Shown here one piece after another: positions 1-64,000 of a stretch of 64,000 bases of DNA. Under the pieces are notes generated by a model. The model did no database searches and was not told the origin of the DNA. It saw only the letters and a list, made by a program, of their open reading frames with translations. Source of the stretch: a virus (lineage: Duplodnaviria; Caudoviricetes); the IMG/VR virus record IMGVR_UViG_2639763148_000001, positions 4,351-68,350 of that record. One strand, written 5' to 3'. Numbering within the stretch: position 1 is the stretch's first letter; every line of letters begins with the position of its first letter. The translations under genes were made by a program, and so were the position numbers.

Positions 1-204
1 CGGGCCCGGCCACAGAGCCGCTGGGCGCCGCTTCTCCGGGGGCGGGAGCACGATCGGAGGGTCCACCTCCTCGACCGCGCTGCCGCCCGCTCCCCCGCCA
101 GAGCGGCGACTGACCCGCCGCGCCGACCGATTTAGGTCTCGCAGGACCCCGGCCATCGGGTTGCCCGGCACGCGCCGGCTCGCCGACCCTCGTACGGCCA
201 TCGT

Positions 205-1230
205 TCACACTCCCGTGTTCGCGCCCGTGGGCGCCAGTTGGACCTGCACTCGTTCGCCGTCCCCGTCCTCCTGCACCTTGACGCCGGTGATCTTCATTCG
301 CTGGGCGATCTTCCGGCACGTCAGGGTGCTGGTGATGTCCAGACACCAGCCCGGCACGAGCGTTGGCACGTTGATCGCCGCGTCTGGGGAGATCGTTACT
401 TCCTGCGTGTCGATGAAGGCGGGCACCGGGTAGGAGGCGCGGAGCCGGGACAGGGCGGCGGCCGCCGCGCCGGCGTTGTCCTTGACCGACGTGTTCTCCA
501 GCGACCGCTCCAGCAGCCCGTAGTAGTCGCCGAGGCCACCTGCCGACCCGATGACGCCCAACTCCTCGTCGCCCTGCACCACCCAGCGGGTCGCCAGTGC
601 CACCCCGTCCTCGGCGACGACCAGGCCCTCGGGCATGTCGGTGTCCGTGAGCGCGCCGACCACCGCGGTGTGGTCCTCCGGCAAAAGGACGATCGTGCTC
701 CCCACGGCCGTGTAGTCGAGGCCGGTCTCGGCCAGGTCCCGCAGATGATCCCCGGTCTGGTCCGTGTCCACCGTGTACGACCGGTCCCCGAGAATCCCGG
801 TCTTGCTGACGACCATCACCTCGTGGCCGGGGTCGTCCGGATCGAAGCCGTCCTCGATCAGCCACTCGGCGATGTCCGTCAGGTCGGTGGCCTTGAAGTC
901 CCTGGTCTCGTGCGGCACGCGCCGGTCCAGCCACGCCAGCACGTCCCCGGCCGTGATCTCCACCACGCCGATCTTCCACTCGATCTGGAGGATCGGCCCC
1001 TCCCATACCGGCCGCCCGTCCCGGAAGACCACCAACTTGTGCCGCCAGGACCGGATCAACGACAGCTTGTCGCAGCAGTCCCCGTCCGGGTGGACTGTGA
1101 TCTTCGCCGTCGAGGTGTCATCGAGAACGCGCGTCCACTCGATCGCGACGAGCGTGTTCGCGGGGGTCACGATCTCCCCCGACCGGTCAATGATCATCAC
1201 CTGATGAGTTCCGCAGCCGGCGACGGCCAT
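205..1230 (-). CDS. Minor tail protein (baseplate hub / siphovirus Gp37-like)
   Basis: 341 aa, directly after the Dit-like gene; the 'LVVFRDGRPVWEGPI...WLDRR' pattern is typical of actinophage hub proteins. Confidence 0.7.
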   Translation of the reverse strand: MAVAGCGTHQVMIIDRSGEIVTPANTLVAIEWTRVLDDTSTAKITVHPDGDCCDKLSLIRSWRHKLVVFRDGRPVWEGPILQIEWKIGVVEITAGDVLAWLDRRVPHETRDFKATDLTDIAEWLIEDGFDPDDPGHEVMVVSKTGILGDRSYTVDTDQTGDHLRDLAETGLDYTAVGSTIVLLPEDHTAVVGALTDTDMPEGLVVAEDGVALATRWVVQGDEELGVIGSAGGLGDYYGLLERSLENTSVKDNAGAAAAALSRLRASYPVPAFIDTQEVTISPDAAINVPTLVPGWCLDITSTLTCRKIAQRMKITGVKVQEDGDGERVQVQLAPTGANTGV

Positions 1231-2559
1231 CTACAGCCCCCTGCCGGACAGGCCGATCGTCACCACGGCGTCGCTCCCCGGGGGCGCGCCCGAGTCGGTC
1301 TCGAAGCACACGCAATAGGTGGCGCAGTCCAGCGGCTTGACCGTCATCGGCGCCCCGTCCTGCCCGAAGACGTACGGGCTGGTCTCGCAGACGTTCCCGC
1401 ACTCGACGACGGCCCGGCCGGTTTGGCCGTCGATCGTCAGCGCCGTCCCGGCCGGCACGTGCTGGATGTGGTAGACGCTGTGCGCCTCGCACCGATCCTG
1501 GTCGCTGATCTCGTCGCAGGTCAGCGTCTCGTGGTTGCCGGTCCGTTCGAAGAAGCTGATGGTGAGGCGCTGCACCGGGTACAGCCCGGCCCGCACCGTG
1601 ATCACCGGGACGTCCACGGACCAGTCCGGCCGGCTCGTCAGGTCCAGGTCGTAGCAGACCCTCGTGGCCGCCAGCGGCAGGCAGTAGCAGGAGTCCGGCG
1701 CCTGGGGGGATGGTGGCGGCGTCGGGAGCTGGCAGAAGGCGTCCGTGGACGACAGGATCGGGTCCGGGCATGTCCCGAGGCGGCAGCAGCCGTCGCAGCC
1801 GGTCCCTGGTTCCGCGCCCGGCTCGACGATGCAGAACGTCGGGCACTCGTCGTCGTCGTCCGGCGCGGCCGGGACCTCCAGCACCGGCATGATGTCGGTC
1901 CACGGCCACGGCGTTCCCGCCACCAGCACGAATTCGACCGTGATGATGTCCGCGCCGAGCGTGCACTCCCCCGACTTGCAGCCGGTGCCCTGTCGGGAGA
2001 CGACCGTCGGGCCTTCCACGAGCGCCACACGGCGGAACGTGCGCCTGTAGAGGTCGTTGAACTCTGCCGCCGTCAGGTCCTCGTCGCCGGGGCAGCACGA
2101 GTAGGTGACGAGGCAGTCGCCGTCACAGGAACCGTCCGTGCACCCGTCCAGCGCTTCGCCGAGCCAGTGCAGCCCGTACTCCACGCCACAGCAGGTCGCG
2201 CCGAGGAGGATCCCGGTCACCGTCAGGACCCTGGGCTGCACACGGCGCGGCCCGATGGATGCGCCGCCGCTCACCGCGGTGGTGTACGAGCGCTTCACCG
2301 GGCGGTCGTCGGCCCCGTCGATGGACAGCACGAGGAAGCCGGCGAACTCAGCGCTCGCCGGTACGTCGGGGTCGTACCAGGGCGCCAGGTCGTCCTTGGG
2401 GTTCGTGTACGGCTCGTCCTCGAGGACTTCGGCGGTGAGCGTGGGGCAGACGCACGCGCCGAAGCTCGTCAGCGGGGACCCGACGCTCTGGAGGTAGGCG
2501 TTCAGCCGGGTGGAGTTCGCGATCTCCGTACCCCCCAGCGTGAGAAAGTCGGGGATCAC
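1231..2559 (-). CDS. Distal tail (Dit-like) minor tail protein, Cys-rich
   Basis: 442 aa, first large gene after the tape measure; N-terminal 'LTLGGTEIAN' and 'APWYDPDVPASAEFAG' motifs; purine-rich SD upstream of GTG. Confidence 0.7.
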   Translation of the reverse strand: MIPDFLTLGGTEIANSTRLNAYLQSVGSPLTSFGACVCPTLTAEVLEDEPYTNPKDDLAPWYDPDVPASAEFAGFLVLSIDGADDRPVKRSYTTAVSGGASIGPRRVQPRVLTVTGILLGATCCGVEYGLHWLGEALDGCTDGSCDGDCLVTYSCCPGDEDLTAAEFNDLYRRTFRRVALVEGPTVVSRQGTGCKSGECTLGADIITVEFVLVAGTPWPWTDIMPVLEVPAAPDDDDECPTFCIVEPGAEPGTGCDGCCRLGTCPDPILSSTDAFCQLPTPPPSPQAPDSCYCLPLAATRVCYDLDLTSRPDWSVDVPVITVRAGLYPVQRLTISFFERTGNHETLTCDEISDQDRCEAHSVYHIQHVPAGTALTIDGQTGRAVVECGNVCETSPYVFGQDGAPMTVKPLDCATYCVCFETDSGAPPGSDAVVTIGLSGRGL

Positions 2560-2788
2560 TCAGCGGCCCTCCGCTCCTTGGCGCCGAGCACCCTGCCCGG
2601 ACGCTCTCGGACAAGATCCGGACACCCGGCTACGACTCGTCCGGGGTCTTGCAGTGCACCGGCACTGACCAGCCCGGACACCGTCCGGACGGGACCTGCG
2701 GACACCCGGCCATGGACGCCGGTCCAGGCAGCGGCCCGCATCGATGTCCGCGTGCGTCCGGACGCGTCCGGACTGGGCTGTCCGGGGA
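2560..2788. repeat. Cluster of CGGAC/GTCCG motifs between tape measure and Dit
   Basis: About 14 copies in about 190 bp; bounded by the 10-bp direct repeat CGGGGATCAC at 2550-2559 and 2783-2792. Confidence 0.7.
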
Positions 2789-5700
2789 TCACAGCAGGGC
2801 CGCCGCGAGCGTCATCCGGTTCAGGACCCGCTTCGCCGTCGCCTCCGCGTCACCGACCTCGTTCAAGGTCCAGTTGTTCGTGATCGAGACGCCGGGCCGG
2901 GCGGACGGTCCACCGGCCGCGGGCTTCTTCCCGCCCGCCAGAATGTCGAGCAGCCCGGACTCCTCGGCGAGCTGCCGGGCGCGCTGCGGCCGGGTCAGCG
3001 GAATCACGACCTCGGCGCCGGCCTCACCGATGAGGGCCGCCGTCGGGGAGGTCACGATCCCGCCGTCGGCGAACGGCAGCAGCGCCCTGACGCTGGACGG
3101 CAGACCGGACTTGATCTTCCGGACGATGTCGCTGCCGATGTTCCCCAGCGTCGCGAGGATCCGCCCCGGCAGCCGGGAGAACAGCGACACCACACTGGAG
3201 ATCAGCCCGCTGACGGCGGACAGCGCCCGGTCCTTGGCCGACGTGAACGCGGACCCGATCCGGCTCCCGAGCGCGGACAGCGCCGAGCCCGCCCGCCCGG
3301 GCAGCGCCGACAGGTACGACAGCACCCGCGACCCGAACGACGTGATGGCGTTCAGCGCCGCCGTTCCCGCCGCGATGGCCGCGTTCCCGATGGTCGACGC
3401 CAGCGACGACAGGGCCGCGCCGGCCCGGCCGGGCAGCGCCGCCAGGAACGCCAGCGCGGACTCGATGAACGACGAAGTCGCCTCCGTCGCCGCCGTGTAG
3501 GTGTTGGACAGCGACGTCAGGACCGCGGTGCTCATGTTGGACAGCGCCACCGACGTCCGCTCGGGCAGCGACGTGAAGAACGCGATCAGCTGGTCGATGA
3601 ACGCCGTCGTCGCGTCGACAACGGTCGTGAAGGCTGACGTCGCCGCGTTGTAGATCGTCTCGCCCAGGCTCACCAGCGCGTCCGCGATCTGCCCGGGGAG
3701 CACGGTGAACAGGTAGATAATCCCCGCTAGGGCCGTGAGCAGGGCGATCGCGACGCCGGCGACGGCCGAGGTGAACGCCTCGTACAGGAGGCCGGGGAGC
3801 GCGGCGAGGGCCGCGAGGATCTGCCCGGGCAGCGCGACGAAGAACGCGACCACCGAGTTGAAGGCGCCGACCAGGAGCGAGCTCACCGTCGCGAACGCCT
3901 GCGTGAAGAACGCGCCGATGCTCGCCCCGAGGCCCGTGAAGAACGTCCCCAGCGTCGTCCCCAGGGCCGAGACCTGCTCCAGGATGAGGCCCGGCAGGCT
4001 GGCGAAGAAGTCACCGACGGACGAGGCGCCGGACGACAAGGACTCGAACGCTGAGACCGCGAGGCCGGGGAGGGAGGTCAGGAAGGTGGCCACCGAGGTG
4101 AGGCCGCCGACCAGGCCGTTGATCGCGTCGACCAGGCCGGTCACGAGCGGCACTACCGCTTCGATGATCAGGAACCCGGCCAGGGCCGCCGCGACTTGGA
4201 GGATCGGCGCGACGATCTGGATCGCGAGGACGACCAGCGGGGCCAGTGCGGCGACGAGCTCGGCGATCGGCGGCAGGAGCGGCACCAGGGCCGCGACCAG
4301 CGCGTTGAACGCCGCGATGATGGGCGGCAGGACGGGCAGGAGCCCGGCGACGATCGCCGTCACCACCGGCGTCAGGGACGTCGCGACCGACGCGAGGGTG
4401 GTCGCCAGGGTGAGGAGCAGCGGGGCGAGCCCGGTGATCGCTGCCCCGAGGGCCTGGCCGAGGGCGTCCGCGAGCGGGATGATCGCCTGGATCAGGAAGA
4501 ACAGCGGCGGCCCGAGTTGCTGGATGACGGGCAGCAGGGCGCCGACCAGGGCCGAGATGACGGGGCCGACGGCGGCCGTCACGAGGTCGAGCGCGGGGGC
4601 CAGGAGATCCGCGACGAGACCGGCCAGCGCCCCCACCAGGGGCAGCAGAGGGGCCAGCGCGGCCAGCGCGGACCCGATGGCACCCCCCAGGGGCTCCAGG
4701 GACGGGCCGATGAGCGCCAGCCCTTCGGCGAGGGCCTGGCCGACCGTGGCCAACGCCGGGGCGATCTGGGCGAGTCCGGGCCCCAAGGCGTTGACCAGGT
4801 TGACCAGCGCCGGGCCGAGCGCCGTGAAGATCGGCGCCAGCGCGGGCGCGATAGCACCGACCTGCGTGACCAGCGCGGAGAGGATCGGGCCGAGCTGCGC
4901 CGCGATCGTCGCGACGGTCGAGAAGATCCCGCTGATCGCCGACTGGCCGGACGTCGAGTTGACGAACTCGGCGAACGACGCGGTGATCGCCTGGATGTTG
5001 TTGAGCAGCCCCCCGCCGGAGACCTGCGCGGCCGAGAAGACGCCGGACAGGATCGACCCGACGTTCTGAAGGATCCCGCCGAGCTGCCCGAAGACGGTCA
5101 GGGCCTGGTCGACCCACCGCACCGCGTCCCCGCCTGTGGCCGCCCGCTGGAGGAACTCCCCCAGCCGCTCACCGACGCTCGCGATGCTCGACGACAGCCG
5201 CGCGCCGAACGCGTCGGAGACGGCCGCGGCGACCTGGAGGAAGCCGGCGGTGAGCTTGTTCGTCGTCAGCGCCAGCCCGCCGACGGCCTGATCGGCCGCG
5301 CCGAGGATGCTGGTGACGTTCGCGACGCCCTGCGCGCCCTTGAGGTAGCCGGTGACCCCGAGCGCGGCCCGTCCCCAGCCGTCCGCGATGCTCGACAGGC
5401 CGCTCTTGAGCGGGCCGCCCAGCGCCTCCGCAACGGCGGTGATCTCGCCCTTGAGCTGGGAGAAGAAGGCGTCCTGGACGCTGTTCCTCAGCGACTCGAA
5501 TTCGGGCTTGAGGGCCCGGACCTCGAGCGCAGCGGCGCGCGCCGCCGGAGACAGGGCCTCCAGCGACTTGGTGAACGCCTTGGCGTCGCCGGTCAGCGCC
5601 GCGCCGAAGGCCTCGCTGACCCCTTGCAGGGCGAGCTTCAGCCCGCCCAGCGCCGCCTGGAAGCCGAGGACCGCCGCGGGGCCGGCGGCGATGATGCCGA

Positions 5701-7396
5701 CGGCCGGGGCCAGGGCCCCGACAAGCGCGGTGACCCCCGCGGCCGCACCGGCGGCCGCAATGCCGATCGCGCCGAACTGGAGCAGACCCCCCAGCGACGC
5801 AGCCGTCGCACCGGCGAGACTCCCCAACCGGGACAGAGACCGCCCGAACCTGTCGGTGTCGACGTTGGTCTCGACCTCGATGCTGGGCGCCCGGTGCGCC
5901 CGGACCCGCTCGTCGAACCCGTCGAAGCCCGGGACGACCTGGACCTCGAACTCCTCGCCGGCGAGGAGCGCACGGATCCGCTCGACGAACCCGGTGAGGT
6001 CCGGCGACACCGGGACATTGATCGACTCCAGGGAGCCGAGCCCGCGCAGCAGCCCAGCGTCGAACCGGTCCAGGTCCGGGACAACCGTGATGCGGACCTC
6101 GTCCCCGGCAACCTGCCGCGCGAGCTCGCCTCGAAACCCGGAGAGATCCGGCTCGACCTGGACCTGGACCGCGTCCAGCCGCGCGAGGTCGGCCGCCAGC
6201 GCTGTCCGGAACGCGGAGACGTCCGGCTCGACCCGGACCGCGACGTCGTCCAGGCCGCCAAGGCCGGCGGCGAGGGCCGTCCGGAACGTGGAGGCGTCTG
6301 GGACGACCGGGACCGAGACCGCGTCCAGGCGCGCGAGATCCGCCGCCAGCGCGGTACGGAAGGCCGATGCGTCCGGCCCGACGCGAACCGCGACGTCGTC
6401 CAGACGCCCAAGGTCCGCGGCGAGGGCTGCCCGGAACGCCGACGCATCCGGGACCACCGGCACCGAGACCGCGTCCAGCCGCGCGAGGTCCGCCGCCAGC
6501 GCGCTGCGGAAGGCCGACGCGTCGGGCTCGACCGGGACCGAGACCGCGGCCAGCCGAGCAAGGTCAGCGGCCAACGCCGTCCGGAAGGCCGATGCGTCCG
6601 GCTCGACACGAACCGCGACGTCGTCCAGGCCGCCAAGGCCTCCGGCGAGCGCCGTCCGGAACGTGGACGCGTCCGGGATGACCGGGACCGAGACCGCGTC
6701 CAGGCGCGCGAGATCCGCCGCCAGTTCGGCCCGGAAGGCGGAGACATCCGGCTCGACTCCGACGGCGACCGCGTCAAGCCGCCGCAGGTCGCCAGCGAGC
6801 GCCGTCCGGAACGCAGAGGCGTCCGGAACGACCGAAACCGCGACGTCGTCCAGACGCCGCAGGTCGGCGGCCAGCGCCGCCCGGAACGCCGACGCGTCCG
6901 GGACCACCGGGACAGCGACTGCATCCAGGCGTGCGAGATCCGCCGCCAGCTCGGCCCGGAACCTGGCGACGTCCGGCGCTACGCCGACAGACGCCTCGTC
7001 CAGGCGCCGCAGGTCGGCGGCCAGCTCAGCGCGAAACCGGTCGGCGTCGGGGGTGACCCGGACGACGGCTTCGTCTAGGCGCCGCAGGTCGGCGGCGAGC
7101 TCGGCCCGGAACCCGCCGACGTCGGGCGCAACCGGGACTTCGACCTCGTCCAGGCGCTGGAGTTCCCGAGCCAGCTCGGCCCGGAACGCCGAGACCTCGG
7201 GGGTGACCGGCACCCGGCCGTCGACCGCGTTGAGGGCGCTCTGGAGTCCGCGCTGGAGCCGCTGCCCGATGGTGCGGACGCTGCGGTCCATCGCCCGCTG
7301 GATGCGGGCACCGAGCGACCGCGCATCCGCATCGACGTGGGCATCGTCGATCTCGACGGTGATCCGGGCCGAGCCGTAGTCGATCTCGTCGGCCAT
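2789..7396 (-). CDS. Tail tape measure protein
   Basis: 1535 aa, Ala/Gly/Leu-rich amphipathic repeats, downstream of the tail chaperones; C-terminal 'FADGGIVTSPTAALIGEAGAEVVIPL' motif. Confidence 0.93.
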   Translation of the reverse strand: MADEIDYGSARITVEIDDAHVDADARSLGARIQRAMDRSVRTIGQRLQRGLQSALNAVDGRVPVTPEVSAFRAELARELQRLDEVEVPVAPDVGGFRAELAADLRRLDEAVVRVTPDADRFRAELAADLRRLDEASVGVAPDVARFRAELAADLARLDAVAVPVVPDASAFRAALAADLRRLDDVAVSVVPDASAFRTALAGDLRRLDAVAVGVEPDVSAFRAELAADLARLDAVSVPVIPDASTFRTALAGGLGGLDDVAVRVEPDASAFRTALAADLARLAAVSVPVEPDASAFRSALAADLARLDAVSVPVVPDASAFRAALAADLGRLDDVAVRVGPDASAFRTALAADLARLDAVSVPVVPDASTFRTALAAGLGGLDDVAVRVEPDVSAFRTALAADLARLDAVQVQVEPDLSGFRGELARQVAGDEVRITVVPDLDRFDAGLLRGLGSLESINVPVSPDLTGFVERIRALLAGEEFEVQVVPGFDGFDERVRAHRAPSIEVETNVDTDRFGRSLSRLGSLAGATAASLGGLLQFGAIGIAAAGAAAGVTALVGALAPAVGIIAAGPAAVLGFQAALGGLKLALQGVSEAFGAALTGDAKAFTKSLEALSPAARAAALEVRALKPEFESLRNSVQDAFFSQLKGEITAVAEALGGPLKSGLSSIADGWGRAALGVTGYLKGAQGVANVTSILGAADQAVGGLALTTNKLTAGFLQVAAAVSDAFGARLSSSIASVGERLGEFLQRAATGGDAVRWVDQALTVFGQLGGILQNVGSILSGVFSAAQVSGGGLLNNIQAITASFAEFVNSTSGQSAISGIFSTVATIAAQLGPILSALVTQVGAIAPALAPIFTALGPALVNLVNALGPGLAQIAPALATVGQALAEGLALIGPSLEPLGGAIGSALAALAPLLPLVGALAGLVADLLAPALDLVTAAVGPVISALVGALLPVIQQLGPPLFFLIQAIIPLADALGQALGAAITGLAPLLLTLATTLASVATSLTPVVTAIVAGLLPVLPPIIAAFNALVAALVPLLPPIAELVAALAPLVVLAIQIVAPILQVAAALAGFLIIEAVVPLVTGLVDAINGLVGGLTSVATFLTSLPGLAVSAFESLSSGASSVGDFFASLPGLILEQVSALGTTLGTFFTGLGASIGAFFTQAFATVSSLLVGAFNSVVAFFVALPGQILAALAALPGLLYEAFTSAVAGVAIALLTALAGIIYLFTVLPGQIADALVSLGETIYNAATSAFTTVVDATTAFIDQLIAFFTSLPERTSVALSNMSTAVLTSLSNTYTAATEATSSFIESALAFLAALPGRAGAALSSLASTIGNAAIAAGTAALNAITSFGSRVLSYLSALPGRAGSALSALGSRIGSAFTSAKDRALSAVSGLISSVVSLFSRLPGRILATLGNIGSDIVRKIKSGLPSSVRALLPFADGGIVTSPTAALIGEAGAEVVIPLTRPQRARQLAEESGLLDILAGGKKPAAGGPSARPGVSITNNWTLNEVGDAEATAKRVLNRMTLAAALL
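5880..7207 (-). repeat. 75-nt (25-aa) tandem repeat in the tape measure N-terminus
   Basis: About 14 close and about 4 diverged copies of VxPDxSAFRxxLAxDLxRLDxVxVx. Confidence 0.9.
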
Positions 7397-7465
7397 CGGG
7401 CAACCTCACGCGTACGTGGTGGTTGCCCGGCCCAGAACCAGCGGCGGTAGTGCGCTATCAGACTA
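7397..7465 (-). promoter_or_regulatory. Late promoter (-10 TAGTCT), conserved leader hairpin and RBS-sequestering stem of the tape measure gene
   Basis: Motif GCTGGTTCTGGGCCG; CGGGCAACC/GGTTGCCCG stem covers the SD. Confidence 0.6.
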
Positions 7466-7789
7466 TCCGGCCCGGCCTCCCGACAGACGGGCGTCCTGCG
7501 CCGCGAGCTGCGCTGTCAACGCCATCGCCTGCGCCCGCGACATCCCCACCCCCGGCGCTGGCCGCCCACGTTCCGGACGACGGCCCCTCGGAGGCGCGTA
7601 CAGCCGGGACCGGTTCCGAGCCCGCTCGGCGTCGTCCTCGGCCGCCCGGTCCATGGAGACCTCAGCAGCGTTCAGGAGCCGGCAGACGGGCCAACGGCGG
7701 GGGTCGATGCCCTTGAGGGCGAGCGACCCGTCCCACGACTCCCACGACTCGGCGACGGAGGCGCAGAGTCGCTGGACGACCCAGTAGGG
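7463..7789 (-). CDS. Tail assembly chaperone, frameshift extension (gpGT-like)
   Basis: Protein-like -1 frame (PYWVVQRLCASVAESWESWDG...RLYAPP) begins at CGC CCT ACT of the upstream chaperone. Confidence 0.6.
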   Translation of the reverse strand, partial: PYWVVQRLCASVAESWESWDGSLALKGIDPRRWPVCRLLNAAEVSMDRAAEDDAERARNRSRLYAPPRGRRPERGRPAPGVGMSRAQAMALTAQLAAQDARLSGGRAG

Positions 7790-8220
7790 CGGCGCCCATA
7801 CACCTCCATCACGAACTCCATGAGCTGGACCAGGACGCGGTCGGGCAGCCGCATCCCGGCGTTCACGACCTCCGCGCCGACCTGTCCCTCTGCGGCCGAC
7901 TGGGCGTCAGCCTCGGTGCGGTAGGTGCCGGTCACGGTGTCGCCCACGCGCACTTCCCAGCGGGTGAAGACGGACGCCGACTCGGGGAGCATGAAGTCGG
8001 TGAGGAACGAGCGCAGGCTTCCGGTGATCGCGCGGAGGCGTTCTACGCTGATCGAGGCCAGGTCGCTCGGGTCGATGTTCGCGCCCTTGTAGGCCGCTTG
8101 CAGCTGCTCGTACGCGTCCAAGAATTGGTCGCTGTCCACCTCCGGGTAGAACAGCAGCTCAGTGCCGCCGACGTCGGCGACATGGTTCTCCGTGTTGAGC
8201 GCAAAGGACTTACGCGCCAT
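7672..8220 (-). CDS. Tail assembly chaperone (gpG-like)
   Basis: 182 aa, upstream of the tape measure; 'RPT' is followed by a low-complexity Ser/Pro tail. Confidence 0.75.
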   Translation of the reverse strand: MARKSFALNTENHVADVGGTELLFYPEVDSDQFLDAYEQLQAAYKGANIDPSDLASISVERLRAITGSLRSFLTDFMLPESASVFTRWEVRVGDTVTGTYRTEADAQSAAEGQVGAEVVNAGMRLPDRVLVQLMEFVMEVYGRRPTGSSSDSAPPSPSRGSRGTGRSPSRASTPAVGPSAGS

Positions 8221-8283
8221 GTGGACTACTCCGGTGTCCGTACCAACGCCCGGCCCAGAACCAGCAGCGTGTGCGCAAGGGTA
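8221..8283 (-). promoter_or_regulatory. Late promoter (-10 TACCCT) and conserved leader hairpin of the chaperone gene
   Basis: ACGCT-GCTGGTTCTGGGCCG-GGCGT. Confidence 0.6.
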
Positions 8284-8301
8284 GCCGTCGCGAGCGGTGC
8301 C

Positions 8302-8682
8302 CTACCGGCCGAGGCGCAGCGCCCGCTCGAGGAAGTTGTTCGCGCGGGTGCCGGGGTGCCGGACGAGCCGGGTGTAGACGACGTCACCGCCGACCTCGAA
8401 CCGCAGGACGCCGTTGCGGCGGCGCGGCCGGATGAGGTGAGGGCGGGTGCCGCCCAGGACATAGACGCTCGCCGGGTGCGTTGAGGTGATGACGCCGGCC
8501 AGCCCTCGCGGGACCTGTTCGATCCGCGTGACGATGCCGCGGCCCATCGAACCGGGGGCCTCACTGCGGGCGATGGCGGCAACCTTCTCGGTTCGTGCCC
8601 GCAGGCGCCGCTCCACGATGCCGCCGCGCAGGCGCAGCGCCCGCGCCAGCCGGCCCGGCTCCAGCCGCACTTCCACGCTCAT
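8302..8682 (-). CDS. Neck/tail completion protein (HK97 gp10-like)
   Basis: 126 aa, basic; 'GTRPHLIRPR', 'VRHPGTRANNFL'. Confidence 0.7.
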   Translation of the reverse strand: MSVEVRLEPGRLARALRLRGGIVERRLRARTEKVAAIARSEAPGSMGRGIVTRIEQVPRGLAGVITSTHPASVYVLGGTRPHLIRPRRRNGVLRFEVGGDVVYTRLVRHPGTRANNFLERALRLGR

Positions 8683-8688
8683 GGCGCA

Positions 8689-9273
8689 TCAACCTTCCGG
8701 GCACGCGTAGCAGCCGTACAGGCCCACGGTGACACGCTGCTCCAGGCCCACGCAGCCGCCGTCAGGGCCTACCGTCTTCGAGGCTCCGATGACGTAGCGG
8801 CGGCTCCCGGGCTTCGTCGTCGTCTGCGGGAGGCAGCACAGCAGCGCGTTGTAGACCGAGGCGAGATCCACGTGCAGCACCTTCGCCGCAGCGGCCAGGT
8901 CCTCGCATGAAGGCGGACACCCGTCGTCGGTCGGCCCGGGCACGCACCGCAGCAGGGTGATGACCAGCTCGACCGCCATGTACGTCGGCTGGGTGCAGCC
9001 GCGCAGGCCTCGGATCTCGCGGTCCTCGCTCGGGAAGCTGGTCGAGGGGAAGACGCGGGCGACGCTCACCGTCAGCTGGCCGCCGACCTGCGCCGGCGGC
9101 CCGCACGGGTCCTCGCACGAGTCCCACGACACCGTGCCCGGCACCAGGCAGGACCGGCAGGTGGGACAGCCAGGCTGTCCCGGCACATCTGTGGCGGCCT
9201 GGTCCAGCGCCACACAGATGCAGGCCAGGACGTCCTCGGCCAGGTCGTTGACGGCGAGAAGCTGTACGGCCAT
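8689..9273 (-). CDS. Putative tail terminator / connector protein
   Basis: 194 aa, Cys-rich; position; 'GPDGGCVG' motif. Confidence 0.55.
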   Translation of the reverse strand: MAVQLLAVNDLAEDVLACICVALDQAATDVPGQPGCPTCRSCLVPGTVSWDSCEDPCGPPAQVGGQLTVSVARVFPSTSFPSEDREIRGLRGCTQPTYMAVELVITLLRCVPGPTDDGCPPSCEDLAAAAKVLHVDLASVYNALLCCLPQTTTKPGSRRYVIGASKTVGPDGGCVGLEQRVTVGLYGCYACPEG

Positions 9274-9294
9274 GCAGGGCTCCTTGGGGCGCGG

Positions 9295-10107
9295 TCAGGG
9301 GATGCGCTGGACGCGAGGGCGCTTGAAGTCCGGAGAGTAGGCGCGTGACGCCGACTGCATCCGGTACGGGTTGACGGTGCTCAACCACAGGTCGACCAGT
9401 TGGAGGCCGGTGCGGCCTTCCTCGTAGATGGCTGTGGGGTCACCCATCTCGAGCTGGAGGCCCTGCCGCGTCACCCTGGACACGTTCCGGCCGGCGGCCG
9501 CGCACCCGCACGACCCGCCGCCGCAGCCCTTCAGCAGGTGGCACACGAGCTCCGACACGGCCGCGATGGCGGACTCGTCGAGCCGGAGCCCGGTCCGGTA
9601 CGTGACCGTCAGGGTGTCCTCCTCGCCGGACGCTGCGGCGAGATCCTGGCACGTCGGCCAACAGGCGCCGTCCGTACGGACGAGCGTCCCGGAGTTGTCG
9701 ACCCGGTACGCGTCCACCGCCAGGACGTCCGGCCCCTCCTGGACGCTCACGATGTCGTACACGGGACCCGGCAGGTAGATCTCGCACAGCTCCCCGCACG
9801 AGCAGTCGCCGGAGCAGCCGCAGACCGCCGCGTTGCGCCAGAGGCCGTCCGTGCCCAGGTACGGAATCCAGGGGCTGCCGTTGCTCCAGTCCGCCCAGGA
9901 ACGGGGCAGCACTTCCAGGCAGGCCCGGCGGCACGGCCGGACGGCCACCGGGCAAGACGGCCCCCAACGGCGCCCCGACAGGCGCCACAGGATCTGAGAC
10001 GCAACCGCGGTCATGCGGGTGACGAGAGCCGGATCGGTCTCGGCCACGTCGCAGCACAGCTCTACCGGCCAGGGCGAGCACACATCCTGCTGGAGCGGTG
10101 TCGTCAC
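9295..10107 (-). CDS. Head-to-tail adaptor
   Basis: 'ILWRLSGRRW', 'VTRQG', 'GRTGLQLVDLWLSTVNP' motifs; the start could also be 10119. Confidence 0.7.
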   Translation of the reverse strand: MTTPLQQDVCSPWPVELCCDVAETDPALVTRMTAVASQILWRLSGRRWGPSCPVAVRPCRRACLEVLPRSWADWSNGSPWIPYLGTDGLWRNAAVCGCSGDCSCGELCEIYLPGPVYDIVSVQEGPDVLAVDAYRVDNSGTLVRTDGACWPTCQDLAAASGEEDTLTVTYRTGLRLDESAIAAVSELVCHLLKGCGGGSCGCAAAGRNVSRVTRQGLQLEMGDPTAIYEEGRTGLQLVDLWLSTVNPYRMQSASRAYSPDFKRPRVQRIP

Positions 10108-10198
10108 CGAAGCCCCCACCTCTCGTACGTACGGACACCGGCAGCAGCTGCGGGGCGGTGTGACCGCCTCGCGGCTGCGTGCCGGCGTCCGGCGGGGA

Positions 10199-10903
10199 TC
10201 ACGGGGCGCAGACGCCGATGAGCGGAACCGGCTGGTAGTCGCAGGTGACGACCGGCGGCGCGATCGTCGTGATGAACGACCTCCTGTGACAGTTCTCGCC
10301 GAGCGGGGTCAGCATCGGCCCCGGAGTCTGGGCGACGTCGGCGGCCTGCACGTTGTACGGGCCGATGCCCCAGCGCGAGTTCGCCCGGGTCGAACCGGAC
10401 AGGACCAGGTTCACCGCCTCAGACCCGATCTCCAGGTCTCCGAGCTGGCCGTTCGTGACCCACGGCAGCAGGAAGTAGATCCAGGCTCCGTCTGTCGTAG
10501 GGGTGTTCGGGCAGACCTCCTCGCCGAGTACCTGCGCCCACAGCTCGATCGCGAACCCCGAGTCGCACTGGATCGAGCAGTCGTCGTAACCGATCAGCGC
10601 ACCGTCGAAGCCCGCGTAAGGGCTCTGCCCGGTCGTGAGCTCGATGAACTCGGGGCTGACCCCGTAGAAGGTCAGCTCGACGTCGTATCCGCGGAAGGAG
10701 GGGCAGCCCCGCTTGAAGCCGCAGACCTTTCCGTTCGCGGCCTTGTACTCGACGTCCGTGCCGTCCTCGGTGTTCACGTTCATGGCGAGCGTGGCGAAGC
10801 AGTCCAGCACGTAGCTGTTATCGGCGCCACAGACGACTCGGCCGCAGGAGTCGACGCGGGTGACACGGATGGTCTCCGCGTTGGCGATCAGGGGACAGGA
10901 CAC
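10199..10903 (-). CDS. Major tail (tube) protein
   Basis: GTG at 10903 with GGAGG SD; 'IRVTRVDSCGR', 'FAIELW', 'WGIGPYNV' resemble cluster-B-type tail tube proteins. Confidence 0.8.
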   Translation of the reverse strand: MSCPLIANAETIRVTRVDSCGRVVCGADNSYVLDCFATLAMNVNTEDGTDVEYKAANGKVCGFKRGCPSFRGYDVELTFYGVSPEFIELTTGQSPYAGFDGALIGYDDCSIQCDSGFAIELWAQVLGEEVCPNTPTTDGAWIYFLLPWVTNGQLGDLEIGSEAVNLVLSGSTRANSRWGIGPYNVQAADVAQTPGPMLTPLGENCHRRSFITTIAPPVVTCDYQPVPLIGVCAP

Positions 10904-11040
10904 GAGGGGCCTCCAACAAAGGGAGTTGGTGGCCCGGCCCACAACCAGCGGCGAAAGCAGTCGGCCGACCCCGGCGCCCGCCGGCGGTCTGCCCAGTGCG
11001 CTCGGCCCACAGCCAGCAGCGCACTATCAGGAGTCTAGCC
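10904..11040 (-). promoter_or_regulatory. Late promoter (-10 TAGACT) with two leader hairpins and an RBS-sequestering stem
   Basis: Motif copies at 11001-11019 and 10933-10951; GGGCCACCAAC/GTTGGAGGCCC stem. Confidence 0.62.
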
Positions 11041-11081
11041 TCCGGGCCCTCCCAGCGGCCCGTACGTGCCGTCAGGGGCCG

Positions 11082-11621
11082 TTACACCCCTTGCCCGGCC
11101 TCGACGGCGATCAGGTGGACCGTCGCCCCGACGAGCGGTTGGGGCACCTGCAGAACGCTGATGCCCAAAATCACTACGCCTGGGCTCTGCCGGACGTTGA
11201 CGGTGCACGAGGACGCGGACAGCGCGGTGACCCGGGCCTCCGTCGCGTTCGTGTTGGAGGTCTCCAGGCCGACGCTCACCACGGGCGCGACCGAGAAGGC
11301 AGGCGAGAAGGCGAACACCACGTCACCGGAGGCGTTGGACACGCCCTTGGCGGCGTACACGCGGCGGGCTGCGGTCGGAGCGACGACCCACCGGGTGCCG
11401 TCGGACTGCACCCTCCGCGCCCGACCGGCCGGGATCACCAGAGAAGCGGTCGGGGTGCCGTCGACCGAGAACGGGGTGGCGCCGACCGAGGACCACGTGA
11501 CCGCCGCGGTGCCCGTGTTCGTGAGGTCGTGCGTACGGCCCAGGACCGTCGTCGGGTCCGGCAGGGACTCCGCTGCGGTAGCGGCTTCGACGATCAAGGC
11601 GTCGGTATCGTGAAGGCTCAT
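11082..11621 (-). CDS. Putative virion fibre/appendage protein
   Basis: 179 aa, beta-rich, in the structural operon. Confidence 0.55.
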   Translation of the reverse strand: MSLHDTDALIVEAATAAESLPDPTTVLGRTHDLTNTGTAAVTWSSVGATPFSVDGTPTASLVIPAGRARRVQSDGTRWVVAPTAARRVYAAKGVSNASGDVVFAFSPAFSVAPVVSVGLETSNTNATEARVTALSASSCTVNVRQSPGVVILGISVLQVPQPLVGATVHLIAVEAGQGV

Positions 11622-11632
11622 CAGGTCCCCGC

Positions 11633-13510
11633 TCAGATCCAGTCGTCAAAGCTCTTGTTGGCCAGTCGGTTCAGGTTGGCAGCGGTCGCGGTCTTGGTCG
11701 CGGCCAGGCTCATCTCCGAGTCGAAGTGCACGAAGGCCCCGGTGTTGAGCGTCGCGCCGCCGGCGACCCGGCACCGCTGGGTGCAACCGCTCGCCGCCAC
11801 GTTCAGCGTGGCCCCCTGCTCGACCGTGCAGTCCCGGACGGGCTGCCCGACGACCCGGGCCCCGGTCACGGTCAGCAGGGACTGACCGCGCACGCTCATC
11901 GAGAAGACGTCGGCCAGGCCCGCGCCGGCGGAGCCGGTGAGGCCGGTCAGGGTGACCGTGGATAGGCCCTCGACCCGGTTGTTGCGGATCTGCTTCGCCG
12001 TCGCGTCGCCGCCCGTGTAGGTGACCGTGCACCCGGGGCCTACGTGGTTGCCGGTGAAGGCGGAGGCGCCCGACAGCCCGGAGTTCGCGTTGTTGATCGT
12101 GACGATGCCGCCCAGGATCTCGCAGTTGTCGATCCACCCGCCGTCGGTCGTGCCGGTGATGGTCACGACGCCCTCACCGACGACGGAGCTGCCCCGCACG
12201 ACGGAGCGGGAGACCAGGCTGGTGTTGCTGCCGGTCGTCGTGGAGAACGTGACCTGCGCCGGGCCCTCGATCCGCGACTGGTCGATGCGGTCGCCGATGG
12301 CCGCGACGACCGTCGCCGTGGTGCTCGACTCGGTCACCGTGGCGCCGCCGCCGACGTACGAGCCGACGCCCATCGACAGAGACCGGACGTCGGTGACCAC
12401 CATCGTGCCGTTGTCCAGCGTCCCGTTCTGAATGGTCAGGCTCCCCGTCGAGCCAGCCGCCAGGCGCAGCGTGCCGCCGCGGGTCTGGCACTGCGTAGCG
12501 ATGATCTGCCCGCTCCCCTGATGGTCGAACAGAGTGCCGGTGAACACGCCGGTCACGATGTCGCAGCGCCCGGAAACAGCCGTGCGGTCGATGCGGATGC
12601 CGTCGATGGTCGAGTTGGAGACGTTGACGCTGGCACCGGCCGGGCCGTCGATGGTCCACAGGGCGCCGAACGAGATATCGCAGTTGCCGATCGTCAGGGT
12701 CGGGTCGCCCAGATGCGTGATGCTGCCGCCGCCGGCAACGCCGCGCAGCCGGGAGTTCGCCACGCTCAGGGTCGTCACGACGGTCCCGGCCTGCGTGCGC
12801 AGGGTAGAGCCGCGCAGGTCCGAGTCCGTGATGGTGATGTTCTTCACGCTGCCCGGGTCATTGACCAGGGTGGCCTGGTAGAGCCGGCTGCCTGACTGGA
12901 CAGTGATGCCACCGGTCCCGCTGTTGGTCACGATCGAGCCGTGAAGCTGCGAGTTGCTGACCGTCATCGTCGGGCCGGTCGTGACGTTGCTCGCGTTCTC
13001 GATCCGGGCGTTGGTGATGAACCCCGAGGCCCAGCCGGTCATGTTGACCGTGGAGTTGGCGATCCGGCTCCCCGTGACCGAGCGGGCCGTGGCCGGGGCC
13101 GTGAGGGTCACGGAGTCGAACTCGTTCTCCGACCACGTCGCCGTGCCCCAGGGGAACGTGCCGAGGATCGGGCTGGTGCCGGTGGTGTCCCGCACCACGT
13201 TGTTGAGGTTGTCCCTCAGCTCGATCATCTGGCCGACCGCGCCGCGGTCGATGTCGAAGAGACCGGCCCATGCCTCGTTGTCGTACGGGGTCCAAACTTT
13301 GGCTTCAAGGGCGAGGACGGAGGCGGTGACTGCGTGCAGCTCGACCGTGTTCGGCCCGGCCAGGGTCGCCCCCTGTACCCAGTCGGTGACGATGTAATGG
13401 CACTGGGGGTCGAGGCTCCCGGCGTCGCGGAGGGCGATCAGCGCGGCGACCGTCATCGGGCCGGGGCATCCGGCCTGTGCGGGCGGGGTGAATGATCCGC
13501 TCGTGGACAT
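11633..13510 (-). CDS. Beta-helix-like structural protein (625 aa)
   Basis: ATG 13510 with AGGAGG SD; Thr/Gly/Ser/Val/Asn-rich parallel-beta repeats. The ORF-track extension to 14599 is out of frame with the real upstream gene. Confidence 0.7.
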   Translation of the reverse strand: MSTSGSFTPPAQAGCPGPMTVAALIALRDAGSLDPQCHYIVTDWVQGATLAGPNTVELHAVTASVLALEAKVWTPYDNEAWAGLFDIDRGAVGQMIELRDNLNNVVRDTTGTSPILGTFPWGTATWSENEFDSVTLTAPATARSVTGSRIANSTVNMTGWASGFITNARIENASNVTTGPTMTVSNSQLHGSIVTNSGTGGITVQSGSRLYQATLVNDPGSVKNITITDSDLRGSTLRTQAGTVVTTLSVANSRLRGVAGGGSITHLGDPTLTIGNCDISFGALWTIDGPAGASVNVSNSTIDGIRIDRTAVSGRCDIVTGVFTGTLFDHQGSGQIIATQCQTRGGTLRLAAGSTGSLTIQNGTLDNGTMVVTDVRSLSMGVGSYVGGGATVTESSTTATVVAAIGDRIDQSRIEGPAQVTFSTTTGSNTSLVSRSVVRGSSVVGEGVVTITGTTDGGWIDNCEILGGIVTINNANSGLSGASAFTGNHVGPGCTVTYTGGDATAKQIRNNRVEGLSTVTLTGLTGSAGAGLADVFSMSVRGQSLLTVTGARVVGQPVRDCTVEQGATLNVAASGCTQRCRVAGGATLNTGAFVHFDSEMSLAATKTATAANLNRLANKSFDDWI

Positions 13511-13518
13511 GGCGCCTC

Positions 13519-14643
13519 CTAGGCGGCGGGGTTGAGGAACTCCAGGCGGATGCGAACCGGAGTGGTGGCGCCGCTCTGATGGAAGAAGATCTGCGTACTG
13601 GACTGGGTCCGCACGTGCCCGAGTGCGGTGGTGGCGGGTCCGCTGATGTAGGTCAGCTTCACCGTCCAGCCGTTGGCGGTGACGTTGGACGTCACCGTGC
13701 CGCCGGGCAGGAGCGCCCCGGAGGTCGGCCACGTGACCGTGCCGAGCTGGGCGCTGCTCGCCGTCATGATCGCGTCGCCGCTGGAGTGCGGCGGGTTGCC
13801 GTACTCCAGCTCCACGACGTCGGCGCCGAGCCACTGCACGGTCGGGTTGCCCACCGTCGGGTCGTAGCAGCCTCCGCCCACGGCGGTGAGGCCGGTCGTC
13901 ACGCTGGGGGGCGGCACGAGGTTGCAGAGGTTCTCCCCGAGCAGGTCGATCCCGTCGTTGAAGAACTGGCCGGTGAGGAGGAAGTCGTCCAGGACGTTCG
14001 TCGGCGTGCCGTCGCCGTCGCACGGGCCGATGTCGGACAGGTGGACCAGGTTCCCCACCTCGTCGTACCACTCCAGCGCCCCGCTGCCTCGCCGTCGGCA
14101 GGGGAAGACGGGCCCGCGGGTGAAGGCCTCGACCTGGCGCAGCAGCGGCGAGCCTGCGCCCATCACCGCGACGTTCTGTTTGTGGAAGCCGTTGAAGCGG
14201 ACCCGGGCCACTCCGGACACCGGGGCGAAGTCCAGCGTGCGGGGCGGGGTGTTGTCGCCGATGGGGGCGGTGAGGTTCCACGGCGTCGTGAACAGGGGCG
14301 ACAGCCCGGCGTCGAGGAGCGTGACGGTGATCAGGCCGAAGCCGTCCTGATCGGTCAGTACGCCCCCGCCGCCGTTGTGCCAGCGGAGTCGCACCAGGTT
14401 GTTGACCGGCGCGGCGAAGACGTAGTCGAAGGCCGTGGTCGGGTTGGCGATGAGCTGCGCCTCGGTGACGGGCGGGGCGAAGCCGGACAGGTCGGCGCCC
14501 TCCGTCCCGTCGATCGTGGAGGCCAGGTTCGTGATGGGCAGGCCGGCCGGGTTCGCCGAGACGAGCACGTTGGCGAACAGCACCTCCCCGGCCGCGCACC
14601 GTTCCGGGGCGCCGGCCGGGCAGCAGTCACAGGGCACGGGCAT
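13519..14643 (-). CDS. Cys-motif structural protein, paralog A (374 aa)
   Basis: GAGGAGG SD; PCDCCP N-terminus; homologous to 14656-15333. Confidence 0.75.
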   Translation of the reverse strand: MPVPCDCCPAGAPERCAAGEVLFANVLVSANPAGLPITNLASTIDGTEGADLSGFAPPVTEAQLIANPTTAFDYVFAAPVNNLVRLRWHNGGGGVLTDQDGFGLITVTLLDAGLSPLFTTPWNLTAPIGDNTPPRTLDFAPVSGVARVRFNGFHKQNVAVMGAGSPLLRQVEAFTRGPVFPCRRRGSGALEWYDEVGNLVHLSDIGPCDGDGTPTNVLDDFLLTGQFFNDGIDLLGENLCNLVPPPSVTTGLTAVGGGCYDPTVGNPTVQWLGADVVELEYGNPPHSSGDAIMTASSAQLGTVTWPTSGALLPGGTVTSNVTANGWTVKLTYISGPATTALGHVRTQSSTQIFFHQSGATTPVRIRLEFLNPAA

Positions 14644-14655
14644 GGCGGCGCCTCC

Positions 14656-15333
14656 TCACGGGGCCGGCTGGAGGAGATCGAGCCTCCAGCGGATCGGCGG
14701 GGTGACGTTGTCCGTGGAGGCGAAGTGCAGGGCGAGCGTGACCCCGCCGGTCATCCGGATTGTCTGGATGGAGGAGGGCGGGCCCGACAGGTAGGTGATC
14801 ACGGCCCGCTTGTTGGTGTTGAACAGGTTCGACACCCGGGCTTCCCCGGGCGCCATGCCGGTGTTGTTGGTCGGCCACGTGATCCCCGCAGGCGCCAGGG
14901 TCGGCGAGGAGTAGCTGATGAACACGCCGCCGCTGGTCCTGGGAGGGTTGCCGTACTCCATGGTGACCGTGGACGTCGGGCCCCAGTCCATCGTCGGGCT
15001 GCCCGTAGTCGGGTCGAAGCACTGCGGGCCGCTCGGGGACGGCCCCCACCCGGCCGTTGCCGCCGGCGCCGGGCTGACGTTGCAGATGTTCTCCCCCGAG
15101 CTGTCCGGACCGTCCCCGAAGGCGCCCCCGTTCATGTGGAGGTCCCCGAGAACGAACGGGACGAACTGGGTCGCGCAGTCCACGACGTTCGCGGTGGGCA
15201 CGAGGTTCCCGGCCACGTCGTACCACTCCAGCGCCCCACTACGGCGGCGGCACGGGAAGACCGGGGCGAGCCCGGTCCCGGTCAGGACGCACCGGCCCTC
15301 ACCGACAGGGCAGCAGTCACACGGCGTGCTCAC
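14656..15333 (-). CDS. Cys-motif structural protein, paralog B (225 aa)
   Basis: Shares PCDCCP, PVFPCRRR.SGALEWYD, GENxCN and EYGNPP blocks with paralog A. Confidence 0.75.
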   Translation of the reverse strand: MSTPCDCCPVGEGRCVLTGTGLAPVFPCRRRSGALEWYDVAGNLVPTANVVDCATQFVPFVLGDLHMNGGAFGDGPDSSGENICNVSPAPAATAGWGPSPSGPQCFDPTTGSPTMDWGPTSTVTMEYGNPPRTSGGVFISYSSPTLAPAGITWPTNNTGMAPGEARVSNLFNTNKRAVITYLSGPPSSIQTIRMTGGVTLALHFASTDNVTPPIRWRLDLLQPAP

Positions 15334-15362
15334 ATCGTCACCGCCTGCGATACGATGTTTGC

Positions 15363-15839
15363 GTGAGAGTCCTCAAATGCATCATTGAAGGATGCGTCCC
15401 GCGCGCCCGCGGAAACGGCGACTACTGCGCCATGCATTGGGAGCGCATCAAGCGCAACGGCGACCCGGGGCCACCGGGTCGAACGACCGCACCAAACGGA
15501 ACGTCCCGAGCCCTGGCGGAACTCGGCGCGCAAGGTGGCACCGAATGCATCCTTACGCCCACGCGTCGACAAAAGATGCTCGATGGGTCGGCGCGCGGAG
15601 ACACCCAGAGGTCCATTTCCCGGGTGGCCTGGCGAATCCGGAATGGAGATCCGGGGAACTTGAAAGTTCTTCACATCTGCCAGGACGACAGGTGCGTAAA
15701 TGTCGACCACATGTACCTGGGCACCACCTCCGATAACTCCGCAGACGCCAAGGCTGTGTACGAAGTCGGGCTTGCGGTGGTGCAAGCCCGATTCCGTGCA
15801 GGAGGGCCCGGGATCTGTAGAGGCGAGGATCACCGCTGA
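15363..15839 (+). CDS. Free-standing HNH homing endonuclease, antisense to the operon
   Basis: C..C..C..H zinc motif then 'RVAW...VLHICQDDRCVNVDHMYLGTTSDN'; visibly lower GC. Confidence 0.75.
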   Translation: MRVLKCIIEGCVPRARGNGDYCAMHWERIKRNGDPGPPGRTTAPNGTSRALAELGAQGGTECILTPTRRQKMLDGSARGDTQRSISRVAWRIRNGDPGNLKVLHICQDDRCVNVDHMYLGTTSDNSADAKAVYEVGLAVVQARFRAGGPGICRGEDHR

Positions 15840-18800
15840 GTCCAGTTCGCGACCACGGTCGCCCCGGCCTGAGGGGTGACCGAGACCGGCCCGGTCAACT
15901 GGTTGTTGTCTTCGGCGTTCCAGGTGAGCGTCAGCCCGGCCGGGAGGCCCGTCAGGGCCGTGCCGTTGGCGTCGACTAGGTCCCACAGCCCGGACGTCCC
16001 GGTGACCGTGAGGCTGGTCAGCGTCCCGGCGACGTCGCCTCCCGGCGTCCACGGCGTGGCGTTGGTCAGGACACGACCCTGGGCGGTCAGCGTCACCGGG
16101 GTGTCGTCGTCCACGCACGGGACGATGCTCGCCGCGAGGATCGTGGCGCCCGAGACGGAGTCGATCAGGCTAATCGTCCCGTTGGTTGCCCGGATCGCCG
16201 TGTAGAACCCGGACCCGGTATTCGTGCACCCGTTGCCGATGACGGTTCCACAGCAGTCCGAGCACAGCCCGACGGCGCCGACCGGGGCGAAGGCAGCACC
16301 GGCGAGGGTGGTGTTCGTGGTGGAGATCAGTGCGCCGGTGGTCGAGTTGAACCTGAAGAGCCTAATGAAGGCGGTACCTGCGCTATCGCAGAGGATTTCC
16401 TCCACGAAATCCGTGTCCGACTGGACCGTCTGGGCGCAGACGCCCACGGCCCCGGTCGGCACGAACGCGGCCCCGGCGAGGGTGGTGTCCGTGAAGCCGG
16501 TGACCGCGCCGGCTGCGTTGTACGTGTACGTGCGGATGAACCGGTTCGGGTTGGCGGCCGAGTCGCAGAGGATGACGGATTCGCTGTCCCGGCCGGAGCA
16601 CAGGCCTACGGTGCCGGTCGGCACGTAGGCGGCGGTGCCGGCGAGGTTGGTGTCCCGGACCGTGACGACGGTCCCGGTTGCGTCGTGGACCGTGGACCGA
16701 CGGAAGGCGGTCGCGACGCCGGCGTTGACGTCGCACAGGATCTGCGTCTCGGTGTCCGCGGTCACCTGGGCGTCGGCGACGGCCTGGCCGATGTCGTCGG
16801 CGGTCACGCAGGGGCAGGGGCTGCCGCTGCTGCCCGACGACGTGCAGGCGCCGACCTCGCCGGTCACGACGTACGGCGCGCCTTCGGGGGTGGTGTCGAC
16901 GGTGGCGAGGGTCTCGCCGGTCTCGCAGTCGGTGACGACGGTCCGGAAGAACTGGATCTCGCAGCCGTCCACGTTGTACGCGTAGGCGGCGGTGAAGTTC
17001 CTCGCCTGCCACTGCTTGCCGTCTGGCGGGGCGCACGTCCCGGTCTGGAAGGTCTCGACGTCGAGCCAGACGGCGACGTTGCCGGTGTCCAGCTCGGTCG
17101 CGGCGATGTCGGCCTCGATGGTCAGGACGTCGGTCTGTCCGACGGGCGTCCCGAACAGCGTGCTGCCCGCGTTCAGTACGGCGCCGTCGGAGACGCGGAA
17201 CAGCCGGAATCGGCCCGCACCGGAGCAGCCGGCGCCGGGTCCGAGGTTCTGGGTCTCGACGCTGAGGGAGACGTGGACGGTGCCGTCCGTGCAGGCGGGT
17301 GCTGGGGCCTGGAGGGTGGCCGCGACATAGCGGTGTACCTGGGTGATGCCGGGGCCTGTGGAGACGTCCGGCCCGAAGTTGATGACGCCGCCGGTCCAGA
17401 GCGCGCCGCCGCCTCCGGGCCGCTGGACGAAGTCGGCGGTCGGGATGTCCGGGATGAACTGCTGGTTCGTGTTGGTGACCGTCGGGGCGCCGTCGGGGTC
17501 GTCGGTCGGGATGTCGCAGACGAGGAGCGTCGTCGTGTTCGTGCAGTCCGTCGGCGAGCAGGTGCCGACCGTCCCTGTCGGGACGTAGGGGGCCCCGGCC
17601 AGGGTGTAGTTCGAGACGCTGGTGATCGTGTTGTTCTGGTCGCGGCGGTAGTCCCGTACGAACGGGATGCTGCTGCCGTCGGGCTGGATGTCGCAGAGGA
17701 TCGCGAGGTCCGCGTCAGGCTGCTCGACGTCGGCCGGGCAGGTGGTGACTGTGCCGACGGGGACGTAGGTCGCGCCGGTGGTCGCGTTGACCAGGCGCAC
17801 GGAGTCGATCGTGCCGTCGGCTGCGTAGTGGTACTCGATCAGGACCAGGCCCTGAACGTCGCCGTTGCCGTCGACGTCACAGAAGATCCCGGAGACCTGC
17901 ACCGACTGGGAGGAGGAGCAGGACATGGTGCCGGCTGGTGGCGGCCCGGCGGTGAACGCACCCGTGAGGAGGTTGATCCAGCCGTCTTGGATGAGCGTGC
18001 CGGTGTCGCAGTCCCGGCGGGTGACGACGCCGATCGGCGTGCCATCGGCGAGGCACAGGCCCGTCGTGGTGACCGGGTCGCACGCGGCGTCGCAGATCCT
18101 GACCGTGCCCGTCGGGGCGTAGGGGGTCGTCCCGTCGAGGAGGGTGTCCGTGGTGATGACGGACACGCCGCCGACGCTGACGAAGGTCCTCAGGAACGGC
18201 CCGTTGTCGTCGCACACGATCTCGTGCTCGCGGGTGACCTGCGAGCAGACCGTGACCAGGCCGGTCGGGTTGTACGGGTTGCCGTCGGCGTCCTGGTTCT
18301 CGGCGCTGATTACCTCGCCGGTCTGGTCGTAGGTGAGGCGGCGGACGAACGGGATGCTCGCGCCGGTGGGCTGGACGTCGCACAGCTCGACGAGCTCGGT
18401 GTCCCCGCCGCAGTTCCGCACCGTGCCGACGGGGGCGTACGCCGCGCCTGCCAGCGTGAAGTTGCCGAAGGCCTTGACCTGGGGCTGCCCGACGTCGCTG
18501 ACGGCCTGGACGAATTTCCGGAGGAAGGGGCCGTTGTCGTCGCACAGGATCGCGTCGTTCATGAACGCGGTGTCGGTGCACGAGCCGATGTCGTAGCTGG
18601 ACGGCGTGGGCACCGGGCCGCCGTCGGGCCCGATGAAGGTGTCCGCGAGGACGCCGCCGGAGGCGTCGGTGATGACGACGCGCTGGAGGTTGGTGCGGAC
18701 GCCGCCGACGGTCGCGCATACCGGGTACGTGTAGGCGAGGTTCGCGGCTACCGACCCGCCGTCGCCGCTGGACGCCGCGGCCGGGCACGGGCCGGGCACG

Positions 18801-20920
18801 GGGGCCGGGGCCTGGCCCCAGAACGCGGCGTTGGACAGGATGGCGCCGGTCTCGGCGTTCTGCCACGACTCGATCGCGCCGGCCTCGCAGATCGGCGACC
18901 ACAGCTCATCCGTGCAGAGGGTGGTGGTCTCATCCACGGTGACGACGCAGGTGTCATCGTCCGTGGTCGCGGTGGCGCGCAGGTCGGGGCGGTCGATGTA
19001 CGCCCTCATGTCGGTGAACAGGCCACCGCGGTTCGCCCCGAACGGGTTCGTCGTGGACAGCGCCAGGGTGTAGGTAGAGCCGCCGTTGAGCGGGATCGTC
19101 TGGGAGAACTGGGTCCAGGCGTTCGGGCCGCCGTTGCTGGTGACTGACGGCGGGTTGGTGACGTCGTCGATCAGGTCGCCGTTCTGGGCGTCGTCCGTGT
19201 CGCCGTTGTCCAGCGTGATCCGGTGCGTCTCGCCGGGGTCACGCGAGCCGTGCACCACCCGGATGATGAAGTTCGCGGACGCGGGCGCCACGAACGTCTG
19301 CCAGATCGTCGACAGGCCGCCAGGGGGCGCGCCGTCTGACGTCATCTCCTGGACCGGGGTACCGCGCGGGGTCGGCGTGACGTTCTGCCCGTTGACCTGG
19401 TCGGCGCCCCAGATTTCGAAGGTGCGACCGATGTCGTTGGTCTCCCAGCCGCGGTTCGCGACGTTCGTGCAGTTCGCCCGGTTGGCCGGTTGGTTGATCG
19501 GGTACGTGTTGTTGTCCTGCCGGCCCAGCAGGTGGAAGCCGTAGTTGCCCTGGGACACCGGCGGGTTCAGCGGCGGGGTCTCGTTGTACGCGGGGTTGGT
19601 GACGAGGTCCTGGCCGCCGTTGTAGACCAGCTCGATCAGGTCCGGCGGGCTCTGGTCCAGGCGCAGGCACTCGATGTGGATCTGCATCGGTGCGGCGGTG
19701 CCGCAGATCACCTGACCGGCGTTCGGGTTCGTGACGGTGACCGTCGCCGCTGACGGGACACGGGCATCGATGAAGCTCGTGAGGTCCTGGCGGAACTGCT
19801 CGCCGTCGGGGTCGGCGACGTCCCAGACGATGTTCGCCGCGCTCGTGACCTGGTCGACCTGGAGCGACTGGACCGCGAATCCCGGGTTGATCGGGAGGGT
19901 GATGTCGTACTGGCGGCCGGGGTGGTCGACCGGGCCTGTGGCCGTGGTGGTGCGGTGGAACGCGACAGGCTCCAGACAGCCCGTCTCGCCGGGGCACGGC
20001 ATGAGGGTGCCCTGCGCTACGTAGGGGGTGCCCGTCGCCGGGTCCACGAAGGTAGGCGGACCCGTCGGGGCGCCGGCCGCGTCGTACTCCCACACGGCCA
20101 TCGCGGTACCGGCGATCGTCCCGTCAGGAAGCGTGTCGCACAGAAGGATCTGCTCGACGTCGACCGCGTCCGCCCCGGCGCCGCCCGAGTCACACGGCTG
20201 CGGGTTGAAAGGCGGCGTGGTCACGGGTGCCTCCTGGGTGGTGAACGAGCACTCCGGGGTGACGAGGTACTCGCCGGCGGTCTGTGCCTGCTCGGTGAGC
20301 CGGGCTCGGTAGTAGTACGTCGTCCCGGCGGTCAGCCCGGTGAAGCTGTGGTCGGGCGCGAAGGAGACGACCGGCTCCGAGGGTGCAGCGGTGTACGGGC
20401 CGCCCGGGGCTGTGGCGATCTCCCAGACGATGGAGTCCTGGTTGCAGGGGGCGGTGATGTTCGTGCGGCCGGAGATGGCGCCGAGCGTGACGTCGGCGGT
20501 GGTCTGCGTCGTCGTCGGCCCCAGGCACGTGAAGACGGGGTACGCCTGGGTGTGCGTCGGCCCGCACACGAAGCGGTCGACCTCACCGCCGCCTGGGCCG
20601 TGGAGGATGATCTCCAGCCAGTAGTCCGTGTTCGCGAGGAGCTCGGTCGGGCCGCCGACGCCGAACACGGTCGAGTTGACGCCGCCCGGGGCGAGCCGGT
20701 TGTCCGGGTCCGGGGAGCACTCGTTGCCGGGAGAGGTGAGGACGGCCGGGGTGAACGGGCCGAGGGCGGCCGTGCCGATGTTGATCTCGAACTCGTAGTT
20801 CCCGGCCTGTCCGGGTAGCCACGGCGCCGAGTTGATGTCGTGCGTGATCGTCTGGCGCCACCAGTTCCGGTCGATGGCCGCGGTGGCGCCGCAGTCGAAG
20901 AACCCGTTCGGGGAGGCCAT
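15830..20920 (-). CDS. Giant Cys-repeat structural protein (1696 aa) with FN3-like domain
   Basis: ATG 20920; 'FTGLTAGTTYYYR' FN3 signature; at least 10 copies of LCD...F.R...G..Y.P.GTV..C. Confidence 0.75.
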   Translation of the reverse strand: MASPNGFFDCGATAAIDRNWWRQTITHDINSAPWLPGQAGNYEFEINIGTAALGPFTPAVLTSPGNECSPDPDNRLAPGGVNSTVFGVGGPTELLANTDYWLEIILHGPGGGEVDRFVCGPTHTQAYPVFTCLGPTTTQTTADVTLGAISGRTNITAPCNQDSIVWEIATAPGGPYTAAPSEPVVSFAPDHSFTGLTAGTTYYYRARLTEQAQTAGEYLVTPECSFTTQEAPVTTPPFNPQPCDSGGAGADAVDVEQILLCDTLPDGTIAGTAMAVWEYDAAGAPTGPPTFVDPATGTPYVAQGTLMPCPGETGCLEPVAFHRTTTATGPVDHPGRQYDITLPINPGFAVQSLQVDQVTSAANIVWDVADPDGEQFRQDLTSFIDARVPSAATVTVTNPNAGQVICGTAAPMQIHIECLRLDQSPPDLIELVYNGGQDLVTNPAYNETPPLNPPVSQGNYGFHLLGRQDNNTYPINQPANRANCTNVANRGWETNDIGRTFEIWGADQVNGQNVTPTPRGTPVQEMTSDGAPPGGLSTIWQTFVAPASANFIIRVVHGSRDPGETHRITLDNGDTDDAQNGDLIDDVTNPPSVTSNGGPNAWTQFSQTIPLNGGSTYTLALSTTNPFGANRGGLFTDMRAYIDRPDLRATATTDDDTCVVTVDETTTLCTDELWSPICEAGAIESWQNAETGAILSNAAFWGQAPAPVPGPCPAAASSGDGGSVAANLAYTYPVCATVGGVRTNLQRVVITDASGGVLADTFIGPDGGPVPTPSSYDIGSCTDTAFMNDAILCDDNGPFLRKFVQAVSDVGQPQVKAFGNFTLAGAAYAPVGTVRNCGGDTELVELCDVQPTGASIPFVRRLTYDQTGEVISAENQDADGNPYNPTGLVTVCSQVTREHEIVCDDNGPFLRTFVSVGGVSVITTDTLLDGTTPYAPTGTVRICDAACDPVTTTGLCLADGTPIGVVTRRDCDTGTLIQDGWINLLTGAFTAGPPPAGTMSCSSSQSVQVSGIFCDVDGNGDVQGLVLIEYHYAADGTIDSVRLVNATTGATYVPVGTVTTCPADVEQPDADLAILCDIQPDGSSIPFVRDYRRDQNNTITSVSNYTLAGAPYVPTGTVGTCSPTDCTNTTTLLVCDIPTDDPDGAPTVTNTNQQFIPDIPTADFVQRPGGGGALWTGGVINFGPDVSTGPGITQVHRYVAATLQAPAPACTDGTVHVSLSVETQNLGPGAGCSGAGRFRLFRVSDGAVLNAGSTLFGTPVGQTDVLTIEADIAATELDTGNVAVWLDVETFQTGTCAPPDGKQWQARNFTAAYAYNVDGCEIQFFRTVVTDCETGETLATVDTTPEGAPYVVTGEVGACTSSGSSGSPCPCVTADDIGQAVADAQVTADTETQILCDVNAGVATAFRRSTVHDATGTVVTVRDTNLAGTAAYVPTGTVGLCSGRDSESVILCDSAANPNRFIRTYTYNAAGAVTGFTDTTLAGAAFVPTGAVGVCAQTVQSDTDFVEEILCDSAGTAFIRLFRFNSTTGALISTTNTTLAGAAFAPVGAVGLCSDCCGTVIGNGCTNTGSGFYTAIRATNGTISLIDSVSGATILAASIVPCVDDDTPVTLTAQGRVLTNATPWTPGGDVAGTLTSLTVTGTSGLWDLVDANGTALTGLPAGLTLTWNAEDNNQLTGPVSVTPQAGATVVANWTQR

Positions 20921-20922
20921 GA

Positions 20923-21405
20923 TCAGGCCCCTTCGGGGTGCTTCTGGCGGCGGTGCCCGGCGAGGCCTCGCTCCGTCGCGTACGGGCGGCCACAGTCCTC
21001 GCACTGGTGGTCGCCGGCCGCGTCCTCCGCAGCCTGGGCGGTCTCCTCGCCGTCCGTGAGCTCCGGCATCGGGGAAGCGTCCAGAGCGACGGCGTCAGGG
21101 GCGTACGCCTCGTCGGGGAGCGCCGGAAGCGCCTCCCCCACCTCTTCGTCGGTCCCGATCTCCACCACGTCGGTGAAGGCGAGCGGCGCGACAGCGGGCG
21201 CCGCTGCGTCCTCGTCTGGCGAGACGTAGCGGTGCCCGTCAACCATGGAGCCGATCAGCAGCTCCTCGGGGATGTCCTGGAACGCGGCCGGGGGGACGGC
21301 GAACGACGTACTCGACAGCGTGCGGACCTTCGGCCGCTGCTGGGTGGCCCACTCGGCGAACGCGCGCCGCTTCTCCGGGGTGGGCTTCACACGAATCACG
21401 ATCAC
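20923..21405 (-). CDS. Hypothetical protein with C-terminal C2H2-like zinc finger
   Basis: 160 aa; 'CEDCGRPYATERGLAGHRRQKH'; GGAGG SD. Confidence 0.7.
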   Translation of the reverse strand: MIVIRVKPTPEKRRAFAEWATQQRPKVRTLSSTSFAVPPAAFQDIPEELLIGSMVDGHRYVSPDEDAAAPAVAPLAFTDVVEIGTDEEVGEALPALPDEAYAPDAVALDASPMPELTDGEETAQAAEDAAGDHQCEDCGRPYATERGLAGHRRQKHPEGA

Positions 21406-21415
21406 GGTTCCTCCG

Positions 21416-22234
21416 TCAGCACAACGTGACCCGTACGGCCGCGGCGCGGCAGCACGCGATCTCTACGACGAATCCGGCTTCGACCAGCACCCTGCGGTCG
21501 TTGGTGCGGATGTCCACGGACGCACCATCGGTGTCCGGTACGGGCACGGGAGCTTCGCGGCGGATCCGGATGGGGCTGGTGGCGTACAGCCACGCCTCGC
21601 CCGGGTCCGGGACGGTGCAGTCCGGTGGGCCGACGTTGGCCGCATAACCGGAGCCCAGGACGATGCAGTTCCCGACCAGGGTGCGCGGGGCGCCGGTGTC
21701 GGTGTGGACGATGTTGCAGCAGCCGAGGAGCGCCCCGACGCCGACAGGGACGTGGAGCACTCCGGTGCCGCCGTACTCGGTGCCCAGCCAGGTCTCCAGG
21801 ACGCCGACGCCCTGGGCGACGGACACGGCGCCGGCCGCCGGGGTCAGGTCCTCGCCGATCTGGCACAGCACGTTGGTGAGGAACCACTCTTCGAGCGCCC
21901 GCTGCTCCCCCATCCGGAGAGTCTCGGTGGCGTGCTGCAGCGCCTCGCTGTACGAGAAGCCCGGGGCCGAGCACTCGGCCCCGGCGTAGATCGTCACCGG
22001 CGCAGCCGAGCAGACCTCGGGGCGGGTGAACTCCTTCGCCGGGACCGTCTCGTTGTCGGGCGGGCACCACGTGGTGTCGTGGGCGTCAGCGCACGACAGC
22101 GGGAGCCACTCGGTCCCGAGGAGCTCGTGGGTGTCGGTGACGTCGATGACCGTGGTGCAGCCCGTCAGGATGCCGTGCGGCAGCGGGTTCCCTGGGACGG
22201 CCTCGACGTACCGGCGCAGGCCTGCTGAGGGCAT
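21416..22234 (-). CDS. Second capsid protein (major capsid pentamer-like)
   Basis: 272 aa directly after the MCP; 'GEQRALEEWF', 'YGGTGVLH', 'WLYATSP' as in cluster-B-type pentamer proteins. Confidence 0.65.
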   Translation of the reverse strand: MPSAGLRRYVEAVPGNPLPHGILTGCTTVIDVTDTHELLGTEWLPLSCADAHDTTWCPPDNETVPAKEFTRPEVCSAAPVTIYAGAECSAPGFSYSEALQHATETLRMGEQRALEEWFLTNVLCQIGEDLTPAAGAVSVAQGVGVLETWLGTEYGGTGVLHVPVGVGALLGCCNIVHTDTGAPRTLVGNCIVLGSGYAANVGPPDCTVPDPGEAWLYATSPIRIRREAPVPVPDTDGASVDIRTNDRRVLVEAGFVVEIACCRAAAVRVTLC

Positions 22235-22235
22235 T

Positions 22236-22304
22236 TCAGATCCCCCCTGCCGGGCGGCTCGTGCGGCGTGCGGCGGCCGTAGGCGCGTGGCGGGTGTTCA
22301 GCAC
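22236..22304 (-). CDS. Putative 22-codon coupling mini-ORF
   Basis: GAGGAGGTGA SD, GTG start, stop in TGA-A-ATG junction with the pentamer gene. Confidence 0.35.
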   Translation of the reverse strand: MLNTRHAPTAAARRTSRPAGGI

Positions 22305-22380
22305 TGCCTCACCTCCTCGGTGGGGACACGGCGGGCCCGGTCAGGTACACGGGCCCGCCGCGCGCTTCGGGGGGTGGAGG

Positions 22381-24018
22381 TCAGGCCGCGGGGCAGGTCA
22401 GGAGCGTCTGGGCTCCGGACTCGCCGGACGGGCAGACCGGGACGGTGACGAACCGGGTGTCGACGGAGCGGTCGATCAGCGCGACGCACTCCTCGCTGAA
22501 GGTCGCCGTGAAGTCGTTGGTGCTGAAGCGGGTCGAGTCGTGGACCACGCCCAGGTTGACCTCGGCTCCGCGCCCGATCTGGAGCTGGCCCGCCGGGTAG
22601 ATCAGGAAGTTGACGACCGCCGGCCAGTCCGTGGCGGGGGTGGCGCCGCCGATGTCGGTCGGGACGCCCGGGGCGAGACCGCGGGCCCACTGGATGCGGA
22701 CGCCGAGCGGCGTGAACACGGCCTGGACGTCGGCGGTGGTGACCTCTTCGATGCCGACGCCGTTGCGGCGGGCCAGGTCGGCGAGGAAGAGATTCCTCGA
22801 CCACCAGGGGAAGACCACTTCGAGGGCGATCGACTCGCAGAGGCTGTGCCGTTCGATCATGTCGGCGGCCTGGAGCGCGACGGCGGCGAACACCGAGGAC
22901 AGGGCGCCGAACGTGGCGCCGATGGTGACGGCGGTGGCTCCGGCGACCGCCTGGTTGAACAGCTCCTGCCGGATGCGGATCTCGTGCGCGACCATCTGGT
23001 TCCGCAGGTACCAGGCGGTCAGCTCCGGGAAGTGCCTCTGGGTCAGGATGCCGGACTCCAGGCAGATCCCGACGGCCTCGCAGCGGACTTCCAGCGGGTC
23101 CGGGCACGGGATCTGGAAGCAGGGCTTGGTCGCGCCGGCGATGTCGTCGGCCTCGGTGTGCACCCAGGTCAGGGCGGCGACGTCGAGGGTCGGGGTCTTG
23201 AAGTAGCGGAGGCCACCGCGCGCGAGCTGGATCTCGGGCGCGTCCCAGAGCATGTCCGGGCAGGCCACGTCGGCGATGTCGTACACCGTCTCGGACGGCG
23301 CACACCAGCCGCCGGACGCGACCAGGTCGCCCTGCGGGAGGCGCCGCTGGCTCGAGGCCGTCAGCGTGGCCAGCGTGCCTTCGGGGACCGAGCCGGCGTC
23401 GGTGACGATCGACTCCTCCGGGAACGGGTGCGTGTACGAGGCGACCTGGGAGGAGCCGCCGCCGACGGTCTTGAGGGCGTTGGCGCGGGCGATGACGCCC
23501 GCGGTGAGGTCGTCGAAGTTGATCGGGCTGCCGGGCTTGTGGCCGGGGACGTCCACGGACGCGGTGATCCGGGTCACCGGCTTGTCGACCTCGGCGGGCA
23601 GGACCAGGCGCTGGCGGGCGCGGATCGCGGACAGGTTCAGCGCCGGGCGGGCCGGCGGTGCCGCGGCCACGACGGTCTCCGGCTCCGGCTCGTCGGCGGA
23701 AGCGGTGGCCTCCGGCTCGGGCGCGGGGTCGGGCTCGACAGCCGGCTCGACGGCGGCCGCCACTTCCTCGCCGCGCACCTGCGCGGCCAGGGCGTCGATC
23801 TCGGCAGCGGCGGTTGCGGCGGCCTCCAGGCGGGTGGCCTGCTCGGCGCGGATGTCGGTGACGGCCGCCGCGATCGTCCGCATCTCCTCCAGGTCGGTCG
23901 CGCTGACGCTGGTGCTGGTGGAGCGCGCTTCGAACGCGGCGACGGCGCCGTCGAGGAGCGCGGACAGCTCGTCGTCGTTCAGGTTGCTGTAGCTCTCGGG
24001 GAGCTCGAACGGGTCCAT
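22381..24018 (-). CDS. Major capsid protein (hexamer) with N-terminal scaffold-like domain
   Basis: 545 aa; coiled-coil N-terminus; 'ASGGWCAPSETVYD' motif. Confidence 0.88.
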   Translation of the reverse strand: MDPFELPESYSNLNDDELSALLDGAVAAFEARSTSTSVSATDLEEMRTIAAAVTDIRAEQATRLEAAATAAAEIDALAAQVRGEEVAAAVEPAVEPDPAPEPEATASADEPEPETVVAAAPPARPALNLSAIRARQRLVLPAEVDKPVTRITASVDVPGHKPGSPINFDDLTAGVIARANALKTVGGGSSQVASYTHPFPEESIVTDAGSVPEGTLATLTASSQRRLPQGDLVASGGWCAPSETVYDIADVACPDMLWDAPEIQLARGGLRYFKTPTLDVAALTWVHTEADDIAGATKPCFQIPCPDPLEVRCEAVGICLESGILTQRHFPELTAWYLRNQMVAHEIRIRQELFNQAVAGATAVTIGATFGALSSVFAAVALQAADMIERHSLCESIALEVVFPWWSRNLFLADLARRNGVGIEEVTTADVQAVFTPLGVRIQWARGLAPGVPTDIGGATPATDWPAVVNFLIYPAGQLQIGRGAEVNLGVVHDSTRFSTNDFTATFSEECVALIDRSVDTRFVTVPVCPSGESGAQTLLTCPAA

Positions 24019-24083
24019 GCGAGGGTCTCCAGGTCTTCACGTTGGAGACCCGGCCCAGAACCAGCGGTCGACTGAAATAGTAG
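24019..24083 (-). promoter_or_regulatory. Late promoter (-10 TACTAT), leader hairpin and RBS-sequestering stem of the MCP gene
   Basis: GACC-GCTGGTTCTGGGCCG-GGTC; perfect 9-bp GGGTCTCCA/TGGAGACCC stem over GGAG. Confidence 0.62.
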
Positions 24084-24227
24084 CCGCCTCGGCCTTGCAG
24101 AGGGCGCCTGGTCGCGCTACTGCGCGGATACTACGCCTCGGCATCCCCAACCGGCGCGGACGCACTGCACCCCCGGAGCCCGCCCGGGGAAGGGGCTCCA
24201 GGGGTGCAGGTCGATGCGATGCGCGGG

Positions 24228-24404
24228 TCAGTCGGCGCTGAGCGTTGTGACGTGGCTTCCGGGGTAACGCTCGGCCACGACGTGGGCGCTTTCCTCGTCG
24301 GTGCTCTGGTAGACGGAGCGCCCGCTGGCGGCGATGACCGCGTATCGGGGCGGCTTGGGTGCGGGGGGCGTGCCCTTGACGTCGTGGGGACAGTTGCAGG
24401 CCAT
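24228..24404 (-). CDS. Small MACxC protein, paralog 2 (58 aa), probably leaderless
   Basis: MACNC...VIAASGRSVY...VAERYP; TAGACT 7 nt before ATG. Confidence 0.6.
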   Translation of the reverse strand: MACNCPHDVKGTPPAPKPPRYAVIAASGRSVYQSTDEESAHVVAERYPGSHVTTLSAD

Positions 24405-24424
24405 GCCGCCGAGTCTAGCCAGGC

Positions 24425-24631
24425 TCAGGTCGCGGCGTCCTGGCCGTCCTTCGCGACCGGGGTGGTCTTGGGCTTGCTGAGGTCTGTCGCCTTGACCTCT
24501 TGCACCTTGGAGTCGGGGTACCGCTTCGCGACGGTCGTGGCCGTGGCCTGGTTCCCCGTGAACACGGTCCGACCGTTGGAGGCGATCACCTCGAACTGTC
24601 CGGCCTTCTTCTTGGCGCATCCGCATGCCAT
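24425..24631 (-). CDS. Small MACxC protein, paralog 1 (68 aa)
   Basis: MACGC...VIASNGRTVF...VAKRYP; AAGGAG SD. Confidence 0.75.
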   Translation of the reverse strand: MACGCAKKKAGQFEVIASNGRTVFTGNQATATTVAKRYPDSKVQEVKATDLSKPKTTPVAKDGQDAAT

Positions 24632-24632
24632 C

Positions 24633-27600
24633 TCAGGCTCCTTCCGGGGCGGTTGTCGTGGGCTTCGGTGCCGGGGTGAGGACTTGCTCCGACAGGGCTG
24701 CGATCTCGGCGCGCGCCTGGGCGCGGACCTGTGTGCGGATCTCGACGGCCTGGGCCAGCTCGTCCAGGACCGCAGGGTTCATGAGCACTGCGGCAACCGC
24801 CTCGGCGACTGCCCCGCCGACGCCGTCCGGACGCTGTCCGGCCTGGTCGGCGGCCTGCGCCGTGGCCGTGTCCGGGGCGTCCGGGGCTTGTCCGGGCTCG
24901 GTGTCCGGACTGTCCGGAGCGATGTCCGTGGCGGTGTCCACGGTGGCGGCGGACGCTGCGATGGCGAGGTTCGACCGCTCGGCGACGGACGCCAGCAGCG
25001 GTGAGGAGTGCCCGGGGACGGGCACCGTCAGGACCGCCCGCAGTTGCCACTTCCCGCCGGGCTTCGCCTGCCGCAGGTGGTACGACGGCTGGCATGCGGC
25101 GAAGACCTGCCGGTCCCACTCCGAGAGCCACGGGGCCGCGGCGCCGGAGAACCACATGCCGCCGGCCGACATGCCGACCGTGACGATCGCCGCGACTGTC
25201 CTCGTGTTGTCGAACTGGCAGGCCGCCGTCTCGCATTCGCTCGAGTCCCGGTGGTGGCCCACGTTCATGGTCATGGCGCCGACCCTCATGGTCGTGCCGT
25301 CGTCCAGCGGGAACCGTGCCCGCAGGAAGTGGGTCAGATCGATCGCACCGAGGCCGTCGATCGTGACCTTCTTGCCGGGGATGCCCGCGTGGGGCTCACC
25401 GGCCTGGGCGACCCAGCCGTACACGCGGCCGTTCGCGTAGTGCACGCCGCCGGACCCCGGCGGGAGCTCCTCGGCGGTCGGCTCGGCGAACCAGGCGGCG
25501 GGCAGCGGCGGCATGTCGTTCATCGCCGTCCACGCCGACGCCACCAGCTCGTCCTCCGGCTCCTCGACGGCCGCGGCGGTGACGTCGGGGCCTTCGGGGA
25601 TGGAGGACGGGCCGACGTACAGGCCGCGCGCCAGGCGCACCAGGCGGCCGGCTTCTGCCGCTCGTGCCAGATGGCTGCGGGCTGTGCTCACCGGCATGCC
25701 GCAGGTCTTGGCGACGTCGCTGGCGCTGACCGGCACCGGTGACGTGCGGACGAACGTGACGACCTGCTCGTGGCCCTCGCTGGACGCTGCGGCGGCCTTC
25801 GGGGCCGCTGCGCCCTCGTCGCCGCCTTCTTCCGTCCAGGGCGGTCGGATCGAGTCGTCGCCGAGAGCCTTGCCGATCCGCGCGTACAGCGTCTCAACGC
25901 GCTTCTTGATGGCGTCCCGGTCGTCGGGCGGGAGGTCGACGCCGCCCATGCCGCCCTGGAGGACGGACGCGATCGTGTAGACGCCGGCGGGGACGATGTG
26001 CAGCTCGCCGTCGAAGACGTCCGCGAAGGGCAGCTTGTAGGCGCTGGCGGTGGCCGGATCGGCCTCGTCGTCGCGGTACAGGTAGGCCTGCGCGAGCTTG
26101 TCCGCGTCGACCTGGTCCTCATCGTCGGTGGCGTAGGCCAGGATCCGCTTCTTCGCGCCGGGCCCGTCCCACCGCTGGTCGGGGTTGTCGTGGACGGGGA
26201 GTTCAAGGTCGCCGACAGCGGAGGCCGCGAGGTCGCCGACGGGGTCGAGGACGATCCTGGCCCGGTTGTAGGCGGGCATCGCGACGAGGGTCGCGCCGCG
26301 CAGCCGGGCGCGGGTGACACGCATCAGGAGGTCGCCCGTGTTCTGGGAGTGGATGACCAGCCCGTCGCCGGTGTCCGGGTCGCCGGCCGCCGCGGTGACC
26401 GTCCCGGCCTGGCCGATCAGCGAGTTGACGGCGTCGGCGGTCATCCGTCCGCCGGGGCCGGTGATGATCTGGACGCTCTGCTGCGCCCGGGACAGGACGG
26501 TGCCGGAGGCGGTCCACTCGGGGGCCGTCTGCGCGGTGAAGATCCAGGAGCCGTCTTCGAGGCGGAGCATGCTCACGGACGGGAACGTCGCCGACGCGAC
26601 CGCGTACCACTCTTCGTCCTCGTCGCGGGCCACGGCGGGTTCGGGCTCCGGCCGGTGGGTGCGGTCGATGAACTCGACCGACACGTCGTCCAGGTCGACG
26701 CTGACGCCGAGCGGGGCGCCCTCCTCCAGCAGCATCACCGCGTCGGCCCCGGCCGGGCGGCTGAGGTAGATGTCGCCTCGGCCGCCGATCCGGTCGCCGT
26801 TGCGGGTCACCTCCTTGATGGAGCCGACGAGCTCGGCGCCCTCGTGGCCCATCAGCATCTCGTCGGCGTACTGGAGCGGCCACGGTCCGTCCGACCAGTA
26901 CAGGAAGCCTCTGGCGAAGATCCTGCCGTCGCCGGTCTCTTCGTTCTCGTAGGCGAGGGCGGTGCCGTCGGGGGTGGACCAGCCTCGGGTTTCGATGCCG
27001 GCCGCCGTCTCGGTGTCCTGCATGGGTGCCTCCTTCGGGGGGCCGAGCGGGATGTCGGTGTGCTCTCCGGCGAAAGCGATCCGGATCCGGTCGAAGGTGA
27101 CCGGGCCGAGCCGCTCGTTCAGGTCGGCCAGCATGTCCGGGCTGCCGCTGTACGCAGCGCAGACGTGCGGCTGCCAGGGGCTGTGCTGGGTGGGGATGGG
27201 CGGCTGGCGGTGCATGTCCTCCAGGGCGTTCACCGCGATCCAGCGGGCGTTCTCCAGCCTCGGGTCGTCACGGGAGACGTCGCGGTCGTCGCCGACGGCG
27301 TACACCCAGCACGGGCTGTCGGTGTCGGCGTTCCACTGGTTCGCGCCGAACACCCGGGCGGCGAGGGGCTGGGCGAGGTCTTCGACGCGGTCGCGGATGC
27401 CGGCGACCAGGTCGGCGCGGTGTCCCGGGTCCCAGTCGGCGCCCTCGCCGAGGTAGAACAGCGTCAGGTGCAGCTCGTGGGCCGGCTCGCAGCCGGGGAC
27501 GGTGAGGGCGAGTCGGGCGGCGTCCTCGGGCGTCGGCATGAGGGCGATCATCGCGCCCGAGTACGCGCCTGCTGCGGCGGTCACGGCTTCCACACGGTTC

Positions 27601-28430
27601 TCCTCGGATTCGAAGACGTCGAGGCGCGGCGAGGGTTCGGATTCGAAGGCGGAGGCCCGCATCTGGGGTGCGACTTCGAGGCGGCAGCGGCAGTTGATGA
27701 CCTCTCCGGCCGGTGCGGTCGGGTCGCCGGGTGCCTGCATCGGCACGCCGCCGACGGTGAACGGCTCGGCGAGGAGGGCGATCTGGCCGTCCACCGCATC
27801 GTGGGTGGCCCGCACCTTCGTGTCGTGCCGCGTCACCCACTGCTTGATCAGGGGCCGGTCAGGGCCGGTCATGTCGCGGGCGGCGGCCAGCGTGCTCATG
27901 TTCCACGCCCGGGTGGCCTCGGTCTGGGCGATGCGCTGCTCGCGGGCCGGGCCGAGGGCGGCGCCGTCGCGGGCGAACGCGGCCCGGAGCCGGTCGCGGA
28001 GCTGGTCGGTGTCCTCTCCGGCCGCGATACCGGCGGCGAGCTCGGCGCGGGCGGCTTCGGCCAGGCGGTCGCCGACCGCGCCGAGGAGCCGCTCTGTCGC
28101 GGTGACGTACTGGGCGATGCCGTCGGGGAGGAGGCGGCCGTCGTCGTACCGGCCGGCGAGGTCGTCCCAGCCGTCGGGGAGTTCGGTCCCCGCGTCTTCG
28201 GCGGCGGCTTCTGCGGCGGTCTCTGCGGTGCCGAGGAGGCGCCGCACCAGGCCGGTGACCCGGGTCTGCCACATGCGGGCGATGCGGCTGACGGAGAACC
28301 GGGCCGCGACGAGTTCGGTGGCGTCGGCTACGGCGGAGGCGAACTCGTCGGCCGTGTCGGCGAGCGCGCGGGCGACCGCGTCCGTGAAGTCGGATTCCTC
28401 GCGGTCGAGCTGGGCGTTGCGGTCAGCCAC
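24633..28430 (-). CDS. Multidomain head protein: MuF + 2H phosphoesterase + capsid maturation protease-like + wHTH (1265 aa)
   Basis: GTG 28430 with GAGGAGG SD; MuF 'KQWVTRHDTKVRATH...EVINCRC'; 2H motifs HLTL and HVCA; wHTH 'SASDVAKTCGMPVSTARSHL...RLARGLY'. Confidence 0.78.
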   Translation of the reverse strand: MADRNAQLDREESDFTDAVARALADTADEFASAVADATELVAARFSVSRIARMWQTRVTGLVRRLLGTAETAAEAAAEDAGTELPDGWDDLAGRYDDGRLLPDGIAQYVTATERLLGAVGDRLAEAARAELAAGIAAGEDTDQLRDRLRAAFARDGAALGPAREQRIAQTEATRAWNMSTLAAARDMTGPDRPLIKQWVTRHDTKVRATHDAVDGQIALLAEPFTVGGVPMQAPGDPTAPAGEVINCRCRLEVAPQMRASAFESEPSPRLDVFESEENRVEAVTAAAGAYSGAMIALMPTPEDAARLALTVPGCEPAHELHLTLFYLGEGADWDPGHRADLVAGIRDRVEDLAQPLAARVFGANQWNADTDSPCWVYAVGDDRDVSRDDPRLENARWIAVNALEDMHRQPPIPTQHSPWQPHVCAAYSGSPDMLADLNERLGPVTFDRIRIAFAGEHTDIPLGPPKEAPMQDTETAAGIETRGWSTPDGTALAYENEETGDGRIFARGFLYWSDGPWPLQYADEMLMGHEGAELVGSIKEVTRNGDRIGGRGDIYLSRPAGADAVMLLEEGAPLGVSVDLDDVSVEFIDRTHRPEPEPAVARDEDEEWYAVASATFPSVSMLRLEDGSWIFTAQTAPEWTASGTVLSRAQQSVQIITGPGGRMTADAVNSLIGQAGTVTAAAGDPDTGDGLVIHSQNTGDLLMRVTRARLRGATLVAMPAYNRARIVLDPVGDLAASAVGDLELPVHDNPDQRWDGPGAKKRILAYATDDEDQVDADKLAQAYLYRDDEADPATASAYKLPFADVFDGELHIVPAGVYTIASVLQGGMGGVDLPPDDRDAIKKRVETLYARIGKALGDDSIRPPWTEEGGDEGAAAPKAAAASSEGHEQVVTFVRTSPVPVSASDVAKTCGMPVSTARSHLARAAEAGRLVRLARGLYVGPSSIPEGPDVTAAAVEEPEDELVASAWTAMNDMPPLPAAWFAEPTAEELPPGSGGVHYANGRVYGWVAQAGEPHAGIPGKKVTIDGLGAIDLTHFLRARFPLDDGTTMRVGAMTMNVGHHRDSSECETAACQFDNTRTVAAIVTVGMSAGGMWFSGAAAPWLSEWDRQVFAACQPSYHLRQAKPGGKWQLRAVLTVPVPGHSSPLLASVAERSNLAIAASAATVDTATDIAPDSPDTEPGQAPDAPDTATAQAADQAGQRPDGVGGAVAEAVAAVLMNPAVLDELAQAVEIRTQVRAQARAEIAALSEQVLTPAPKPTTTAPEGA

Positions 28431-28668
28431 GGGGGTCGATCCTCCTCGCTGGGAGCGGGTTCGCGGGGTCCTCGCAGACCTCGCACCAGGCCAGGACACC
28501 CGCCGTGGTGACGCCGTGGGAGGTGAGGAGCAGCAGGTCGGCGGTGATGCTGGTCCAGGCCCGGCAGTCGGCGCACCACGCTTCTCGGGCCGTGCCGGGG
28601 TGGAGGGCCACGTCTTCGGTGACGGGCTTGCCTATCTGGGCGGCCCGGCGGCCGGGGCGGCCGCTCAT
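28423..28668 (-). CDS. Small zinc-finger protein (81 aa)
   Basis: ATGA overlap with the portal stop; WCADC...WCEVC. Confidence 0.65.
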   Translation of the reverse strand: MSGRPGRRAAQIGKPVTEDVALHPGTAREAWCADCRAWTSITADLLLLTSHGVTTAGVLAWCEVCEDPANPLPARRIDPRG

Positions 28669-30419
28669 GCTGCGGCTCCCGCGCAGGCGCCGATCACGCC
28701 GGGCACCAGGCCGAACTCGTGGCTGACGCCGGCGGCGATGAGCTCGCGCGTGTATTCGTCGAGGGTGGCGGTCAGGCACTCGGGGTCGAGGCCGTACCGT
28801 TCGGCGATCTCGGGCGCCCGCGTCCAAGCGCCATCGAGGAGCCGCCACTGCTCGACCTGGTCCGCGCCGACGGTCAGGACGGTGTGCAGGCGGGCCGAGA
28901 CGACTTCGCGGGAGCGGGCGCGCTCGGAGCGGGGGCACGCCGGGGTCTTGCGGAGCTTCTCCCCGGCCGCGGTGAGTGCTCCCCAGATCAGGCCGTCTGC
29001 GGCGGCCAGGAGGCCGTCGCCGAGGCGCGCGGCTGCCGAGGCGGGCAGCGTGTCCGGCGGGGCTTCGGACTCGTCGACGGGCAGCTCGGGTGACGGGGGC
29101 GAGTCCTGGCCTCGGCCGGCGTCCGTCTCGTCAGCGGGCGGGGTCTCGGGCGGGGTCTTCTTGGCGGGTTCGGCCACGGTGGGGGCGTCGGACTCGTCGA
29201 AGCCGGTCTCCCGGCGGAGAGCCTGCGGGGAGATCACGCCTCGGTCGTACGCCTGCAGCGCGGTCTCGGAGCGGTTGGTGCGCACCCGGAGCGGGGCGGT
29301 GTCGTACCAGACCAGCCAGCGATGCCAGTCCTCGACTTTCTCGAATTCGAGGATCGGGCGCAGCCACTGCTGCGTGAGCGCGTAGGAGACCGTGGCGAGC
29401 TTCGGCTCGATGCCCAGATTGATCGCTTCGGCGGTAAGCGCCCACTGGCCCCAGTGGTTGACGTCGCCGAGGCCGAGGAGGATCTCGGCGGGGATCTCCA
29501 GGCCGATCGCGAAGCGCCGTACGGCCTCTTCGCGGAGCTTGAGGGCTAGATCGTCGAACTCCGACTCGAACTTGATCAGCTTGAACTCGGCGATGGCTTC
29601 GGCCGGGAGCTCCAGGATGATCGGGACCGTCGCGGCAGCCGACTCGGGGTCGCGGATCGCCGTCTCGGCGATCGTCATGAAGACCTCGATCAGGTCGTCC
29701 TCGGCGTCCGACTGCCCGGGCGCCGTGGGGAACCGGACGCCCTTGGGGACGAGGAGCAGGCCGCGGCCGGTGAGCCTGGACCTGGTGATCGCTCGTACGG
29801 CCGCGTTCAGCAGGAGCAGTTCCTCAAGCAGGTCCATGCTGGAGCGGACCGCGCTGTCGGCCTCCATCGACCGCTCTGGGTCCGGTTCCCACACGCGGAT
29901 TGCGACTGGCGCGTCGGGGTCCATGTTGTCGGGATCGCCTTCGGGAACGGCGACGTCGTCGCCGTCGACTTCGGCGATGAGCTTCCCTGCCTGCTGGCGG
30001 ACCTCCCGGATGGACAGGACCCGCCAGTCGTGGCCGTCCTCGGGGGAGAACGGGGACAAGACTTCCGAGTTGGGGCGGACCAGGATCCAGCCCTCGCCGG
30101 GTACGGTCAGGTGCTTCCCGAACGCGGCGAGCATCTTGCCCTGGCCGTCGGGGCCGCCGGCGATCTGCGAGACGATCTCCTGCGCACGGTGCCCGGGCGG
30201 GGCGGGCTCGATCGTGCCGTCGTCGGCGCGGCGGCCGGCGAACAGGCGGGCCCTGCCCATGGCGTTGCCCATCCAGGAGGCGGCGAACCGGACCTCGGGG
30301 ACGGCGTGGTACATGTCGAACGAGCGGTACTGCCATCCCTGCTGTCCGTTGCCGTTGCTCTGGCGCTTGATCTTCCGGGACACGTACCGCGACGACGCCG
30401 CGGTGATCTGCTTGGCCAT
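28665..30419 (-). CDS. Portal protein
   Basis: 584 aa between terminase and head genes; 'VPEVRFAASW', 'HLTVPGEGW', 'PAEILLGLGDVNHWGQW'. Confidence 0.85.
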   Translation of the reverse strand: MAKQITAASSRYVSRKIKRQSNGNGQQGWQYRSFDMYHAVPEVRFAASWMGNAMGRARLFAGRRADDGTIEPAPPGHRAQEIVSQIAGGPDGQGKMLAAFGKHLTVPGEGWILVRPNSEVLSPFSPEDGHDWRVLSIREVRQQAGKLIAEVDGDDVAVPEGDPDNMDPDAPVAIRVWEPDPERSMEADSAVRSSMDLLEELLLLNAAVRAITRSRLTGRGLLLVPKGVRFPTAPGQSDAEDDLIEVFMTIAETAIRDPESAAATVPIILELPAEAIAEFKLIKFESEFDDLALKLREEAVRRFAIGLEIPAEILLGLGDVNHWGQWALTAEAINLGIEPKLATVSYALTQQWLRPILEFEKVEDWHRWLVWYDTAPLRVRTNRSETALQAYDRGVISPQALRRETGFDESDAPTVAEPAKKTPPETPPADETDAGRGQDSPPSPELPVDESEAPPDTLPASAAARLGDGLLAAADGLIWGALTAAGEKLRKTPACPRSERARSREVVSARLHTVLTVGADQVEQWRLLDGAWTRAPEIAERYGLDPECLTATLDEYTRELIAAGVSHEFGLVPGVIGACAGAAA

Positions 30420-30754
30420 CAGCCCTCCTTGCGGGAGTCATCCCACCGGTTCAGGAGGACCGCGGCGCCGGCGACGGCCAGCCACTCGAAGCCGTGGACG
30501 AGCAGCGGGTCCTGATGCCACTGGTCGGTGACGACCAGCCAGACGGCCAGGAGGGCGCCTGCGATCCACCAGCCGGAGCAGTAGACGCACGAGATCAGCG
30601 TGACCACGCTCTCCCGGAACACGGAGTGCGGGCGCCGCTGCTGCCAGGCGTCGAGCCGCACCCGGGAGCCGTCGAGCAGCGAGTCATGGACGACGAGCTG
30701 CGTCGCGCGGTACCCGGCGAGCGCCAGGAGGGCGATGTTTTCGGGGCTGATCAT
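30419..30754 (-). CDS. DUF1360-like membrane protein
   Basis: 'YRATQLVVHD', 'LISCVYCSGWW', two hydrophobic helices. Confidence 0.7.
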   Translation of the reverse strand: MISPENIALLALAGYRATQLVVHDSLLDGSRVRLDAWQQRRPHSVFRESVVTLISCVYCSGWWIAGALLAVWLVVTDQWHQDPLLVHGFEWLAVAGAAVLLNRWDDSRKEG

Positions 30755-30855
30755 GGGCGTCCCCTGTGGGAGGTCATCCGGCCGGGTTCAGCGGTGGATG
30801 ATAGGCCATCCGCAACAGGGCAGTCCGACGCATCAGCGCAGGTCAAGCCCGGTTT

Positions 30856-31113
30856 TCAGATCACAAACAGGCCGGGCTCGCCGTCAGGGCAGTCAGGAGC
30901 AGGGCCGTCGAGGTCGAACATGAGCTGCGCGACGGGGAGCTCGATGTCCACGAGCTCCAGGGACCCGGCGCAGGACACGAGGACGCCGTCGGCATCTCGG
31001 CGGATGCCGGGGGCGTCGTGCCGCCAGAGTCGACCCTTGCTGATTCGTCCGGCGACGGGGCCGGCCGCGACGGGCCGGCCGCACTTACCGCACTCCACGC
31101 GTGGCAACTTCAT
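30856..31113 (-). CDS. Small zinc-ribbon protein (85 aa)
   Basis: MKLPRVECGKCGR...RH...CAGS. Confidence 0.6.
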   Translation of the reverse strand: MKLPRVECGKCGRPVAAGPVAGRISKGRLWRHDAPGIRRDADGVLVSCAGSLELVDIELPVAQLMFDLDGPAPDCPDGEPGLFVI

Positions 31114-31351
31114 CACCAGGCCAGTGTGACGGGCGGCAGCTTCCTCGCGCTGGGGTAGCGGAGGCCCACACCGGGCTCCCCGCGCCAACGGGACCTTGAG
31201 CCGGTGCGGCCCTCTGCCTTGCAGCCTCCGTAGTCAAAAAGGAGATAGCACGGACCGTATGGCAGAGGCCCACCCGGGGGGAAGCAGATCGCGGAAGCCT
31301 GAACGCGGTGAGCCAATGTCCCCGACTCGCCGCATGGCGTGAGGTGCGCTC

Positions 31352-31636
31352 CTAGGCCAGGTCGGCCGGGAGCGGGATGGTCACGGTCGCGGCCGCGAGG
31401 TCGCGCAGCCGGTCGATGTCTGCGGTCCTGGGGAGGCTGTCGGCGACCAGTCGGGCCTTGACCCGCTCCCTGGCCGCCTCGTCCAGGCCTTCGTCGCCGA
31501 GCAGGGCGTCCAGACGGTCCAGCATCCCTCCCAGCTGATGCAGGGACGCGGCGAACAGCGGGTCGTGCATGGCCGCGCGGGCCTGGGCCGGGTCGCCTGC
31601 GAGGCGGGCGGCGATGAGCTCACGAGAGGTCGTCAT
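31352..31636 (-). CDS. Hypothetical protein (94 aa)
   Basis: High-GC3 helical ORF from ATG 31636. Confidence 0.55.
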   Translation of the reverse strand: MTTSRELIAARLAGDPAQARAAMHDPLFAASLHQLGGMLDRLDALLGDEGLDEAARERVKARLVADSLPRTADIDRLRDLAAATVTIPLPADLA

Positions 31637-31665
31637 CCGGGCAGTGTCCCACCAGCCGCCACCGC

Positions 31666-34497
31666 TCACCTGCCGATCCTGCGCCCGTACATGCCGGCCG
31701 CCGGGGACTGCGTCCGGCTGCCACTGGGCTGCGGGGCCTGCGGGAGCGGGGCGTGGACGATGGCGCCCTTGTTCGCCTCCGGGATCAGGCCGTAGACCAA
31801 GATGCAGGAGGCGTCGATCCGGCCGGGGCTGTCGGGGTCCGTCGGCATCCAGGTGGCCCACTCCCGTTCCAGGTCGACGAACAGGCCACGGAGCCGGACC
31901 CGGTCCTGGACCATCTGCTGCGCCACCGGTTCCGCACGCAGCAGCTTGCCCTGCTTGGCGCGGACCGGGTCGATCAGCGGCATGAGGACCTTGGCCGGGA
32001 TCACGCCGTCGCGCTGCAGCGTCTCCCACGAGGTACGGATCGCGAGCTCGCACATGTCCCGGCCGAAGTTCCACTCCACGTAGATCACCGAGGCGTTCGT
32101 CTCGTAGGCGAGCTTGCAGGCCGCGGTGGACCAGTCCGCCGAGGACATCGGGGCCGACACATCGTGGGTGATCCACACACGCCCGTCATCACCGAGGAAG
32201 CCACCAACGACGCCCGCGGTGTCGCGGCCGCCGCCCGAGGGGTCGATGGCGACGGCGATCCGCTGCGGCTCGACCTGCGTGCCGCCGTCCCGGAGCATCC
32301 TCAGCAGCTCTTCGGACACGAGGGCACCCTCGGCGGGCTGCGGGTCGCCCTGGGCGAGGCTGTGCCAGTCCCGAACGATGGACGTGGCTTTCATGTCCGC
32401 CCACCAGGCCAGCAGCTTCCGCCGGTTCCGGGTCGGGATCTTCGGGTGCGTCAGCGGCTCGCCGTCATCGCGGCCGAGCGGGTCCGGCCCGAACTTGCTC
32501 GGGTTCGCGATGGCGGGCAGGTGGACGACCTTCCACCGGCCGCCCTCCTCGATCCTGCCTTCCTCGGAGAGGCGGCGGCCGGCCCAATCGTCGGGGTGCC
32601 AGCGGGTCTGGATGCCGACCACCGCGTTTCGGTCCGGCTGGAGGCGCTTCAGGGCGGTGCTGGAGTACCAGTCGTGGAGCGCGTTGCGGGACGCATCGGA
32701 CTCCGCGTCCGCGCGGTCCTTGTGAGGGTCGTCGATGATCAGGCAGTTGTGGACGAGTACCTGGCCTGCAAAGAAGTTGCTCGCTCCTTCCACTTGGAGG
32801 TCGTAGACGCGGACGCGGTCACCGCGTACTGGGCGAACCACGGCCACGGCGTCGAGCTCGACTTGTGGTGCACCGCGTGGCACGTCTTGCAGAGGCTGAC
32901 CAGGTTCTCCGGCCGGTTGTCCCGCACGTCCTCGCTGATGTGGTGCACGTGGAACGTCGTCCGAAGCACGCCCTTGCCCTTGCGGACGACCCGCATGAAC
33001 GTCTCCGGGGCGTTGCAGGCGACGCAACGCCGACGATCCCGCTCGAGGATCAGCGGGCGCATCGCCCGGAACCAGGCCGCGTACGAGGTGCCGTCGGTGT
33101 ACCGCGAGTTCCCCTCCCCCGTCATCCGGGCCGCGTGCGCCTCGTTCGCGCACTCCCGGGAGCAGTACGCCGTGCGGCTGCTCTTCGGCCGGAACGCCTT
33201 CGAGCACCGCGCACATGCCTTGTCCGGGAGCGTCCGGCCGAGGCCCTTCCTCGGCGGGTGCTGCTCCTTGCAGGCCGGTGAGCAGTAGCGGACGTGCCGC
33301 CACTGCTGGTTCGGCATCGAGGTGCCGCAGCCGACGCACGGCCGGGTCGTGGACCTGGCCTCGTCCCGGCAGGCCGTCGAGCAGGTGACCGTCTTCACCC
33401 CGCGCCGGATCTTCTTCGCGTGGTCCGCCTGTGGGAGCTGGAACTCCTTCTCGCACACGGCGCAGGTCAGCGTCACCAGGAACGCGGCCCGCCTGCACTC
33501 CGGCGAGCAGTACGTCATGCCGTCCCGCCGTGGCAACTCCTTCCCGCAGTGCTTGCACGCCGGCCGGGTCATCGCCCGAGCCGCGTTCGAGCAGGCTCGG
33601 CCGCAGTACGGCCCGGGCTTCCCCTCCCGCTGCGCCCGGGCCAGCACCGACGGCACCCGTCGGAACGTCTCGCCGCAGTGAACGCACGTCGCCTCGACCG
33701 TGGTCCGGCCCTGAGAGGAGCGCGTCGCCTGGCCGGAGGTCGGCGGCGGGGACGTAGCCGCGTCCGGGGACGAAGAAGCGGTGCTCGGGGGTGCATCGGA
33801 CGGCGCGGCCGGCCCGGGTGATGACTTCAAGGGTCTCCCTCTCGCTGACGCTGGTCGCGATGACGGGAGCCCAGATCGGACGGTCCTGGTCATGGTCGTA
33901 GGCGAGGACCAGGTCGTCCCGGCCGGAGTCGACGTACTCGCCGATGGGCACGACTCCGCCGGGCGTACGGATGAGCACGTCACCGGCCACACAGTTTACC
34001 GGATGGCCCGTCAAACCCTTGCCAACCGATACGGATCGGACGCCGCCGCCGGCCGTCAGCGTCCAGTCCTGCATCGCGCCCGATCCGGGCCGCAGCGTCA
34101 GGTCGTACTCATCGCCGTACTCCTCGACGTACGACCGGATCGTCTTGCCGCGCTTGAGCGCCAGGTCGTCGGAGTACGAGGCGATGGCGACCCGGTCCGC
34201 CGGGTACAGGCACAGCCACCAGAACGGGAACCACTCCCCTACCGTCGTGCTCTTGCCAACCTGCGGCGGCGTGAAGATCATCAGTCGGTCGTAGTCGCCG
34301 CGCACGACACCGGCGAGCGCCTCGCCGATGACCCTGATGTGCGGGCGCATGCGGAACGTCCGATCCATCCCGCGCGCTAGAGCGACCGGGTCGCGCAGCA
34401 AGTCCCGGCTCAGCGACCGTTTGGCCGCCTCCAGCCGCTGGAACACCGCCCCGTCGTCCAGGTGCTCCAGCCCATCGACGTGGTGCCCGCTGCTCAC
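31666..34497 (-). CDS. terL: Terminase large subunit containing an intein
   Basis: GTGA overlap with TerS; Walker A 'PPQVGKST', Walker B 'LIIDDP', 'QTRWHPDD', nuclease 'IDPSGG...SPGRIDA'. Confidence 0.93.
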   Translation of the reverse strand: MSSGHHVDGLEHLDDGAVFQRLEAAKRSLSRDLLRDPVALARGMDRTFRMRPHIRVIGEALAGVVRGDYDRLMIFTPPQVGKSTTVGEWFPFWWLCLYPADRVAIASYSDDLALKRGKTIRSYVEEYGDEYDLTLRPGSGAMQDWTLTAGGGVRSVSVGKGLTGHPVNCVAGDVLIRTPGGVVPIGEYVDSGRDDLVLAYDHDQDRPIWAPVIATSVSERETLEVITRAGRAVRCTPEHRFFVPGRGYVPAADLRPGDALLSGPDHGRGDVRSLRRDVPTGAVGAGPGAAGGEARAVLRPSLLERGSGDDPAGVQALREGVATAGRHDVLLAGVQAGRVPGDADLRRVREGVPAPTGGPREEDPARGEDGHLLDGLPGRGQVHDPAVRRLRHLDAEPAVAARPLLLTGLQGAAPAEEGPRPDAPGQGMCAVLEGVPAEEQPHGVLLPGVRERGARGPDDGGGELAVHRRHLVRGLVPGDAPADPRAGSSALRRLQRPGDVHAGRPQGQGRASDDVPRAPHQRGRAGQPAGEPGQPLQDVPRGAPQVELDAVAVVRPVRGDRVRVYDLQVEGASNFFAGQVLVHNCLIIDDPHKDRADAESDASRNALHDWYSSTALKRLQPDRNAVVGIQTRWHPDDWAGRRLSEEGRIEEGGRWKVVHLPAIANPSKFGPDPLGRDDGEPLTHPKIPTRNRRKLLAWWADMKATSIVRDWHSLAQGDPQPAEGALVSEELLRMLRDGGTQVEPQRIAVAIDPSGGGRDTAGVVGGFLGDDGRVWITHDVSAPMSSADWSTAACKLAYETNASVIYVEWNFGRDMCELAIRTSWETLQRDGVIPAKVLMPLIDPVRAKQGKLLRAEPVAQQMVQDRVRLRGLFVDLEREWATWMPTDPDSPGRIDASCILVYGLIPEANKGAIVHAPLPQAPQPSGSRTQSPAAGMYGRRIGR
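32739..33893 (-). CDS. Zn-finger-repeat HNH endonuclease nested in the +1 frame of the intein (start uncertain)
   Basis: Five CxxC...(Y/T)C(G/S)xxC repeats, then 'RDRRRCVAC...HVHHI...NRPENLVSLCKTCHAVHH'; protein-like from about 33705; ATG 33893 is the nearest in-frame start. Confidence 0.8.
   Translation of the reverse strand: MTRTVRSGLPSSRPASARGRPLKSSPGPAAPSDAPPSTASSSPDAATSPPPTSGQATRSSQGRTTVEATCVHCGETFRRVPSVLARAQREGKPGPYCGRACSNAARAMTRPACKHCGKELPRRDGMTYCSPECRRAAFLVTLTCAVCEKEFQLPQADHAKKIRRGVKTVTCSTACRDEARSTTRPCVGCGTSMPNQQWRHVRYCSPACKEQHPPRKGLGRTLPDKACARCSKAFRPKSSRTAYCSRECANEAHAARMTGEGNSRYTDGTSYAAWFRAMRPLILERDRRRCVACNAPETFMRVVRKGKGVLRTTFHVHHISEDVRDNRPENLVSLCKTCHAVHHKSSSTPWPWFAQYAVTASASTTSKWKERATSLQARYSSTTA
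32746..33993 (-). mobile_element. Intein (416 aa) in TerL just before Walker B
   Basis: N|CVAGD...block B 'CTPEHRF'...block F/G 'VYDLQVEGASNFFAGQVLVHN'|C. Confidence 0.92.
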
Positions 34498-35174
34498 GAC
34501 TCCTCGCCGCCCCCGCCCTCGTCCTCGTCTGCGTCTTCCTCGGCCGGGGGCGTCTCCTCGCCGCCGCCGGCTTCGTCGTCCTGGTCGCCGTCCTCGTCGT
34601 CGGCGCCGTTGACCGCGTTCAGCCGGCGGTTCACAGCGGCGGCCAGGTCGGCGAGCTCCACGCGGCGCTGGTCCTCCGGCATCTGCGCGAACGCTGCGAG
34701 CTGCGCCGCGAGCGGGTTCCCGCCCTGGCCCGTGATGGCGATCGTCTCCGTCGGATCGCCGAACAACACCCGCCGGTGCCGCATCGCCACGTCCATGAGC
34801 CGGATGAAGTCGCCCGGGGACAGCTCCTCGGCGCGCAGGGTGCTCAGGCGCTGGGCCAGCTTGCCGACCGCCGCCCCGAGGATCTTGGCGTCCGCTTCGG
34901 CGGCCCGGCGCCGCTCCTCCAGCCACGTCGCCTCGTACAGCCGGTCCAGGTGCCGGTCCCACGCCTCCACGCGCTGCCGCCACCGGAACTCGGAGGCGGT
35001 GTTCCTCACGTGCCCGGTCGCGAGCGTCAGGCTTTCCGCAGCTTTCACAAGGGTGCGGGCTCTGCCGAGGTCCCGGTACGTGGTGAATTGCCCGTGTCTG
35101 CGGGCTGACTCTCCGGGTTGGCGTTCCCAGGGGTCGAGGCTGGGGTCGAGGGCGATGGGCGCGTTCACGGTCAC
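34494..35174 (-). CDS. terS: Terminase small subunit
   Basis: 'PWERQPGES...F..YRDLG..R...WRQRVEAWD' motif; directly upstream of TerL. Confidence 0.8.
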   Translation of the reverse strand: MTVNAPIALDPSLDPWERQPGESARRHGQFTTYRDLGRARTLVKAAESLTLATGHVRNTASEFRWRQRVEAWDRHLDRLYEATWLEERRRAAEADAKILGAAVGKLAQRLSTLRAEELSPGDFIRLMDVAMRHRRVLFGDPTETIAITGQGGNPLAAQLAAFAQMPEDQRRVELADLAAAVNRRLNAVNGADDEDGDQDDEAGGGEETPPAEEDADEDEGGGGEES

Positions 35175-36109
35175 GGCTGCTGCTCGCTCGGGGCGTAGTT
35201 GCTGCCGGACAGGTACTCGCCTGCCAGGCGCTCCAGCAGGAGGTAGCCCTTGCCCTGGGCGATCTCGCCGCGTCCTTCTGCTGCGGCGATGGCCTTGTTG
35301 ATGGTGGCGGCGGCGGGGGCGGGCAGCATGCGGGTGCCGAGGACGGTTTCGAGGCCGACGAGTCCCTGGTGCAGGGGTTCGCCGTCTGGGGTCTGGTAGC
35401 CGGCTTGGAGGTCGGTGAGGTGGTTCTCGACGATGGCGAGGATGGCGTGGAGGGCGGTGGCGACGTTGCCGACCTTGTGGGCGGCGTGGGTGGAGGCGAG
35501 CGTGTCCAGGGTCTGCTCGTAGTCCGCGCGGGCGGCGAGCCAGGAGGCGTTCTGGCCGATGCGGGCCTGCTCGAAGGCCTCGCGGGCGGCTTCGAGTTCG
35601 GGGGGCAGGAAGATCAGGGAGACGGTCGCGAAGTCCAGGTTCGCCTCCGAGAGGCCTTCGGGGCTGACCTCGGCGAGGAGCTGGAGCGTTTCGTCGTCCA
35701 GGCCGGAGTAGGCGCGCCAGTCGACGTCGTCGAGCTCGTCGTAGAGCTGCTTGAGGGTGGCGGGGTCGTCCTGGCCGGCGATCGCGTTGTGCGAGAGCTG
35801 GAGCGCGACGAGCTGCTGGCGGGTCAGCTTCTCCTCGATGAGCATGCAGTCGATCTCGTCCAGGCCGGCGTCGATCGACGCCATCGTTCGGTGGTTCCCG
35901 GAGAGGACCAGCTCGGCGCCTTCCTCGTACTCGCCGCCGGAGTAGATCAGGGGGGTGGAGGTGAGGCAGCCGTCGCGGCGGACGTTCTCCACCAGCCGGT
36001 CGTACTCCTCCTTGCGCATGTACCGGGCGTTCACCTCCAGCCGGGTGAGCTCGCGGGGGTCGCGGCGGACGAGGGGGGGCCGGAACTGGGGGGCTGGGGT
36101 GTGCGTCAT
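35171..36109 (-). CDS. ParB/Srx-like N-terminal domain protein (312 aa)
   Basis: ATGA overlap; 'NARYM...LVENVRRDG...VLSGNHR...LSHNAIAGQDD'. Confidence 0.75.
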   Translation of the reverse strand: MTHTPAPQFRPPLVRRDPRELTRLEVNARYMRKEEYDRLVENVRRDGCLTSTPLIYSGGEYEEGAELVLSGNHRTMASIDAGLDEIDCMLIEEKLTRQQLVALQLSHNAIAGQDDPATLKQLYDELDDVDWRAYSGLDDETLQLLAEVSPEGLSEANLDFATVSLIFLPPELEAAREAFEQARIGQNASWLAARADYEQTLDTLASTHAAHKVGNVATALHAILAIVENHLTDLQAGYQTPDGEPLHQGLVGLETVLGTRMLPAPAAATINKAIAAAEGRGEIAQGKGYLLLERLAGEYLSGSNYAPSEQQP

Positions 36110-37461
36110 CGGTGGTCCTTCCCGTGCTTGCGCTTCCAGAGGTCGAGGGCTTCGGCGAGGTCGTAGGCGCCGAGGGGGCCGCCGTACTGGAGCTGGTAGC
36201 GGTGGATCCCGTCGCCGGGGTCCTTGCTGCTGGCCTCGGTCCGCTTGTGGAGCTTCACGCCGGGGATGCCGCGGCCGTACTTCGCGCTGTTGGGGCGGTC
36301 GGTGAACGCCGTGGTGGCCCAGCCGGTGATGCGCTTTGACAGGGACCGCTGGACGAGGAGCTGCGCTTCCCGGGTGGAGGCGGCCATCACGATCAGCTTG
36401 GCCAGGCGCCGGTAGCGGGTCCAGGAGACCGGGAAGTCGGACATCAGGTAGGCGGTGTTCGGGTCGAACTTGGGCGGCAGGTAGGCGAACGCGCCGATCA
36501 GCTTCCCGTCCACGGCCACGCCGCACGCGATCAGCGGCGACCCCGGCTTGATCGTCTTGGACATGAACTGCGAGCGGACGGCGGCGAACTGGCCGCCCGT
36601 GAGGACATGGAGCGTCATCCGGTCGCCGAGTTCCTCGTCGGCGCCGATCTTCGGCATCGGGATCGGCTCGGTGGGCTGGTGGGGGCGGACGATGCGGCGG
36701 GGGCCGGCGGCGGCGTACACGTAGATCGGCAGGCCGCGGTTCGCGGTCTGGACGACTCCGGCGAGCTGGTCGCGGAGCTCCGGGCGTTCGATGTGGAGGC
36801 CAAGGACCCAGTTCGGCCGGTCTTGGACCTGCTCGATGATCCGTTCCTTGCCCGCCTCGTCGAGTTCGCCGAACGTCGGCTCGGGCCAGGAGAATGCCGC
36901 GTCGATCGGCGCGAACTGGCCCTGGTAGTCCTTTGAGTAGAACGGGGGAAACATGACGACCGGCGCCTCCGGGGGCACGGCGTCGTCGAGGTAGTCGCGG
37001 ACGTCGCCGGCGTAGAACGAGCCGAGGCTGGTCTCTAGGCCGCGGAGCTTCGTGGAGGTCTTCTCGTGCATGCGGGGCCACTGCTCCTGGGTGGCCTGCA
37101 TCATGCGGCGGAAGTAGGCGCCCTCCTTGCCTACCCATTGGAGGAAGCGGGTGCCGAGCATCAGCGTCGCCATCAGGTCGGCGCGGTCCTCCGTGTAGGG
37201 CTTGAGCCAGCCCAGTTCTTCCTCGTACTCGGGGCGCAGAACGTACTCGAGCTCCTCGCCGGCCAGGAACCAGCCCAGGGCGCATGAGTAGGCCTGGATG
37301 TCGTTGCCGTGAACGCGCCGCGCGTTCCCGAACCGGGCGTGGAGGACTCGCTCGATGGTGAAGTTCCCGGAGCAGCCGACGTAGATGTCCTCGCCGGGCC
37401 AGGTTCCGGCGTGCTCGTAGATGATCGACCGGAGCGGGGCGGGGATGGAGCCGTGGAACAT
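36106..37461 (-). CDS. Putative DNA-modification enzyme: adenine-MTase-like domain + C-terminal GNAT/Mom-like domain
   Basis: 'YVGCSGNFTIE', 'HGND', 'FPPFY' MTase-like motifs; C-terminal 'VDGKLIG...RYRRLAKL...SAKYGRG'. Confidence 0.6.
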   Translation of the reverse strand: MFHGSIPAPLRSIIYEHAGTWPGEDIYVGCSGNFTIERVLHARFGNARRVHGNDIQAYSCALGWFLAGEELEYVLRPEYEEELGWLKPYTEDRADLMATLMLGTRFLQWVGKEGAYFRRMMQATQEQWPRMHEKTSTKLRGLETSLGSFYAGDVRDYLDDAVPPEAPVVMFPPFYSKDYQGQFAPIDAAFSWPEPTFGELDEAGKERIIEQVQDRPNWVLGLHIERPELRDQLAGVVQTANRGLPIYVYAAAGPRRIVRPHQPTEPIPMPKIGADEELGDRMTLHVLTGGQFAAVRSQFMSKTIKPGSPLIACGVAVDGKLIGAFAYLPPKFDPNTAYLMSDFPVSWTRYRRLAKLIVMAASTREAQLLVQRSLSKRITGWATTAFTDRPNSAKYGRGIPGVKLHKRTEASSKDPGDGIHRYQLQYGGPLGAYDLAEALDLWKRKHGKDHR

Positions 37462-37580
37462 GGGCTGCTCCTGGTGGTCGGCGTGCGGGGTGGCCGCGCC
37501 GGGGCGGCTGTGGCCGGGGCGGGATGGTAGCTGACCAGGGTGCGGCCGGGCCGTGTTGGTGCAGGCCAGGGCCGGACATG

Positions 37581-37615
37581 ACGAAGCCCCCGGGGACCGC
37601 GTCCGGGGGCTTCGT
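37581..37615. terminator. Hairpin downstream of the tRNA
   Basis: ACGAAGCCCCCGG...CCGGGGGCTTCGT, 13-bp stem. Confidence 0.75.
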
Positions 37616-37619
37616 GGAG

Positions 37620-37690
37620 AGCGCCGGCCAGGATTCGCACCTGGACCTCCCGACTGGAAGTCGGGTGTGCTGCTGTTGCACCACCAGCGC
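37620..37690 (-). tRNA. tRNA-Gly(TCC), atypical D- and T-loops
   Basis: Cloverleaf: GCGCTGG/CCGGCGC, GTGC/GCAC, CCCGA-CT TCC AG-TCGGG, CCAGG-TGCGAAT-CCTGG, U73; upstream -10 TAGCAT. Confidence 0.85.
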
Positions 37691-37741
37691 AGTGCCTGGC
37701 CGCGCCGCTGCTAAGGACGACCGGGCGAGAGCGATGCTACA

Positions 37742-38590
37742 TCACACTCTGTGATCAGTCTGGTGTGCGTCTGTGACCACCTGTTGGCGGCCGGGGTGGA
37801 GGGGTAGGGCTCGCCGGGGTACGGGCTTAGATCGGCTGGTGGGGGGCTTGCTCGCGTGGCAGTGAGCGCCCATGGGGTCAGCGGGCATGGCCGCGAACAG
37901 GCCGTCCTGAACGGGCTCGGCCCGGGCCGCCTCCGGGGCCGGGGTGGTGTGGTCGAGGTGCTGTGCGAGCGTCCAGCCGAGCCACTTCCAGTCGGGGAGC
38001 AGGTCCCAGACGCCGCCTTCCAGCCGGACGATGGTGTGGCCGGCGGCGCGGGCGGCGCGACGGGGGCCATCGTCGAGGATCATCGCGTCGGCGCGGACCT
38101 GGTGGACGGTGCCGTCGAGGAGCAGCCACACCTCGCACTTCGGGCGGCCGATGCGGGTGACGAGGGCGAGCTGGTGGATGTCGCCCCATCCGGGGTGGAG
38201 GCCGCCGGGCTTGACCCATACGCACATGCCGGGCTGGACGTCGCCGGCGGCCGCGGGTTGGTGGCGTGGGAGGGCGGGGCGCTGGCGGACGGGCCGGTGC
38301 GGCTTGGCCGGGTAGTAGTGGGACGGCGGGTAGTGGGGTGGGCGTCCGGCCGCGTCGGACTCGGCCTTGGCGGCGACGGCCTCGGCCTCGGTGTGGCAGC
38401 GGGGGCCGATGTGCCAGCTGCGGGGGCCGCGGGCCTCGCGCCAGGTGTCGCTGCCGCACGTGCACGGGATGCGGACGAGGTGGGGGGCGAGGGGCGGGCA
38501 CGGCCAGGCCGTCGCGCACGCGCGGCACGTCCAGTGGTCGCCGATCGAGGGGAGGTGGTCTGTGACGAGGCGGGGCGTCCAGGTGCTCAT
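37742..38590 (-). CDS. Hypothetical Cys/His-containing protein
   Basis: 'CRACATAWPC' motif; start uncertain. Confidence 0.55.
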   Translation of the reverse strand: MSTWTPRLVTDHLPSIGDHWTCRACATAWPCPPLAPHLVRIPCTCGSDTWREARGPRSWHIGPRCHTEAEAVAAKAESDAAGRPPHYPPSHYYPAKPHRPVRQRPALPRHQPAAAGDVQPGMCVWVKPGGLHPGWGDIHQLALVTRIGRPKCEVWLLLDGTVHQVRADAMILDDGPRRAARAAGHTIVRLEGGVWDLLPDWKWLGWTLAQHLDHTTPAPEAARAEPVQDGLFAAMPADPMGAHCHASKPPTSRSKPVPRRALPLHPGRQQVVTDAHQTDHRV

Positions 38591-38814
38591 CAGGGGTTTT
38601 CCGTTCGGGTGGGGCCTCGGTCGGGTGGCCATTTGCCTTCCTTCCGGGGTGGGGTGAGTGGTGGTTTGGTGTGCTGGGCGGGCTTGGTGGGGCCTGTGGG
38701 CGCCTCGTTTCCGCCGCGTGGGGGGTGGTGAGCTTGGGCGGGTGGGGCGCTTAGAACCGCTTGTGGGGCCCTGGCCGTTGTTCGGCCGGGGCCCCACGGG
38801 CCGTTCGGTTCCGG

Positions 38815-39489
38815 TCAGCCGGCCGGGGAGCTCTTGCAGGGCCAGCACACCTGCATGGCCTCGGCCGCGTAGACCAGGGCCTGGGCGCCGGTCTCGAAGT
38901 GCGCCGCGTCCTTGGGGTTGCACTCGCAGCGGTCGTGCAGGAGACCGGCCTTGACCGTGTGGAACACGGCCTCGCTACCCGCTTCGATCGTCTCCTCCTC
39001 GCCGTCCTGGCCGATGACGTCGTAGAGGGCGGGTTCCCCGGCGGTCTCAGCCGGGCGGATGCGGACCAGGCGGGCGATCCGGTCGGGGGTGATGATGAGC
39101 GTCAGCTCGTCTACGGTCTCCACCGCGTACGGGGGGACGGGTTGCAGGCCGTAGATGCTCACACGGTTTTCGGCGATCTCGGCTGCGCGGGCCCTGCGGA
39201 CGCGGGCGACTTCGAGGAAGGCCATGCCGACCGCTTCCCGGCGGGTCGTGGCGTCGGCCCAGACCCTGCGGTCGCCGTCGACGTCTCGGACTTCCCAACC
39301 GCCCTCGGGCTTCCGGTAGACGGCCATCTGGGAGTTGACGACGTGCAGGCTGGCGTGGATGTCGTGAGGGAACGTGCCCGGGACGGTGAAGAGGTAGCCC
39401 CAGCTGCCGAAGGGGAGGTGGGCGGGGAAGCGGTCGGCGCTGTAGCGGGTGAGAGGGGCCTGGCTGGCGGTGTCGAGGATGTCGGTCAT
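38815..39489 (-). CDS. Hypothetical protein (224 aa)
   Basis: High-GC3 ORF with SD. Confidence 0.65.
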   Translation of the reverse strand: MTDILDTASQAPLTRYSADRFPAHLPFGSWGYLFTVPGTFPHDIHASLHVVNSQMAVYRKPEGGWEVRDVDGDRRVWADATTRREAVGMAFLEVARVRRARAAEIAENRVSIYGLQPVPPYAVETVDELTLIITPDRIARLVRIRPAETAGEPALYDVIGQDGEEETIEAGSEAVFHTVKAGLLHDRCECNPKDAAHFETGAQALVYAAEAMQVCWPCKSSPAG

Positions 39490-39559
39490 GGCAGGTTCTT
39501 CCGTTCGGTGCGGGTGGCGGGGTGGGCGGGGCCGGATGGGGCCCCGCCCGGGGGCCGGG

Positions 39560-40507
39560 CTAGAACGGGGCGGGGCAGGAGTCGCAGCGTCGGGCCGGGG
39601 TGCACGTGGCGTGCGTGGGGGTCGTGGTGCCGTCCCGGCCGACGTGCAGGCAGTGGAGGCAGTCGGCCGGGTGGTGCCAGTTCCCGGCGAGGATGCCGAG
39701 AACCTCGTTCAGGGAGCCGGCCTGGATGACGCGGTAGCCGTGATGGGCCGCGTCGTCGGTGGAGCCGGTGGGGACGATGACGGTGTCGGTGCCGGTCGTC
39801 GGGAGCAGGGCGTGCAGGTACTCCATGCCGCGCGGGACGCGGAGTCGGCCGTCGAGGCCGAGCTCGCCGACGAGGGTGACTCCGGCCAGGGCGTCCGGGT
39901 GGATGTCGCCGGCTGCCGCGAGGGTCGCGCAGGCGATGGCGAGGTCGAGGGCCGAGCCCGCGACCTTGGTGGACTGGCCGATGCGGGTGACCTGGACGTA
40001 CACGTTGGTGAGGGGCCAGGTCAGGCCGCTGTTGATGATCCCGGCGCGGACGCGGTCGCGGATCTCGACGTGGTGCAGGCCGCCCAGGCCGTCCACGTTG
40101 AAGACGGGCAGGCCGGGGGTCGAGCTGGCGTGGACGTGGTAGCCGGAGTCCCAGGCGGTGCCGATGGCGTCCGCCGCGCCGTACGGCTCGGTGTCGTTCG
40201 CCGGCTGGGGCGCGGCGGGGCGGTAGTTGTCCAGGTCGCTCTTGGGGTGCAGGGCGTAGCTGTCGATGCCGGTGGTCTCGCGCCGCCGGTCGATCAGCTG
40301 GTCAACCGCGGCGCGGGGGCTGGCGGCGTACTCGGTGTGGACGGACCCGAGGGCGTCCATCGCGTCAACGCCGAGCTCTTCGAGGACGATCGCCCGCTTG
40401 GTGGGGTTGGTCGGGGCGGGCGCGACGTCCCACAGGAGGTAGCTGTCGCCCTGGTCCTGGCCGACGATGATGAACTCGCGGACGTCGGTGGTGTCGATGA
40501 TGCTCAC
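39560..40507 (-). CDS. Protein with C-terminal Mg-chelatase/ComM N-terminal (Lon-like) domain
   Basis: 'GLPVFNVDGL...EIRDRVRAGIINSGLTWP...LDLAIA...GELGLDGRLR'. Confidence 0.75.
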   Translation of the reverse strand: MSIIDTTDVREFIIVGQDQGDSYLLWDVAPAPTNPTKRAIVLEELGVDAMDALGSVHTEYAASPRAAVDQLIDRRRETTGIDSYALHPKSDLDNYRPAAPQPANDTEPYGAADAIGTAWDSGYHVHASSTPGLPVFNVDGLGGLHHVEIRDRVRAGIINSGLTWPLTNVYVQVTRIGQSTKVAGSALDLAIACATLAAAGDIHPDALAGVTLVGELGLDGRLRVPRGMEYLHALLPTTGTDTVIVPTGSTDDAAHHGYRVIQAGSLNEVLGILAGNWHHPADCLHCLHVGRDGTTTPTHATCTPARRCDSCPAPF

Positions 40508-40672
40508 GCGTGCCTCCGGTGATCTGGATTGGGCGGTACGGTGGGCCTCACACCTGGTCGGGTTGTGAGGCCCTTCGGTGCCGGGTGTTGCGGCCAGCGG
40601 GATTCCCAGTGCTTTCGCGCCCCGCTGGCCGCTCTGTCTCCCCGTGTCCCCGGGGGTAGCCGGGGGCGGGGG

Positions 40673-41215
40673 TCAGATGGTGGTGTTGGCCGCGGCGCCC
40701 TGGTTCAGGAGGGCAACCGCCTCGCGGACGTTGTGGACGCCGACCACGTCGAGGTCGAGGCCGAGCGCGCGGACGTCGTGTACCTGGGGTGCGGGGACCA
40801 GGACGGTGCGGAAGCCGGCGGCGTGGGCGGCGCGGGCACCGTCGATGGCGCTGTGGGTGATGGTCACGCGCCCGTCGAAGCACCGCAGTTCGCCGATCAG
40901 TACGGTGCTGGCGAGGGCGTCGCGGTCGACGTGGCCGGCGGTGGCGAGGATGGCGCAGGCGGCGGCCAAGTCGAGGGTGCCGGAGACGTTGCGGTGGTCG
41001 TGGACGCGGACCGTGACGGCGTCGTCGGGGAGGTCCAGGCCGTTGGCCTGGATCGCGCCCTGGATCCGCGCCTCCGGGGTGGTGTCGTACGCGTGCCAGC
41101 CGGTGATTCGGAGCGCGTCCGCCCCGGGGAGGGTGGCGGCCTCGATGGTGACCACGCCGGTCCTGGCGGCGGAGTTGGCGCGGACGGTCTTGGCGCGGGT
41201 CTGGGTGACGGCCAT
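40673..41215 (-). CDS. Stand-alone ComM N-terminal (Lon-like) domain protein
   Basis: 'RIQGAIQANG...LDLAAA...IGEL..DGRV...GFRTVLVP...VHNVREAVALL'. Confidence 0.72.
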   Translation of the reverse strand: MAVTQTRAKTVRANSAARTGVVTIEAATLPGADALRITGWHAYDTTPEARIQGAIQANGLDLPDDAVTVRVHDHRNVSGTLDLAAACAILATAGHVDRDALASTVLIGELRCFDGRVTITHSAIDGARAAHAAGFRTVLVPAPQVHDVRALGLDLDVVGVHNVREAVALLNQGAAANTTI

Positions 41216-41242
41216 GGGGGGCCTTCCTTACGCTGTGGGGTT

Positions 41243-41326
41243 TAGTGGGTAGTCACTATGACTAACGCTGATCTCTCCGGGGGGTACCGGGGAGACGCAG
41301 AGAAATCGAGAAAAGTCGCAGGTCAG
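41243..41326 (-). promoter_or_regulatory. Class-1 early promoter/operator, copy 1
   Basis: Variant GGTAC-N16-CGTT; 17-mer at 41243-41259; CTGACCTGC box. Confidence 0.7.
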
Positions 41327-41715
41327 AGGGACATCAGCGGCTGTTCGTCCTCGTAAATGGCGCCCGCGTACCGTGCGGCGTGGTCGAGGTCGGCGAAGTC
41401 GCCGCGGATCCAGCGGTTCAGCATCAGCTGCTGGTTCGCCTCACTCAGCCGGGCGACGAGGACCGCGAGGTTGACCGGCACCAGGTCCTCGTCCAGCGCG
41501 TTGCGGCCGAGGTCGATGAGGTTGAGGAGGTCGATCCGCCCGGCGACGTAAGCCGCGTCCCGGCCGTCGTACCAGCGGCCGATCTCTCGACACCCGTGGC
41601 CGGCGTTGACCAGCAGGCGGAACAGGCGGCCTTCGTCGAGCGGGGCGAGGTCGCAACCCGTCGCCTCCCGGGCGATGGCTTCGGCGAGCTGGGCGGAGAT
41701 GAGCTGTACGGGCAC
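41323..41715 (-). CDS. ParB-type HTH/C-terminal domain protein (130 aa)
   Basis: 'PLDEGRLF..L...YVAGRIDLLNL...RWIRGDF' shared with the ParB paralogs. Confidence 0.65.
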   Translation of the reverse strand: MPVQLISAQLAEAIAREATGCDLAPLDEGRLFRLLVNAGHGCREIGRWYDGRDAAYVAGRIDLLNLIDLGRNALDEDLVPVNLAVLVARLSEANQQLMLNRWIRGDFADLDHAARYAGAIYEDEQPLMSL

Positions 41716-41781
41716 GGATCCTCCAGAGGGTTCGGGGGCGGACCCGGCGGGAGCTCCCGCCGGGCCGGGGCGGACTGGCGG

Positions 41782-43668
41782 TCAGGCCGCCATGGCGTAG
41801 CGGTCGATGGGCTCACCGGTGATGCACTCGACCAGGGCGCAGAGCAGCACCTCGGCCGCCGGGGGCGTCACAGCGTTTCCGTACTGTCGAACGCGGTCCC
41901 GCTTGGTGCCGAGCACCTGGTAGTCGTCGGCGAAGGCCATCGCGCGGCCGATCTCGTGGGGCTGGAGCATCCGGAACAGCACCTTGGAGAGGTCGTACTC
42001 GCCGTCCGGGGTGACGAACGCGAACCGGTCCCGGGTGGTCATCGTTCCGGCGGGCTCGCTGACCGGCTTGGCCTGGCCGTTGCCGTAGTACGGGACGAGG
42101 AGCCCGTCCCCGGGGGTGACCAGCGACTGGTGACCGGCTGCCGTCAGGGTCCGCAGCGGCTCGCTGACCGGGGTGGACATCTGCCCGGGGTCGCCCTTGG
42201 GGGTGTTGTTCCGCATGACGAACGCGGGGGTGATCAGGCCGTGGTGGTTGCCGCCGGCCGAGACCGTGTGGAGGGGCTCGGCGATGTGGCGGGCCTTCTC
42301 CTTGTCGCCGCCGCCGCGCATCGGGATCACGAACGGGGCGTAGGCGATCGCTGTCTCCGCCCGGGCCGTCTGGGTGCGGAGCGGGTCGTCCAGCCGCATC
42401 GCCTTCTTGCCGTCGCGGCCCTCGCAAGGGATGAGCAGGGGCGGGATGACCAGGCCGTCGCTCTCGCGGGTCGTGCGGGTCGGCATCGGGCTGTCGACGC
42501 TCGTGCCGCCGGTCCGCCAGGTGCCACCGGTCGGGACGAGGAGCGGGGCCATGTGGGCGGCCTGGCCTTCGGAGTCGCCGAACAGCGCCTCCTGCGGGTC
42601 CCCTTCGGGGGTCCAGCCGGGCTTGGGCCAGAACCGGCTGACTCCCGCCCGGATGCGGGCCATGGTCGCCGGAGCCAGGCCTTCCGGGCAGTCATCGGAC
42701 TTGGGCCGGCTGCCGATCGGGGTGCCCTTGATGGACCAGTCGATCGCCGCGGCGGCCGGGAGGACGTCCGGGTCGACCAGGGCCCGGCACGAGGTCTTCG
42801 GGCACCGGTAGTCGTAGCTCGATCCGTACCGGCCCATGTCCTTGCCCGGCTGGCGGAACACCTGGAGCGCCATGACCATCTCGTCGCAGGCCGCGCAGTA
42901 CGCCTTGGGCCGCAGCCACTTGTCCCAGTCCGGGGTCCGGCCGAGGCTCTTGTGCCAGTACGCGACGTAGAGCCGGTCGCGGGACTGGGGGGCGCGGTGG
43001 ACGGACCGCGGGTCGGCGTGCATGGAGTTCAGCGCGATCACCCGCGTGCGGTAGCCCAGCTTGTGGAACTCGCGGAGCCACGCGTCCCATTCGGTCCAGG
43101 CCCGGACGTCGACCACGTTCTCGACCACACCGGCCTTGACCAGGCCACCGCGCTCGATCACGCCGCGGAGGTAGAGCGGGACTTCCTCCATCAGGGCGCG
43201 CGAGGCCTCTTCCTCGGCGGTCGGTGCGTTGTCGGGGTCCTCGCCCGTCTGGAACTTGTCCGCCTCCTGGTCCGCGTACAGGTCCAGGAGGTCACCCTGC
43301 AAGGCCTTCGCGAAGGAGCGCTTCTTGCCCTTCGCGATGGACCAGTTCGTGCATTCCGGCGAGGCCCAGAAGACGTCCGTGACGGGCCAGGCCCAGACGG
43401 GCGCCTTGCGGATGTCGCCGATGTAGTGGGCGACTCCGGGGAAGTTCATGGCGTGCGACTTGAGCGCCTGCTTCCAGTGGTTCGCGGCGCGGGCCACGCG
43501 CAGGCCGGGGACCGCGTGGGCGCCCTGGGAGGAGCCGCCGGCCCCACAGAACCAGTCCGTCACGCTCAGGTCGCCGCCATCGTGCTTGAAGGCCCTGATG
43601 CGGCGCGGAGCGTTGGCGTCCTTGGAGGCTGCCGCCCAGGAGCGGGTGGTGGAGTCGATGTAGGGCAC
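41782..43668 (-). CDS. DNA (cytosine-5) methyltransferase
   Basis: FCGAGG, SPEC, ENV, QSRDRL, GNAVTPP motifs. Confidence 0.93.
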   Translation of the reverse strand: MPYIDSTTRSWAAASKDANAPRRIRAFKHDGGDLSVTDWFCGAGGSSQGAHAVPGLRVARAANHWKQALKSHAMNFPGVAHYIGDIRKAPVWAWPVTDVFWASPECTNWSIAKGKKRSFAKALQGDLLDLYADQEADKFQTGEDPDNAPTAEEEASRALMEEVPLYLRGVIERGGLVKAGVVENVVDVRAWTEWDAWLREFHKLGYRTRVIALNSMHADPRSVHRAPQSRDRLYVAYWHKSLGRTPDWDKWLRPKAYCAACDEMVMALQVFRQPGKDMGRYGSSYDYRCPKTSCRALVDPDVLPAAAAIDWSIKGTPIGSRPKSDDCPEGLAPATMARIRAGVSRFWPKPGWTPEGDPQEALFGDSEGQAAHMAPLLVPTGGTWRTGGTSVDSPMPTRTTRESDGLVIPPLLIPCEGRDGKKAMRLDDPLRTQTARAETAIAYAPFVIPMRGGGDKEKARHIAEPLHTVSAGGNHHGLITPAFVMRNNTPKGDPGQMSTPVSEPLRTLTAAGHQSLVTPGDGLLVPYYGNGQAKPVSEPAGTMTTRDRFAFVTPDGEYDLSKVLFRMLQPHEIGRAMAFADDYQVLGTKRDRVRQYGNAVTPPAAEVLLCALVECITGEPIDRYAMAA

Positions 43669-43766
43669 GTGGGGCTCCCTTGTGAGGCTGTCGGGTGGGG
43701 CCGGGTGAGCGGGGATTCCCGCCCCCGCTCACCTGGCCGGGTGGTGCTGGGTGGAGAAGTTGATCT

Positions 43767-43826
43767 ACCTTCATCATTTCCGGCATCCATTTCGGCTAAC
43801 CGTTTTACCGAAATGGATTCCGCAAA
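43767..43826 (-). promoter_or_regulatory. Class-2 palindromic promoter/operator, copy A
   Basis: ACCTTCATCATTTCC plus 19-bp imperfect inverted repeat. Confidence 0.65.
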
Positions 43827-43847
43827 GAGATCACAAAGGAGAGCAGG

Positions 43848-44240
43848 TCAGCCCTCGTTGGGCACGAACGGGATGACCGGGCTCAGGTCGTCGTCGAGCG
43901 CGTACCAGCCCCACCCGTGGCCGCCGACCGCGTATCGGCCGTCCTCGTTGGGCTGGAGGATCTCGGTCGCCGACTCGTGGTATTCGCCGCCGAGGTGCAT
44001 CCAGCAGATACTGACCACGACCGCGTGGCTCCGGCCGCTCACGTCGCCGGCGAGGACGTGGATCGTGTCGTAGGAGCCGTGCCCGTAGCGCTCGGCGTTG
44101 GCCTGGGTGTCCTCGGCGATGCGCTGGACGGTGCCGAGGTCGAACCAGGGGCGGACGAAGCCGTCGACCTGGTCGGTGGGGTCGACCATGGCCGGGTAGC
44201 GGTCCTGGTCGTTGCAGGAGACGAGGGTCTGGAACATCAT
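43848..44240 (-). CDS. Hypothetical protein (130 aa), paralog of the N-terminus of 44869-45777
   Basis: DPT..DG..PWF, DTIHV, DGRYAVGG..W.W. Confidence 0.7.
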   Translation of the reverse strand: MMFQTLVSCNDQDRYPAMVDPTDQVDGFVRPWFDLGTVQRIAEDTQANAERYGHGSYDTIHVLAGDVSGRSHAVVVSICWMHLGGEYHESATEILQPNEDGRYAVGGHGWGWYALDDDLSPVIPFVPNEG

Positions 44241-44322
44241 CGGTTTCTCCGTGAGGTCGGTTCGGTTGGTGTGCGGTCCTGGGACGGGCGGGGATTCCCG
44301 CCCCCGCCCGTCCCGGGGTCGG

Positions 44323-44784
44323 TCAGTCGAGGGGCAGGGCGGCAGCCTTGGCGAGGTCGAGGCGCCAGACCGAGCGGCCCTCACGGTCGGGCTCGCTGGT
44401 GCACAGGGGGCGCCAGACCTCCCAGTTGCTGTCGCCGAGGTAGTTGACCCACTCGTTCATCTCGAAGACCCCGAACTGGCCGTCGTCGACACCGGGGGTG
44501 GTGGCGAAGTCGCGGGCCTCGCCGTCGGCCGTCCAGTAGCGGCCGGTGGCGTGGAGGGTGGCGCCGTCGTCTTCGACGAGTTCGAGGCCGGCCGCGTCGA
44601 ACGGGGCCTCGTGGTCGCAGTCGGTCAGGATGTCGCGGACCGCCGCGGCGACGGTCACGGCCATGGCCCGGCCGAGCCGCTCGTTCGCCTTGCGGGCCAC
44701 CTCGAGCGCCTCGTGCGCCGCGGTGGAGATGGCGCGCCCGTCGGGCAGGGGGTAGGCGGGCCGGGTGGGGGGCTGGGTGGTCAT
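44323..44784 (-). CDS. Hypothetical protein (153 aa)
   Basis: High-GC3 ORF with GAGG SD. Confidence 0.7.
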   Translation of the reverse strand: MTTQPPTRPAYPLPDGRAISTAAHEALEVARKANERLGRAMAVTVAAAVRDILTDCDHEAPFDAAGLELVEDDGATLHATGRYWTADGEARDFATTPGVDDGQFGVFEMNEWVNYLGDSNWEVWRPLCTSEPDREGRSVWRLDLAKAAALPLD

Positions 44785-44868
44785 GTGGCGTCCTCAATTC
44801 ATCCGGGTGGGGTGGAGGGGGGGGGCCCGGGACGGGCGCGGTGGGCGCCGCGTCCCGGGCCGGGCGGG

Positions 44869-45777
44869 TTACTGCAGCGGAGCGGGGAACGGGATCCGGT
44901 AGACCTTGCTGTAGGTCTCGTGCGGGAGGTGGTCCCAGGTGGCGGTGAGCTCGCCGAGGCTGGTGAAGCGCATGGCCTCGCGGAGGGCCGTGTCCACCTC
45001 GCCGAGGGACTCGGCGTCGAACGGGCCGGTGTCGTCGGTCGTGTCGAGCAGGGCGCCGCTGGCGAACACCCCGAAGACGCGGGGCACGTCGAGGTCGACC
45101 AGGGCCGCCGTGGCGCCGGGGACGAGGGCGCGGAGCGTAGTGGCGATCTCGGAGGCGGTGACCTTCGCCGGGGTCGGGTCGGTGATGTGGGTCTCGCGGG
45201 TCAGGCCGCATTCGCAGTCGAGTTCGTGCCAGTCCTGGCCGTTGCCGCAGGGGCACCACCAGGAGGCAAAGCTCCAGGTCCACTCCCAGCCGCCGATGCT
45301 GTAGAGGCCGTCCCGGGGCTCGACGATGTTGGCGGCCGTGCTGCTCTCTTCGGCGAAGTACATCCAGCGGATGTGGACGACGACCGAGAGCCGAGCGCCA
45401 CGCCCGCCGGGCTTGCGGGCGGCCTTGCGGTCCTTGGCGTTGGCCCGGGTGATGGTGGTTGCGTCGGCCGCGCCTCGGGCGAGCTTGCGCCAGTTGATTC
45501 GGACGGCCGCGGCGAGGGGCTCGCCGTCCCAGGTGCCGCCGTCGATGACGTGGACGGTCTCGGCGCTGTCCACGCGGCCGTCGATGACGTGGATGGTGTC
45601 TACGCTGTCGTACCCGCACTCGTCGGCCAGGCCGAGGGTCTGGGCCGACAGGGCCCGCGTGGCGCCGAGGGTGAAGCGGGGGGAGAGCCAGCCGTTCCAT
45701 CGGTTGGTCGGGTCGAGCTTGCAGTCGAGCGGGCCGAGCGTGTCGTCGATGCACACGCGGGTGTCGATGATGCCCAT
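44869..45777 (-). CDS. Hypothetical protein (302 aa)
   Basis: WNGW.SPRF, duplicated T(I/V)HVIDG segment, DGLYSIGGWEWTW. Confidence 0.7.
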   Translation of the reverse strand: MGIIDTRVCIDDTLGPLDCKLDPTNRWNGWLSPRFTLGATRALSAQTLGLADECGYDSVDTIHVIDGRVDSAETVHVIDGGTWDGEPLAAAVRINWRKLARGAADATTITRANAKDRKAARKPGGRGARLSVVVHIRWMYFAEESSTAANIVEPRDGLYSIGGWEWTWSFASWWCPCGNGQDWHELDCECGLTRETHITDPTPAKVTASEIATTLRALVPGATAALVDLDVPRVFGVFASGALLDTTDDTGPFDAESLGEVDTALREAMRFTSLGELTATWDHLPHETYSKVYRIPFPAPLQ

Positions 45778-45862
45778 GGGGTACCCCTTCGTGAGGCTGT
45801 CGGTTGGGGGCCCGGCCGGGCGGGGATTCCCGCCCCCGCCCGGTCGGGCTGGCTGTAGTGAG

Positions 45863-46588
45863 TCAGGTGACGATCGAGGTGAAGGGCAGGCTGCGGGTCA
45901 TGCCGCTGGTGAAGCTCAGGCGGTAGTCCACGAACCGGTCCTTCTTGGCCGCGTTGCAGGCCCTGCACAGGGGCTGGATGTTCTCGACCTCGTCCCAGCC
46001 GCCCTGGCTGAGCGGGACGATGTGGTCGGGCTCCAGCGGTCCGTCAGGGGCCATGCAGGCGATGCAGCAGCCGTAGGAGTCCCGCAGGGCGATCCACTGC
46101 TCGGTGCTGACGCCGGCGCCCGGTGCGGCGAGCTTGTTGGCGCGGTACCGCGCGCGCCGGGCCCTGTTGGCCATCGGGTTCTCCCGAATCCACTCGGCGT
46201 TCTTGGCCGCGTAGTACGCCTTATTCGCGTGGTAGTGCGCCCGGGCTGCCGCGCGCACCTTGTCCAAGTTCGCCGTCCGGTACCGCTTCTGCTCTGCCCG
46301 GACCTTCTCCGGGTTCTGGCGCTGCCGGTCCTTGGACAGCTGGTTGAGGCACGGCTTGCAGCGGCTGGTCCGGGTGCCGGAGGCGGTGGTGAACGCGCTC
46401 ATCGGTTTCTCCTCTCCGCACCTGGTGCAGGCCTTGTGGGTGGGGGGCGGCGCCCCCTGGGGGCGGTACCGCTCGGGGTTAGCCGAGCGGCACAGCTTGC
46501 ACGCGCTGTGGCGGCCGTCGCTGCTCCTCTTGTTCCGGTGGAACTCGGTCAGCGGCTTCTCCGCCCGGCACCTCGTGCAGGTCTTCAC
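45863..46588 (-). CDS. HNH endonuclease with two N-terminal zinc fingers
   Basis: GTGA overlap; KTCTRC...CKLC and KACTRC...CKPC; 'CIAC...DHIVPLSQGG...NIQPLCRACNAAK'. Confidence 0.88.
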   Translation of the reverse strand: MKTCTRCRAEKPLTEFHRNKRSSDGRHSACKLCRSANPERYRPQGAPPPTHKACTRCGEEKPMSAFTTASGTRTSRCKPCLNQLSKDRQRQNPEKVRAEQKRYRTANLDKVRAAARAHYHANKAYYAAKNAEWIRENPMANRARRARYRANKLAAPGAGVSTEQWIALRDSYGCCIACMAPDGPLEPDHIVPLSQGGWDEVENIQPLCRACNAAKKDRFVDYRLSFTSGMTRSLPFTSIVT

Positions 46589-47019
46589 CAGAGGCCGCCC
46601 TGGTGGGGGGCGTTCTGGTGGACCGCGCCGAGCTCGGGCACCTCGTCGCCGGTCTGCTCGGTCCACCACTTGGCGAAGTGGAGCCTGTGGCACCAGTTGT
46701 TCGGGGGCGTCAGCTTGGCGAGCTGATCGAAGCAGAGCAGCACGAGCGGGCTGTCGAGGTCGTAGGCGCCCGCGATGCGCATCAGCTCGTCGCGGATGGC
46801 GTCGATGCCCCGGGCGTTGAGGAGCCGGCGGTACTGGAACTCGTACGCGTCCTGCGCGTTGATCTTCAGCAACTCACGGGTGGGGGTCACCAGGTGCGCG
46901 TGCGCGGTCATCGGGTACGGGAGGGAGAACCGCGGCCTCCCGACCGTGGTGCGGACGGGGGTGCCCATGTGGGGCTGGAACTCCTGGAAGGTGCAGGTGG
47001 CGATCTGGAGGTCGTTCAT
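46585..47019 (-). CDS. DUF488-like protein
   Basis: 'LVLLCFD...WCHRLHFAKW' motif. Confidence 0.6.
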   Translation of the reverse strand: MNDLQIATCTFQEFQPHMGTPVRTTVGRPRFSLPYPMTAHAHLVTPTRELLKINAQDAYEFQYRRLLNARGIDAIRDELMRIAGAYDLDSPLVLLCFDQLAKLTPPNNWCHRLHFAKWWTEQTGDEVPELGAVHQNAPHQGGLW

Positions 47020-47086
47020 GAACCGGGTTCCTTTCGGTGTGGGTTCAGCCCCGGCCGGGCCGTTTGGGCCCGGCCGGAGTGGGTGG

Positions 47087-47293
47087 TCACCCGTAGCAGA
47101 TGCAGGTCTCGCGGGTGGGGGGCTCGGTGCCGAACTCCTCGTGGGCCCGCCGGAGGATCCGGGTGAGGACCTGGCAGAGGTCGGAGTTCTCGTCGGCCTT
47201 GGGCTGGTTGGTGAGCTGAGCCCTCATCCAGGGGAGGAGGAGGGCCATTTCCTCGGAGGAGGTCTGGAAGGAGGGGGTGGAGGGGGTGGTCAT
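47087..47293 (-). CDS. Hypothetical protein (68 aa)
   Basis: First ORF after class-1 promoter copy 2. Confidence 0.5.
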   Translation of the reverse strand: MTTPSTPSFQTSSEEMALLLPWMRAQLTNQPKADENSDLCQVLTRILRRAHEEFGTEPPTRETCICYG

Positions 47294-47321
47294 TTTGAGG
47301 CCCTTCTGGTGTGGAGTTGTT

Positions 47322-47406
47322 TAGTGGGTAGTCACTATAAACAACGCTTGAACGGGCCTTGTGGTTCCGGGTAAATCCCGGGAAATCGAGGAAAGTTGCA
47401 GGTCAG
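47322..47406 (-). promoter_or_regulatory. Class-1 promoter/operator, copy 2
   Basis: GGAAC-N17-CGTT; 17-mer at 47322-47338. Confidence 0.75.
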
Positions 47407-47410
47407 GGGC

Positions 47411-48241
47411 CTACGCGGCGAAGTCGAACAGGCCGAGCTGGAGGGGCTGGCGCTGGTGCCAGTCGTGGGTCCGCAGCGGGCCGCCCGGGTAGCCCGGGAC
47501 GTAGACGAGGCAGGTGCGGACGTTTGTGCCGCAGACCGCGAACGAGTCGTCGGGCAGGGCTTCGATGTCGCCGCCGACCTCCTCCACGTCCTCGCGGAAC
47601 TGGACCGAGGCCTTGTCCGACCACCCCATCAGGCCCGCGCTCATGACCGAGATGAGGATGCCGTCCTTCTTCATGAACCCGAGCGCGTGCTTGATGTGGT
47701 CCAGGCCCTTCTCGAACGGGGGGTTCATGACGATGCGGTCGAACCCCTCCTCGTAGTCGAGCGGGTCGACGCTGAGGAAGTCGCGCTGGATGACCTTCCT
47801 GCAGTCGCCCTGGTCCCGGAGGGCCTTGGCCCGAAAGGGGTCGAGCTCGACGCCGTCGACCAGGGCGCCGCGCCGGGCGAGTTCGCTCGTGATGGCGCCG
47901 GAGCCGGCGGAGGGCTCCAGGACGGTCATCCCGGCGTAGACCCCGGCGTGGTCGACGATCTGCATGACCAGGCTGGGCGGGGTCGGGAACCAGCCCTGCT
48001 CGTTTCGGGTCGGGTACTCACCGGCCGCGAGGCACTGGCGCATGAACTCCTCGATCCGGTGCGGGAAGACGTGGCCCCGGATCTTCTGCCGGCCGTCCCA
48101 GCGGCCTCCCATCTCCTTGAGGGCCTTGTTGACCGCCTCGTACACCTTCCGGTCGATCTCGAAGGGGATGCGGACGAGGTCGTCGCGGATCTCGGTGCGC
48201 GGGTCGGTGAGGACGGCCAGGACGCTGTCGGGGAATCGCAT
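47411..48241 (-). CDS. DNA amino (N6-adenine type) methyltransferase (276 aa)
   Basis: ATG 48241 with AAGGAG; FPTP, LEPSAGSG, NPPF motifs. Confidence 0.85.
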   Translation of the reverse strand: MRFPDSVLAVLTDPRTEIRDDLVRIPFEIDRKVYEAVNKALKEMGGRWDGRQKIRGHVFPHRIEEFMRQCLAAGEYPTRNEQGWFPTPPSLVMQIVDHAGVYAGMTVLEPSAGSGAITSELARRGALVDGVELDPFRAKALRDQGDCRKVIQRDFLSVDPLDYEEGFDRIVMNPPFEKGLDHIKHALGFMKKDGILISVMSAGLMGWSDKASVQFREDVEEVGGDIEALPDDSFAVCGTNVRTCLVYVPGYPGGPLRTHDWHQRQPLQLGLFDFAA

Positions 48242-48384
48242 GGTGGGCTCCTTCGATCGCTGGTGGCAGGGAGGGCGGGTGTGGCGGGGGGCTGAAAACC
48301 CGTGAGAGCCGCTGTGGCGGCCTCGTTTGGCCTGGGGGTGGGTTGGGGTGGGGGCCTTTTCGGCCCCCACCCCCCGGGGTGAGG

Positions 48385-49023
48385 TCAGCTGGTCGGCCGC
48401 CCCTCGGCCTCGTGGGCCGCGAGCTTGCGGGCGACGGCCTCGGCCTCGTAGACGTTGCGGAACTCGTTGGCGAGCCAGCGGTTCAGGAACCCGTCCTGCC
48501 GTCCGAGGGCGAGGTGGGACATGTGCCAGGCGACGCCGAACGGGAGCCTCCCGTCGCTCAAGGCCGCGACGCCAGACGGGCACAGGTCCAAGATCTTCAT
48601 GCGCGACTCGATGTAGCTGACGTCCCTGTCGCAGGCGAAGCCGATGTCGGCGAGGGACAGGCCCTGGTCGCCGAGCAGGCGGAACAGCTGCCCTTCCTCC
48701 AGGGGGCTGATGGCCCGGGCGTTCCCGATCCAGCGGGCGACTTCCTCGACGAGCCGCCAGGTGTGGCTGGACGTGGAGGCGTTCAGGACGGCCGCCTCGA
48801 TCTCGGTGTCTCCGGCCGCCTTGGCTCGGGTCCACAGGACCTCGCCCATCACGAGCACGTATCGGTGCGTGCTCGGGATGTGCCGGACCGTGATCCGGTC
48901 GCCGAGGCTCACGACCGCCTCGGTCAGGTCCTGGATCCCGATCGGTTCGAGGTGCTGGCGCAGGGAGACCGGGGCGGGGTTGATGGCGTACATGGGGATC
49001 GTGCGGATGATCGCGTTGCTCAT
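48385..49023 (-). CDS. Degenerate ParB-family protein (212 aa)
   Basis: ParB-like N-domain with GExRxRA changed to GEVLWTRA, plus HTH. Confidence 0.7.
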   Translation of the reverse strand: MSNAIIRTIPMYAINPAPVSLRQHLEPIGIQDLTEAVVSLGDRITVRHIPSTHRYVLVMGEVLWTRAKAAGDTEIEAAVLNASTSSHTWRLVEEVARWIGNARAISPLEEGQLFRLLGDQGLSLADIGFACDRDVSYIESRMKILDLCPSGVAALSDGRLPFGVAWHMSHLALGRQDGFLNRWLANEFRNVYEAEAVARKLAAHEAEGRPTS

Positions 49024-49128
49024 GGCGTCTCTCCTGTGGTGGGCGGTGCTGGGGTGGGGTGCGGGTCGCTTTCTGGCGCACCCACTGCCCCGGGCGGGCC
49101 TGCTGGTCCGCCCGGGACGGTGGGGGCG

Positions 49129-49527
49129 TCAGGCGGTGGCGGCGGCCTGTTCGATGTGGAGCCGGCGGGCGGTCAGCTCGGCGTCGCGGGCGTCGGTGAA
49201 CTCGCCGCGGAGCCAGCGGACGGTCATGTAGCCCTGGCCGTCGCGGTCGAGGCGGGCGATGTACCAGGCGAGGCCGACGGGCAGGGTGCCGTTCTCGATG
49301 CGCCGCTGGTTGGCCTCGGTGAGGTTCAGCAGGGCGATCCGCTCGGTGATCGCGGGGACGTGCTCCTTGCCGGCCATGGCGGCGATCTCGGCGGGGCTGT
49401 GGCCGCCGTCCACGAGGAGCTTGTAGAGCTTGGCCTGCTCGATGGGGTCGACGTCGGGCTCCTGGGAGCGGTCGGCGATGGCCTGGGCGGCGCTGGCGGG
49501 GAGGACGGGGTTGAGGCCGTAGGGCAT
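49129..49527 (-). CDS. ParB-type HTH/C-terminal domain protein (132 aa)
   Basis: 'DPIEQAK.Y..L...RIALLNL...LPVGLAWYIARL...RWLRGEF'. Confidence 0.7.
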   Translation of the reverse strand: MPYGLNPVLPASAAQAIADRSQEPDVDPIEQAKLYKLLVDGGHSPAEIAAMAGKEHVPAITERIALLNLTEANQRRIENGTLPVGLAWYIARLDRDGQGYMTVRWLRGEFTDARDAELTARRLHIEQAAATA

Positions 49528-49558
49528 GGCAGGTGCCTCTCTGGAGGGGAGGGGGGTT

Positions 49559-49645
49559 TAGTGGGTAGTCACTATTTCCAACGCGTGACTACCCGTAAGG
49601 TTCCGGGTGGAACGGGGGGGGGATCGCTGGAAATCCCCAGGTCAC
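49559..49645 (-). promoter_or_regulatory. Class-1 promoter/operator, copy 3 (partial inverted second operator in spacer)
   Basis: GGAAC-N16-CGTT; 17-mer at 49559-49575; GTGACTACCC in spacer. Confidence 0.75.
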
Positions 49646-49649
49646 AGGC

Positions 49650-51107
49650 TTACGCGGCGGCGGCTTCGGGGTTGATGACGATGCCGTTGGAGCGGACTTC
49701 CGCGTGCGCCTGGGCCTTGCGGAGGTTGGTGGTCACCTTGCCGATCAGCTTCTGGAGGTGGTCCATGCGGAGCTGGTGGCCGGGGACGCCGCCGGGGGTG
49801 CCGGCGAGGAGCAGGGCCAGCTCCTCCGGGTCGGCGGTGGCCAGCTCAGAGAGGATCTCTCCCGCGGTCGCCAGCTTGTCGATCTTCTTGGTGAGCTTGC
49901 CGCGCTCGTCCATGATCCGCTCGCGCTCCTGGTCGGAGACGTCGTGCCCGCCGGGGAGCATGTCCTGGGCGCCGCCGTCGCCGTCGGCCGCGGGGGTCTC
50001 GTCGACGAGGACGAAGAAGCTGCCCTGGGATTCGCGGCGCTGCTCCTCGGCGAGGCAGGCCTTGACGAACTCCTCTGCGGCCCTGTCGTTCGGGAACTGG
50101 CCGCGCGCGTACTTGGCGAGGAACCGCGTCTGGTTGTCGCAGCTCAGCTTGGCGACGTACCAGGCCATCCCGACGGGGAGGTGGCCCTTGCTGAGGGCTT
50201 CCTGTGCGGCGTCGCAGAGCTTGAGGAGGTCGATGCGCCAGCCGATGTAGGCGGCCGACTTGCCGCACATCTCGGCGATCTCGTCGATCGTGTACTCGGC
50301 GTCTTCGAGGCGCTTGAAGCTCTTGGCCTCCTCGATGGGGGTCATGTCCGCGCGGCCCACGTTCTCGGCGACCTGCTTGGCCAGGGTCTCGCGGTCGCCC
50401 TCGGCGACGCCGTGGGCCACGACGGCGGTCATCTCGGCGAGGCCGGCCATCTTGGCGGCCCGCAGGCGCCGCTCGCCCGCAATGAGCGTGTACCGGCGGG
50501 TGGCCGGGATGTAGCGGACGCTGATGGGCTGGAGCTGGCCCAGCTTCTGCATGGAGCCGGCCAGTTCCTTGAGCTTGGCCTCGTCGAACTCCTCACGGGG
50601 CTGGTTCGGGTCGCGGTCGATCCTGTCGGTCGGGATGGTCTTCTGGACCGTCTTCACCTTCACCGTCGTCTCGGCCGCCGGGGCGGCGGGCGCCTTCTCC
50701 ACCGGGGCCTTCTTCGTCGCGGTCTTCTTGGCGGGTGCCTTCTTCGCGGGGGCCTTGGTCTCGGCGGGGACCGCCTCCGGCTTCTGGACGGTCTCGCCTT
50801 CCGGCTCATCGACCGGCGCCGGGGCGGGCGCCTCGGTCTCGGTCACCTCCGGCTCGGCTGCCTGGGGCGTCTGGGCGGGGGCCGCGGCGACGAGGTCGGC
50901 GCCGAGGGTGGTGACCCAGGCCTGGAAGTCGAGGGGCGAGTACCAGCCGTCGGTGGAGGCGATCCCCTCGTCCACGTAGGCCCGGTATGCGGCGTCCAGC
51001 TCGGCCGTGCGCTCGATCTCCGGCTCCTGGTTGGCGCACATGTCGGCGATCAGGGCGGCCTTGCGCTCGCTGCGGGTGAGCTTGCGTGCGGTGGTCTCTG
51101 CGGTCAT
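49650..51107 (-). CDS. ParB/RepB/Spo0J-family protein (485 aa, internal start)
   Basis: 'PNQPREEF...GQLQPI...IAGERRLRAA...ENVGRADMTPIEEA'; own promoter and SD. Confidence 0.85.
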   Translation of the reverse strand: MTAETTARKLTRSERKAALIADMCANQEPEIERTAELDAAYRAYVDEGIASTDGWYSPLDFQAWVTTLGADLVAAAPAQTPQAAEPEVTETEAPAPAPVDEPEGETVQKPEAVPAETKAPAKKAPAKKTATKKAPVEKAPAAPAAETTVKVKTVQKTIPTDRIDRDPNQPREEFDEAKLKELAGSMQKLGQLQPISVRYIPATRRYTLIAGERRLRAAKMAGLAEMTAVVAHGVAEGDRETLAKQVAENVGRADMTPIEEAKSFKRLEDAEYTIDEIAEMCGKSAAYIGWRIDLLKLCDAAQEALSKGHLPVGMAWYVAKLSCDNQTRFLAKYARGQFPNDRAAEEFVKACLAEEQRRESQGSFFVLVDETPAADGDGGAQDMLPGGHDVSDQERERIMDERGKLTKKIDKLATAGEILSELATADPEELALLLAGTPGGVPGHQLRMDHLQKLIGKVTTNLRKAQAHAEVRSNGIVINPEAAAA

Positions 51108-52859
51108 CTCGGAGCCCTTCTCGGTGGGGTTGTTTAGTGGGTAGTCACTATTAACAACGCCGGAACGGTCCGTGTGGTTCCGGGTATTTTCCGAGAAATC
51201 GCAGGTCAGGGCGTTTTTGTCGGGCTCCGTCGGGGCGTCCTCGCTTCCCGTGAGGACGGCCTCGACCCCTGCCAGGATCTCCTTCGCCTCCGCCAGGGAC
51301 TCCTCGATCTCGGCCAGAGCCTCCTCCGGGGTGGCCTCGCCCTCCGTCGGGTCCTGCTCCGTCCATACGGGAAGATCCTTCGGCGTGGGCTCGGGCTCCG
51401 GCTGCGGCTGGCCGGCGGGGGCCTGGCCCTCGGCCTCGGTGGACTCCGGCGGCGCCTCGGTTTCCTCCTCAGGGGCCGACACCGGCTCGGGCTCCGCCGT
51501 CGGCGCGGGCTCGATGGTGCGGGTGATGCCGAGGCTGGGGCCTCCGCTCCACCTGCCGGTCCCGACGTAGCCGCGTTCGGCGAGGAGGTCGGTCACCAGG
51601 GCTTGCAGGACCTTGGCCCAGACCGACTCGGTGAACTTCACGCCGTCCGGGGCGGTGAGGGTCACCGGTGCGTGGTCCTTGTGGGGCTGCTTGCGCCCGT
51701 TGAGCCACGTGAGCGTGGCCTCGGTGGCGCTCCACCGGCATTCGACCTTGACGCCCTTGGGGATCTTCGGATCGGTTCGCTTCTTCTTCGGCTTGGGCTG
51801 GGCGGCCAGGGCCTCGCGAATGGCGCTGGCCGGCTGTGCCGCGGACGCCTCGGCCGCCGACTTGGTCCCGGGGATCTTGCCGTCGGCGAGGAAGGCGAGC
51901 ATCGCCGCCTCGGGGCAGCGGGCCCGCACGTGGGTGTAGTCGGTGGTGTGCGTGCCGAGGCCGTAGTGCGGGTCGGTGGCGTCGTCCAGGGTCATGACGC
52001 GCTTGGGGACGAGGCGCAGGTTCCACGCGATGGACAGCGTCTTGGGGTTGACCCGGGCGATCTGATACCAGTCGCCTCGGGAGAGTACGAAGTCCCTGGG
52101 GGCGAAGTCGTCCGGGCCCCAGATCTTCAGGCCGTCCTCGGCCTCCGCCTTGGCGATGAGCTTCTCCCAGAAGTCGATCTCCTCGGCCAGGTCCTCGATC
52201 AGGCGGACGTGACGGCCGGGGTCGCGGCCGGCTGCGACCGTCTCGTCCCGGTAGCGCTCCTGCTGGCGCAGTTCGGTGCGCAGCCGCTCCAGGCGCCGGA
52301 GGGTGACCTGCGGGTTCTGCCGGTGCTCCTTGTAGCGTTCCGAGGCCTCGGCCCGGTTCGACCAGTACCCGGCCTTCTTGTCCGCGTCGATCGACTTGCG
52401 CATGTTGCTGTCGATCCGCTCGGCGTCGCGTTCGGCGCGCCGCTGGGAGTGGTGCCCGACGAGGATCGGCTGGCCGAAGGGGATGTGCCGCATGATGTCC
52501 CGGGCCGCTTGGTGCCGGGCACCGGACTCGGTCGAGGCGCGGTCCGCGCGGTCGCTGAACCGCTCAGCGCGGTCCTCGGCGCGTTCCTCGCGGGCGGCCT
52601 CGGCTTCCGCGAAGGACCGGCGCTTGGTCTCGTTGATCTCGACGGTGACGGTGTGGCCGGCGGCTTCCAGGGCCGTCTTGGCCGCGTTGATGTTCCAGTG
52701 CTTGGCCTCCCTGTCGATGGACTGGCGGATGTAGATGCCGACTTGGCGGGACCAGCGGAAGCCGTGCTTGGAGACGATCTCGTAGACGCCGTCTCCCTTC
52801 GTGGAGCCGGTGAGGATGGTGCCCTCGGCTCGGGTGTGGGTGATGGTGATGTCAGCCAT
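49650..52859 (-). CDS. DUF3560-domain protein reading in frame into ParB (1069 aa)
   Basis: 'IPFGQPILVGHHSQRR' DUF3560 signature; no stop before ParB. Confidence 0.7.
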   Translation of the reverse strand: MADITITHTRAEGTILTGSTKGDGVYEIVSKHGFRWSRQVGIYIRQSIDREAKHWNINAAKTALEAAGHTVTVEINETKRRSFAEAEAAREERAEDRAERFSDRADRASTESGARHQAARDIMRHIPFGQPILVGHHSQRRAERDAERIDSNMRKSIDADKKAGYWSNRAEASERYKEHRQNPQVTLRRLERLRTELRQQERYRDETVAAGRDPGRHVRLIEDLAEEIDFWEKLIAKAEAEDGLKIWGPDDFAPRDFVLSRGDWYQIARVNPKTLSIAWNLRLVPKRVMTLDDATDPHYGLGTHTTDYTHVRARCPEAAMLAFLADGKIPGTKSAAEASAAQPASAIREALAAQPKPKKKRTDPKIPKGVKVECRWSATEATLTWLNGRKQPHKDHAPVTLTAPDGVKFTESVWAKVLQALVTDLLAERGYVGTGRWSGGPSLGITRTIEPAPTAEPEPVSAPEEETEAPPESTEAEGQAPAGQPQPEPEPTPKDLPVWTEQDPTEGEATPEEALAEIEESLAEAKEILAGVEAVLTGSEDAPTEPDKNALTCDFSENTRNHTDRSGVVNSDYPLNNPTEKGSEMTAETTARKLTRSERKAALIADMCANQEPEIERTAELDAAYRAYVDEGIASTDGWYSPLDFQAWVTTLGADLVAAAPAQTPQAAEPEVTETEAPAPAPVDEPEGETVQKPEAVPAETKAPAKKAPAKKTATKKAPVEKAPAAPAAETTVKVKTVQKTIPTDRIDRDPNQPREEFDEAKLKELAGSMQKLGQLQPISVRYIPATRRYTLIAGERRLRAAKMAGLAEMTAVVAHGVAEGDRETLAKQVAENVGRADMTPIEEAKSFKRLEDAEYTIDEIAEMCGKSAAYIGWRIDLLKLCDAAQEALSKGHLPVGMAWYVAKLSCDNQTRFLAKYARGQFPNDRAAEEFVKACLAEEQRRESQGSFFVLVDETPAADGDGGAQDMLPGGHDVSDQERERIMDERGKLTKKIDKLATAGEILSELATADPEELALLLAGTPGGVPGHQLRMDHLQKLIGKVTTNLRKAQAHAEVRSNGIVINPEAAAA
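51135..51209 (-). promoter_or_regulatory. Class-1 promoter/operator, copy 4 (intragenic)
   Basis: GGAAC-N17-CGTT; 17-mer at 51135-51151. Confidence 0.75.
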
Positions 52860-52915
52860 CGCGTGTACCTCCTGGGTGGGGTGGGGGCGGGGCCGGGCGG
52901 CCCCGCCGGGGGTGG

Positions 52916-53506
52916 TCAGGCGGCGAGCAGGGTGCGGGTGTCCTTCTCGATGCGCCGCGCGAGCTTGCGGAGGTATTCGCGGTCGAGCACGCCCTTGGTG
53001 ACGGAGCGTCGGACGTCGATGGCGTGCTTGGTGTTGCCCGCGCGCACGAGCTGGGTGGAGAGGGTTAGCGCGTCTTCGGGGTCGCCGGCCTCGGCGACCA
53101 GGTTGATGTCGCCGATCAGCGTCACGGTCTCCTCGGAGAGCTGGACGGGGGCGGGAGCTTCGGGGGCCGGGGACCTGCGGTAGCCGGTACCGGTGGTGAG
53201 CTGGGTGTACGTGCAGCTCTTGGTGACGTAGTCGTTGCGCTTGCTCTGGCGCGTCCAGCGGAGGGTGATCGCGGTGGGCTCGTTCTGCTCGGCCTCGTGC
53301 ATGGTCACCTGGAGCTGGATCAGGATGCGCTGGCGGACCTCGCGGCCGGTGAAGTTCTCGGTCCGGATGGCGTCGGGCTTGCCGGGTTCGTAGACGGCGA
53401 GGGTCTCGCTGTAGGTGGCGGCGTCGTCGATGTCGAGCCGGCTCAGGGCGAGGGTGGCGTCCGCGTGGAGGGTGGCGAGGCTGGTGCGTCGGACCGTGGC
53501 GCGCAT
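52916..53506 (-). CDS. Hypothetical protein (196 aa)
   Basis: ATG 53506 with AGGAG SD. Confidence 0.7.
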   Translation of the reverse strand: MRATVRRTSLATLHADATLALSRLDIDDAATYSETLAVYEPGKPDAIRTENFTGREVRQRILIQLQVTMHEAEQNEPTAITLRWTRQSKRNDYVTKSCTYTQLTTGTGYRRSPAPEAPAPVQLSEETVTLIGDINLVAEAGDPEDALTLSTQLVRAGNTKHAIDVRRSVTKGVLDREYLRKLARRIEKDTRTLLAA

Positions 53507-53528
53507 GGTGGCTCCTGAAGACGTGGTG

Positions 53529-53614
53529 TAGTGGGTAGTCACTATTAACAACGCGTGACTACCCACTATGGTTCCGGGGTGACGCGGGTGGATCGCAGGA
53601 AAATCGCAGGTCAG
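53529..53614 (-). promoter_or_regulatory. Class-1 promoter/operator, copy 5 (inverted second operator in spacer)
   Basis: 17-mer at 53529-53545; GTGACTACCCACTA at 53555-53568. Confidence 0.78.
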
Positions 53615-53675
53615 GGGCCTGCGACTCGGAAGGCGGGCTCAGTGGCTCTCACCAAGGGGGAAGGCTTCGAGTAGG

Positions 53676-54440
53676 TCAGACGGCCAGGGCCGCCAGGCCC
53701 GCCTCGGTCAGGGTGACCGGCTGGCCGAGGTGGACGGGCACGGAGGTGTCGCGGACGGCCCAGCCCTTCCGGATGGCGTGCTGGACGAAGTCGAGGCAGG
53801 GATAGCCGCCCTCGGGGCACGGGGCGTCGAAGAGGAGGGCGCTGGCGGTCATCCGGGGGCCCAGGGTCGCGAGGCCCTGAAGGACGAGCTTCATCTCGTC
53901 CGGGATCGCCGCCTCGCGGTCGGGGCGCGCGCGGGTCTCCAGCCGAGCCTCGGCCCAGCCGCGGATCAGGGCGGTTCCGGCCTCGGCGGCGGCCTGTCCG
54001 GGGGTCAGGCCGTGCTCCTGTCCCGACAGGAAGCGGGCGGCCAGCATGCTGGTCGCGGCGGAGGAGGTGAACGCCTCGACCAGGCCCTCCAGGCTGAGGT
54101 GCGGGAAGCTCTCGTGGAGGGACATGGCCGCGAAGGCGGCGATCCGGCCGATTGCGTCGCCGAGCTCGGCGGGGCGGGCGAGGGCGCGGGTGATCAGGAT
54201 GGGCGAGTGGTCGGTGAACCGCTGGCTGGTGCGCAGGGAGGCGAGGGCGGGTCGGCCGTCCTGGGTGGCCTTGTAGGGGATGCCGAGGCGGCCTGCGCGG
54301 AGGCTGATGTCCGACCAGTCCGGGTTCTCGCTGCCGGGGGCGACTGCGGTGGTCATGGTGACGTCCGGGCGGTAGTAGCCCCGGATGGTGTCGCCGGTGC
54401 GGATCTCGCTGGCGGGGATGACGAGGGTGGTGAAGCGCAT
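53676..54440 (-). CDS. Hypothetical protein (254 aa), possible C-terminal wHTH
   Basis: GGGAG SD; ends 'VTLTEAGLAAL'. Confidence 0.65.
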   Translation of the reverse strand: MRFTTLVIPASEIRTGDTIRGYYRPDVTMTTAVAPGSENPDWSDISLRAGRLGIPYKATQDGRPALASLRTSQRFTDHSPILITRALARPAELGDAIGRIAAFAAMSLHESFPHLSLEGLVEAFTSSAATSMLAARFLSGQEHGLTPGQAAAEAGTALIRGWAEARLETRARPDREAAIPDEMKLVLQGLATLGPRMTASALLFDAPCPEGGYPCLDFVQHAIRKGWAVRDTSVPVHLGQPVTLTEAGLAALAV

Positions 54441-54469
54441 GGCGGTGTCTCCCTGTAGGGGTTGGGGTT

Positions 54470-54554
54470 TAGTGGGTAGTCACTATGAATAACGCCTGTG
54501 GGGCGCGTATGGTTCCGGGTTGATTCCGGTGAATCGCAGAAAATCGCAGGTCAG
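54470..54554 (-). promoter_or_regulatory. Class-1 promoter/operator, copy 6
   Basis: GGAAC-N17-CGTT; 17-mer at 54470-54486. Confidence 0.75.
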
Positions 54555-54634
54555 GGGCTTGCTCGGTGAGGCCGGGGCGCCGCTCGACCGGCCGCGAAGG
54601 ACTCGCGGGCCGGTAGCGGCGAGCGTCGCGGCTT

Positions 54635-54985
54635 CTATCCGACGTACGCGACGGGGTTCCGCGAGGGGTGGGGCCAGGGGGCGGGGTGACCCACGCGCGG
54701 GTCGCCGCGCAGCAGCTCCCCCTCGATGGCGTAGCGGACGCGTCCGCCGACGCTGTGCTCGGAGACCCCCGAGATGCGGGCGACCGCGACGACCTTGCCG
54801 TCCAGGTTCACGATCTGCACCTCGTCCTGGGTCAGGGCGTGGTGGGGGTTGAGGGCCCAGACACCGCGGCTGACGGCCCACACCTGGTCTTCGGTCATCC
54901 CGGGGCGCCAGCCGATCACCGCGCGGCACAGGACGTCGTCGGGGCCGGCGGCGGGGCGCTGAATGCCGATCTGAATCTGGAGCAT
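54635..54985 (-). CDS. Hypothetical protein (116 aa)
   Basis: AGGAG SD; 'WAVSRGVWAL...RNPVAY'. Confidence 0.65.
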   Translation of the reverse strand: MLQIQIGIQRPAAGPDDVLCRAVIGWRPGMTEDQVWAVSRGVWALNPHHALTQDEVQIVNLDGKVVAVARISGVSEHSVGGRVRYAIEGELLRGDPRVGHPAPWPHPSRNPVAYVG

Positions 54986-55071
54986 GGTCACTCTCCTGGT
55001 TGGGGTACTCACTGCGGGCGCATAAGCGAGGGAGGGGGAGGGAGCGGGCGGGGCCCGCTCCCAGGTTGGGG

Positions 55072-55650
55072 TCAGCCGCGCTGGCCGGTCCCCTTGAACT
55101 CCTTGCAGGTGAAGGTCCGGTCGGTGTTCCAGGCCGTGTGGTCGGCCAGCCGCCAGCCGCACTCGCACTTCTCCTCGTGCGGGTAGAAGCCGTGCTTGAC
55201 CTTGAAGGCCTTCTTGTCGAGCACAGGCTCCTCGCTCTCGCGCGTGGGGGCCTTGGACGGTGCCGAGGTTTCGGCGGCCTTCGGGGCGTCCTCGATCTCG
55301 AATGAGTCGGTGGCTCCGAGGAAGCGGCGCAGGCCTTCCTGTCCGGCCAGGCGTTCCGCGTTGGAGATGAGGCTGGTGCTCATGGAGAAGCCGTAGGTGA
55401 GGAGGGCTTCCGTGGCTTCCTGGCGCTGCTTGGCGAGGCCTTCGCGGACGCCGTGGCGCTCGATGCGCTTCATGAGGTCGTGCCAGGGCTTGGCCTTGCC
55501 GGCGGTGACCAGGACGGCGTCCATGAGGCCGTCGAGCTGGGCGCCGTCCACGGTGAGCGCGTCGGCCAGGCGGGCGCGCGCGGTGCGGTCTTCGTCGAAG
55601 GCCTTGTTGGCGCGGTTGGTGAGGCGGTGGAGGGCGGTGGTGGTGTCCAT
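55072..55650 (-). CDS. Hypothetical protein (192 aa) with C-terminal Cys/His motif
   Basis: GGGAG SD; CECG...H...C. Confidence 0.7.
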   Translation of the reverse strand: MDTTTALHRLTNRANKAFDEDRTARARLADALTVDGAQLDGLMDAVLVTAGKAKPWHDLMKRIERHGVREGLAKQRQEATEALLTYGFSMSTSLISNAERLAGQEGLRRFLGATDSFEIEDAPKAAETSAPSKAPTRESEEPVLDKKAFKVKHGFYPHEEKCECGWRLADHTAWNTDRTFTCKEFKGTGQRG

Positions 55651-55675
55651 GTCTGGCTCCCGTGGGTTTGTGGTT

Positions 55676-55760
55676 TAGTGGGTAGTCACTATATACAACG
55701 CTTATTCGGGTCTGGTGGTTCCGGGTTGGCGTGAAGATTTCAGAGAAAATCGCAGGTCAG
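55676..55760 (-). promoter_or_regulatory. Class-1 promoter/operator, copy 7
   Basis: GGAAC-N17-CGTT; 17-mer at 55676-55692. Confidence 0.75.
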
Positions 55761-55830
55761 GCGCCTATCGCGTCAAGCCGACCGCACCGGCCGGACTCTC
55801 GCTCTAGTGCCTACCCACTACACTGACGCC

Positions 55831-56121
55831 ATGACGCGCACCGAACTCCCCGCACCCTTCGCCGCCCTCGCCGAGACCCTGGGGAGCGACCCGACCATCG
55901 AGCAGGCCCGCCTCCTCGGCGAGGCCCTCAACTCCGTGCCCGCCTTGCAGAAGTGGCTCCGGGAGCAGAGGCAGGCCACGTTCCGGGGCATCCTCGACGG
56001 CCCGATGACGAAGGAGGATCTGGCGCCGCACGTGGGCCTCACCCCGCAGCGCTGCGCGGACATCGCCAGTGGCCACCTGAACTCGGCTGCACTCGCACGC
56101 AAGGCTCGCAAGGCGGGCTGA
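55831..56121 (+). CDS. Small HTH regulator, probably leaderless; candidate class-1 repressor
   Basis: 'TKEDLAPHVGLTPQRCADIASG' HTH; -10 TACACT at 55819-55824 overlapped by operator variant at 55805-55820. Confidence 0.72.
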   Translation: MTRTELPAPFAALAETLGSDPTIEQARLLGEALNSVPALQKWLREQRQATFRGILDGPMTKEDLAPHVGLTPQRCADIASGHLNSAALARKARKAG

Positions 56122-56180
56122 CGCAGGCTCACCGACACTCTCCGCCGGCGGCCTCCAGCCGTTGCGGACCCGGGCATGCG

Positions 56181-56216
56181 TGAGGGCCCCCGCCAGATCT
56201 CTGGCGGGGGCCCTCA
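56181..56216. terminator. Bidirectional hairpin between convergent genes
   Basis: TGAGGGCCCCCGCCAG-ATCT-CTGGCGGGGGCCCTCA. Confidence 0.8.
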
Positions 56217-56222
56217 AGCCGT

Positions 56223-56729
56223 TCAGCCTGCGGGTGTTGCCGGTCCCGCAACACCCGCCTCGACCGCCGCGTGCAGCTCCTCCGCGAACTCCGGGTCCTG
56301 GTGGGCGCCATGCTCCCGGACCCCGGTGACGTAGTGCCTCAGCAGCAGCGGGGCGTCCCCGTGCCCGTACTGTCCGGCCTCCGCCACGATGAACATCGTG
56401 TCGGCGAGCTCGGGAAGACCCCTCACCCGGTGGAACAGGACGGCGAGGCGGAGCAGCGCGCCCGGGTGATTGTGGTCGACGGCCTGGCCGAGCCACTGGC
56501 CCGCCGTCTCGCTCTCGCCGCGGCGGAGCGCCTTCGATCCCAGCTTGTAGAACGCGTTCGCGTCGCCCACGGCCTCCCGCCGTTCAGGCGACGCCGGGAC
56601 GCCGGCCCAGTCGCCGCCGGGCCGGTCCCAGAAGTCCGGGGGGCCGGAGAGCCGGACGAGGAGAGCGTTCAGCTGGTCGACGGCCGAGCGGGGCGCAGCG
56701 GCGCGCTCGGTGGGGTGTGGGGCGGTCAC
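56223..56729 (-). CDS. Sel1/TPR-like helical protein (168 aa)
   Basis: 'FYKLG...AGQWLGQAVDHNHPGALLRLA'; GTGA overlap. Confidence 0.55.
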   Translation of the reverse strand: MTAPHPTERAAAPRSAVDQLNALLVRLSGPPDFWDRPGGDWAGVPASPERREAVGDANAFYKLGSKALRRGESETAGQWLGQAVDHNHPGALLRLAVLFHRVRGLPELADTMFIVAEAGQYGHGDAPLLLRHYVTGVREHGAHQDPEFAEELHAAVEAGVAGPATPAG

Positions 56730-57022
56730 TTCTTCCACCGGCGGTCGTCGGCGCCCCGCTCGGAAGCGGGGACGTCGGGGCCGGCCGTGGATGCGGTCGC
56801 GATCGAGTAGGCCACGGCTCCGGCGTGGTCGAGGCAGGCGTAGTGCTGGTTCTCCTCGGCCGAGTCGACGAAGTACAGCACCGCGGTGTTCGCGCACATG
56901 CCGCATGAGGGCGGGGCGTCGTCCGGGCCGCTGGTGCGGTCGACGAGGCCGAGGCGGCCCTCGCCGGTCCCGTATCCGCCGCTCATCCGCCGGGCCATCT
57001 CGAGGTCGTTCGGTCCGCTCAT
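56726..57022 (-). CDS. Small Cys-motif protein (98 aa)
   Basis: CGMC...CLDH; GGAGGAG SD. Confidence 0.6.
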   Translation of the reverse strand: MSGPNDLEMARRMSGGYGTGEGRLGLVDRTSGPDDAPPSCGMCANTAVLYFVDSAEENQHYACLDHAGAVAYSIATASTAGPDVPASERGADDRRWKK

Positions 57023-57079
57023 GGGGGTGGGCTCCTCCGGTTCAGATCACTGTCAGGGTAGGGGGCCGGGTGGCCCGGG

Positions 57080-58252
57080 TCAGGCGGTATCGGCGAACAG
57101 GCCGAGCTGTTCGACGCTCGGGGGCGCGGCCGGGAGCGGAGGCACGTGAAGCGGTCGCGCCGGGGCCGTCTTGGGAAGTTCGGCCGGGGCGGTGGGCCGC
57201 TCGGCTTCGGCACGCAGGGCGGTGACGGTCTCGGGGTCCAGGCGGTGCTCGGCGATCTCCTCGGCGGTGGGCACCCAGCCGGCCGGGACCTTGCGACCGA
57301 GGCGATAGGTGATGCCCTGGACCTTTGCCCAGGCCCGCCAGAGACGATCGTCACGCTCCTCCCATGCGTGGGTCTCTTCGATCGCCGCGTACAGCGCCTC
57401 GGTCTCCGCCTTCCGCCGTCGCTCGTCCTCGGCGGCAGCGTGGTCGCGCAGGGCCGCGTGCCGGCCACCGATGAGCGGGCGGAGGGGTTCACGCTCCGCC
57501 TGGCGGTCTTTCTCGATCGGGGTGGGGCGGTAGACCCGCCACAGGAACAGGGCGTCGACGCCGTCCCTGGTGATGCCCACTTGCCGGTGGCCTGGGATGT
57601 ACGGCTCGGTGACTGCGATGAACCCGGCCTTGACGAGCGGGGCGAGGCGGGCGTCGTCGACGCGTGCTCCGGGCCAGCCGGGCCGGGGCCGGTCTCGCAG
57701 GATGCCGTCCTTGTCGTAGCTGAGCCCTGCCGTGCCCGCCATGGCGATGAGGTGGGCCTGCCGCTCGGACCAGCCGAGCGCATCAGCCCGCCTGCGGTTC
57801 AGCTGGCGCTCGCGGGCGGTCTCCAGGAAGCTCGCCGTCTTCGTCCCGGCCGGGGGCAGCTCGGCTTCCGGTGCGGGCGCGGGGGCAGGTTCCGGGCGGC
57901 CCTCGGGCGCGGGGGCTGCAGCCGGGGGCTCGGCCGGGGCCGAGGGCTCCTCGCGCACCCGGGAACCGGTGTTGGCCACGCTGGCCTTCGGGCGGTCGCC
58001 ACCGAAGTAGCGGACCGAGACCCGGAAGGCGAACCCGGCCTCGTCGGCCAGGTGCTCGATCTCGTCGGCGTGGGCAGCGATCGTCTCGTCCGCGTGGCGG
58101 GCGAGGACGAGGACGTAGGTCCCGGTCCGCTCACCGTTGCGGTACTCGCCTTCCACTCGGAAGTCGCAGCCGCGGCCCTGGGTGAGGCCGAGGCCGCGCA
58201 GGATCCGGGCGATGGCCACGGTCGGGGTCCGGGGTGGTGCGGTGGTGCCCAT
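57080..58252 (-). CDS. Hypothetical protein (390 aa) ending in QLGLF
   Basis: AGGAGG SD; first gene after class-1 copy 8. Confidence 0.72.
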   Translation of the reverse strand: MGTTAPPRTPTVAIARILRGLGLTQGRGCDFRVEGEYRNGERTGTYVLVLARHADETIAAHADEIEHLADEAGFAFRVSVRYFGGDRPKASVANTGSRVREEPSAPAEPPAAAPAPEGRPEPAPAPAPEAELPPAGTKTASFLETARERQLNRRRADALGWSERQAHLIAMAGTAGLSYDKDGILRDRPRPGWPGARVDDARLAPLVKAGFIAVTEPYIPGHRQVGITRDGVDALFLWRVYRPTPIEKDRQAEREPLRPLIGGRHAALRDHAAAEDERRRKAETEALYAAIEETHAWEERDDRLWRAWAKVQGITYRLGRKVPAGWVPTAEEIAEHRLDPETVTALRAEAERPTAPAELPKTAPARPLHVPPLPAAPPSVEQLGLFADTA

Positions 58253-58280
58253 GGGGCCTCCTGTCGGTCACTGCATGGTC

Positions 58281-58355
58281 TAGTGGGTAGTCACTATGAC
58301 TAACGCCGGGGACCCCGGAGGGTTCCGGGGTCCGGACATAAAAAGCGCAGGTCAG
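58281..58355 (-). promoter_or_regulatory. Class-1 promoter/operator, copy 8
   Basis: GGAAC-N16-CGTT; 17-mer at 58281-58297. Confidence 0.75.
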
Positions 58356-58403
58356 GCCGTGTCCGGACAGGCGGCCGGATGGATGTCCGGCCGCCTGTCC
58401 GAC

Positions 58404-59333
58404 CTACTCCCGGCCGTCGTTCGCGCCGAGCTCGCGGAGCATGGGCCAGGCCGCCGCCGACGCGGCGGTGAAGGCCTCGCGGTAGGCGTCGGACTTGACG
58501 TCGAGGCCCCGGGTCGCTTCCCGGAACGTGGCGAGCGCCTCGGCCGCGTCGTCGGCCAGGTCGTTCAAGGCCTCGCGCCGGGCGAACTCCGGGCGCAGGT
58601 CGAGCCAGAACAGGGTGCTGTCCTGGGCCGGAACGCCCTCGAAGGACTCGCCGGCGACCACGAACGCGTCGACGGTCTCGCTGTCGGCCATGTACCAGGA
58701 CAGCGCCTTGGCCCACGCCTTCTCGGTGCTGTGGGCCTCCACGACGTAGGCGAGGGGGCCTTCGCCGGCGTGGCGGCCGGGGCCGGCGATGACCACGGTG
58801 AAGGGGCGGGCGCCCTGCCGGTAGTCGTACTCCACGTCGTACATCGGGGTGCGGGCGAACTCGGCCTCGATCCGCGGTACGGTTCCGCGCCCGGCGGCGT
58901 CCTCGCGGATCTCGGCGAGGCGGGCGAGCTGCTGGCTGATGCGCAGCCCGGTGAGCGGGGCCTCGGCCATCGGCCAGACGTTCCGCGCGAGTGCCGTGTA
59001 CGCGGCCCCGGCGAGGACGGTGACGTCCCGGGAGTCGGCCAGGCCGAGCTGGCGGGCCTGGGCCTCCAGGTAGAGGCCGGAGATCGCGCCCCGGTCTCCG
59101 AGGGTCATCTCGTACGGCTTGAGCACCTTGTCGGGGCGGACCAGGCCGTACTTCACGGAGAGGACCAGGACGGTGCCGCCGTCGGCGGTGAGGGCCTCGG
59201 CCGCCGCCCGGCAGGCCTGGAAGTACCCGCCGACGTAGAGCTCGCCGGCCGGGGCGGGCCGGGCCAGCTTCTTCGCTGCGCATCCGCTGATTACGACGAT
59301 GCGCTCGGCGGCGGGGACCGTGATGCGGTTCAT
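58404..59333 (-). CDS. DUF6884-like domain protein
   Basis: 'GCAAKKL..PAPAGELY.G.YF...VLSVKYGLV.P...PYE' N-terminal motif. Confidence 0.65.
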   Translation of the reverse strand: MNRITVPAAERIVVISGCAAKKLARPAPAGELYVGGYFQACRAAAEALTADGGTVLVLSVKYGLVRPDKVLKPYEMTLGDRGAISGLYLEAQARQLGLADSRDVTVLAGAAYTALARNVWPMAEAPLTGLRISQQLARLAEIREDAAGRGTVPRIEAEFARTPMYDVEYDYRQGARPFTVVIAGPGRHAGEGPLAYVVEAHSTEKAWAKALSWYMADSETVDAFVVAGESFEGVPAQDSTLFWLDLRPEFARREALNDLADDAAEALATFREATRGLDVKSDAYREAFTAASAAAWPMLRELGANDGRE

Positions 59334-59429
59334 GTGGGCGTCCTTTCTATCCGGACGGTTGTCCGGGATGGCCGGGCGCCTGACCGGACGGATATCCGGT
59401 CAGACGCCCTCTGGCGGTGTCCGTGCAGG

Positions 59430-59924
59430 TCAGTGGTTGTCCGGGCTGTCCGGGCTCCGGTTGTCGCGCTGTCCGGGCATGCCCGCGTCGGTCACGGCCT
59501 GGCGGCAGGCGGCGCAGGAGGCGTTCCCGCCGTTCCGGTGCTTGTCGGCCGCATGGTCCGCGCCCCGCTGGGCGCAGGCGCCGCACTCGACGCCCTCGTT
59601 CTCGGTGCGGTTCCAGCAGTCCTCGTTCAGGCAGGCGAGCGGGCAGCGGGGGGCGGTGCACCGGCCGTGGACGAGGTAACCGGCGCATCCTCTGGCGAGG
59701 CAGGCCGCGCCGGGCTCTTCGCCGTCCACCTGGAACAGGTCGGGGTCGTCGTCCGTCAGCTGGAGGTCGACGATCCGGTGGCCGTCCCTGCTGACGACCT
59801 CCACCTCCAGCTGCTCACCGCCGGCCCGGGCGAGGAGGGCGCGGGCGGCCACCTCGTCGGAGGCCTCGACCGTGACGAGGACCGTCGCGGCGGACAGGAA
59901 CTGGAACGTGCGGGTTGCGCTCAT
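59430..59924 (-). CDS. Cys-rich hypothetical protein (164 aa)
   Basis: Several CxxC pairs; GGAG SD. Confidence 0.6.
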   Translation of the reverse strand: MSATRTFQFLSAATVLVTVEASDEVAARALLARAGGEQLEVEVVSRDGHRIVDLQLTDDDPDLFQVDGEEPGAACLARGCAGYLVHGRCTAPRCPLACLNEDCWNRTENEGVECGACAQRGADHAADKHRNGGNASCAACRQAVTDAGMPGQRDNRSPDSPDNH

Positions 59925-59985
59925 GCTGGGCTCCGGGGGGGGGGGCGGGCGGCGGGCCCGGGCGGGCCCGCCGAGGTGGGGTGGG

Positions 59986-60678
59986 TCAGGCGGTGGCGGC
60001 GGAGGAGTCGAGGCCGGCGACGAACTCGGCGGCGATGGCCGCGCGGTGCTGGGCGGCCTTCCTGCGGGCCTCGTCGCGGTCTCCGGTGTGGGTGCTGAAG
60101 CCGCACTCGCACAGGGCGGCGCTGCCGCTGCTGTAGACCATCCCGGCGCGGCGGCCGGGCTTGTTCAGCCCGGCGGTCGCCAGGCCGAGGTCGGCGGGGT
60201 GCGACCATCCGGCCGGTTCGGTGGTGTGGGTCCGGTGCGCGCGGGCGAGGAGCGCGAGCCGGGTGACGAGGGTCAGGCGGACCTGGCCGTCGTCGTCGGT
60301 GACGAGGCCCCGGGCCCTGAGGCGGGCGGTCGCTCCCTGGGGGATGCGCCAGATCCCGCAGAGGATCACGCGCTCCTGGTGGTCGCCGAGCCCGTACCGC
60401 GCCTCACTGCTGACGATCAGGTCGAGGTCTCGCACGGTGGTGTCCGTGAGGGCGTTCCCGGCGGGCAGCTGGGGGGCGAGCCTGATCTCCCGGGGGTGCT
60501 CGACGACCTGCTCGCCGCGGAGCTGCCGGTACGTCCAGGTGATTACCGCTCCGCCGTCGGCGGTGGCCTCGATGGTGCAGTCGCGGCGGGCGGCCCGGCG
60601 GAGGATCAGCAGGGCGTGGGCCTCGCTCGCGATGCCCTCGGTGGTGCCTCCCGCGTGGCTGATGGTCTCTCGGAACAT
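59986..60678 (-). CDS. Hypothetical protein (230 aa), wHTH-like segment + C-terminal CxC..H
   Basis: ATG 60678 with AAGGA SD. Confidence 0.65.
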   Translation of the reverse strand: MFRETISHAGGTTEGIASEAHALLILRRAARRDCTIEATADGGAVITWTYRQLRGEQVVEHPREIRLAPQLPAGNALTDTTVRDLDLIVSSEARYGLGDHQERVILCGIWRIPQGATARLRARGLVTDDDGQVRLTLVTRLALLARAHRTHTTEPAGWSHPADLGLATAGLNKPGRRAGMVYSSGSAALCECGFSTHTGDRDEARRKAAQHRAAIAAEFVAGLDSSAATA

Positions 60679-60721
60679 GGCGAGTCCTTCCATGGCGCTG
60701 GTCAGGGGAGGGTGAGCGCGG

Positions 60722-61063
60722 TCAGGCCGCGAGGATGTGCGCGGCGACCCGGTGGAAGCAGGGGTGGAGGGCCTTGAGGCCGGCCGGGCACGAGCAGGCC
60801 TGGCGGGCGGTGAGGTAGAAGGCGGTGCCGTCGCTGCTGACGGTCTTGAAGACCCGGTGGCCGCGGATGGGGACGATGCCGCCGTCCTCGATGAGCTCGC
60901 GGGCGGCTTCCACGCGTTCGGGCTTGAAGCCCTGGAGTTCGCGGGTGGTCTTGCGCACCGCGCGCCTGCACTTGGGGCCGAGGCCGTCCGCCGAGGGCCG
61001 CTTGAGGACCCGTCGGCACTTGATGCACCGGAGGGGGTGGGTCTGGGTCTCCGTTGCATCCAT
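60722..61063 (-). CDS. Zn-finger (DUF6011-like) + SWIM-type protein
   Basis: 'CIKCRR.L...GLGPKC' and 'CSCPAG...CFH'. Confidence 0.7.
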   Translation of the reverse strand: MDATETQTHPLRCIKCRRVLKRPSADGLGPKCRRAVRKTTRELQGFKPERVEAARELIEDGGIVPIRGHRVFKTVSSDGTAFYLTARQACSCPAGLKALHPCFHRVAAHILAA

Positions 61064-61100
61064 GGGGGCCTCGCTTGGGGTGGTGGGTGGTGGTTGGTAC

Positions 61101-61160
61101 ACCTACATCATTTCCGTAATCGACTTTGGATAACCCGTTTTCCAAAATTGATTAGGCAAA
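61101..61160 (-). promoter_or_regulatory. Class-2 palindromic promoter/operator, copy B
   Basis: ACCTACATCATTTCC plus 20-bp imperfect inverted repeat, 10-nt spacer. Confidence 0.65.
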
Positions 61161-61289
61161 GAGTCGGCAAAGGGTGTTTCACCTGCGCGGACACCGTCCG
61201 AGCCCCGCGTCCGGGCGGCGTCCGGACAGCGCGAAGCCCCGCCCTCCGTCGGGAGAGCGGGGCTCGGGTCCGGTGCCGGCCGGGGCGGG

Positions 61290-61799
61290 TCAGTCGGTGC
61301 GGAGCGCCCGGAGCAGGTCCGCCACGGTCTCGACCGTCTCCCCGAAGAGGGTGAGCGCGACCCGGCCGTGCTCCTGGTGGACGCAGCCGCGCAGCTCCCC
61401 GTCGAGGAAGCAGACGTCCTGCTCGAACCCGTCAGCGAGGCTGGCGGCCGTCGGCCACGGCTCGGCCTCGCAGTCGCACTCCTCGTCGTGCGGGCAGTCG
61501 CTGCGGTTCTGGAACCACGCGCTGATCCGCTCGTACTTGGCCGGTTCGAGGACGTTGAAGGACAGGTACGCCTCGTCGCCGAAGGAGCCGGCGAGGATGT
61601 GCGCGCTGACGCCGGGGGCGGCCATCGCGCACCAGGAGCGGATGCCTCCGCCGGGGCCGTACGGCTTGGTGATGGTGCCGCTGCCGCCGTTGGCCTGGAT
61701 CAGGTAGGCGGCGGCGGCGTGGGCGGCGGCGCTGGCCGCGGTGCGGGCGCTTTCGCGGGCCGCCCTGTAGGTGGAGGCGGCGGGCGAGGTGTCGGTCAT
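61290..61799 (-). CDS. Hypothetical protein (169 aa)
   Basis: ATG 61799 with GGAG SD. Confidence 0.65.
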   Translation of the reverse strand: MTDTSPAASTYRAARESARTAASAAAHAAAAYLIQANGGSGTITKPYGPGGGIRSWCAMAAPGVSAHILAGSFGDEAYLSFNVLEPAKYERISAWFQNRSDCPHDEECDCEAEPWPTAASLADGFEQDVCFLDGELRGCVHQEHGRVALTLFGETVETVADLLRALRTD

Positions 61800-61867
61800 G
61801 ACGGTCTCCGGGCTGGTCGGGGTGGTACCGGTGGGGCGGCCCGGGTGGGCCGGGCCGCCGGGGGCTG

Positions 61868-62332
61868 CTACTTGCAGGTGTCGTGCCGGTCGCAGTTGCA
61901 GCGGCCGCAGGCCGCGCACATGAGGTCGGCGGTCAGGCCGCACGCGCCGCAGCCGAAGTTCTCGTCGAGGTCGGCGTCGTCGAGGGCGCCGGTGAGGTCG
62001 ATCAGCGCGTCCTTGTCGAAGCGTGGGAGCGGTCGGCACGTGCCGTCGCAGTACGCGGTCTCTCCCAGGCCGACGTAGAGGCTCTCGTGGCCCTCGCAGG
62101 CCGGGCGGGGCTCGACGCGGATGGTGGCCTCGGCGACGGCGAGGAGGGCGGTGCCGTCGATGTCGGCGCTGGAGCGGGCCGCGCCGACGCGGGTGATCAT
62201 GTCGCGGTCGTCGGTGACCTCCTCACCCTGGGCGCGGGCCACGCCGTAGACGAGGGTGCGCAGGTCGCCGCCGGTGGCGCAGCCGTACGTGCGGTCCTCG
62301 ATGGCGGGGTGCGTGATGGTGACCTGGTACAT
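61868..62332 (-). CDS. Hypothetical protein with C-terminal Cys cluster (154 aa)
   Basis: AAGGAG SD; CGAC...CAACGRCNC. Confidence 0.7.
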   Translation of the reverse strand: MYQVTITHPAIEDRTYGCATGGDLRTLVYGVARAQGEEVTDDRDMITRVGAARSSADIDGTALLAVAEATIRVEPRPACEGHESLYVGLGETAYCDGTCRPLPRFDKDALIDLTGALDDADLDENFGCGACGLTADLMCAACGRCNCDRHDTCK

Positions 62333-62368
62333 GCGGTGCTCCTTCTGCTCTGCTGCTGGGCTGGCGGG

Positions 62369-63067
62369 TCAGGCGGTGGCGGGGCCGGCGTACGGCCGGG
62401 TGGCCAGGTGGGTGTGGTCTGCGGCGGGCGGGACGTCGCGGAGGGGGAGGCCGAGGGCGCGGGCCTCGCGCTCGGCGATGAGCACGCTGTCGAGGTAGGA
62501 GCCGCCCGCGTAGTCGCGGGCGGGCCTCGGCAGGTGAGGGAGGGAGCCGCTGCTCTTGGTGATCGCGACCGCGTAGGCGACGACGACGAACCCGACGACG
62601 TCCTCGGAGGGGACGACGATCACGTCCTCGTCGGCGATCTCGTCGCGGTTGGCGGCTTCGCGGACCGCCGCGGTGCTGTCGAAGTGGTGGACGCGGATCA
62701 GGTCCTGCGGGGCCTCCGCCGGTCCGTCCCGCAGGGCGGTGGCGGCGTGCTCGCAGGCGGTGCAGAGGATGGAGACGCGGGCCGCCAGTTCGTCGCTCAG
62801 CCAGCGGGTGACCTCCTGGCCGCACTGGGTGGTCGAGCCCTCGGGGTTCGCGAAGTGCGGGTCGAGGTCGTCAGCGCCGTGGGTGAGGACGAGGCCGGCC
62901 TGCTGGCCGAGCTGGAGGATCTCCGCGTTGCGGTCGCCGGGATCGGTCAGGGCGGCGAAGGCGCGTGCGGCCTGGGTGAGTTGGGAGCCGGCCGAGGAGA
63001 AGGACGGCGGGCACGGCGGGGAGGCCAGCAGGGACTGGGGGAAGGAGAGGGCCGGGTGGTCGCGCAT
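62369..63067 (-). CDS. Hypothetical protein (232 aa)
   Basis: AGGAAGG SD; first gene after class-2 copy C. Confidence 0.65.
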   Translation of the reverse strand: MRDHPALSFPQSLLASPPCPPSFSSAGSQLTQAARAFAALTDPGDRNAEILQLGQQAGLVLTHGADDLDPHFANPEGSTTQCGQEVTRWLSDELAARVSILCTACEHAATALRDGPAEAPQDLIRVHHFDSTAAVREAANRDEIADEDVIVVPSEDVVGFVVVAYAVAITKSSGSLPHLPRPARDYAGGSYLDSVLIAEREARALGLPLRDVPPAADHTHLATRPYAGPATA

Positions 63068-63103
63068 GGCGGGGCCTTCCTGGTGGGGTGGTGAAGTGGT
63101 GAC

Positions 63104-63163
63104 ACCTTCATCATTTCCTGAATCAATTCAGGTAAACCATGTAACCAAAATAGATTCAGGAAA
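63104..63163 (-). promoter_or_regulatory. Class-2 palindromic promoter/operator, copy C
   Basis: ACCTTCATCATTTCC plus 20-bp imperfect inverted repeat, 10-nt spacer. Confidence 0.65.
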
Positions 63164-63214
63164 ACTGGGTCCTGGAGCGCGTTTGCCGTAACCGACTTGT
63201 GGAACACTCGGAGC

Positions 63215-63472
63215 ATGAGCCGAACCGGACCCCGCAACCTGCACGCCGACTACGAGCCCAGCGAGAAGCTGCGGGCCGCGATCGCCGCATGGGAGGAGGC
63301 CGTTCAGAAGGAGGAAGAGCTCCGCCATGCCGCGCGCAAGGCGATCGCCGACGAGCTCCTCGAGGCCCGCATCTCCCACGGCGTGATGTCGCAGCACGTC
63401 CCGTGGACCGAGGCGACCGTCACCGGCATCGCCAAGGAGTACAAGGTCCCCGGCCTGCGCCAGCGCACGTAG
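63215..63472 (+). CDS. Small coiled-coil + HTH-like regulator; candidate class-2 regulator
   Basis: 'ISHGVMSQHVPWTEATVTGIAKE' HTH-like; divergent from class-2 copy C. Confidence 0.62.
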   Translation: MSRTGPRNLHADYEPSEKLRAAIAAWEEAVQKEEELRHAARKAIADELLEARISHGVMSQHVPWTEATVTGIAKEYKVPGLRQRT

Positions 63473-63480
63473 CGCGTGCC

Positions 63481-63518
63481 ACGAAGGGCCCCGACTACCT
63501 TGAGTCGGGGCCCTTCGT
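63481..63518. terminator. Bidirectional hairpin
   Basis: ACGAAGGGCCCCGACT-N6-AGTCGGGGCCCTTCGT. Confidence 0.8.
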
Positions 63519-63803
63519 GCTGGCCGGGGCTTGCCCGGTGCCCGCGCAGTCGGGGCAGGGCCGCCAGTGGCAGGGCGTCTTGCCGTACCCCCGGCAAGTG
63601 GCGCACCGGGGGCGCTGATTCATATGGGCGACCCGTAGCTGCTCCACCCCCCTGCGGACGAGGGCGGCCCAGGCCAGGGGCTCGTCGGTGGCAGCCGCAG
63701 GCTGCGCTGGCTGGTTGCGCCAGCCGGCCGCCTCCAGGCGCCGGTGGACCTCTTGTACGGCTTGGGTCTCGGCGGCCCGGCACACGCACTGCCGCTCGCT
63801 CAT
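63495..63803 (-). CDS. Small protein with DnaJ-like CxxCxGxG pair
   Basis: CATCRGYG...CPDCAGTG; ATGA overlap. Confidence 0.55.
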   Translation of the reverse strand: MSERQCVCRAAETQAVQEVHRRLEAAGWRNQPAQPAAATDEPLAWAALVRRGVEQLRVAHMNQRPRCATCRGYGKTPCHWRPCPDCAGTGQAPASTKGPDSR

Positions 63804-64000
63804 ACCGGGTGCTCGGCTCGGCTGTTCCGGCCGCCGCCGGAGTGCCGGGGGCAGTAGTCGCCATGCGGGGCGATGTGCCAGCCGGCTCGGGCGGCGGCCG
63901 ACCGGGCGCCCATGCCCGTCACGGCGTCGGTGAGCAGCCGCCCCGGGCAGACCCCGTACTGGTGGGTGCTCTCGCAGTGGACCGTGACGCTGATGGTCAC
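63800..64000 (-). CDS. Small zinc-binding protein (possibly truncated at the window edge)
   Basis: 'VHC...C...AGW...DYCPRH'. Confidence 0.55.
   Translation of the reverse strand: MTISVTVHCESTHQYGVCPGRLLTDAVTGMGARSAAARAGWHIAPHGDYCPRHSGGGRNSRAEHPV

What the first reader, a model, noticed from the sequence alone, without database searches (positions are those of the whole stretch)
7397..24083. Conserved leader RNA hairpin competing with an RBS-sequestering stem: candidate translational ON-switch for virion genes
Seen: the - strand motif GCUGGYUSUGGGCCG occurs in five places. These are before tape measure (box 7426-7444), tail chaperone (8249-8267), major tail (10933-10951 and 11001-11019) and major capsid (about 24049-24067). 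Each leader begins shortly after a GG(C/A)-TAnnnT -10 hexamer with no clear -35. The flanks differ but always pair: GCC/GGC, ACGCU/GGCGU, GCC/GGC, AGUGCGCU/AGCGCACU, GACC/GGUC. This is covariation around a conserved bulge, a GGYU/GGCC inner stem and a short loop. In all four gene-proximal copies the 3' arm is also the 5' arm of a second stem that buries the SD: CGGGCAACC/GGUUGCCCG, GGGCCACCAAC/GUUGGAGGCCC, GGGUCUCCA/UGGAGACCC, and a weaker GGGC.UUGGU/ACCGG..GUCC. The two folds are mutually exclusive. Variants may lie at about 4-26 (GCCC-AGC-GGCUCUGUGGCC-GGGC) and about 30778-30795. Established: phage Mu Com is a Zn-finger protein that activates mom translation by disrupting an RBS-occluding hairpin. 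Inference: a phage factor binds this hairpin and co-activates translation of structural genes. Candidates are the small Zn proteins at 30856-31113, 28423-28668 and 20923-21405. I do not recognise the motif as a described family.
Basis: partly seen in the sequence, partly recalled or inferred. Interest (0 to 1): 0.88.

Follow-up and report, generated by a model that had tools for sequence, protein, structure and literature searches.

The report
Late-gene leader RNA hairpin, Streptomyces phages
Several virion genes of this Streptomyces prophage start with the same small RNA hairpin next to a second hairpin that covers the ribosome-binding site, an apparently undescribed control tag shared by many related phages whose reader molecule is still unknown.

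Summary
GCTGGYTSTGGGCCG occurs exactly five times in the window, all on the - strand. Two more copies lie just outside it on the same contig.

The same element sits before capsid, major-tail, chaperone, tape-measure and minor-tail genes of TurkishDelight, Woodruffvirus phages, 57 of 74 IMG/VR relatives and prophages in 8 of 150 other same-genus genomes.

It behaves as sense-strand RNA. The 3-bp outer stem and the 1:14 pair keep pairing through compensatory and G.U changes, with no A.C. Loops are UNUG, GNUA or UNAG.

The hairpin ends 25-36 nt before the start codon in 95 of 111 sites. It usually follows a -10-only promoter. Its 3' arm is the first three bases of a second stem that pairs the SD, more often than in shuffles.

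By energy alone hairpin 1 is marginal and hairpin 2 dominates. A trans factor is therefore plausible but unshown.

Only one of its three candidate proteins (20923-21405, C2H2) has relatives in both phage clades.

No Rfam family or paper was found. This scan noted the same element earlier on two other genomes.

The parts
24077..24082 (-). -10-like hexamer TACTAT (preceded by GGC) before the capsid leader
   Evidence: Read. Family-wide, 86 of 115 sites have TAnnnT ending 9-17 nt before the hairpin, against a shuffled mean of 6.8.
24047..24069 (-). Hairpin 1, capsid copy (outer stem GACC/GGUC)
   Evidence: Exact motif. Scores 35.8 bits with model R2.
24023..24051 (-). Hairpin 2, capsid leader: GGGUCUCCA/UGGAGACCC pairs the SD. 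The ATG is at 24016-24018.
   Evidence: MFE fold of the leader.
11032..11037 (-). -10-like hexamer TAGACT (GGCTAGACT) before the distal major-tail copy
   Evidence: Read.
10995..11025 (-). Hairpin 1, distal major-tail copy with an 8-bp outer stem AGUGCGCU/AGCGCACU
   Evidence: Fold energy -17.7 kcal/mol, z -2.86.
10932..10952 (-). Hairpin 1, proximal major-tail copy (GCC/GGC), with no -10 of its own
   Evidence: 39.3 bits.
10907..10935 (-). Hairpin 2, major-tail leader: GGGCCACCAAC/GUUGGAGGCCC. The GTG start is at 10901-10903.
   Evidence: MFE fold.
8278..8283 (-). -10-like hexamer TACCCT (GGCTACCCT) before the chaperone leader
   Evidence: Read.
8246..8270 (-). Hairpin 1, tail-assembly-chaperone copy (ACGCU/GGCGU). 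The ATG is at 8218-8220.
   Evidence: Hairpin 2 is weak here.
7460..7465 (-). -10-like hexamer TAGTCT (GGATAGTCT) before the tape-measure leader
   Evidence: Read.
7425..7445 (-). Hairpin 1, tape-measure copy (GCC/GGC)
   Evidence: 36.9 bits.
7397..7429 (-). Hairpin 2, tape-measure leader: CGGGCAACC/GGUUGCCCG. The ATG is at 7394-7396.
   Evidence: MFE fold.
20923..21405 (-). Candidate reader protein (a lead only). It has a conserved N-terminal domain and a C-terminal C2H2 zinc finger.
   Evidence: Relatives found in 5 of 5 phage records and 60 sources (the window and 59 loci). The zinc finger is invariant in 34 relatives. Pfam zf-C2H2 scores below its cut-off.

Best explanation
This is a family of cis-acting leader RNA elements for abundant virion genes of Streptomyces siphophages (TurkishDelight-like and Woodruffvirus-like).

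Each unit has three parts:
1. A -10-only promoter.
2. A roughly 21-nt irregular hairpin, H1. It has a 3-bp outer stem of variable sequence, a bulged G, one Watson-Crick pair (1:14), a bulged U, a GGY/GCC stem, and a UNUG, GNUA or UNAG loop.
3. A second hairpin, H2. Its 5' arm begins with the same three bases (G15-G16-Y17) that form the 3' arm of H1's outer stem. Its 3' arm holds the Shine-Dalgarno sequence.

Shown here: the RNA-level structure of H1, its fixed distance to the start codon, and the shared three bases.

Inferred: H1 is the operator for a trans-acting RNA-binding factor, probably phage-encoded. The best lead is the 20923-21405 protein family. Binding would lock the outer stem, remove the basal G-C pairs of H2, and so raise translation of the virion genes together. 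This works in the manner of Mu Com on mom, without homology to it.
For: H1 is real and widespread:
- 5 exact copies in the window; 0 of 100 shuffles reach the 9 matches found at up to 2 mismatches.
- 7 of the 9 exact copies in the genome cluster in 26 kb on one strand.
- The same element lies at the same gene starts in TurkishDelight and in YDN12, Mischief19, phiSAJS1 and Xkcd426.
- 57 of 74 IMG/VR capsid relatives carry it, with 89 sites on the gene strand and 3 on the other.
- Prophages in 8 of 150 other same-genus genomes carry it.

It acts as RNA:
- In 106 distinct sites the outer pairs are 97, 99 and 98% paired, against 90, 95 and 88% when flanks are permuted; 0 of 1000 permutations reach this.
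- The pair types are C-G, U.G, U-A and A-U at the first pair, and G-C, G.U and A-U at the third. No A.C occurs.
- On a core-anchored 115-row alignment, 0 of 500 shuffles reach the observed value for 4 of 5 measures, and slid controls pair at 50% or less.
- With position 1:14 left free, 126 context-supported sites are all Watson-Crick (CG 119, AU 5, UA 1, GC 1). Of 19 sites without context, 8 do not form a standard pair and 2 more are G.U.
- RNAalifold on 20 capsid leaders predicts H1.

Link to translation:
- H1 ends 25-36 nt before the start codon in 95 of 111 sites, median 32.
- H2 has mean dG -10.9 kcal/mol and mean z -1.41. The SD is paired 0.75 against 0.54 in shuffles.
- Bases 15-17 pair downstream 3 of 3 in 68% of 94 sites, against 44% in shuffles (maximum 57%, 60 shuffles).
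- In the distant L081-L086 group the 5' flank is itself an SD mimic, AGGAGUCC.

Need for a factor:
- In 89 full leaders P(outer stem) is 0.008 and P(15-17 paired downstream) is 0.82.
- The unpaired bases are highly conserved.

Precedent: Com binds a hairpin next to the translation-inhibition structure of mom (PMC6483171, passages read).
Against: - No transcript, 5' end, binding or expression data exist. No RNA run was listed.
- The overlap between H1 and H2 is only 3 bases. The enrichment over shuffles is moderate (68% against 44%).
- H2 is weak in some copies: the chaperone leader has z +1.03 and the L002 leader z +1.26.
- In some capsid leaders most of the SD lies in the H2 loop (L104 and L023, read).
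- Distal tandem copies have no H2.
- The predicted 5' end at -3 to -7 fits a 5'-end-protecting stem equally well.
- No recognised RNA-binding domain was found in 41 window ORFs.
- The match between tail type and loop type rests on two clades, which amounts to one evolutionary event.
- Sites are related by descent, so shuffle tests overstate significance.
Confidence: 0.4

Rival explanations
1. H1 is a 5'-terminal stabiliser or processing signal. H1 pairs the first bases of each late transcript and shields it from 5'-end-dependent RNases, and H2 is an independent protective or tuning stem. There is no switch. The conserved loop and bulges would serve a host RNA-binding or RNase-blocking factor.
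For: 86 of 115 sites have a -10 hexamer ending 9-17 nt before H1. The predicted 5' end is therefore 0-4 nt from the outer stem. Capsid and major-tail genes are bracketed by very strong hairpins (z -5.5 and -3.5), so they look like insulated high-expression units. That 5' stems stabilise bacterial mRNAs is recalled knowledge, not read here.
Against: A stabiliser does not explain the tight 25-36 nt spacing to the start codon. It does not explain the sharing of bases 15-17 with H2. It does not explain copies that lie 20-40 nt or more from the promoter, or second in a tandem pair (29 of 115 sites lack a hexamer in the 9-17 nt window). By energy H1 is marginal: about -5 kcal/mol with z near +1 for three window copies.
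Confidence: 0.25
2. H1 is a translational repressor operator of the MS2-coat or RegA type. A late protein would bind H1 stacked on H2 and keep the SD closed, giving feedback control of virion protein amounts.
For: The architecture is the same as in the main model, and H2 is the default fold. Operator hairpins with bulges are typical of phage coat-protein repression (recalled). The candidate 20923-21405 gene lies inside the virion gene block.
Against: The outer stem competes with H2, and it is the outer stem that is kept by covariation. This fits a state in which H2 is weakened, not strengthened.
Confidence: 0.1
3. H1 is a transcription-level RNA signal of the nut/boxB, put or TAR type. The nascent hairpin would load a factor onto RNA polymerase so that it reads through the strong hairpins between late genes.
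For: H1 lies at the start of each unit. Strong terminator-like hairpins separate the units. Woodruffvirus relatives of 20923-21405 carry an RKRAPRRPRK-type basic patch.
Against: There are seven to ten copies per genome. Each lies 25-36 nt before a start codon and is coupled to an SD stem. Capsid and tail units are short and end at a hairpin, so little is left to read through. No NusG-like or N-like family was found.
Confidence: 0.1
4. H1 is a DNA site: a stoperator-like or operator site for a repressor or activator, lying just downstream of late promoters.
For: The motif is asymmetric and in one orientation relative to transcription (89 to 3). The window is a prophage and TurkishDelight encodes an immunity repressor.
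Against: Within-site complementarity is kept through C-G to U-A and A-U changes. G.U is tolerated (46 cells) but A.C never, which is strand-specific. A 1-nt insertion is tolerated in the Woodruffvirus tape-measure copies. No copy lies in early regions. The YDN12 record carries the element but lists no integrase or repressor.
Confidence: 0.05

Closest known systems
Phage Mu Com protein and the mom translation-inhibition structure (PMC6483171, passages read)
   Same: A small hairpin lies immediately 5' of, and overlaps, a stem that hides the translation start signals. In Mu, protein binding to the hairpin exposes them.
   Different: There is no sequence relation. H1 loops (UNUG, GNUA, UNAG) lack Com's CC(N)2-3GAG motif. 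No Com-family protein was found. This phage has seven copies controlling the virion genes, not a single gene. Binding and activation are not shown.
Lambda-type nut sites (boxB hairpin with N protein) and HIV TAR/Tat (recalled; TAR is also discussed in PMC6483171)
   Same: A short, bulged, sequence-conserved hairpin lies at the 5' end of transcripts. A basic-patch protein is one candidate partner.
   Different: H1 lies at a fixed distance from start codons and is coupled to an SD stem. No boxA was looked for. There are many copies per genome. There is no evidence for antitermination.
Mycobacteriophage L5 stoperators (recalled, not read here)
   Same: A multi-copy asymmetric motif lies in short intergenic regions, in one orientation relative to transcription.
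   Different: Stoperators are DNA sites spread over early and late genes. H1 shows RNA-type covariation and is confined to virion-gene leaders.
Start-associated sequences of cluster K mycobacteriophages (recalled, not read here)
   Same: A repeated motif lies just upstream of many start codons in an actinophage.
   Different: As recalled, SAS lies a few bases from the start codon and is not a covarying hairpin. H1 ends 25-36 nt upstream.
Promoter-stem-loop cassettes (PeSL) of T4-type phages (PMC2839356, seen only in the listing)
   Same: Repeated intergenic cassettes combine a promoter with a stem-loop.
   Different: They are early rather than late, have a different host and sequence, and were proposed to mediate shuffling. 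They are not coupled to an SD stem.

Membership tests
Mu Com / mom TIS system | Com-family CCCC zinc-finger protein encoded by the phage | tested here: not met
   No Pfam Com family among 41 window ORFs scanned. Unrelated Cys-rich small proteins do exist (28423-28668, 30856-31113).
Mu Com / mom TIS system | Protein-binding hairpin directly 5' of, and overlapping, a stem that occludes the SD or start codon | tested here: met
   The architecture is present. Bases 15-17 are shared by H1 and H2 in 64 of 94 sites (3 of 3 bases) and in 86 of 94 (2 or more). This is above shuffles. Protein binding itself is not shown.
Mu Com / mom TIS system | Loop motif CC(N)2-3GAG recognised by Com (PMC6483171) | tested here: not met
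   H1 loops are UNUG (54), GNUA (21) or UNAG (11) in 86 context-supported sites.
Mu Com / mom TIS system | Binding activates translation | not testable with these tools
   Needs reporter or toeprint experiments.
Lambda-type nut (boxA-boxB with N) | Regular 5-bp stem with a GNRA-like pentaloop, one or two sites per genome at the starts of operons | tested here: not met
   H1 has two bulges. It occurs 7 times in this prophage and 9 to 10 times in TurkishDelight. Each copy lies 25-36 nt before a start codon.
L5-type stoperators | One orientation relative to transcription | tested here: met
   89 sites on the gene strand against 3 on the other in 74 IMG/VR loci. All 7 own copies are on the - strand.
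L5-type stoperators | Double-stranded DNA site spread over early and late operons | tested here: not met
   No hit in the early part of the window or in L118 and L119. G.U-tolerant, A.C-free covariation points to sense-strand RNA.
Cluster K start-associated sequences | Motif a few bases upstream of the start codon (position recalled) | tested here: not met
   H1 ends 25-36 nt upstream, median 32.
Any Rfam 15 family | Match at the family's gathering score, or any E-value of 10 or less at the motif | tested here: not met
   The only gathering-score hit in the window is a tRNA at 37620-37690. Nothing lies at the motif in 7300-11200 at E up to 10.
5'-terminal mRNA stabiliser hairpins | Stem within a few bases of the transcript's 5' end (recalled criterion) | tested here: inconclusive
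   The predicted start is at -3 to -7 from the position of the hexamer. No 5'-end data exist.

The most novel reading that the evidence does not exclude
H1 is the operator of a phage-wide late translational regulon. A dedicated phage protein would read the hairpin on every abundant virion mRNA and open the adjacent SD stem. That protein is possibly the conserved 20923-21405 family, which carries a C2H2 zinc finger in one clade and an arginine-rich patch in the other. Capsid, tail tube, chaperone, tape measure and minor tail proteins would then be switched on together after transcription. This would be a Com- or Tat-like logic scaled up to a whole virion gene set in actinophages.
Probability: 0.2. 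Interest if true: 0.85.

Novelty: new variant of a known kind. Interest (0 to 1): 0.66.

Why it matters
The element would be a new RNA family with well over 100 distinct instances and clear covariation. It marks the late virion genes of a large group of Streptomyces phages and prophages.

It gives a directly testable handle on how actinophages time and dose virion protein synthesis, about which very little is known.

It is a compact promoter-plus-leader cassette that could be useful for expression control in Streptomyces.

It also offers a way to find an unknown RNA-binding regulator by pull-down or phylogenetic profiling.

Tried and rejected
RNA-seq: the look-up of sequencing runs listed no RNA holder. 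Read laying was therefore not used, and there are no 5'-end or expression data.

Rfam: nothing at the motif.

Literature:
- 'Streptomyces phage' plus TurkishDelight gave 0 papers.
- Six 13-nt motif strings gave 0 papers.
- Keyword searches gave nothing relevant.
- The cluster BG announcement PMC5511901 has no occurrence of repeat, motif, promoter, lytic, temperate or integrase.
- PMC11302927 only cites the phiSAJS1 paper in its reference list.
- Supplements were not consulted.

Class-level genome search with R2: none of the 145 genomes from other genera matched at E <= 0.001, nor did the 5 sampled same-genus genomes, under strict filters. This is a sample, not proof of absence.

Thermodynamics: H1 alone is not more stable than shuffles for three of the five window copies. 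Stability cannot be used as evidence for it.

Fixed-column covariation for H2: not possible. The 3' arm shifts relative to the SD, and RNAalifold did not recover H2. Per-sequence folds with shuffles were used instead.

Candidate protein:
- The AlphaFold model of 20923-21405 has pLDDT 82.6.
- Foldseek against PDB gave no match at E <= 0.001 for the N-terminal domain. The C-terminus superposes on classical C2H2 fingers over only 26 residues, with E above 1.
- The VIA-align wide search gave Z <= 5.3 to generic alpha/beta domains.
- No function can be read from this.
- PHROGs lists only unknown-function families for it and its neighbours.

Consensus terminator and promoter scans found nothing useful. 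The inverted-repeat listing was uninformative.

The exact copy on C35 is a chance match in coding-like sequence.

Rows: the 115-row alignment A2 keeps probable chance hits (L013 7611-7643, L065 1707-1739, L096), so nothing was dropped. One search used the 106 of 113 distinct sites that have G directly before the core.

Full report
THE OBSERVATION

The 15-mer GCTGGYTSTGGGCCG occurs exactly five times in the window, all on the - strand, at 7428, 8251, 10935, 11003 and 24051. With up to 2 mismatches there are 9 matches against 2.33 expected, and 0 of 100 shuffles reach 9.

The window is C24:30144-94143 of a 9.2-Mb, 390-contig genome, so this is a prophage. Nine exact copies exist in the whole genome. 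Seven of them lie within 26 kb of C24, all on the - strand, and two lie just outside the window. The copy on C35 is a chance match inside coding-like sequence.

Reading the sequence shows what each copy precedes:
- tape measure (ATG at 7396);
- tail assembly chaperone (ATG at 8220);
- major tail (GTG at 10903), with two copies 68 nt apart;
- major capsid (ATG at 24018);
- two tail-region genes outside the window.

Four of the five window copies are preceded by GG(C/A)TAnnnT. No -35/-10 promoter is found in 7000-25000.

RELATIVES

The nearest phage record is Streptomyces phage TurkishDelight, about 68% identical in DNA. It carries the motif on the gene strand before capsid, major tail (two copies), chaperone, tape measure (two copies) and three minor-tail genes.

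More distant relatives were found through the capsid protein: YDN12, Mischief19, phiSAJS1 and Xkcd426. They carry variant cores at the same places. Examples are CTGGCGTTAGGCCG and, before the tape measure gene, a form with a one-base insertion.

Other occurrences:
- Of 74 IMG/VR loci encoding capsid relatives, 57 have at least one strict-pattern site on the capsid strand. There are 89 sites on that strand and 3 on the other.
- A covariance model built from 20 copies matched in prophages in 8 of 150 other same-genus genomes.
- A second model built from 115 copies matched none of the 145 genomes from other genera in a sample of the class, nor any of the 5 sampled same-genus genomes. This is a sample searched with strict filters.
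- Within the window the model finds only the five copies. It finds none in the early regions of TurkishDelight or YDN12.

IS IT RNA?

I number the core G0 C1 U2 G3 G4 Y5 K6 N7 W8 R9 G10 G11 C12 C13 G14.

In 106 distinct sites anchored only on the core, three flank pairs (-1:15, -2:16, -3:17) are paired in 97, 99 and 98% of sites. With flanks permuted between sites the figures are 90, 95 and 88%, and 0 of 1000 permutations reach the observed values. From the fourth pair outward, pairing is near random.

The pair types are as follows:

| Pair | Types seen |
|---|---|
| -1:15 | C-G 64, U.G 28, U-A 10, A-U 1 |
| -3:17 | G-C 72, G.U 18, A-U 13, C-G 1 |

No A.C or C.A occurs at either pair. G.U tolerated and A.C never seen is the signature of pairing in the sense-strand transcript, not of a double-stranded DNA site.

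On the 115-row alignment A2, the named structure is 83.2% paired against 79.6% in shuffles. For 4 of 5 measures 0 of 500 shuffles reach the observed value. Slid controls reach 50% at most.

I then left positions 1 and 14 free and chose sites by context only, that is, by a promoter hexamer and/or an SD plus start codon at the right distance. All 126 such sites are Watson-Crick at 1:14 (CG 119, AU 5, UA 1, GC 1). Of 19 sites without such context, 8 do not form a standard pair and 2 more are G.U.

Loops come in three forms, UNUG (54), GNUA (21) and UNAG (11). Positions 6 and 9 are U/G or G/A in all but one of 113 distinct sites. Different forms can occur within one genome (L043, L087 and L014). 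RNAalifold on 20 capsid leaders predicts H1.

These sites share descent, so the shuffle counts overstate independence. However, the compensatory changes come from several separate loci and gene positions.

LINK TO TRANSLATION

H1 ends 25-36 nt before the start codon in 95 of the 111 sites for which a start was found (of 115 in all), with a median of 32. The four proximal window copies are 30-32 nt away.

In 94 proximal sites the stretch from base 15 to the start codon folds with mean -10.9 kcal/mol and mean z -1.41; 32% of sites have z below -2. The SD is paired 0.75 against 0.54 in shuffles.

Bases 15-17 are the 3' arm of H1's outer stem. They pair downstream in all three positions in 68% of sites and in at least two positions in 91%. 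When the rest of the leader is shuffled the means are 44% and 73%, with maxima of 57% and 84% over 60 shuffles.

So the two stems compete for three bases. The H1 core itself can coexist with H2.

In the distant L081-L086 group (about 30% capsid identity), three things line up:
- the 5' flank, AGGAGUCC, repeats the real SD region;
- the 3' flank, GGGACCUCC, is the anti-SD;
- the real SD lies about 35 nt downstream.

This is an explicit arrangement of an anti-anti-SD, an anti-SD and the SD.

In the window, H2 is clear for tape measure, major tail and capsid. It is weak for the chaperone.

ENERGETICS

In partition-function folds of 89 full leaders, P(outer stem) is 0.008, P(core pairs) is 0.11, P(15-17 paired downstream) is 0.82 and P(SD unpaired) is 0.25.

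H1 alone folds at about -5 kcal/mol with z near +1 for three window copies. Only the 8-bp distal major-tail copy is clearly stable, at -17.7 kcal/mol and z -2.86.

So a structure that evolution clearly preserves is not the one that forms by itself. Together with the conserved bulges and loop, this argues for a partner that stabilises it. This step is inference.

PROMOTER

86 of 115 sites have TAnnnT ending 9-17 nt before G0. The shuffled mean is 6.8 with a maximum of 15, and a control window 26-40 nt upstream gives 7. G stands two bases before the hexamer in 69 of the 86.

If transcription starts at the seventh base after the hexamer (a recalled rule), the 5' end falls at -3 to -7, at the foot of the outer stem.

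Most of the other 29 sites are second copies of a tandem pair or have a hexamer 20-40 nt upstream with an extra hairpin in between.

Capsid and major-tail genes are bracketed by very strong G+C-rich hairpins at 10129-10192 (z -5.5) and about 24165-24205 (z -3.5). They look like insulated units.

WHO READS IT?

Pfam scans of 41 window ORFs found no sigma factor, NusG-like, Com-like or known RNA-binding domain.

- Only 20923-21405 has relatives in all five phage records and in 60 sources of both clades (the window and 59 loci).
- 28423-28668 (29 other loci) and 30856-31113 (11 other loci) are confined to the TurkishDelight-like clade.

The 20923-21405 family has three parts: a conserved N-terminal domain of about 65 residues, an acidic linker, and an invariant C-terminal C2H2 finger in 34 relatives. 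In Woodruffvirus-like phages the finger is replaced by a basic patch such as RKRAPRRPRK.

Finger-type proteins go with UNUG-type loops: 24 loci have that type only, 2 have both types, 1 has GNUA only, and 13 have none by the strict pattern. Non-finger tails go with GNUA loops in 19 of 19 complete cases; one further non-finger row, L048 with a UNUG loop, is a protein cut off at the contig end. This contrast is between two clades, which amounts to one evolutionary event, so it is only a lead.

The model of the protein (pLDDT 82.6) gave no informative fold match for the N-terminal domain.

Two other proteins are conserved. A small MxCxC protein just upstream of the capsid leader is present in six of six phages. 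A WhiB-like gene outside the window is shared with TurkishDelight, YDN12 and phiSAJS1, and it may serve the -10-only promoters; that last point is inference.

COMPARISON WITH KNOWN SYSTEMS

The closest working analogue is Mu Com and mom. Com binds a short hairpin next to the translation-inhibition structure, and binding exposes the start signals (PMC6483171; abstract, introduction and discussion passages read).

This element is not a member of that system:
- it shows no sequence relation;
- the Com loop motif is absent;
- no Com-family protein was found;
- it has many copies, not one.

Four other comparisons rest on my own knowledge:
- stoperators are excluded by the RNA-type covariation and by the restriction to late leaders;
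- start-associated sequences are excluded by position;
- a nut-like role is unlikely, given the fixed spacing to start codons;
- a role as a 5' stabiliser remains a serious rival.

NOVELTY

No Rfam family matches. No paper was found in the searches named above.

Two earlier follow-ups of this scan described the same 'late-gene leader RNA hairpin of Streptomyces phages' on other genomes. My tests here were made independently and agree with them.

VERDICT

The hairpin and its coupling to an SD stem are real and conserved. The trans factor and the direction of control are inferred.

Noticed in passing
window 10129-10192 (-), about 22325-22365 (-), about 24165-24205 (-): Very strong G+C-rich hairpins without U tracts lie after the major tail gene (-58 kcal/mol, z -5.5), after the capsid gene, and just upstream of the capsid promoter (z -3.5). 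They are probably terminators or insulators that make capsid and major tail single-gene units.
   Followed up: partly
window 20923-21405 (-) and relatives in 59 loci: This protein family swaps its C-terminal module between clades. One clade has a classical C2H2 zinc finger and the other a basic RKRAPRRPRK-type patch. The swap goes in parallel with the loop type of the leader hairpin. Some members have an extra internal Cys/His knuckle.
   Followed up: partly
window 24425-24631 (-): A small 60-68 aa protein starting MxCxCxK lies directly upstream of the capsid promoter and hairpin. It is conserved in all six phages compared. Its function is unknown.
   Followed up: partly
window 28423-28668 (-): An 81-aa protein with two CxxC pairs lies between the portal and MuF genes. 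It is present in 29 other loci of the TurkishDelight-like clade only.
   Followed up: partly
G000:C24:118765-119145 (outside the window): A WhiB-like gene of the prophage is shared with TurkishDelight, YDN12 and phiSAJS1. It is a possible activator of the -10-only late promoters.
   Followed up: no
L013 7611-7643 (-), Xkcd426: An orphan copy of the hairpin core lies on the opposite strand behind a terminator-like hairpin. It has no pairing flanks and no gene start. It may be a remnant.
   Followed up: no
L079 about 9900-9990: The most distant capsid relative has a tandem pair of a different motif (GACGGGCTGGRGCCG) upstream of its capsid gene. It may be a diverged counterpart.
   Followed up: no
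L045 and L046, about 9900-9960: A tandem pair of hairpins has A1-U14 in place of C1-G14 and a G-C in place of the usual C-G at the second outer pair. This is a doubly compensated variant.
   Followed up: partly

Follow-up and report, generated by a model that had tools for sequence, protein, structure and literature searches.

The window analyzed here, a stretch of 64,000 nucleotides, places the element under study in a prophage of a draft genome, where a long minus-strand ORF (31666..34983) contains the gene for the large terminase subunit, TerL, with a coding signal from ~34500 onward in the codon-position GC profile. In profile searches the parts of TerL on either side of an insert (the exteins) matched phrog_38, "terminase large subunit", at profile positions 251–402 and 406–714 and are therefore contiguous across the insert, whose insertion point is the Walker B motif of TerL. 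The features of the locus, in the TerL frame and in the +1 frame of the same strand, are as follows.

34494..35174, minus strand: terminase small subunit gene, as context (phrog_6299, E = 2.8e-21)
31666..34500, minus strand: terL precursor ORF, ~944 residues including the intein, from the ORF list and the codon-position GC profile; the start near 34500 is approximate
33994..34500, minus strand: TerL N-extein, with the C-terminal end ...GLTGHPVN
33994..34038, minus strand: the 15 codons at the end of the N-extein, 6 of them A/T-ending, interpreted as a co-conversion tract
32746..33993, minus strand: class-1 intein in the TerL frame, 416 residues, Cys1 to His-Asn416 (Pfam Intein_splicing and invariant residues)
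33955..33993, minus strand: intein block A (CVAGDVLIRTPGG)
33775..33795, minus strand: intein block B (CTPEHRF; TxxH motif)
32869..33693, minus strand: intein-frame read-through of the nuclease gene, residues 101–375 (~275 residues), G/A/R/P-rich and predicted to be disordered
32785..32808, minus strand: intein block F (VYDLQVEG), dual-coded with the HNH tail
32746..32760, minus strand: intein block G (VLVHN), dual-coded with the HNH tail
31666..32745, minus strand: TerL C-extein, with CLIIDDP (+1 Cys and Walker B motif) at its N-terminus
33835..33840, minus strand: Shine-Dalgarno-like AGGGAG, 4 nt before the +1-frame TTG, with a similar purine-rich motif before the start in relatives
32739..33830, minus strand: proposed nested gene in the +1 frame for a 363-residue Zn-ribbon HNH endonuclease, TTG 33830..33828 to TGA 32741..32739
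33591..33686, minus strand: Zn ribbon 1 (CxxC...CxxxC)
33495..33557, minus strand: Zn ribbon 2
33369..33464, minus strand: Zn ribbon 3
33270..33338, minus strand: Zn ribbon 4
33150..33215, minus strand: Zn ribbon 5
32862..33026, minus strand: HNH catalytic domain (CxxC ... HH ... N ... N ... CxxCHxxHHK; Pfam PF01844)
32742..32861, minus strand: C-terminal helical tail of the HNH protein, residues 324–363, overlapping the C-terminal splicing region of the intein

The intein extends from Cys1 (33993..33991) to Asn416 (32748..32746), directly followed by the +1 Cys, and the length and intact splicing blocks described in the initial annotation were both recovered. A Pfam search matched PF14890 (Intein_splicing) at 39.1 bits (cut-off 35.8), and C1, T68, H71, H415, and N416 are invariant across 30 aligned inteins, with Cys as the +1 residue. 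The AF2 prediction for the TerL-frame intein has pLDDT values of 93–98 at residues 1–100 and 379–416, and of ~36–50 in the read-through. The low pLDDT and a TerL-frame dN/dS of 1.1–3.1 bear out the earlier impression that the middle of the intein resembles translation of a non-coding frame. The read-through stretch, which is deleted in the mini-inteins L014 and L015, is a mere open linker, unconstrained in sequence. TerL is essential, being needed for packaging; this and the intact blocks suggest that the intein splices, restoring TerL.

From ~33750 to 32850 the GC-rich codon position of the TerL frame is the first instead of the third, and the genuine coding frame there is therefore +1. The ORF in this frame (32739..33992) contains five CxxC...CxxxC Zn ribbons and an HNH domain, the latter matched in profile searches by PF01844 (24.3 bits, cut-off 21.4) and by phrog_1271 (E = 2.6e-33). 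At E ≤ 0.01 Pfam gave no match to Endonuclease_7, with HNH and HNH_3 alone matched. Residues C269, C272, H296, H297, N305, N309, C314, H318, and H322, invariant in 43 sequences, are all present here, and agree with the Pfam and phrog_1271 matches in confirming the complete HNH domain first noted in this frame. Foldseek returned local matches to HNH proteins only (Cap5, ScoMcrA; probability 0.85–0.99, E > 0.001). The AF2 model of the HNH-frame protein has a mean pLDDT of 84, with residues 41–360 folded and a leader of ~45 residues before Zn ribbon 1 predicted to be disordered. As initially described, the +1 frame overlaps the C-terminal splicing blocks and ends just past the splice junction: its TGA (32741..32739) lies in the C-extein, beginning 4 nt after the first base of the +1 Cys codon. 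The nested product is probably a nuclease, to judge from its domains.

We propose, with a probability of about 78%, that a mobile class-1 intein in the Walker B motif of a prophage TerL carries its homing endonuclease as a nested, separately initiated gene in the +1 frame. Ribosomes reading terL would traverse the nuclease gene and produce from it a disordered linker of ~275 residues between the splicing parts (~100 residues N-terminal, ~40 residues C-terminal), and the intein would then excise itself and restore TerL. A second set of ribosomes would initiate at TTG 33830, which follows GGGAG and lies in the part of the intein separating blocks A and B, and would translate the +1 frame up to the TGA supplied by the beginning of the C-extein, yielding a free 363-residue protein composed of the disordered leader, the five Zn ribbons and HNH domain, and two C-terminal helices whose codons are common to intein blocks F and G. 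This protein would cut or nick intein-less terL alleles, and repair would transfer the intein into them together with the +1 Cys and a short 5′ flank. Such a nested layout implies simultaneous selection for the HNH protein, for the splicing blocks, and for a TerL frame that is merely open over the length of the nuclease gene.

The initial annotation reported no Shine-Dalgarno-linked start near the first Zn finger, but TTG 33830..33828, 48 codons upstream of finger 1 and with GGGAG 4 nt ahead of it, is such a start, at a position where relatives also start. With 4 nt between GGAG and the start codon, this TTG is a weak, slightly cramped initiation site. An ATG 9 nt upstream of the TTG position serves as the candidate start in other loci. 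An ATG or TTG inside one 6-codon window, open to the HNH domain, occurs in 25 of 34 loci versus 13.7% expected (binomial 4e-15, a value that ignores shared ancestry, kin not being independent), and purine-rich motifs lie 4–12 nt upstream of the starts in relatives. The start codons derive from T-ending Leu/Val codons (TTG) or from GAT-G (ATG), GC-rich hosts included; conserved Leu/Val-Glu residues of the TerL frame also favor TTG in the start window. The start position is not universal among the loci, nine of the 34 having no usable start in the conserved window (L003, L004, L029, L033, L037, and L038, together with L002, L021, and L039, where it is not in an open frame).

The initial annotation had left the route of expression as either internal initiation or a +1 frameshift; a separate product is supported, and internal initiation appears the favored route because the start with its purine-rich motif is conserved and the +1 frame is closed upstream in several loci. 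TTG 33830 is the probable start at this locus. The stretch is present in no RNA run. If ribosomes instead shifted by +1 (or −2) at a programmed site within the intein, the product would be a fusion in which the Zn-ribbon HNH protein follows the TerL N-extein and the intein N-domain. Such frameshifting would suit the nine loci without a conserved-window start, as well as the +1 frame at this locus, in which no stop occurs between a point 2 nt ahead of Cys1 and the C-extein, so that ribosomes could shift at any place before finger 1. However, the +1 frame has a stop 15 nt ahead of the TTG position in L016 and is open only downstream of block B in L002, L021, and L039. Furthermore, visual inspection of the segment from block B to finger 1, which varies in length and sequence, revealed no conserved nucleotide motif, and the leader before finger 1, besides its predicted disorder, displays no reduced synonymous variation. 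With the start codon and purine-rich motif conserved instead, we regard frameshifting as highly improbable.

The element looks mobile. Eighteen of 20 close terL alleles (76–87% amino acid identity) are without the intein and have a seamless junction, N|[L/V]L[I/V][I/V]DDP, and the other two carry a full-length intein (L057) and a mini-intein (L059); the +1 Cys of the intein-bearing allele stands in place of Leu/Val. Only one of 300 other genomes of the genus has the HNH gene. Among the last 15 N-extein codons, six end in A/T, against an extein background of 0.10. The corresponding counts are 9 in L016, 7 in L014, and 7 in L005, versus 0–2 in the 18 intein-less alleles, which as controls strengthen the original comparison of this cluster to a co-conversion tract; no comparable A/T-ending cluster is present on the C-extein side. 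In the pair L017 and L018, pS is 0.12 in the middle region and 0.37–0.39 in the exteins, i.e. the intein is far more alike than the exteins. Between this locus and L016 the middle is not more alike than the exteins (pS 0.39 versus 0.37–0.38). Of these observations, the intein-linked A/T-ending tract and the +1 Cys in place of Leu/Val are the indirect signs of homing, in which the nuclease would cleave intein-less terL, its probable target, and the element would be copied in.

The location of the gene inside terL might instead reflect a role as a packaging accessory nuclease working with the terminase, as do HNH proteins encoded beside terminase genes of HK97-like phages. This idea was raised for the brucellaphage homologue in the available text of that report (PMC4422536), and Zn-ribbon HNH genes adjoining terminase genes are common according to the accessible part of another (PMC3592412). 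Against it, not only is the entire element absent from most close alleles, but the HNH gene has also been lost from same-site mini-inteins (L014, L015, and L059), and in L035 the HNH frame is broken while the TerL frame is open. Together with the transfer-like similarity of L017 and L018, these observations form the pattern of a selfish element, rather than that of an essential partner, and make a packaging role very unlikely.

The two-frame layout is widely conserved. Of 45 sources (this prophage and L001–L044), 44 have no stop across the matched region in the frame that lies one base behind the HNH frame, so the search for homologues with both frames, proposed at the outset, found both open almost throughout. 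In the 39 sources with full context the open TerL-side frame spans 577–1315 codons, at GC contents as low as 0.45, and the third frame is open for just 5–124 codons in related sources. The HNH domain is at +1 wherever both frames are open; the sources include Gordonia phage Clown and Brucella, Synechococcus, and Ralstonia phages, and in Brucella phage Pr both CDSs are annotated, with HNH at +1. The aligned loci have a common insertion site (...G.TG..[DN]|C ... HN|C.I[IV]DDP). Homologues with an in-frame HNH, which would have spoken for an out-of-frame artifact, were not found among proteins of 572–2000 residues, although this is weak evidence.

Selection differs between the frames. In the middle region the HNH-frame dN/dS is 0.12–0.62 in 11 of 14 pairs with estimable dS (0.12–0.49 in ten of them), the TerL-frame dN/dS is 1.09–3.07 in all 14, and that of the third frame is 0.94–1.98; since dN/dS is biased in overlapping frames, only the contrast between frames is meaningful. 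The HNH-frame values for this locus are 0.35–0.49 against L016 and L005, and comparison with its nearest relative, L016, gives 0.35 in the HNH frame versus 1.69 in the TerL frame. When the HNH frame of this locus was resampled synonymously (3000 trials), the TerL frame was stop-free in 0.6% of trials (P = 0.006), with 0 stops seen versus 4.66 expected; the third frame has 7 versus 6.6 expected. The TerL frame has 0 stops in 29 of 29 loci tested, versus 1.3–15.6 expected. The openness of the TerL frame is thus itself selected, and the caution in the initial annotation that a stop-free alternative frame is easily maintained at this GC3 was too generous. The per-frame comparison supports purifying selection on the HNH frame, with openness alone maintained in the TerL frame; the 44/45 conservation and frame-specific selection uphold the original description of a dual-coding mobile element whose intein frame is kept open for TerL.

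The copy in this prophage might nonetheless be a silent relic of a functional family, in which only TerL-frame openness still matters. Its location in a prophage, its rarity in the genus, its TTG start with short spacing, and the replacement of a conserved tail Met by Thr point in that direction, but the undisrupted +1 ORF retains every residue that is invariant in the 43 relatives (Zn ligands, HNH motif), and dN/dS against L016 is lower in the HNH frame than in the TerL frame, which together make a relic highly improbable. The possibility that two compensating assembly indels shifted an in-frame HNH domain out of frame, for which nothing speaks beyond its prior plausibility for draft genomes, is negligible and is refuted by the comparative data, the same +1 offset being found in 44 of 45 independent sources, finished phage genomes included; two Logan re-assemblies are also identical over 32600..34100, with 0 differences and 0 gaps, although they probably come from the same source sample and are not independent.

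The C-terminal helices of the HNH protein (residues 332–341 and 345–359 in the AF2 model, pLDDT 85–98) are truly dual-coded with intein blocks F and G. At conserved TerL residues, the third codon position has an entropy of 0.66 bits within blocks F/G, versus 1.19–1.51 bits in the exteins and 1.43–1.49 bits in the N-terminal part of the intein, and four tail residues (Met, Trp, Leu, and Tyr/Phe) are fixed by unusual synonymous codons in these blocks. The frozen codons are TAT (29), CAA (25), GTG (27), TTT (32), and NTA or NTT (33), counted over 34 rows of which one (L003) is misaligned. At this locus the otherwise conserved Met is Thr (TAC instead of TAT), which could be an early sign of decay. 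Free-standing forms of the nuclease have a tail of equal length, with the closing Leu and Tyr/Phe in all those printed, Met in most, and Trp in a minority. When a core tree, itself weakly supported, is rooted on relatives without the tail, the seven free-tailed forms fall in four places within the nested forms. It is conceivable, if rather doubtful, that the ~40-residue tail was born by overprinting on the F/G blocks, and that the tailed free-standing nucleases (L077, L011, P0051, and others) are escapees from inteins. The accepted route, by which inteins are invaded by free-standing homing nucleases, would then run backward: a folded protein segment would have originated within the intein, and the family would represent an ancient, cross-phylum overlap under three-way constraint (nuclease, splicing blocks, and host-frame openness).

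Among known systems, the free-standing relatives of the nuclease (L077, from a metagenome and with its own AAGGAG-ATG start, L011, and the Bacillus phage Pascal HNH protein) have the same Zn-ribbon and HNH core, and L077 has a tail of ~40 residues with the same hydrophobic pattern. Unlike the nuclease gene described here, they have neither an enclosing open frame nor a terminase context. The cyanophage CL131 dCTP deaminase intein, which has a canonical, in-frame HNH according to the available text (PMC6293099), similarly combines a HINT splicing domain and an HNH nuclease in one mobile unit, but as one polypeptide; here there are two predicted products from two frames, and no in-frame relative of the nuclease was found. 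In the split inteins described by Dassa et al. (2009; PMC2677866, as far as its accessible text goes), a free-standing homing endonuclease gene lies between the intein halves, and the nuclease is likewise a separate product lodged in the intein-coding region. There, however, host gene and intein are each divided between two genes and splicing occurs in trans, whereas here translation of the host frame runs on through the nuclease gene and so leaves the intein in one piece.

The ShiLan domain is a hidden out-of-frame HNH within mycobacteriophage DNA methylases, as set out in the available portion of Arsenault et al. (2025; PMC11855218). It has a homologous HNH core (36% identity, query residues 169–291, E = 2e-8), and its host frame is also stop-free across the HNH. 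In contrast to the terL element, its offset relative to the host gene is +2 rather than +1, and the portion of that paper available describes a non-essential methylase host, no detectable splicing domains, and proposed leaderless GTG initiation, whereas an internal Shine-Dalgarno-like motif precedes the start here.

Out-of-frame nucleases in inteins are already in print, for brucellaphages in 2015 and in a 2025 preprint by Gosselin et al. The available text of the preprint (Gosselin, Arsenault and Gogarten, bioRxiv 10.1101/2025.01.02.630785) describes a homing nuclease on the intein strand in another frame and an unstructured intein-frame middle, with TerL among the hosts; its authors propose that a free-standing nuclease gene invaded an intein. 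The nuclease is given there as endonuclease VII-like (IPR004211) in "frame 3", whereas the one described here is a five-Zn-ribbon HNH protein in frame 2 (+1). An endonuclease VII-like, frame 3 assignment was rejected for this locus on the Pfam matches and the +1 offset. The same text names the TerL intein of Gordonia phage Clown, at 385 residues, solely as the largest class-1 intein. Clown, the only match among actinophage terminases (tblastn, phage collection), has the same insertion site, +1 offset, and GC-position switch, along with a TTG start preceded by GGGAG; it aligns with 87% of the nuclease query at 43% identity, but its +1 stop lies 22 nt into the C-extein.

The brucellaphage report (PMC4422536) describes, in its available text, a TerL intein with an overlapping HNH ORF in the Tb/Pr group and leans toward a terminase-linked or replication role for it; that text contains no family-wide or selection analysis. 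The Brucella phage intein is shorter (332 residues), its annotated HNH ORF comprises 228 residues with fewer Zn ribbons, its +1 frame is closed until 280 nt after Cys1, with a GTG start behind AAGGAG past block B, and its +1 stop lies 11 nt before the junction. Like the locus described here, it has the same TerL site (...TGNRAD|C ... VHN|CVIIDDP), a homologous Zn-ribbon HNH (31% identity, E = 4e-15) at the +1 offset, and a TerL frame that is open across the HNH, there at a GC content of 0.50. With insertion site, homologous nuclease, and +1 offset all in common, the prophage locus is a further member of this published group.

The packaging and head module of the prophage lies on the minus strand of the window, with two further ORFs upstream of terS:

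36106..37461, minus strand, ORF of 451 aa upstream of terS, matching phrog_7858 (unknown function; E = 3.6e-84)
35171..about 36100, minus strand, ORF upstream of terS with a ParB-like N-terminus (by eye)
34494..35174, minus strand, terS (phrog_6299)
34983 to 31666, minus strand, terL open reading frame (codon-position GC signal begins near 34500)
32746..33993, minus strand, intein of 416 aa (Cys at its start, TxxH block B, His-Asn then Cys at its end)
28665..30419, minus strand, portal (phrog_776)
22381..24018, minus strand, major head protein (phrog_777)

The two exteins of TerL align to phrog_38, a terminase profile, at positions 251-402 and 406-714, and are therefore contiguous across the 416-aa insert. 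The intein scores above the Intein_splicing threshold of Pfam, and AlphaFold predicts its residues 1-100 and 379-416 to be folded (pLDDT 93-98). The TerL-frame reading of its middle is rich in Gly, Ala, Arg and Pro and is predicted to be disordered (pLDDT about 36-50). From about 33750 to 32850 the GC-rich codon position shifts from 3 to 1 of the TerL frame, and the same DNA read one base later (+1) encodes five CxxC...CxxxC zinc ribbons and an HNH domain, which bears out the initial annotation of an out-of-frame HNH nuclease over the intein middle. The +1 frame ends at a TGA formed by the first C-extein codons. The predicted structure of its product (mean pLDDT 84, AlphaFold) resembles beads on a string; a Foldseek search of the PDB with the whole model gave no match at E <= 0.001, and the alignments obtained were local only, to HNH proteins and zinc-finger arrays. 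The database protein P0005 (259 aa), identical to the +1 ORF of the window, begins at ATG 33518 (minus strand), inside zinc ribbon 2; automatic calling therefore truncates the nuclease, leaving out the first ribbon and half of the second. The genome of the window carries the nuclease in one copy.

The out-of-frame layout is not an artefact. The listed holders of the stretch were two DNA re-assemblies, probably of the source sample, and no RNA run; both re-assemblies reproduced it gap-free. Gordonia phage Clown shares its intein site, +1 offset and GC-position switch with the window, and the same arrangement is present in Brucella phage Pr, Synechococcus phage S-EIVl and Ralstonia phage RS-CA1; the Pr record is annotated with 'terminase large subunit, intein present' and an overlapping 'putative HNH endonuclease'. 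A tblastn search with the TerL-frame query matched Clown at 41%, a value that shows only the co-variation of both frames. In 44 of 45 sources (44 collected loci and the window), the frame one base behind that of the nuclease runs without a stop across the match, the exception being L011, a free-standing relative without a surrounding terminase. Where full context was available (39 sources), this frame stays open over 577-1315 codons, even at a GC content as low as 0.45; the third frame does so over just 5-124 codons. No in-frame fused relatives were found among proteins of 572-2000 aa, which is weak evidence by the tool's own account. One locus, L009, is on a contig titled Fictibacillus arsenicus that has a GC content of 0.65 and carries a phage terL with the same element; this GC content seems high for the genus Fictibacillus, so contamination or a foreign origin of this contig is possible.

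The two frames differ in how they evolve. In 14 pairwise comparisons, dN/dS over the middle was 0.12-0.62 in the nuclease frame (11 pairs with estimable dS), 1.09-3.07 in the TerL frame and 0.94-1.98 in the third frame; the exteins gave 0.04-0.69. The middle is therefore a nuclease gene through which the TerL frame just passes. This stop-free passage is itself under selection: when synonymous codons of the nuclease frame were resampled with local codon usage (3000 trials), the TerL frame of the window was stop-free in 0.6% of trials, with 4.66 stops expected, and at lower-GC loci in 0 to 3 of the 3000, while all 29 loci tested have 0 stops. These results answer the caveat, raised in the initial annotation, that an open alternative frame is easy to maintain at high GC3.

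The nuclease ORF overlaps intein blocks F and G, where third positions of conserved TerL residues have an entropy of 0.66 bits; the corresponding values are 1.19-1.51 for the exteins and 1.43-1.49 for the N-terminal part of the intein. Codon counts used 34 sources (the window and 33 loci, leaving out L011, the fragments L012, L013 and L042-L044, and the duplicates or near-duplicates L022, L023, L027, L028 and L030), one row of which (L003) is misaligned. Several codons in these blocks are frozen:

TerL-frame codon TAT, 29 of 34 rows, Met in the +1 frame
TerL-frame codon CAA, 25 of 34 rows, Lys in the +1 frame
TerL-frame codon GTG, 27 of 34 rows, Trp in the +1 frame
TerL-frame codon TTT, 32 of 34 rows, Leu in the +1 frame
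TerL-frame codon NTA or NTT, 33 of 34 rows, Tyr or Phe in the +1 frame

The frozen codons are often the 'wrong' choice for GC-rich hosts, and their +1 residues fall in two confidently predicted C-terminal helices (AlphaFold). No comparable constraint was seen in the roughly 45-aa leader, which overlaps block B and for which disorder is predicted. The codon pattern thus indicates that the 3′ end of the nuclease ORF is truly dual-coded with blocks F and G. The window itself departs slightly from the frozen synonymous pattern of the family: its block F Tyr codon (32803..32805) is TAC, giving Thr in the tail where 29 of 34 loci have Met (TAT-G).

With respect to how the nuclease is made, TTG 33830, with GGGAG 4 nt upstream, is the sole start codon in the window between ATG 33893 and the first finger. 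When loci are aligned on block B, 25 of 34 carry a TTG or ATG start from which the +1 ORF runs on uninterrupted; judged by the +1 frame of the exteins, 13.7% would be expected, although kinship inflates this statistic. The TTG variant lies at the same spot as in the window or 3 nt before it and arises from a T-ending Leu or Val codon followed by G; the ATG variant lies 9 nt upstream (6 nt in L015) and arises from GAT-G. The codons that create these starts are A/T-ending, though the A/T3 fraction of the host exteins is 0.06-0.2, and purine-rich motifs (GGGAG, AAGGAG, AGGAGG) occur 4-12 nt upstream. In many metagenome contigs, gene callers pick a Met at the homologous spot. A frameshift yielding a fusion product in place of a free nuclease is a minor alternative: the +1 frame of the nearest relative (L016) has a stop 15 nt before the TTG, and in Brucella phage Pr, L021 and L039 it opens only past block B, with a start and Shine-Dalgarno motif directly ahead of the first finger. 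We favor internal initiation, which would give a free protein of 363 aa, because of the conserved starts, the purine-rich motifs and these upstream-closed +1 frames.

The distribution of the element is consistent with mobility. Among the 20 closest-matching terL alleles compared (76-87% aa identity), 18 lack the intein (junction ...VN|[L/V]L[I/V][I/V]DDP), and the remaining two carry the full element (L057, on the same contig as L016) and a mini-intein of 139 aa (L059). Two further mini-inteins, L014 (L014:2709-3140, 144 aa) and L015 (L015:2799-3245, 149 aa), lack the nuclease, the deletion extending from about intein residue 105 to 365; all three occupy the same terL site and retain the splicing blocks and an open TerL frame. 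About 44 codons from the 3′ end of the nuclease ORF survive in L014. In L035 the nuclease frame is broken and the TerL frame open. The nuclease occurs in 1 of 300 other genomes of the genus. Two viral contigs carry inteins of 460 aa (L017:2392-3771; L018:2586-3965) whose middles are 94% identical (pS 0.12), whereas their terL exteins have diverged (pS 0.37-0.39), which looks like a recent intein transfer between diverged terminase genes. The A/T-ending tract noted in the initial annotation proved real and intein-linked, with 6-9 of the last 15 N-extein codons A/T-ending in the window, L016, L014 and L005, whereas the 18 alleles without an intein have 0-2. The tract is confined to the 5′ side of the insertion and is read here as a co-conversion tract; its one-sidedness suggests that cleavage would take place on that side, at a site predicted to lie within roughly 15-55 nt of the insertion.

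An exhaustive profile-free search, counted as 50%-identity clusters, gave a family of 73 clusters at E 1e-30, 216 at E 1e-10 and 1833 at E 0.001. Among 138 retrieved relatives that have the CxxCHxxHH motif, 73 carry a tail ending in ...[YF]SSTT; most of the other 65 have a varied form of this tail or are truncated at a contig end, and a few relatives have a tail of equal length with the same closing Leu...Tyr/Phe pattern and other residues. Free-standing relatives include L011 (L011:2692-3720), which adjoins integrase- and excisionase-like ORFs, and L077 (L077:2995-3909), which starts at an ATG of its own behind AAGGAG and is not enclosed by another open frame. The latter was among the loci (L076-L082) from a metagenome scan with the relative P0124; a scan with P0051, a divergent-tailed relative, to learn whether it is free-standing, yielded nothing. 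The L077 tail, of about 40 aa, closes with the hydrophobic pattern seen in forms nested in inteins, raising the question of whether free nucleases escaped from inteins. In a core tree (118 columns, 121 rows; 12 of 118 inner branches starred), relatives with such a variant tail fall, with weak support, inside the nested ones, a placement that is at most suggestive. Reading the L077 tail as a relic of blocks F and G through the -1 frame (..AHD*..KVEVN..IFHA) was rejected as circular, the resemblance being forced by conserved tail residues.

Inteins are normally single polypeptides. Here the same DNA would yield two proteins, and the host frame would survive because it translates the nuclease gene into a harmless, disordered linker. 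The arrangement shows how splicing and nuclease genes could combine while never being fused, a point of relevance to the 'splicing first, nuclease later' model for the origin of inteins. The arrangement also offers a clean system for studying overlapping-frame selection and internal initiation. Since gene callers at present miss or truncate such nucleases (e.g. P0005), the +1 frame should be checked wherever a terminase intein has a long 'junk' middle.

The element is well supported as real and of a kind that is known but little studied. The family was already noticed in Brucella phages, and the window is a further member. Kelley et al. (2016) describe inteins of TerL at the Walker B motif (site TerL1-e). 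Among the publications searched, no further account of overlapping or overprinted intein nucleases was found. Gosselin et al. (bioRxiv 10.1101/2025.01.02.630785) report inteins with a homing nuclease in another frame; their nuclease is endonuclease VII-like and in 'frame 3', whereas that of the window is a zinc-ribbon HNH at +1. Homologous hidden HNH domains in methylases without splicing domains are reported by Arsenault et al. (2025; PMC11855218). The ShiLan domain HNH of Mycobacterium phage ShiLan gp65 (L074:2501-2851) is a homologue of the window nuclease core (E = 1e-5 to 2e-8), but by our computation lies at +2 relative to its host methylase gene, in contrast to +1 in the window. What the present sequence comparison adds is the breadth of the family, conservation of the +1 offset across phyla, a conserved putative start inside the intein, dual coding of the tail, and a codon tract on one side of the insertion.
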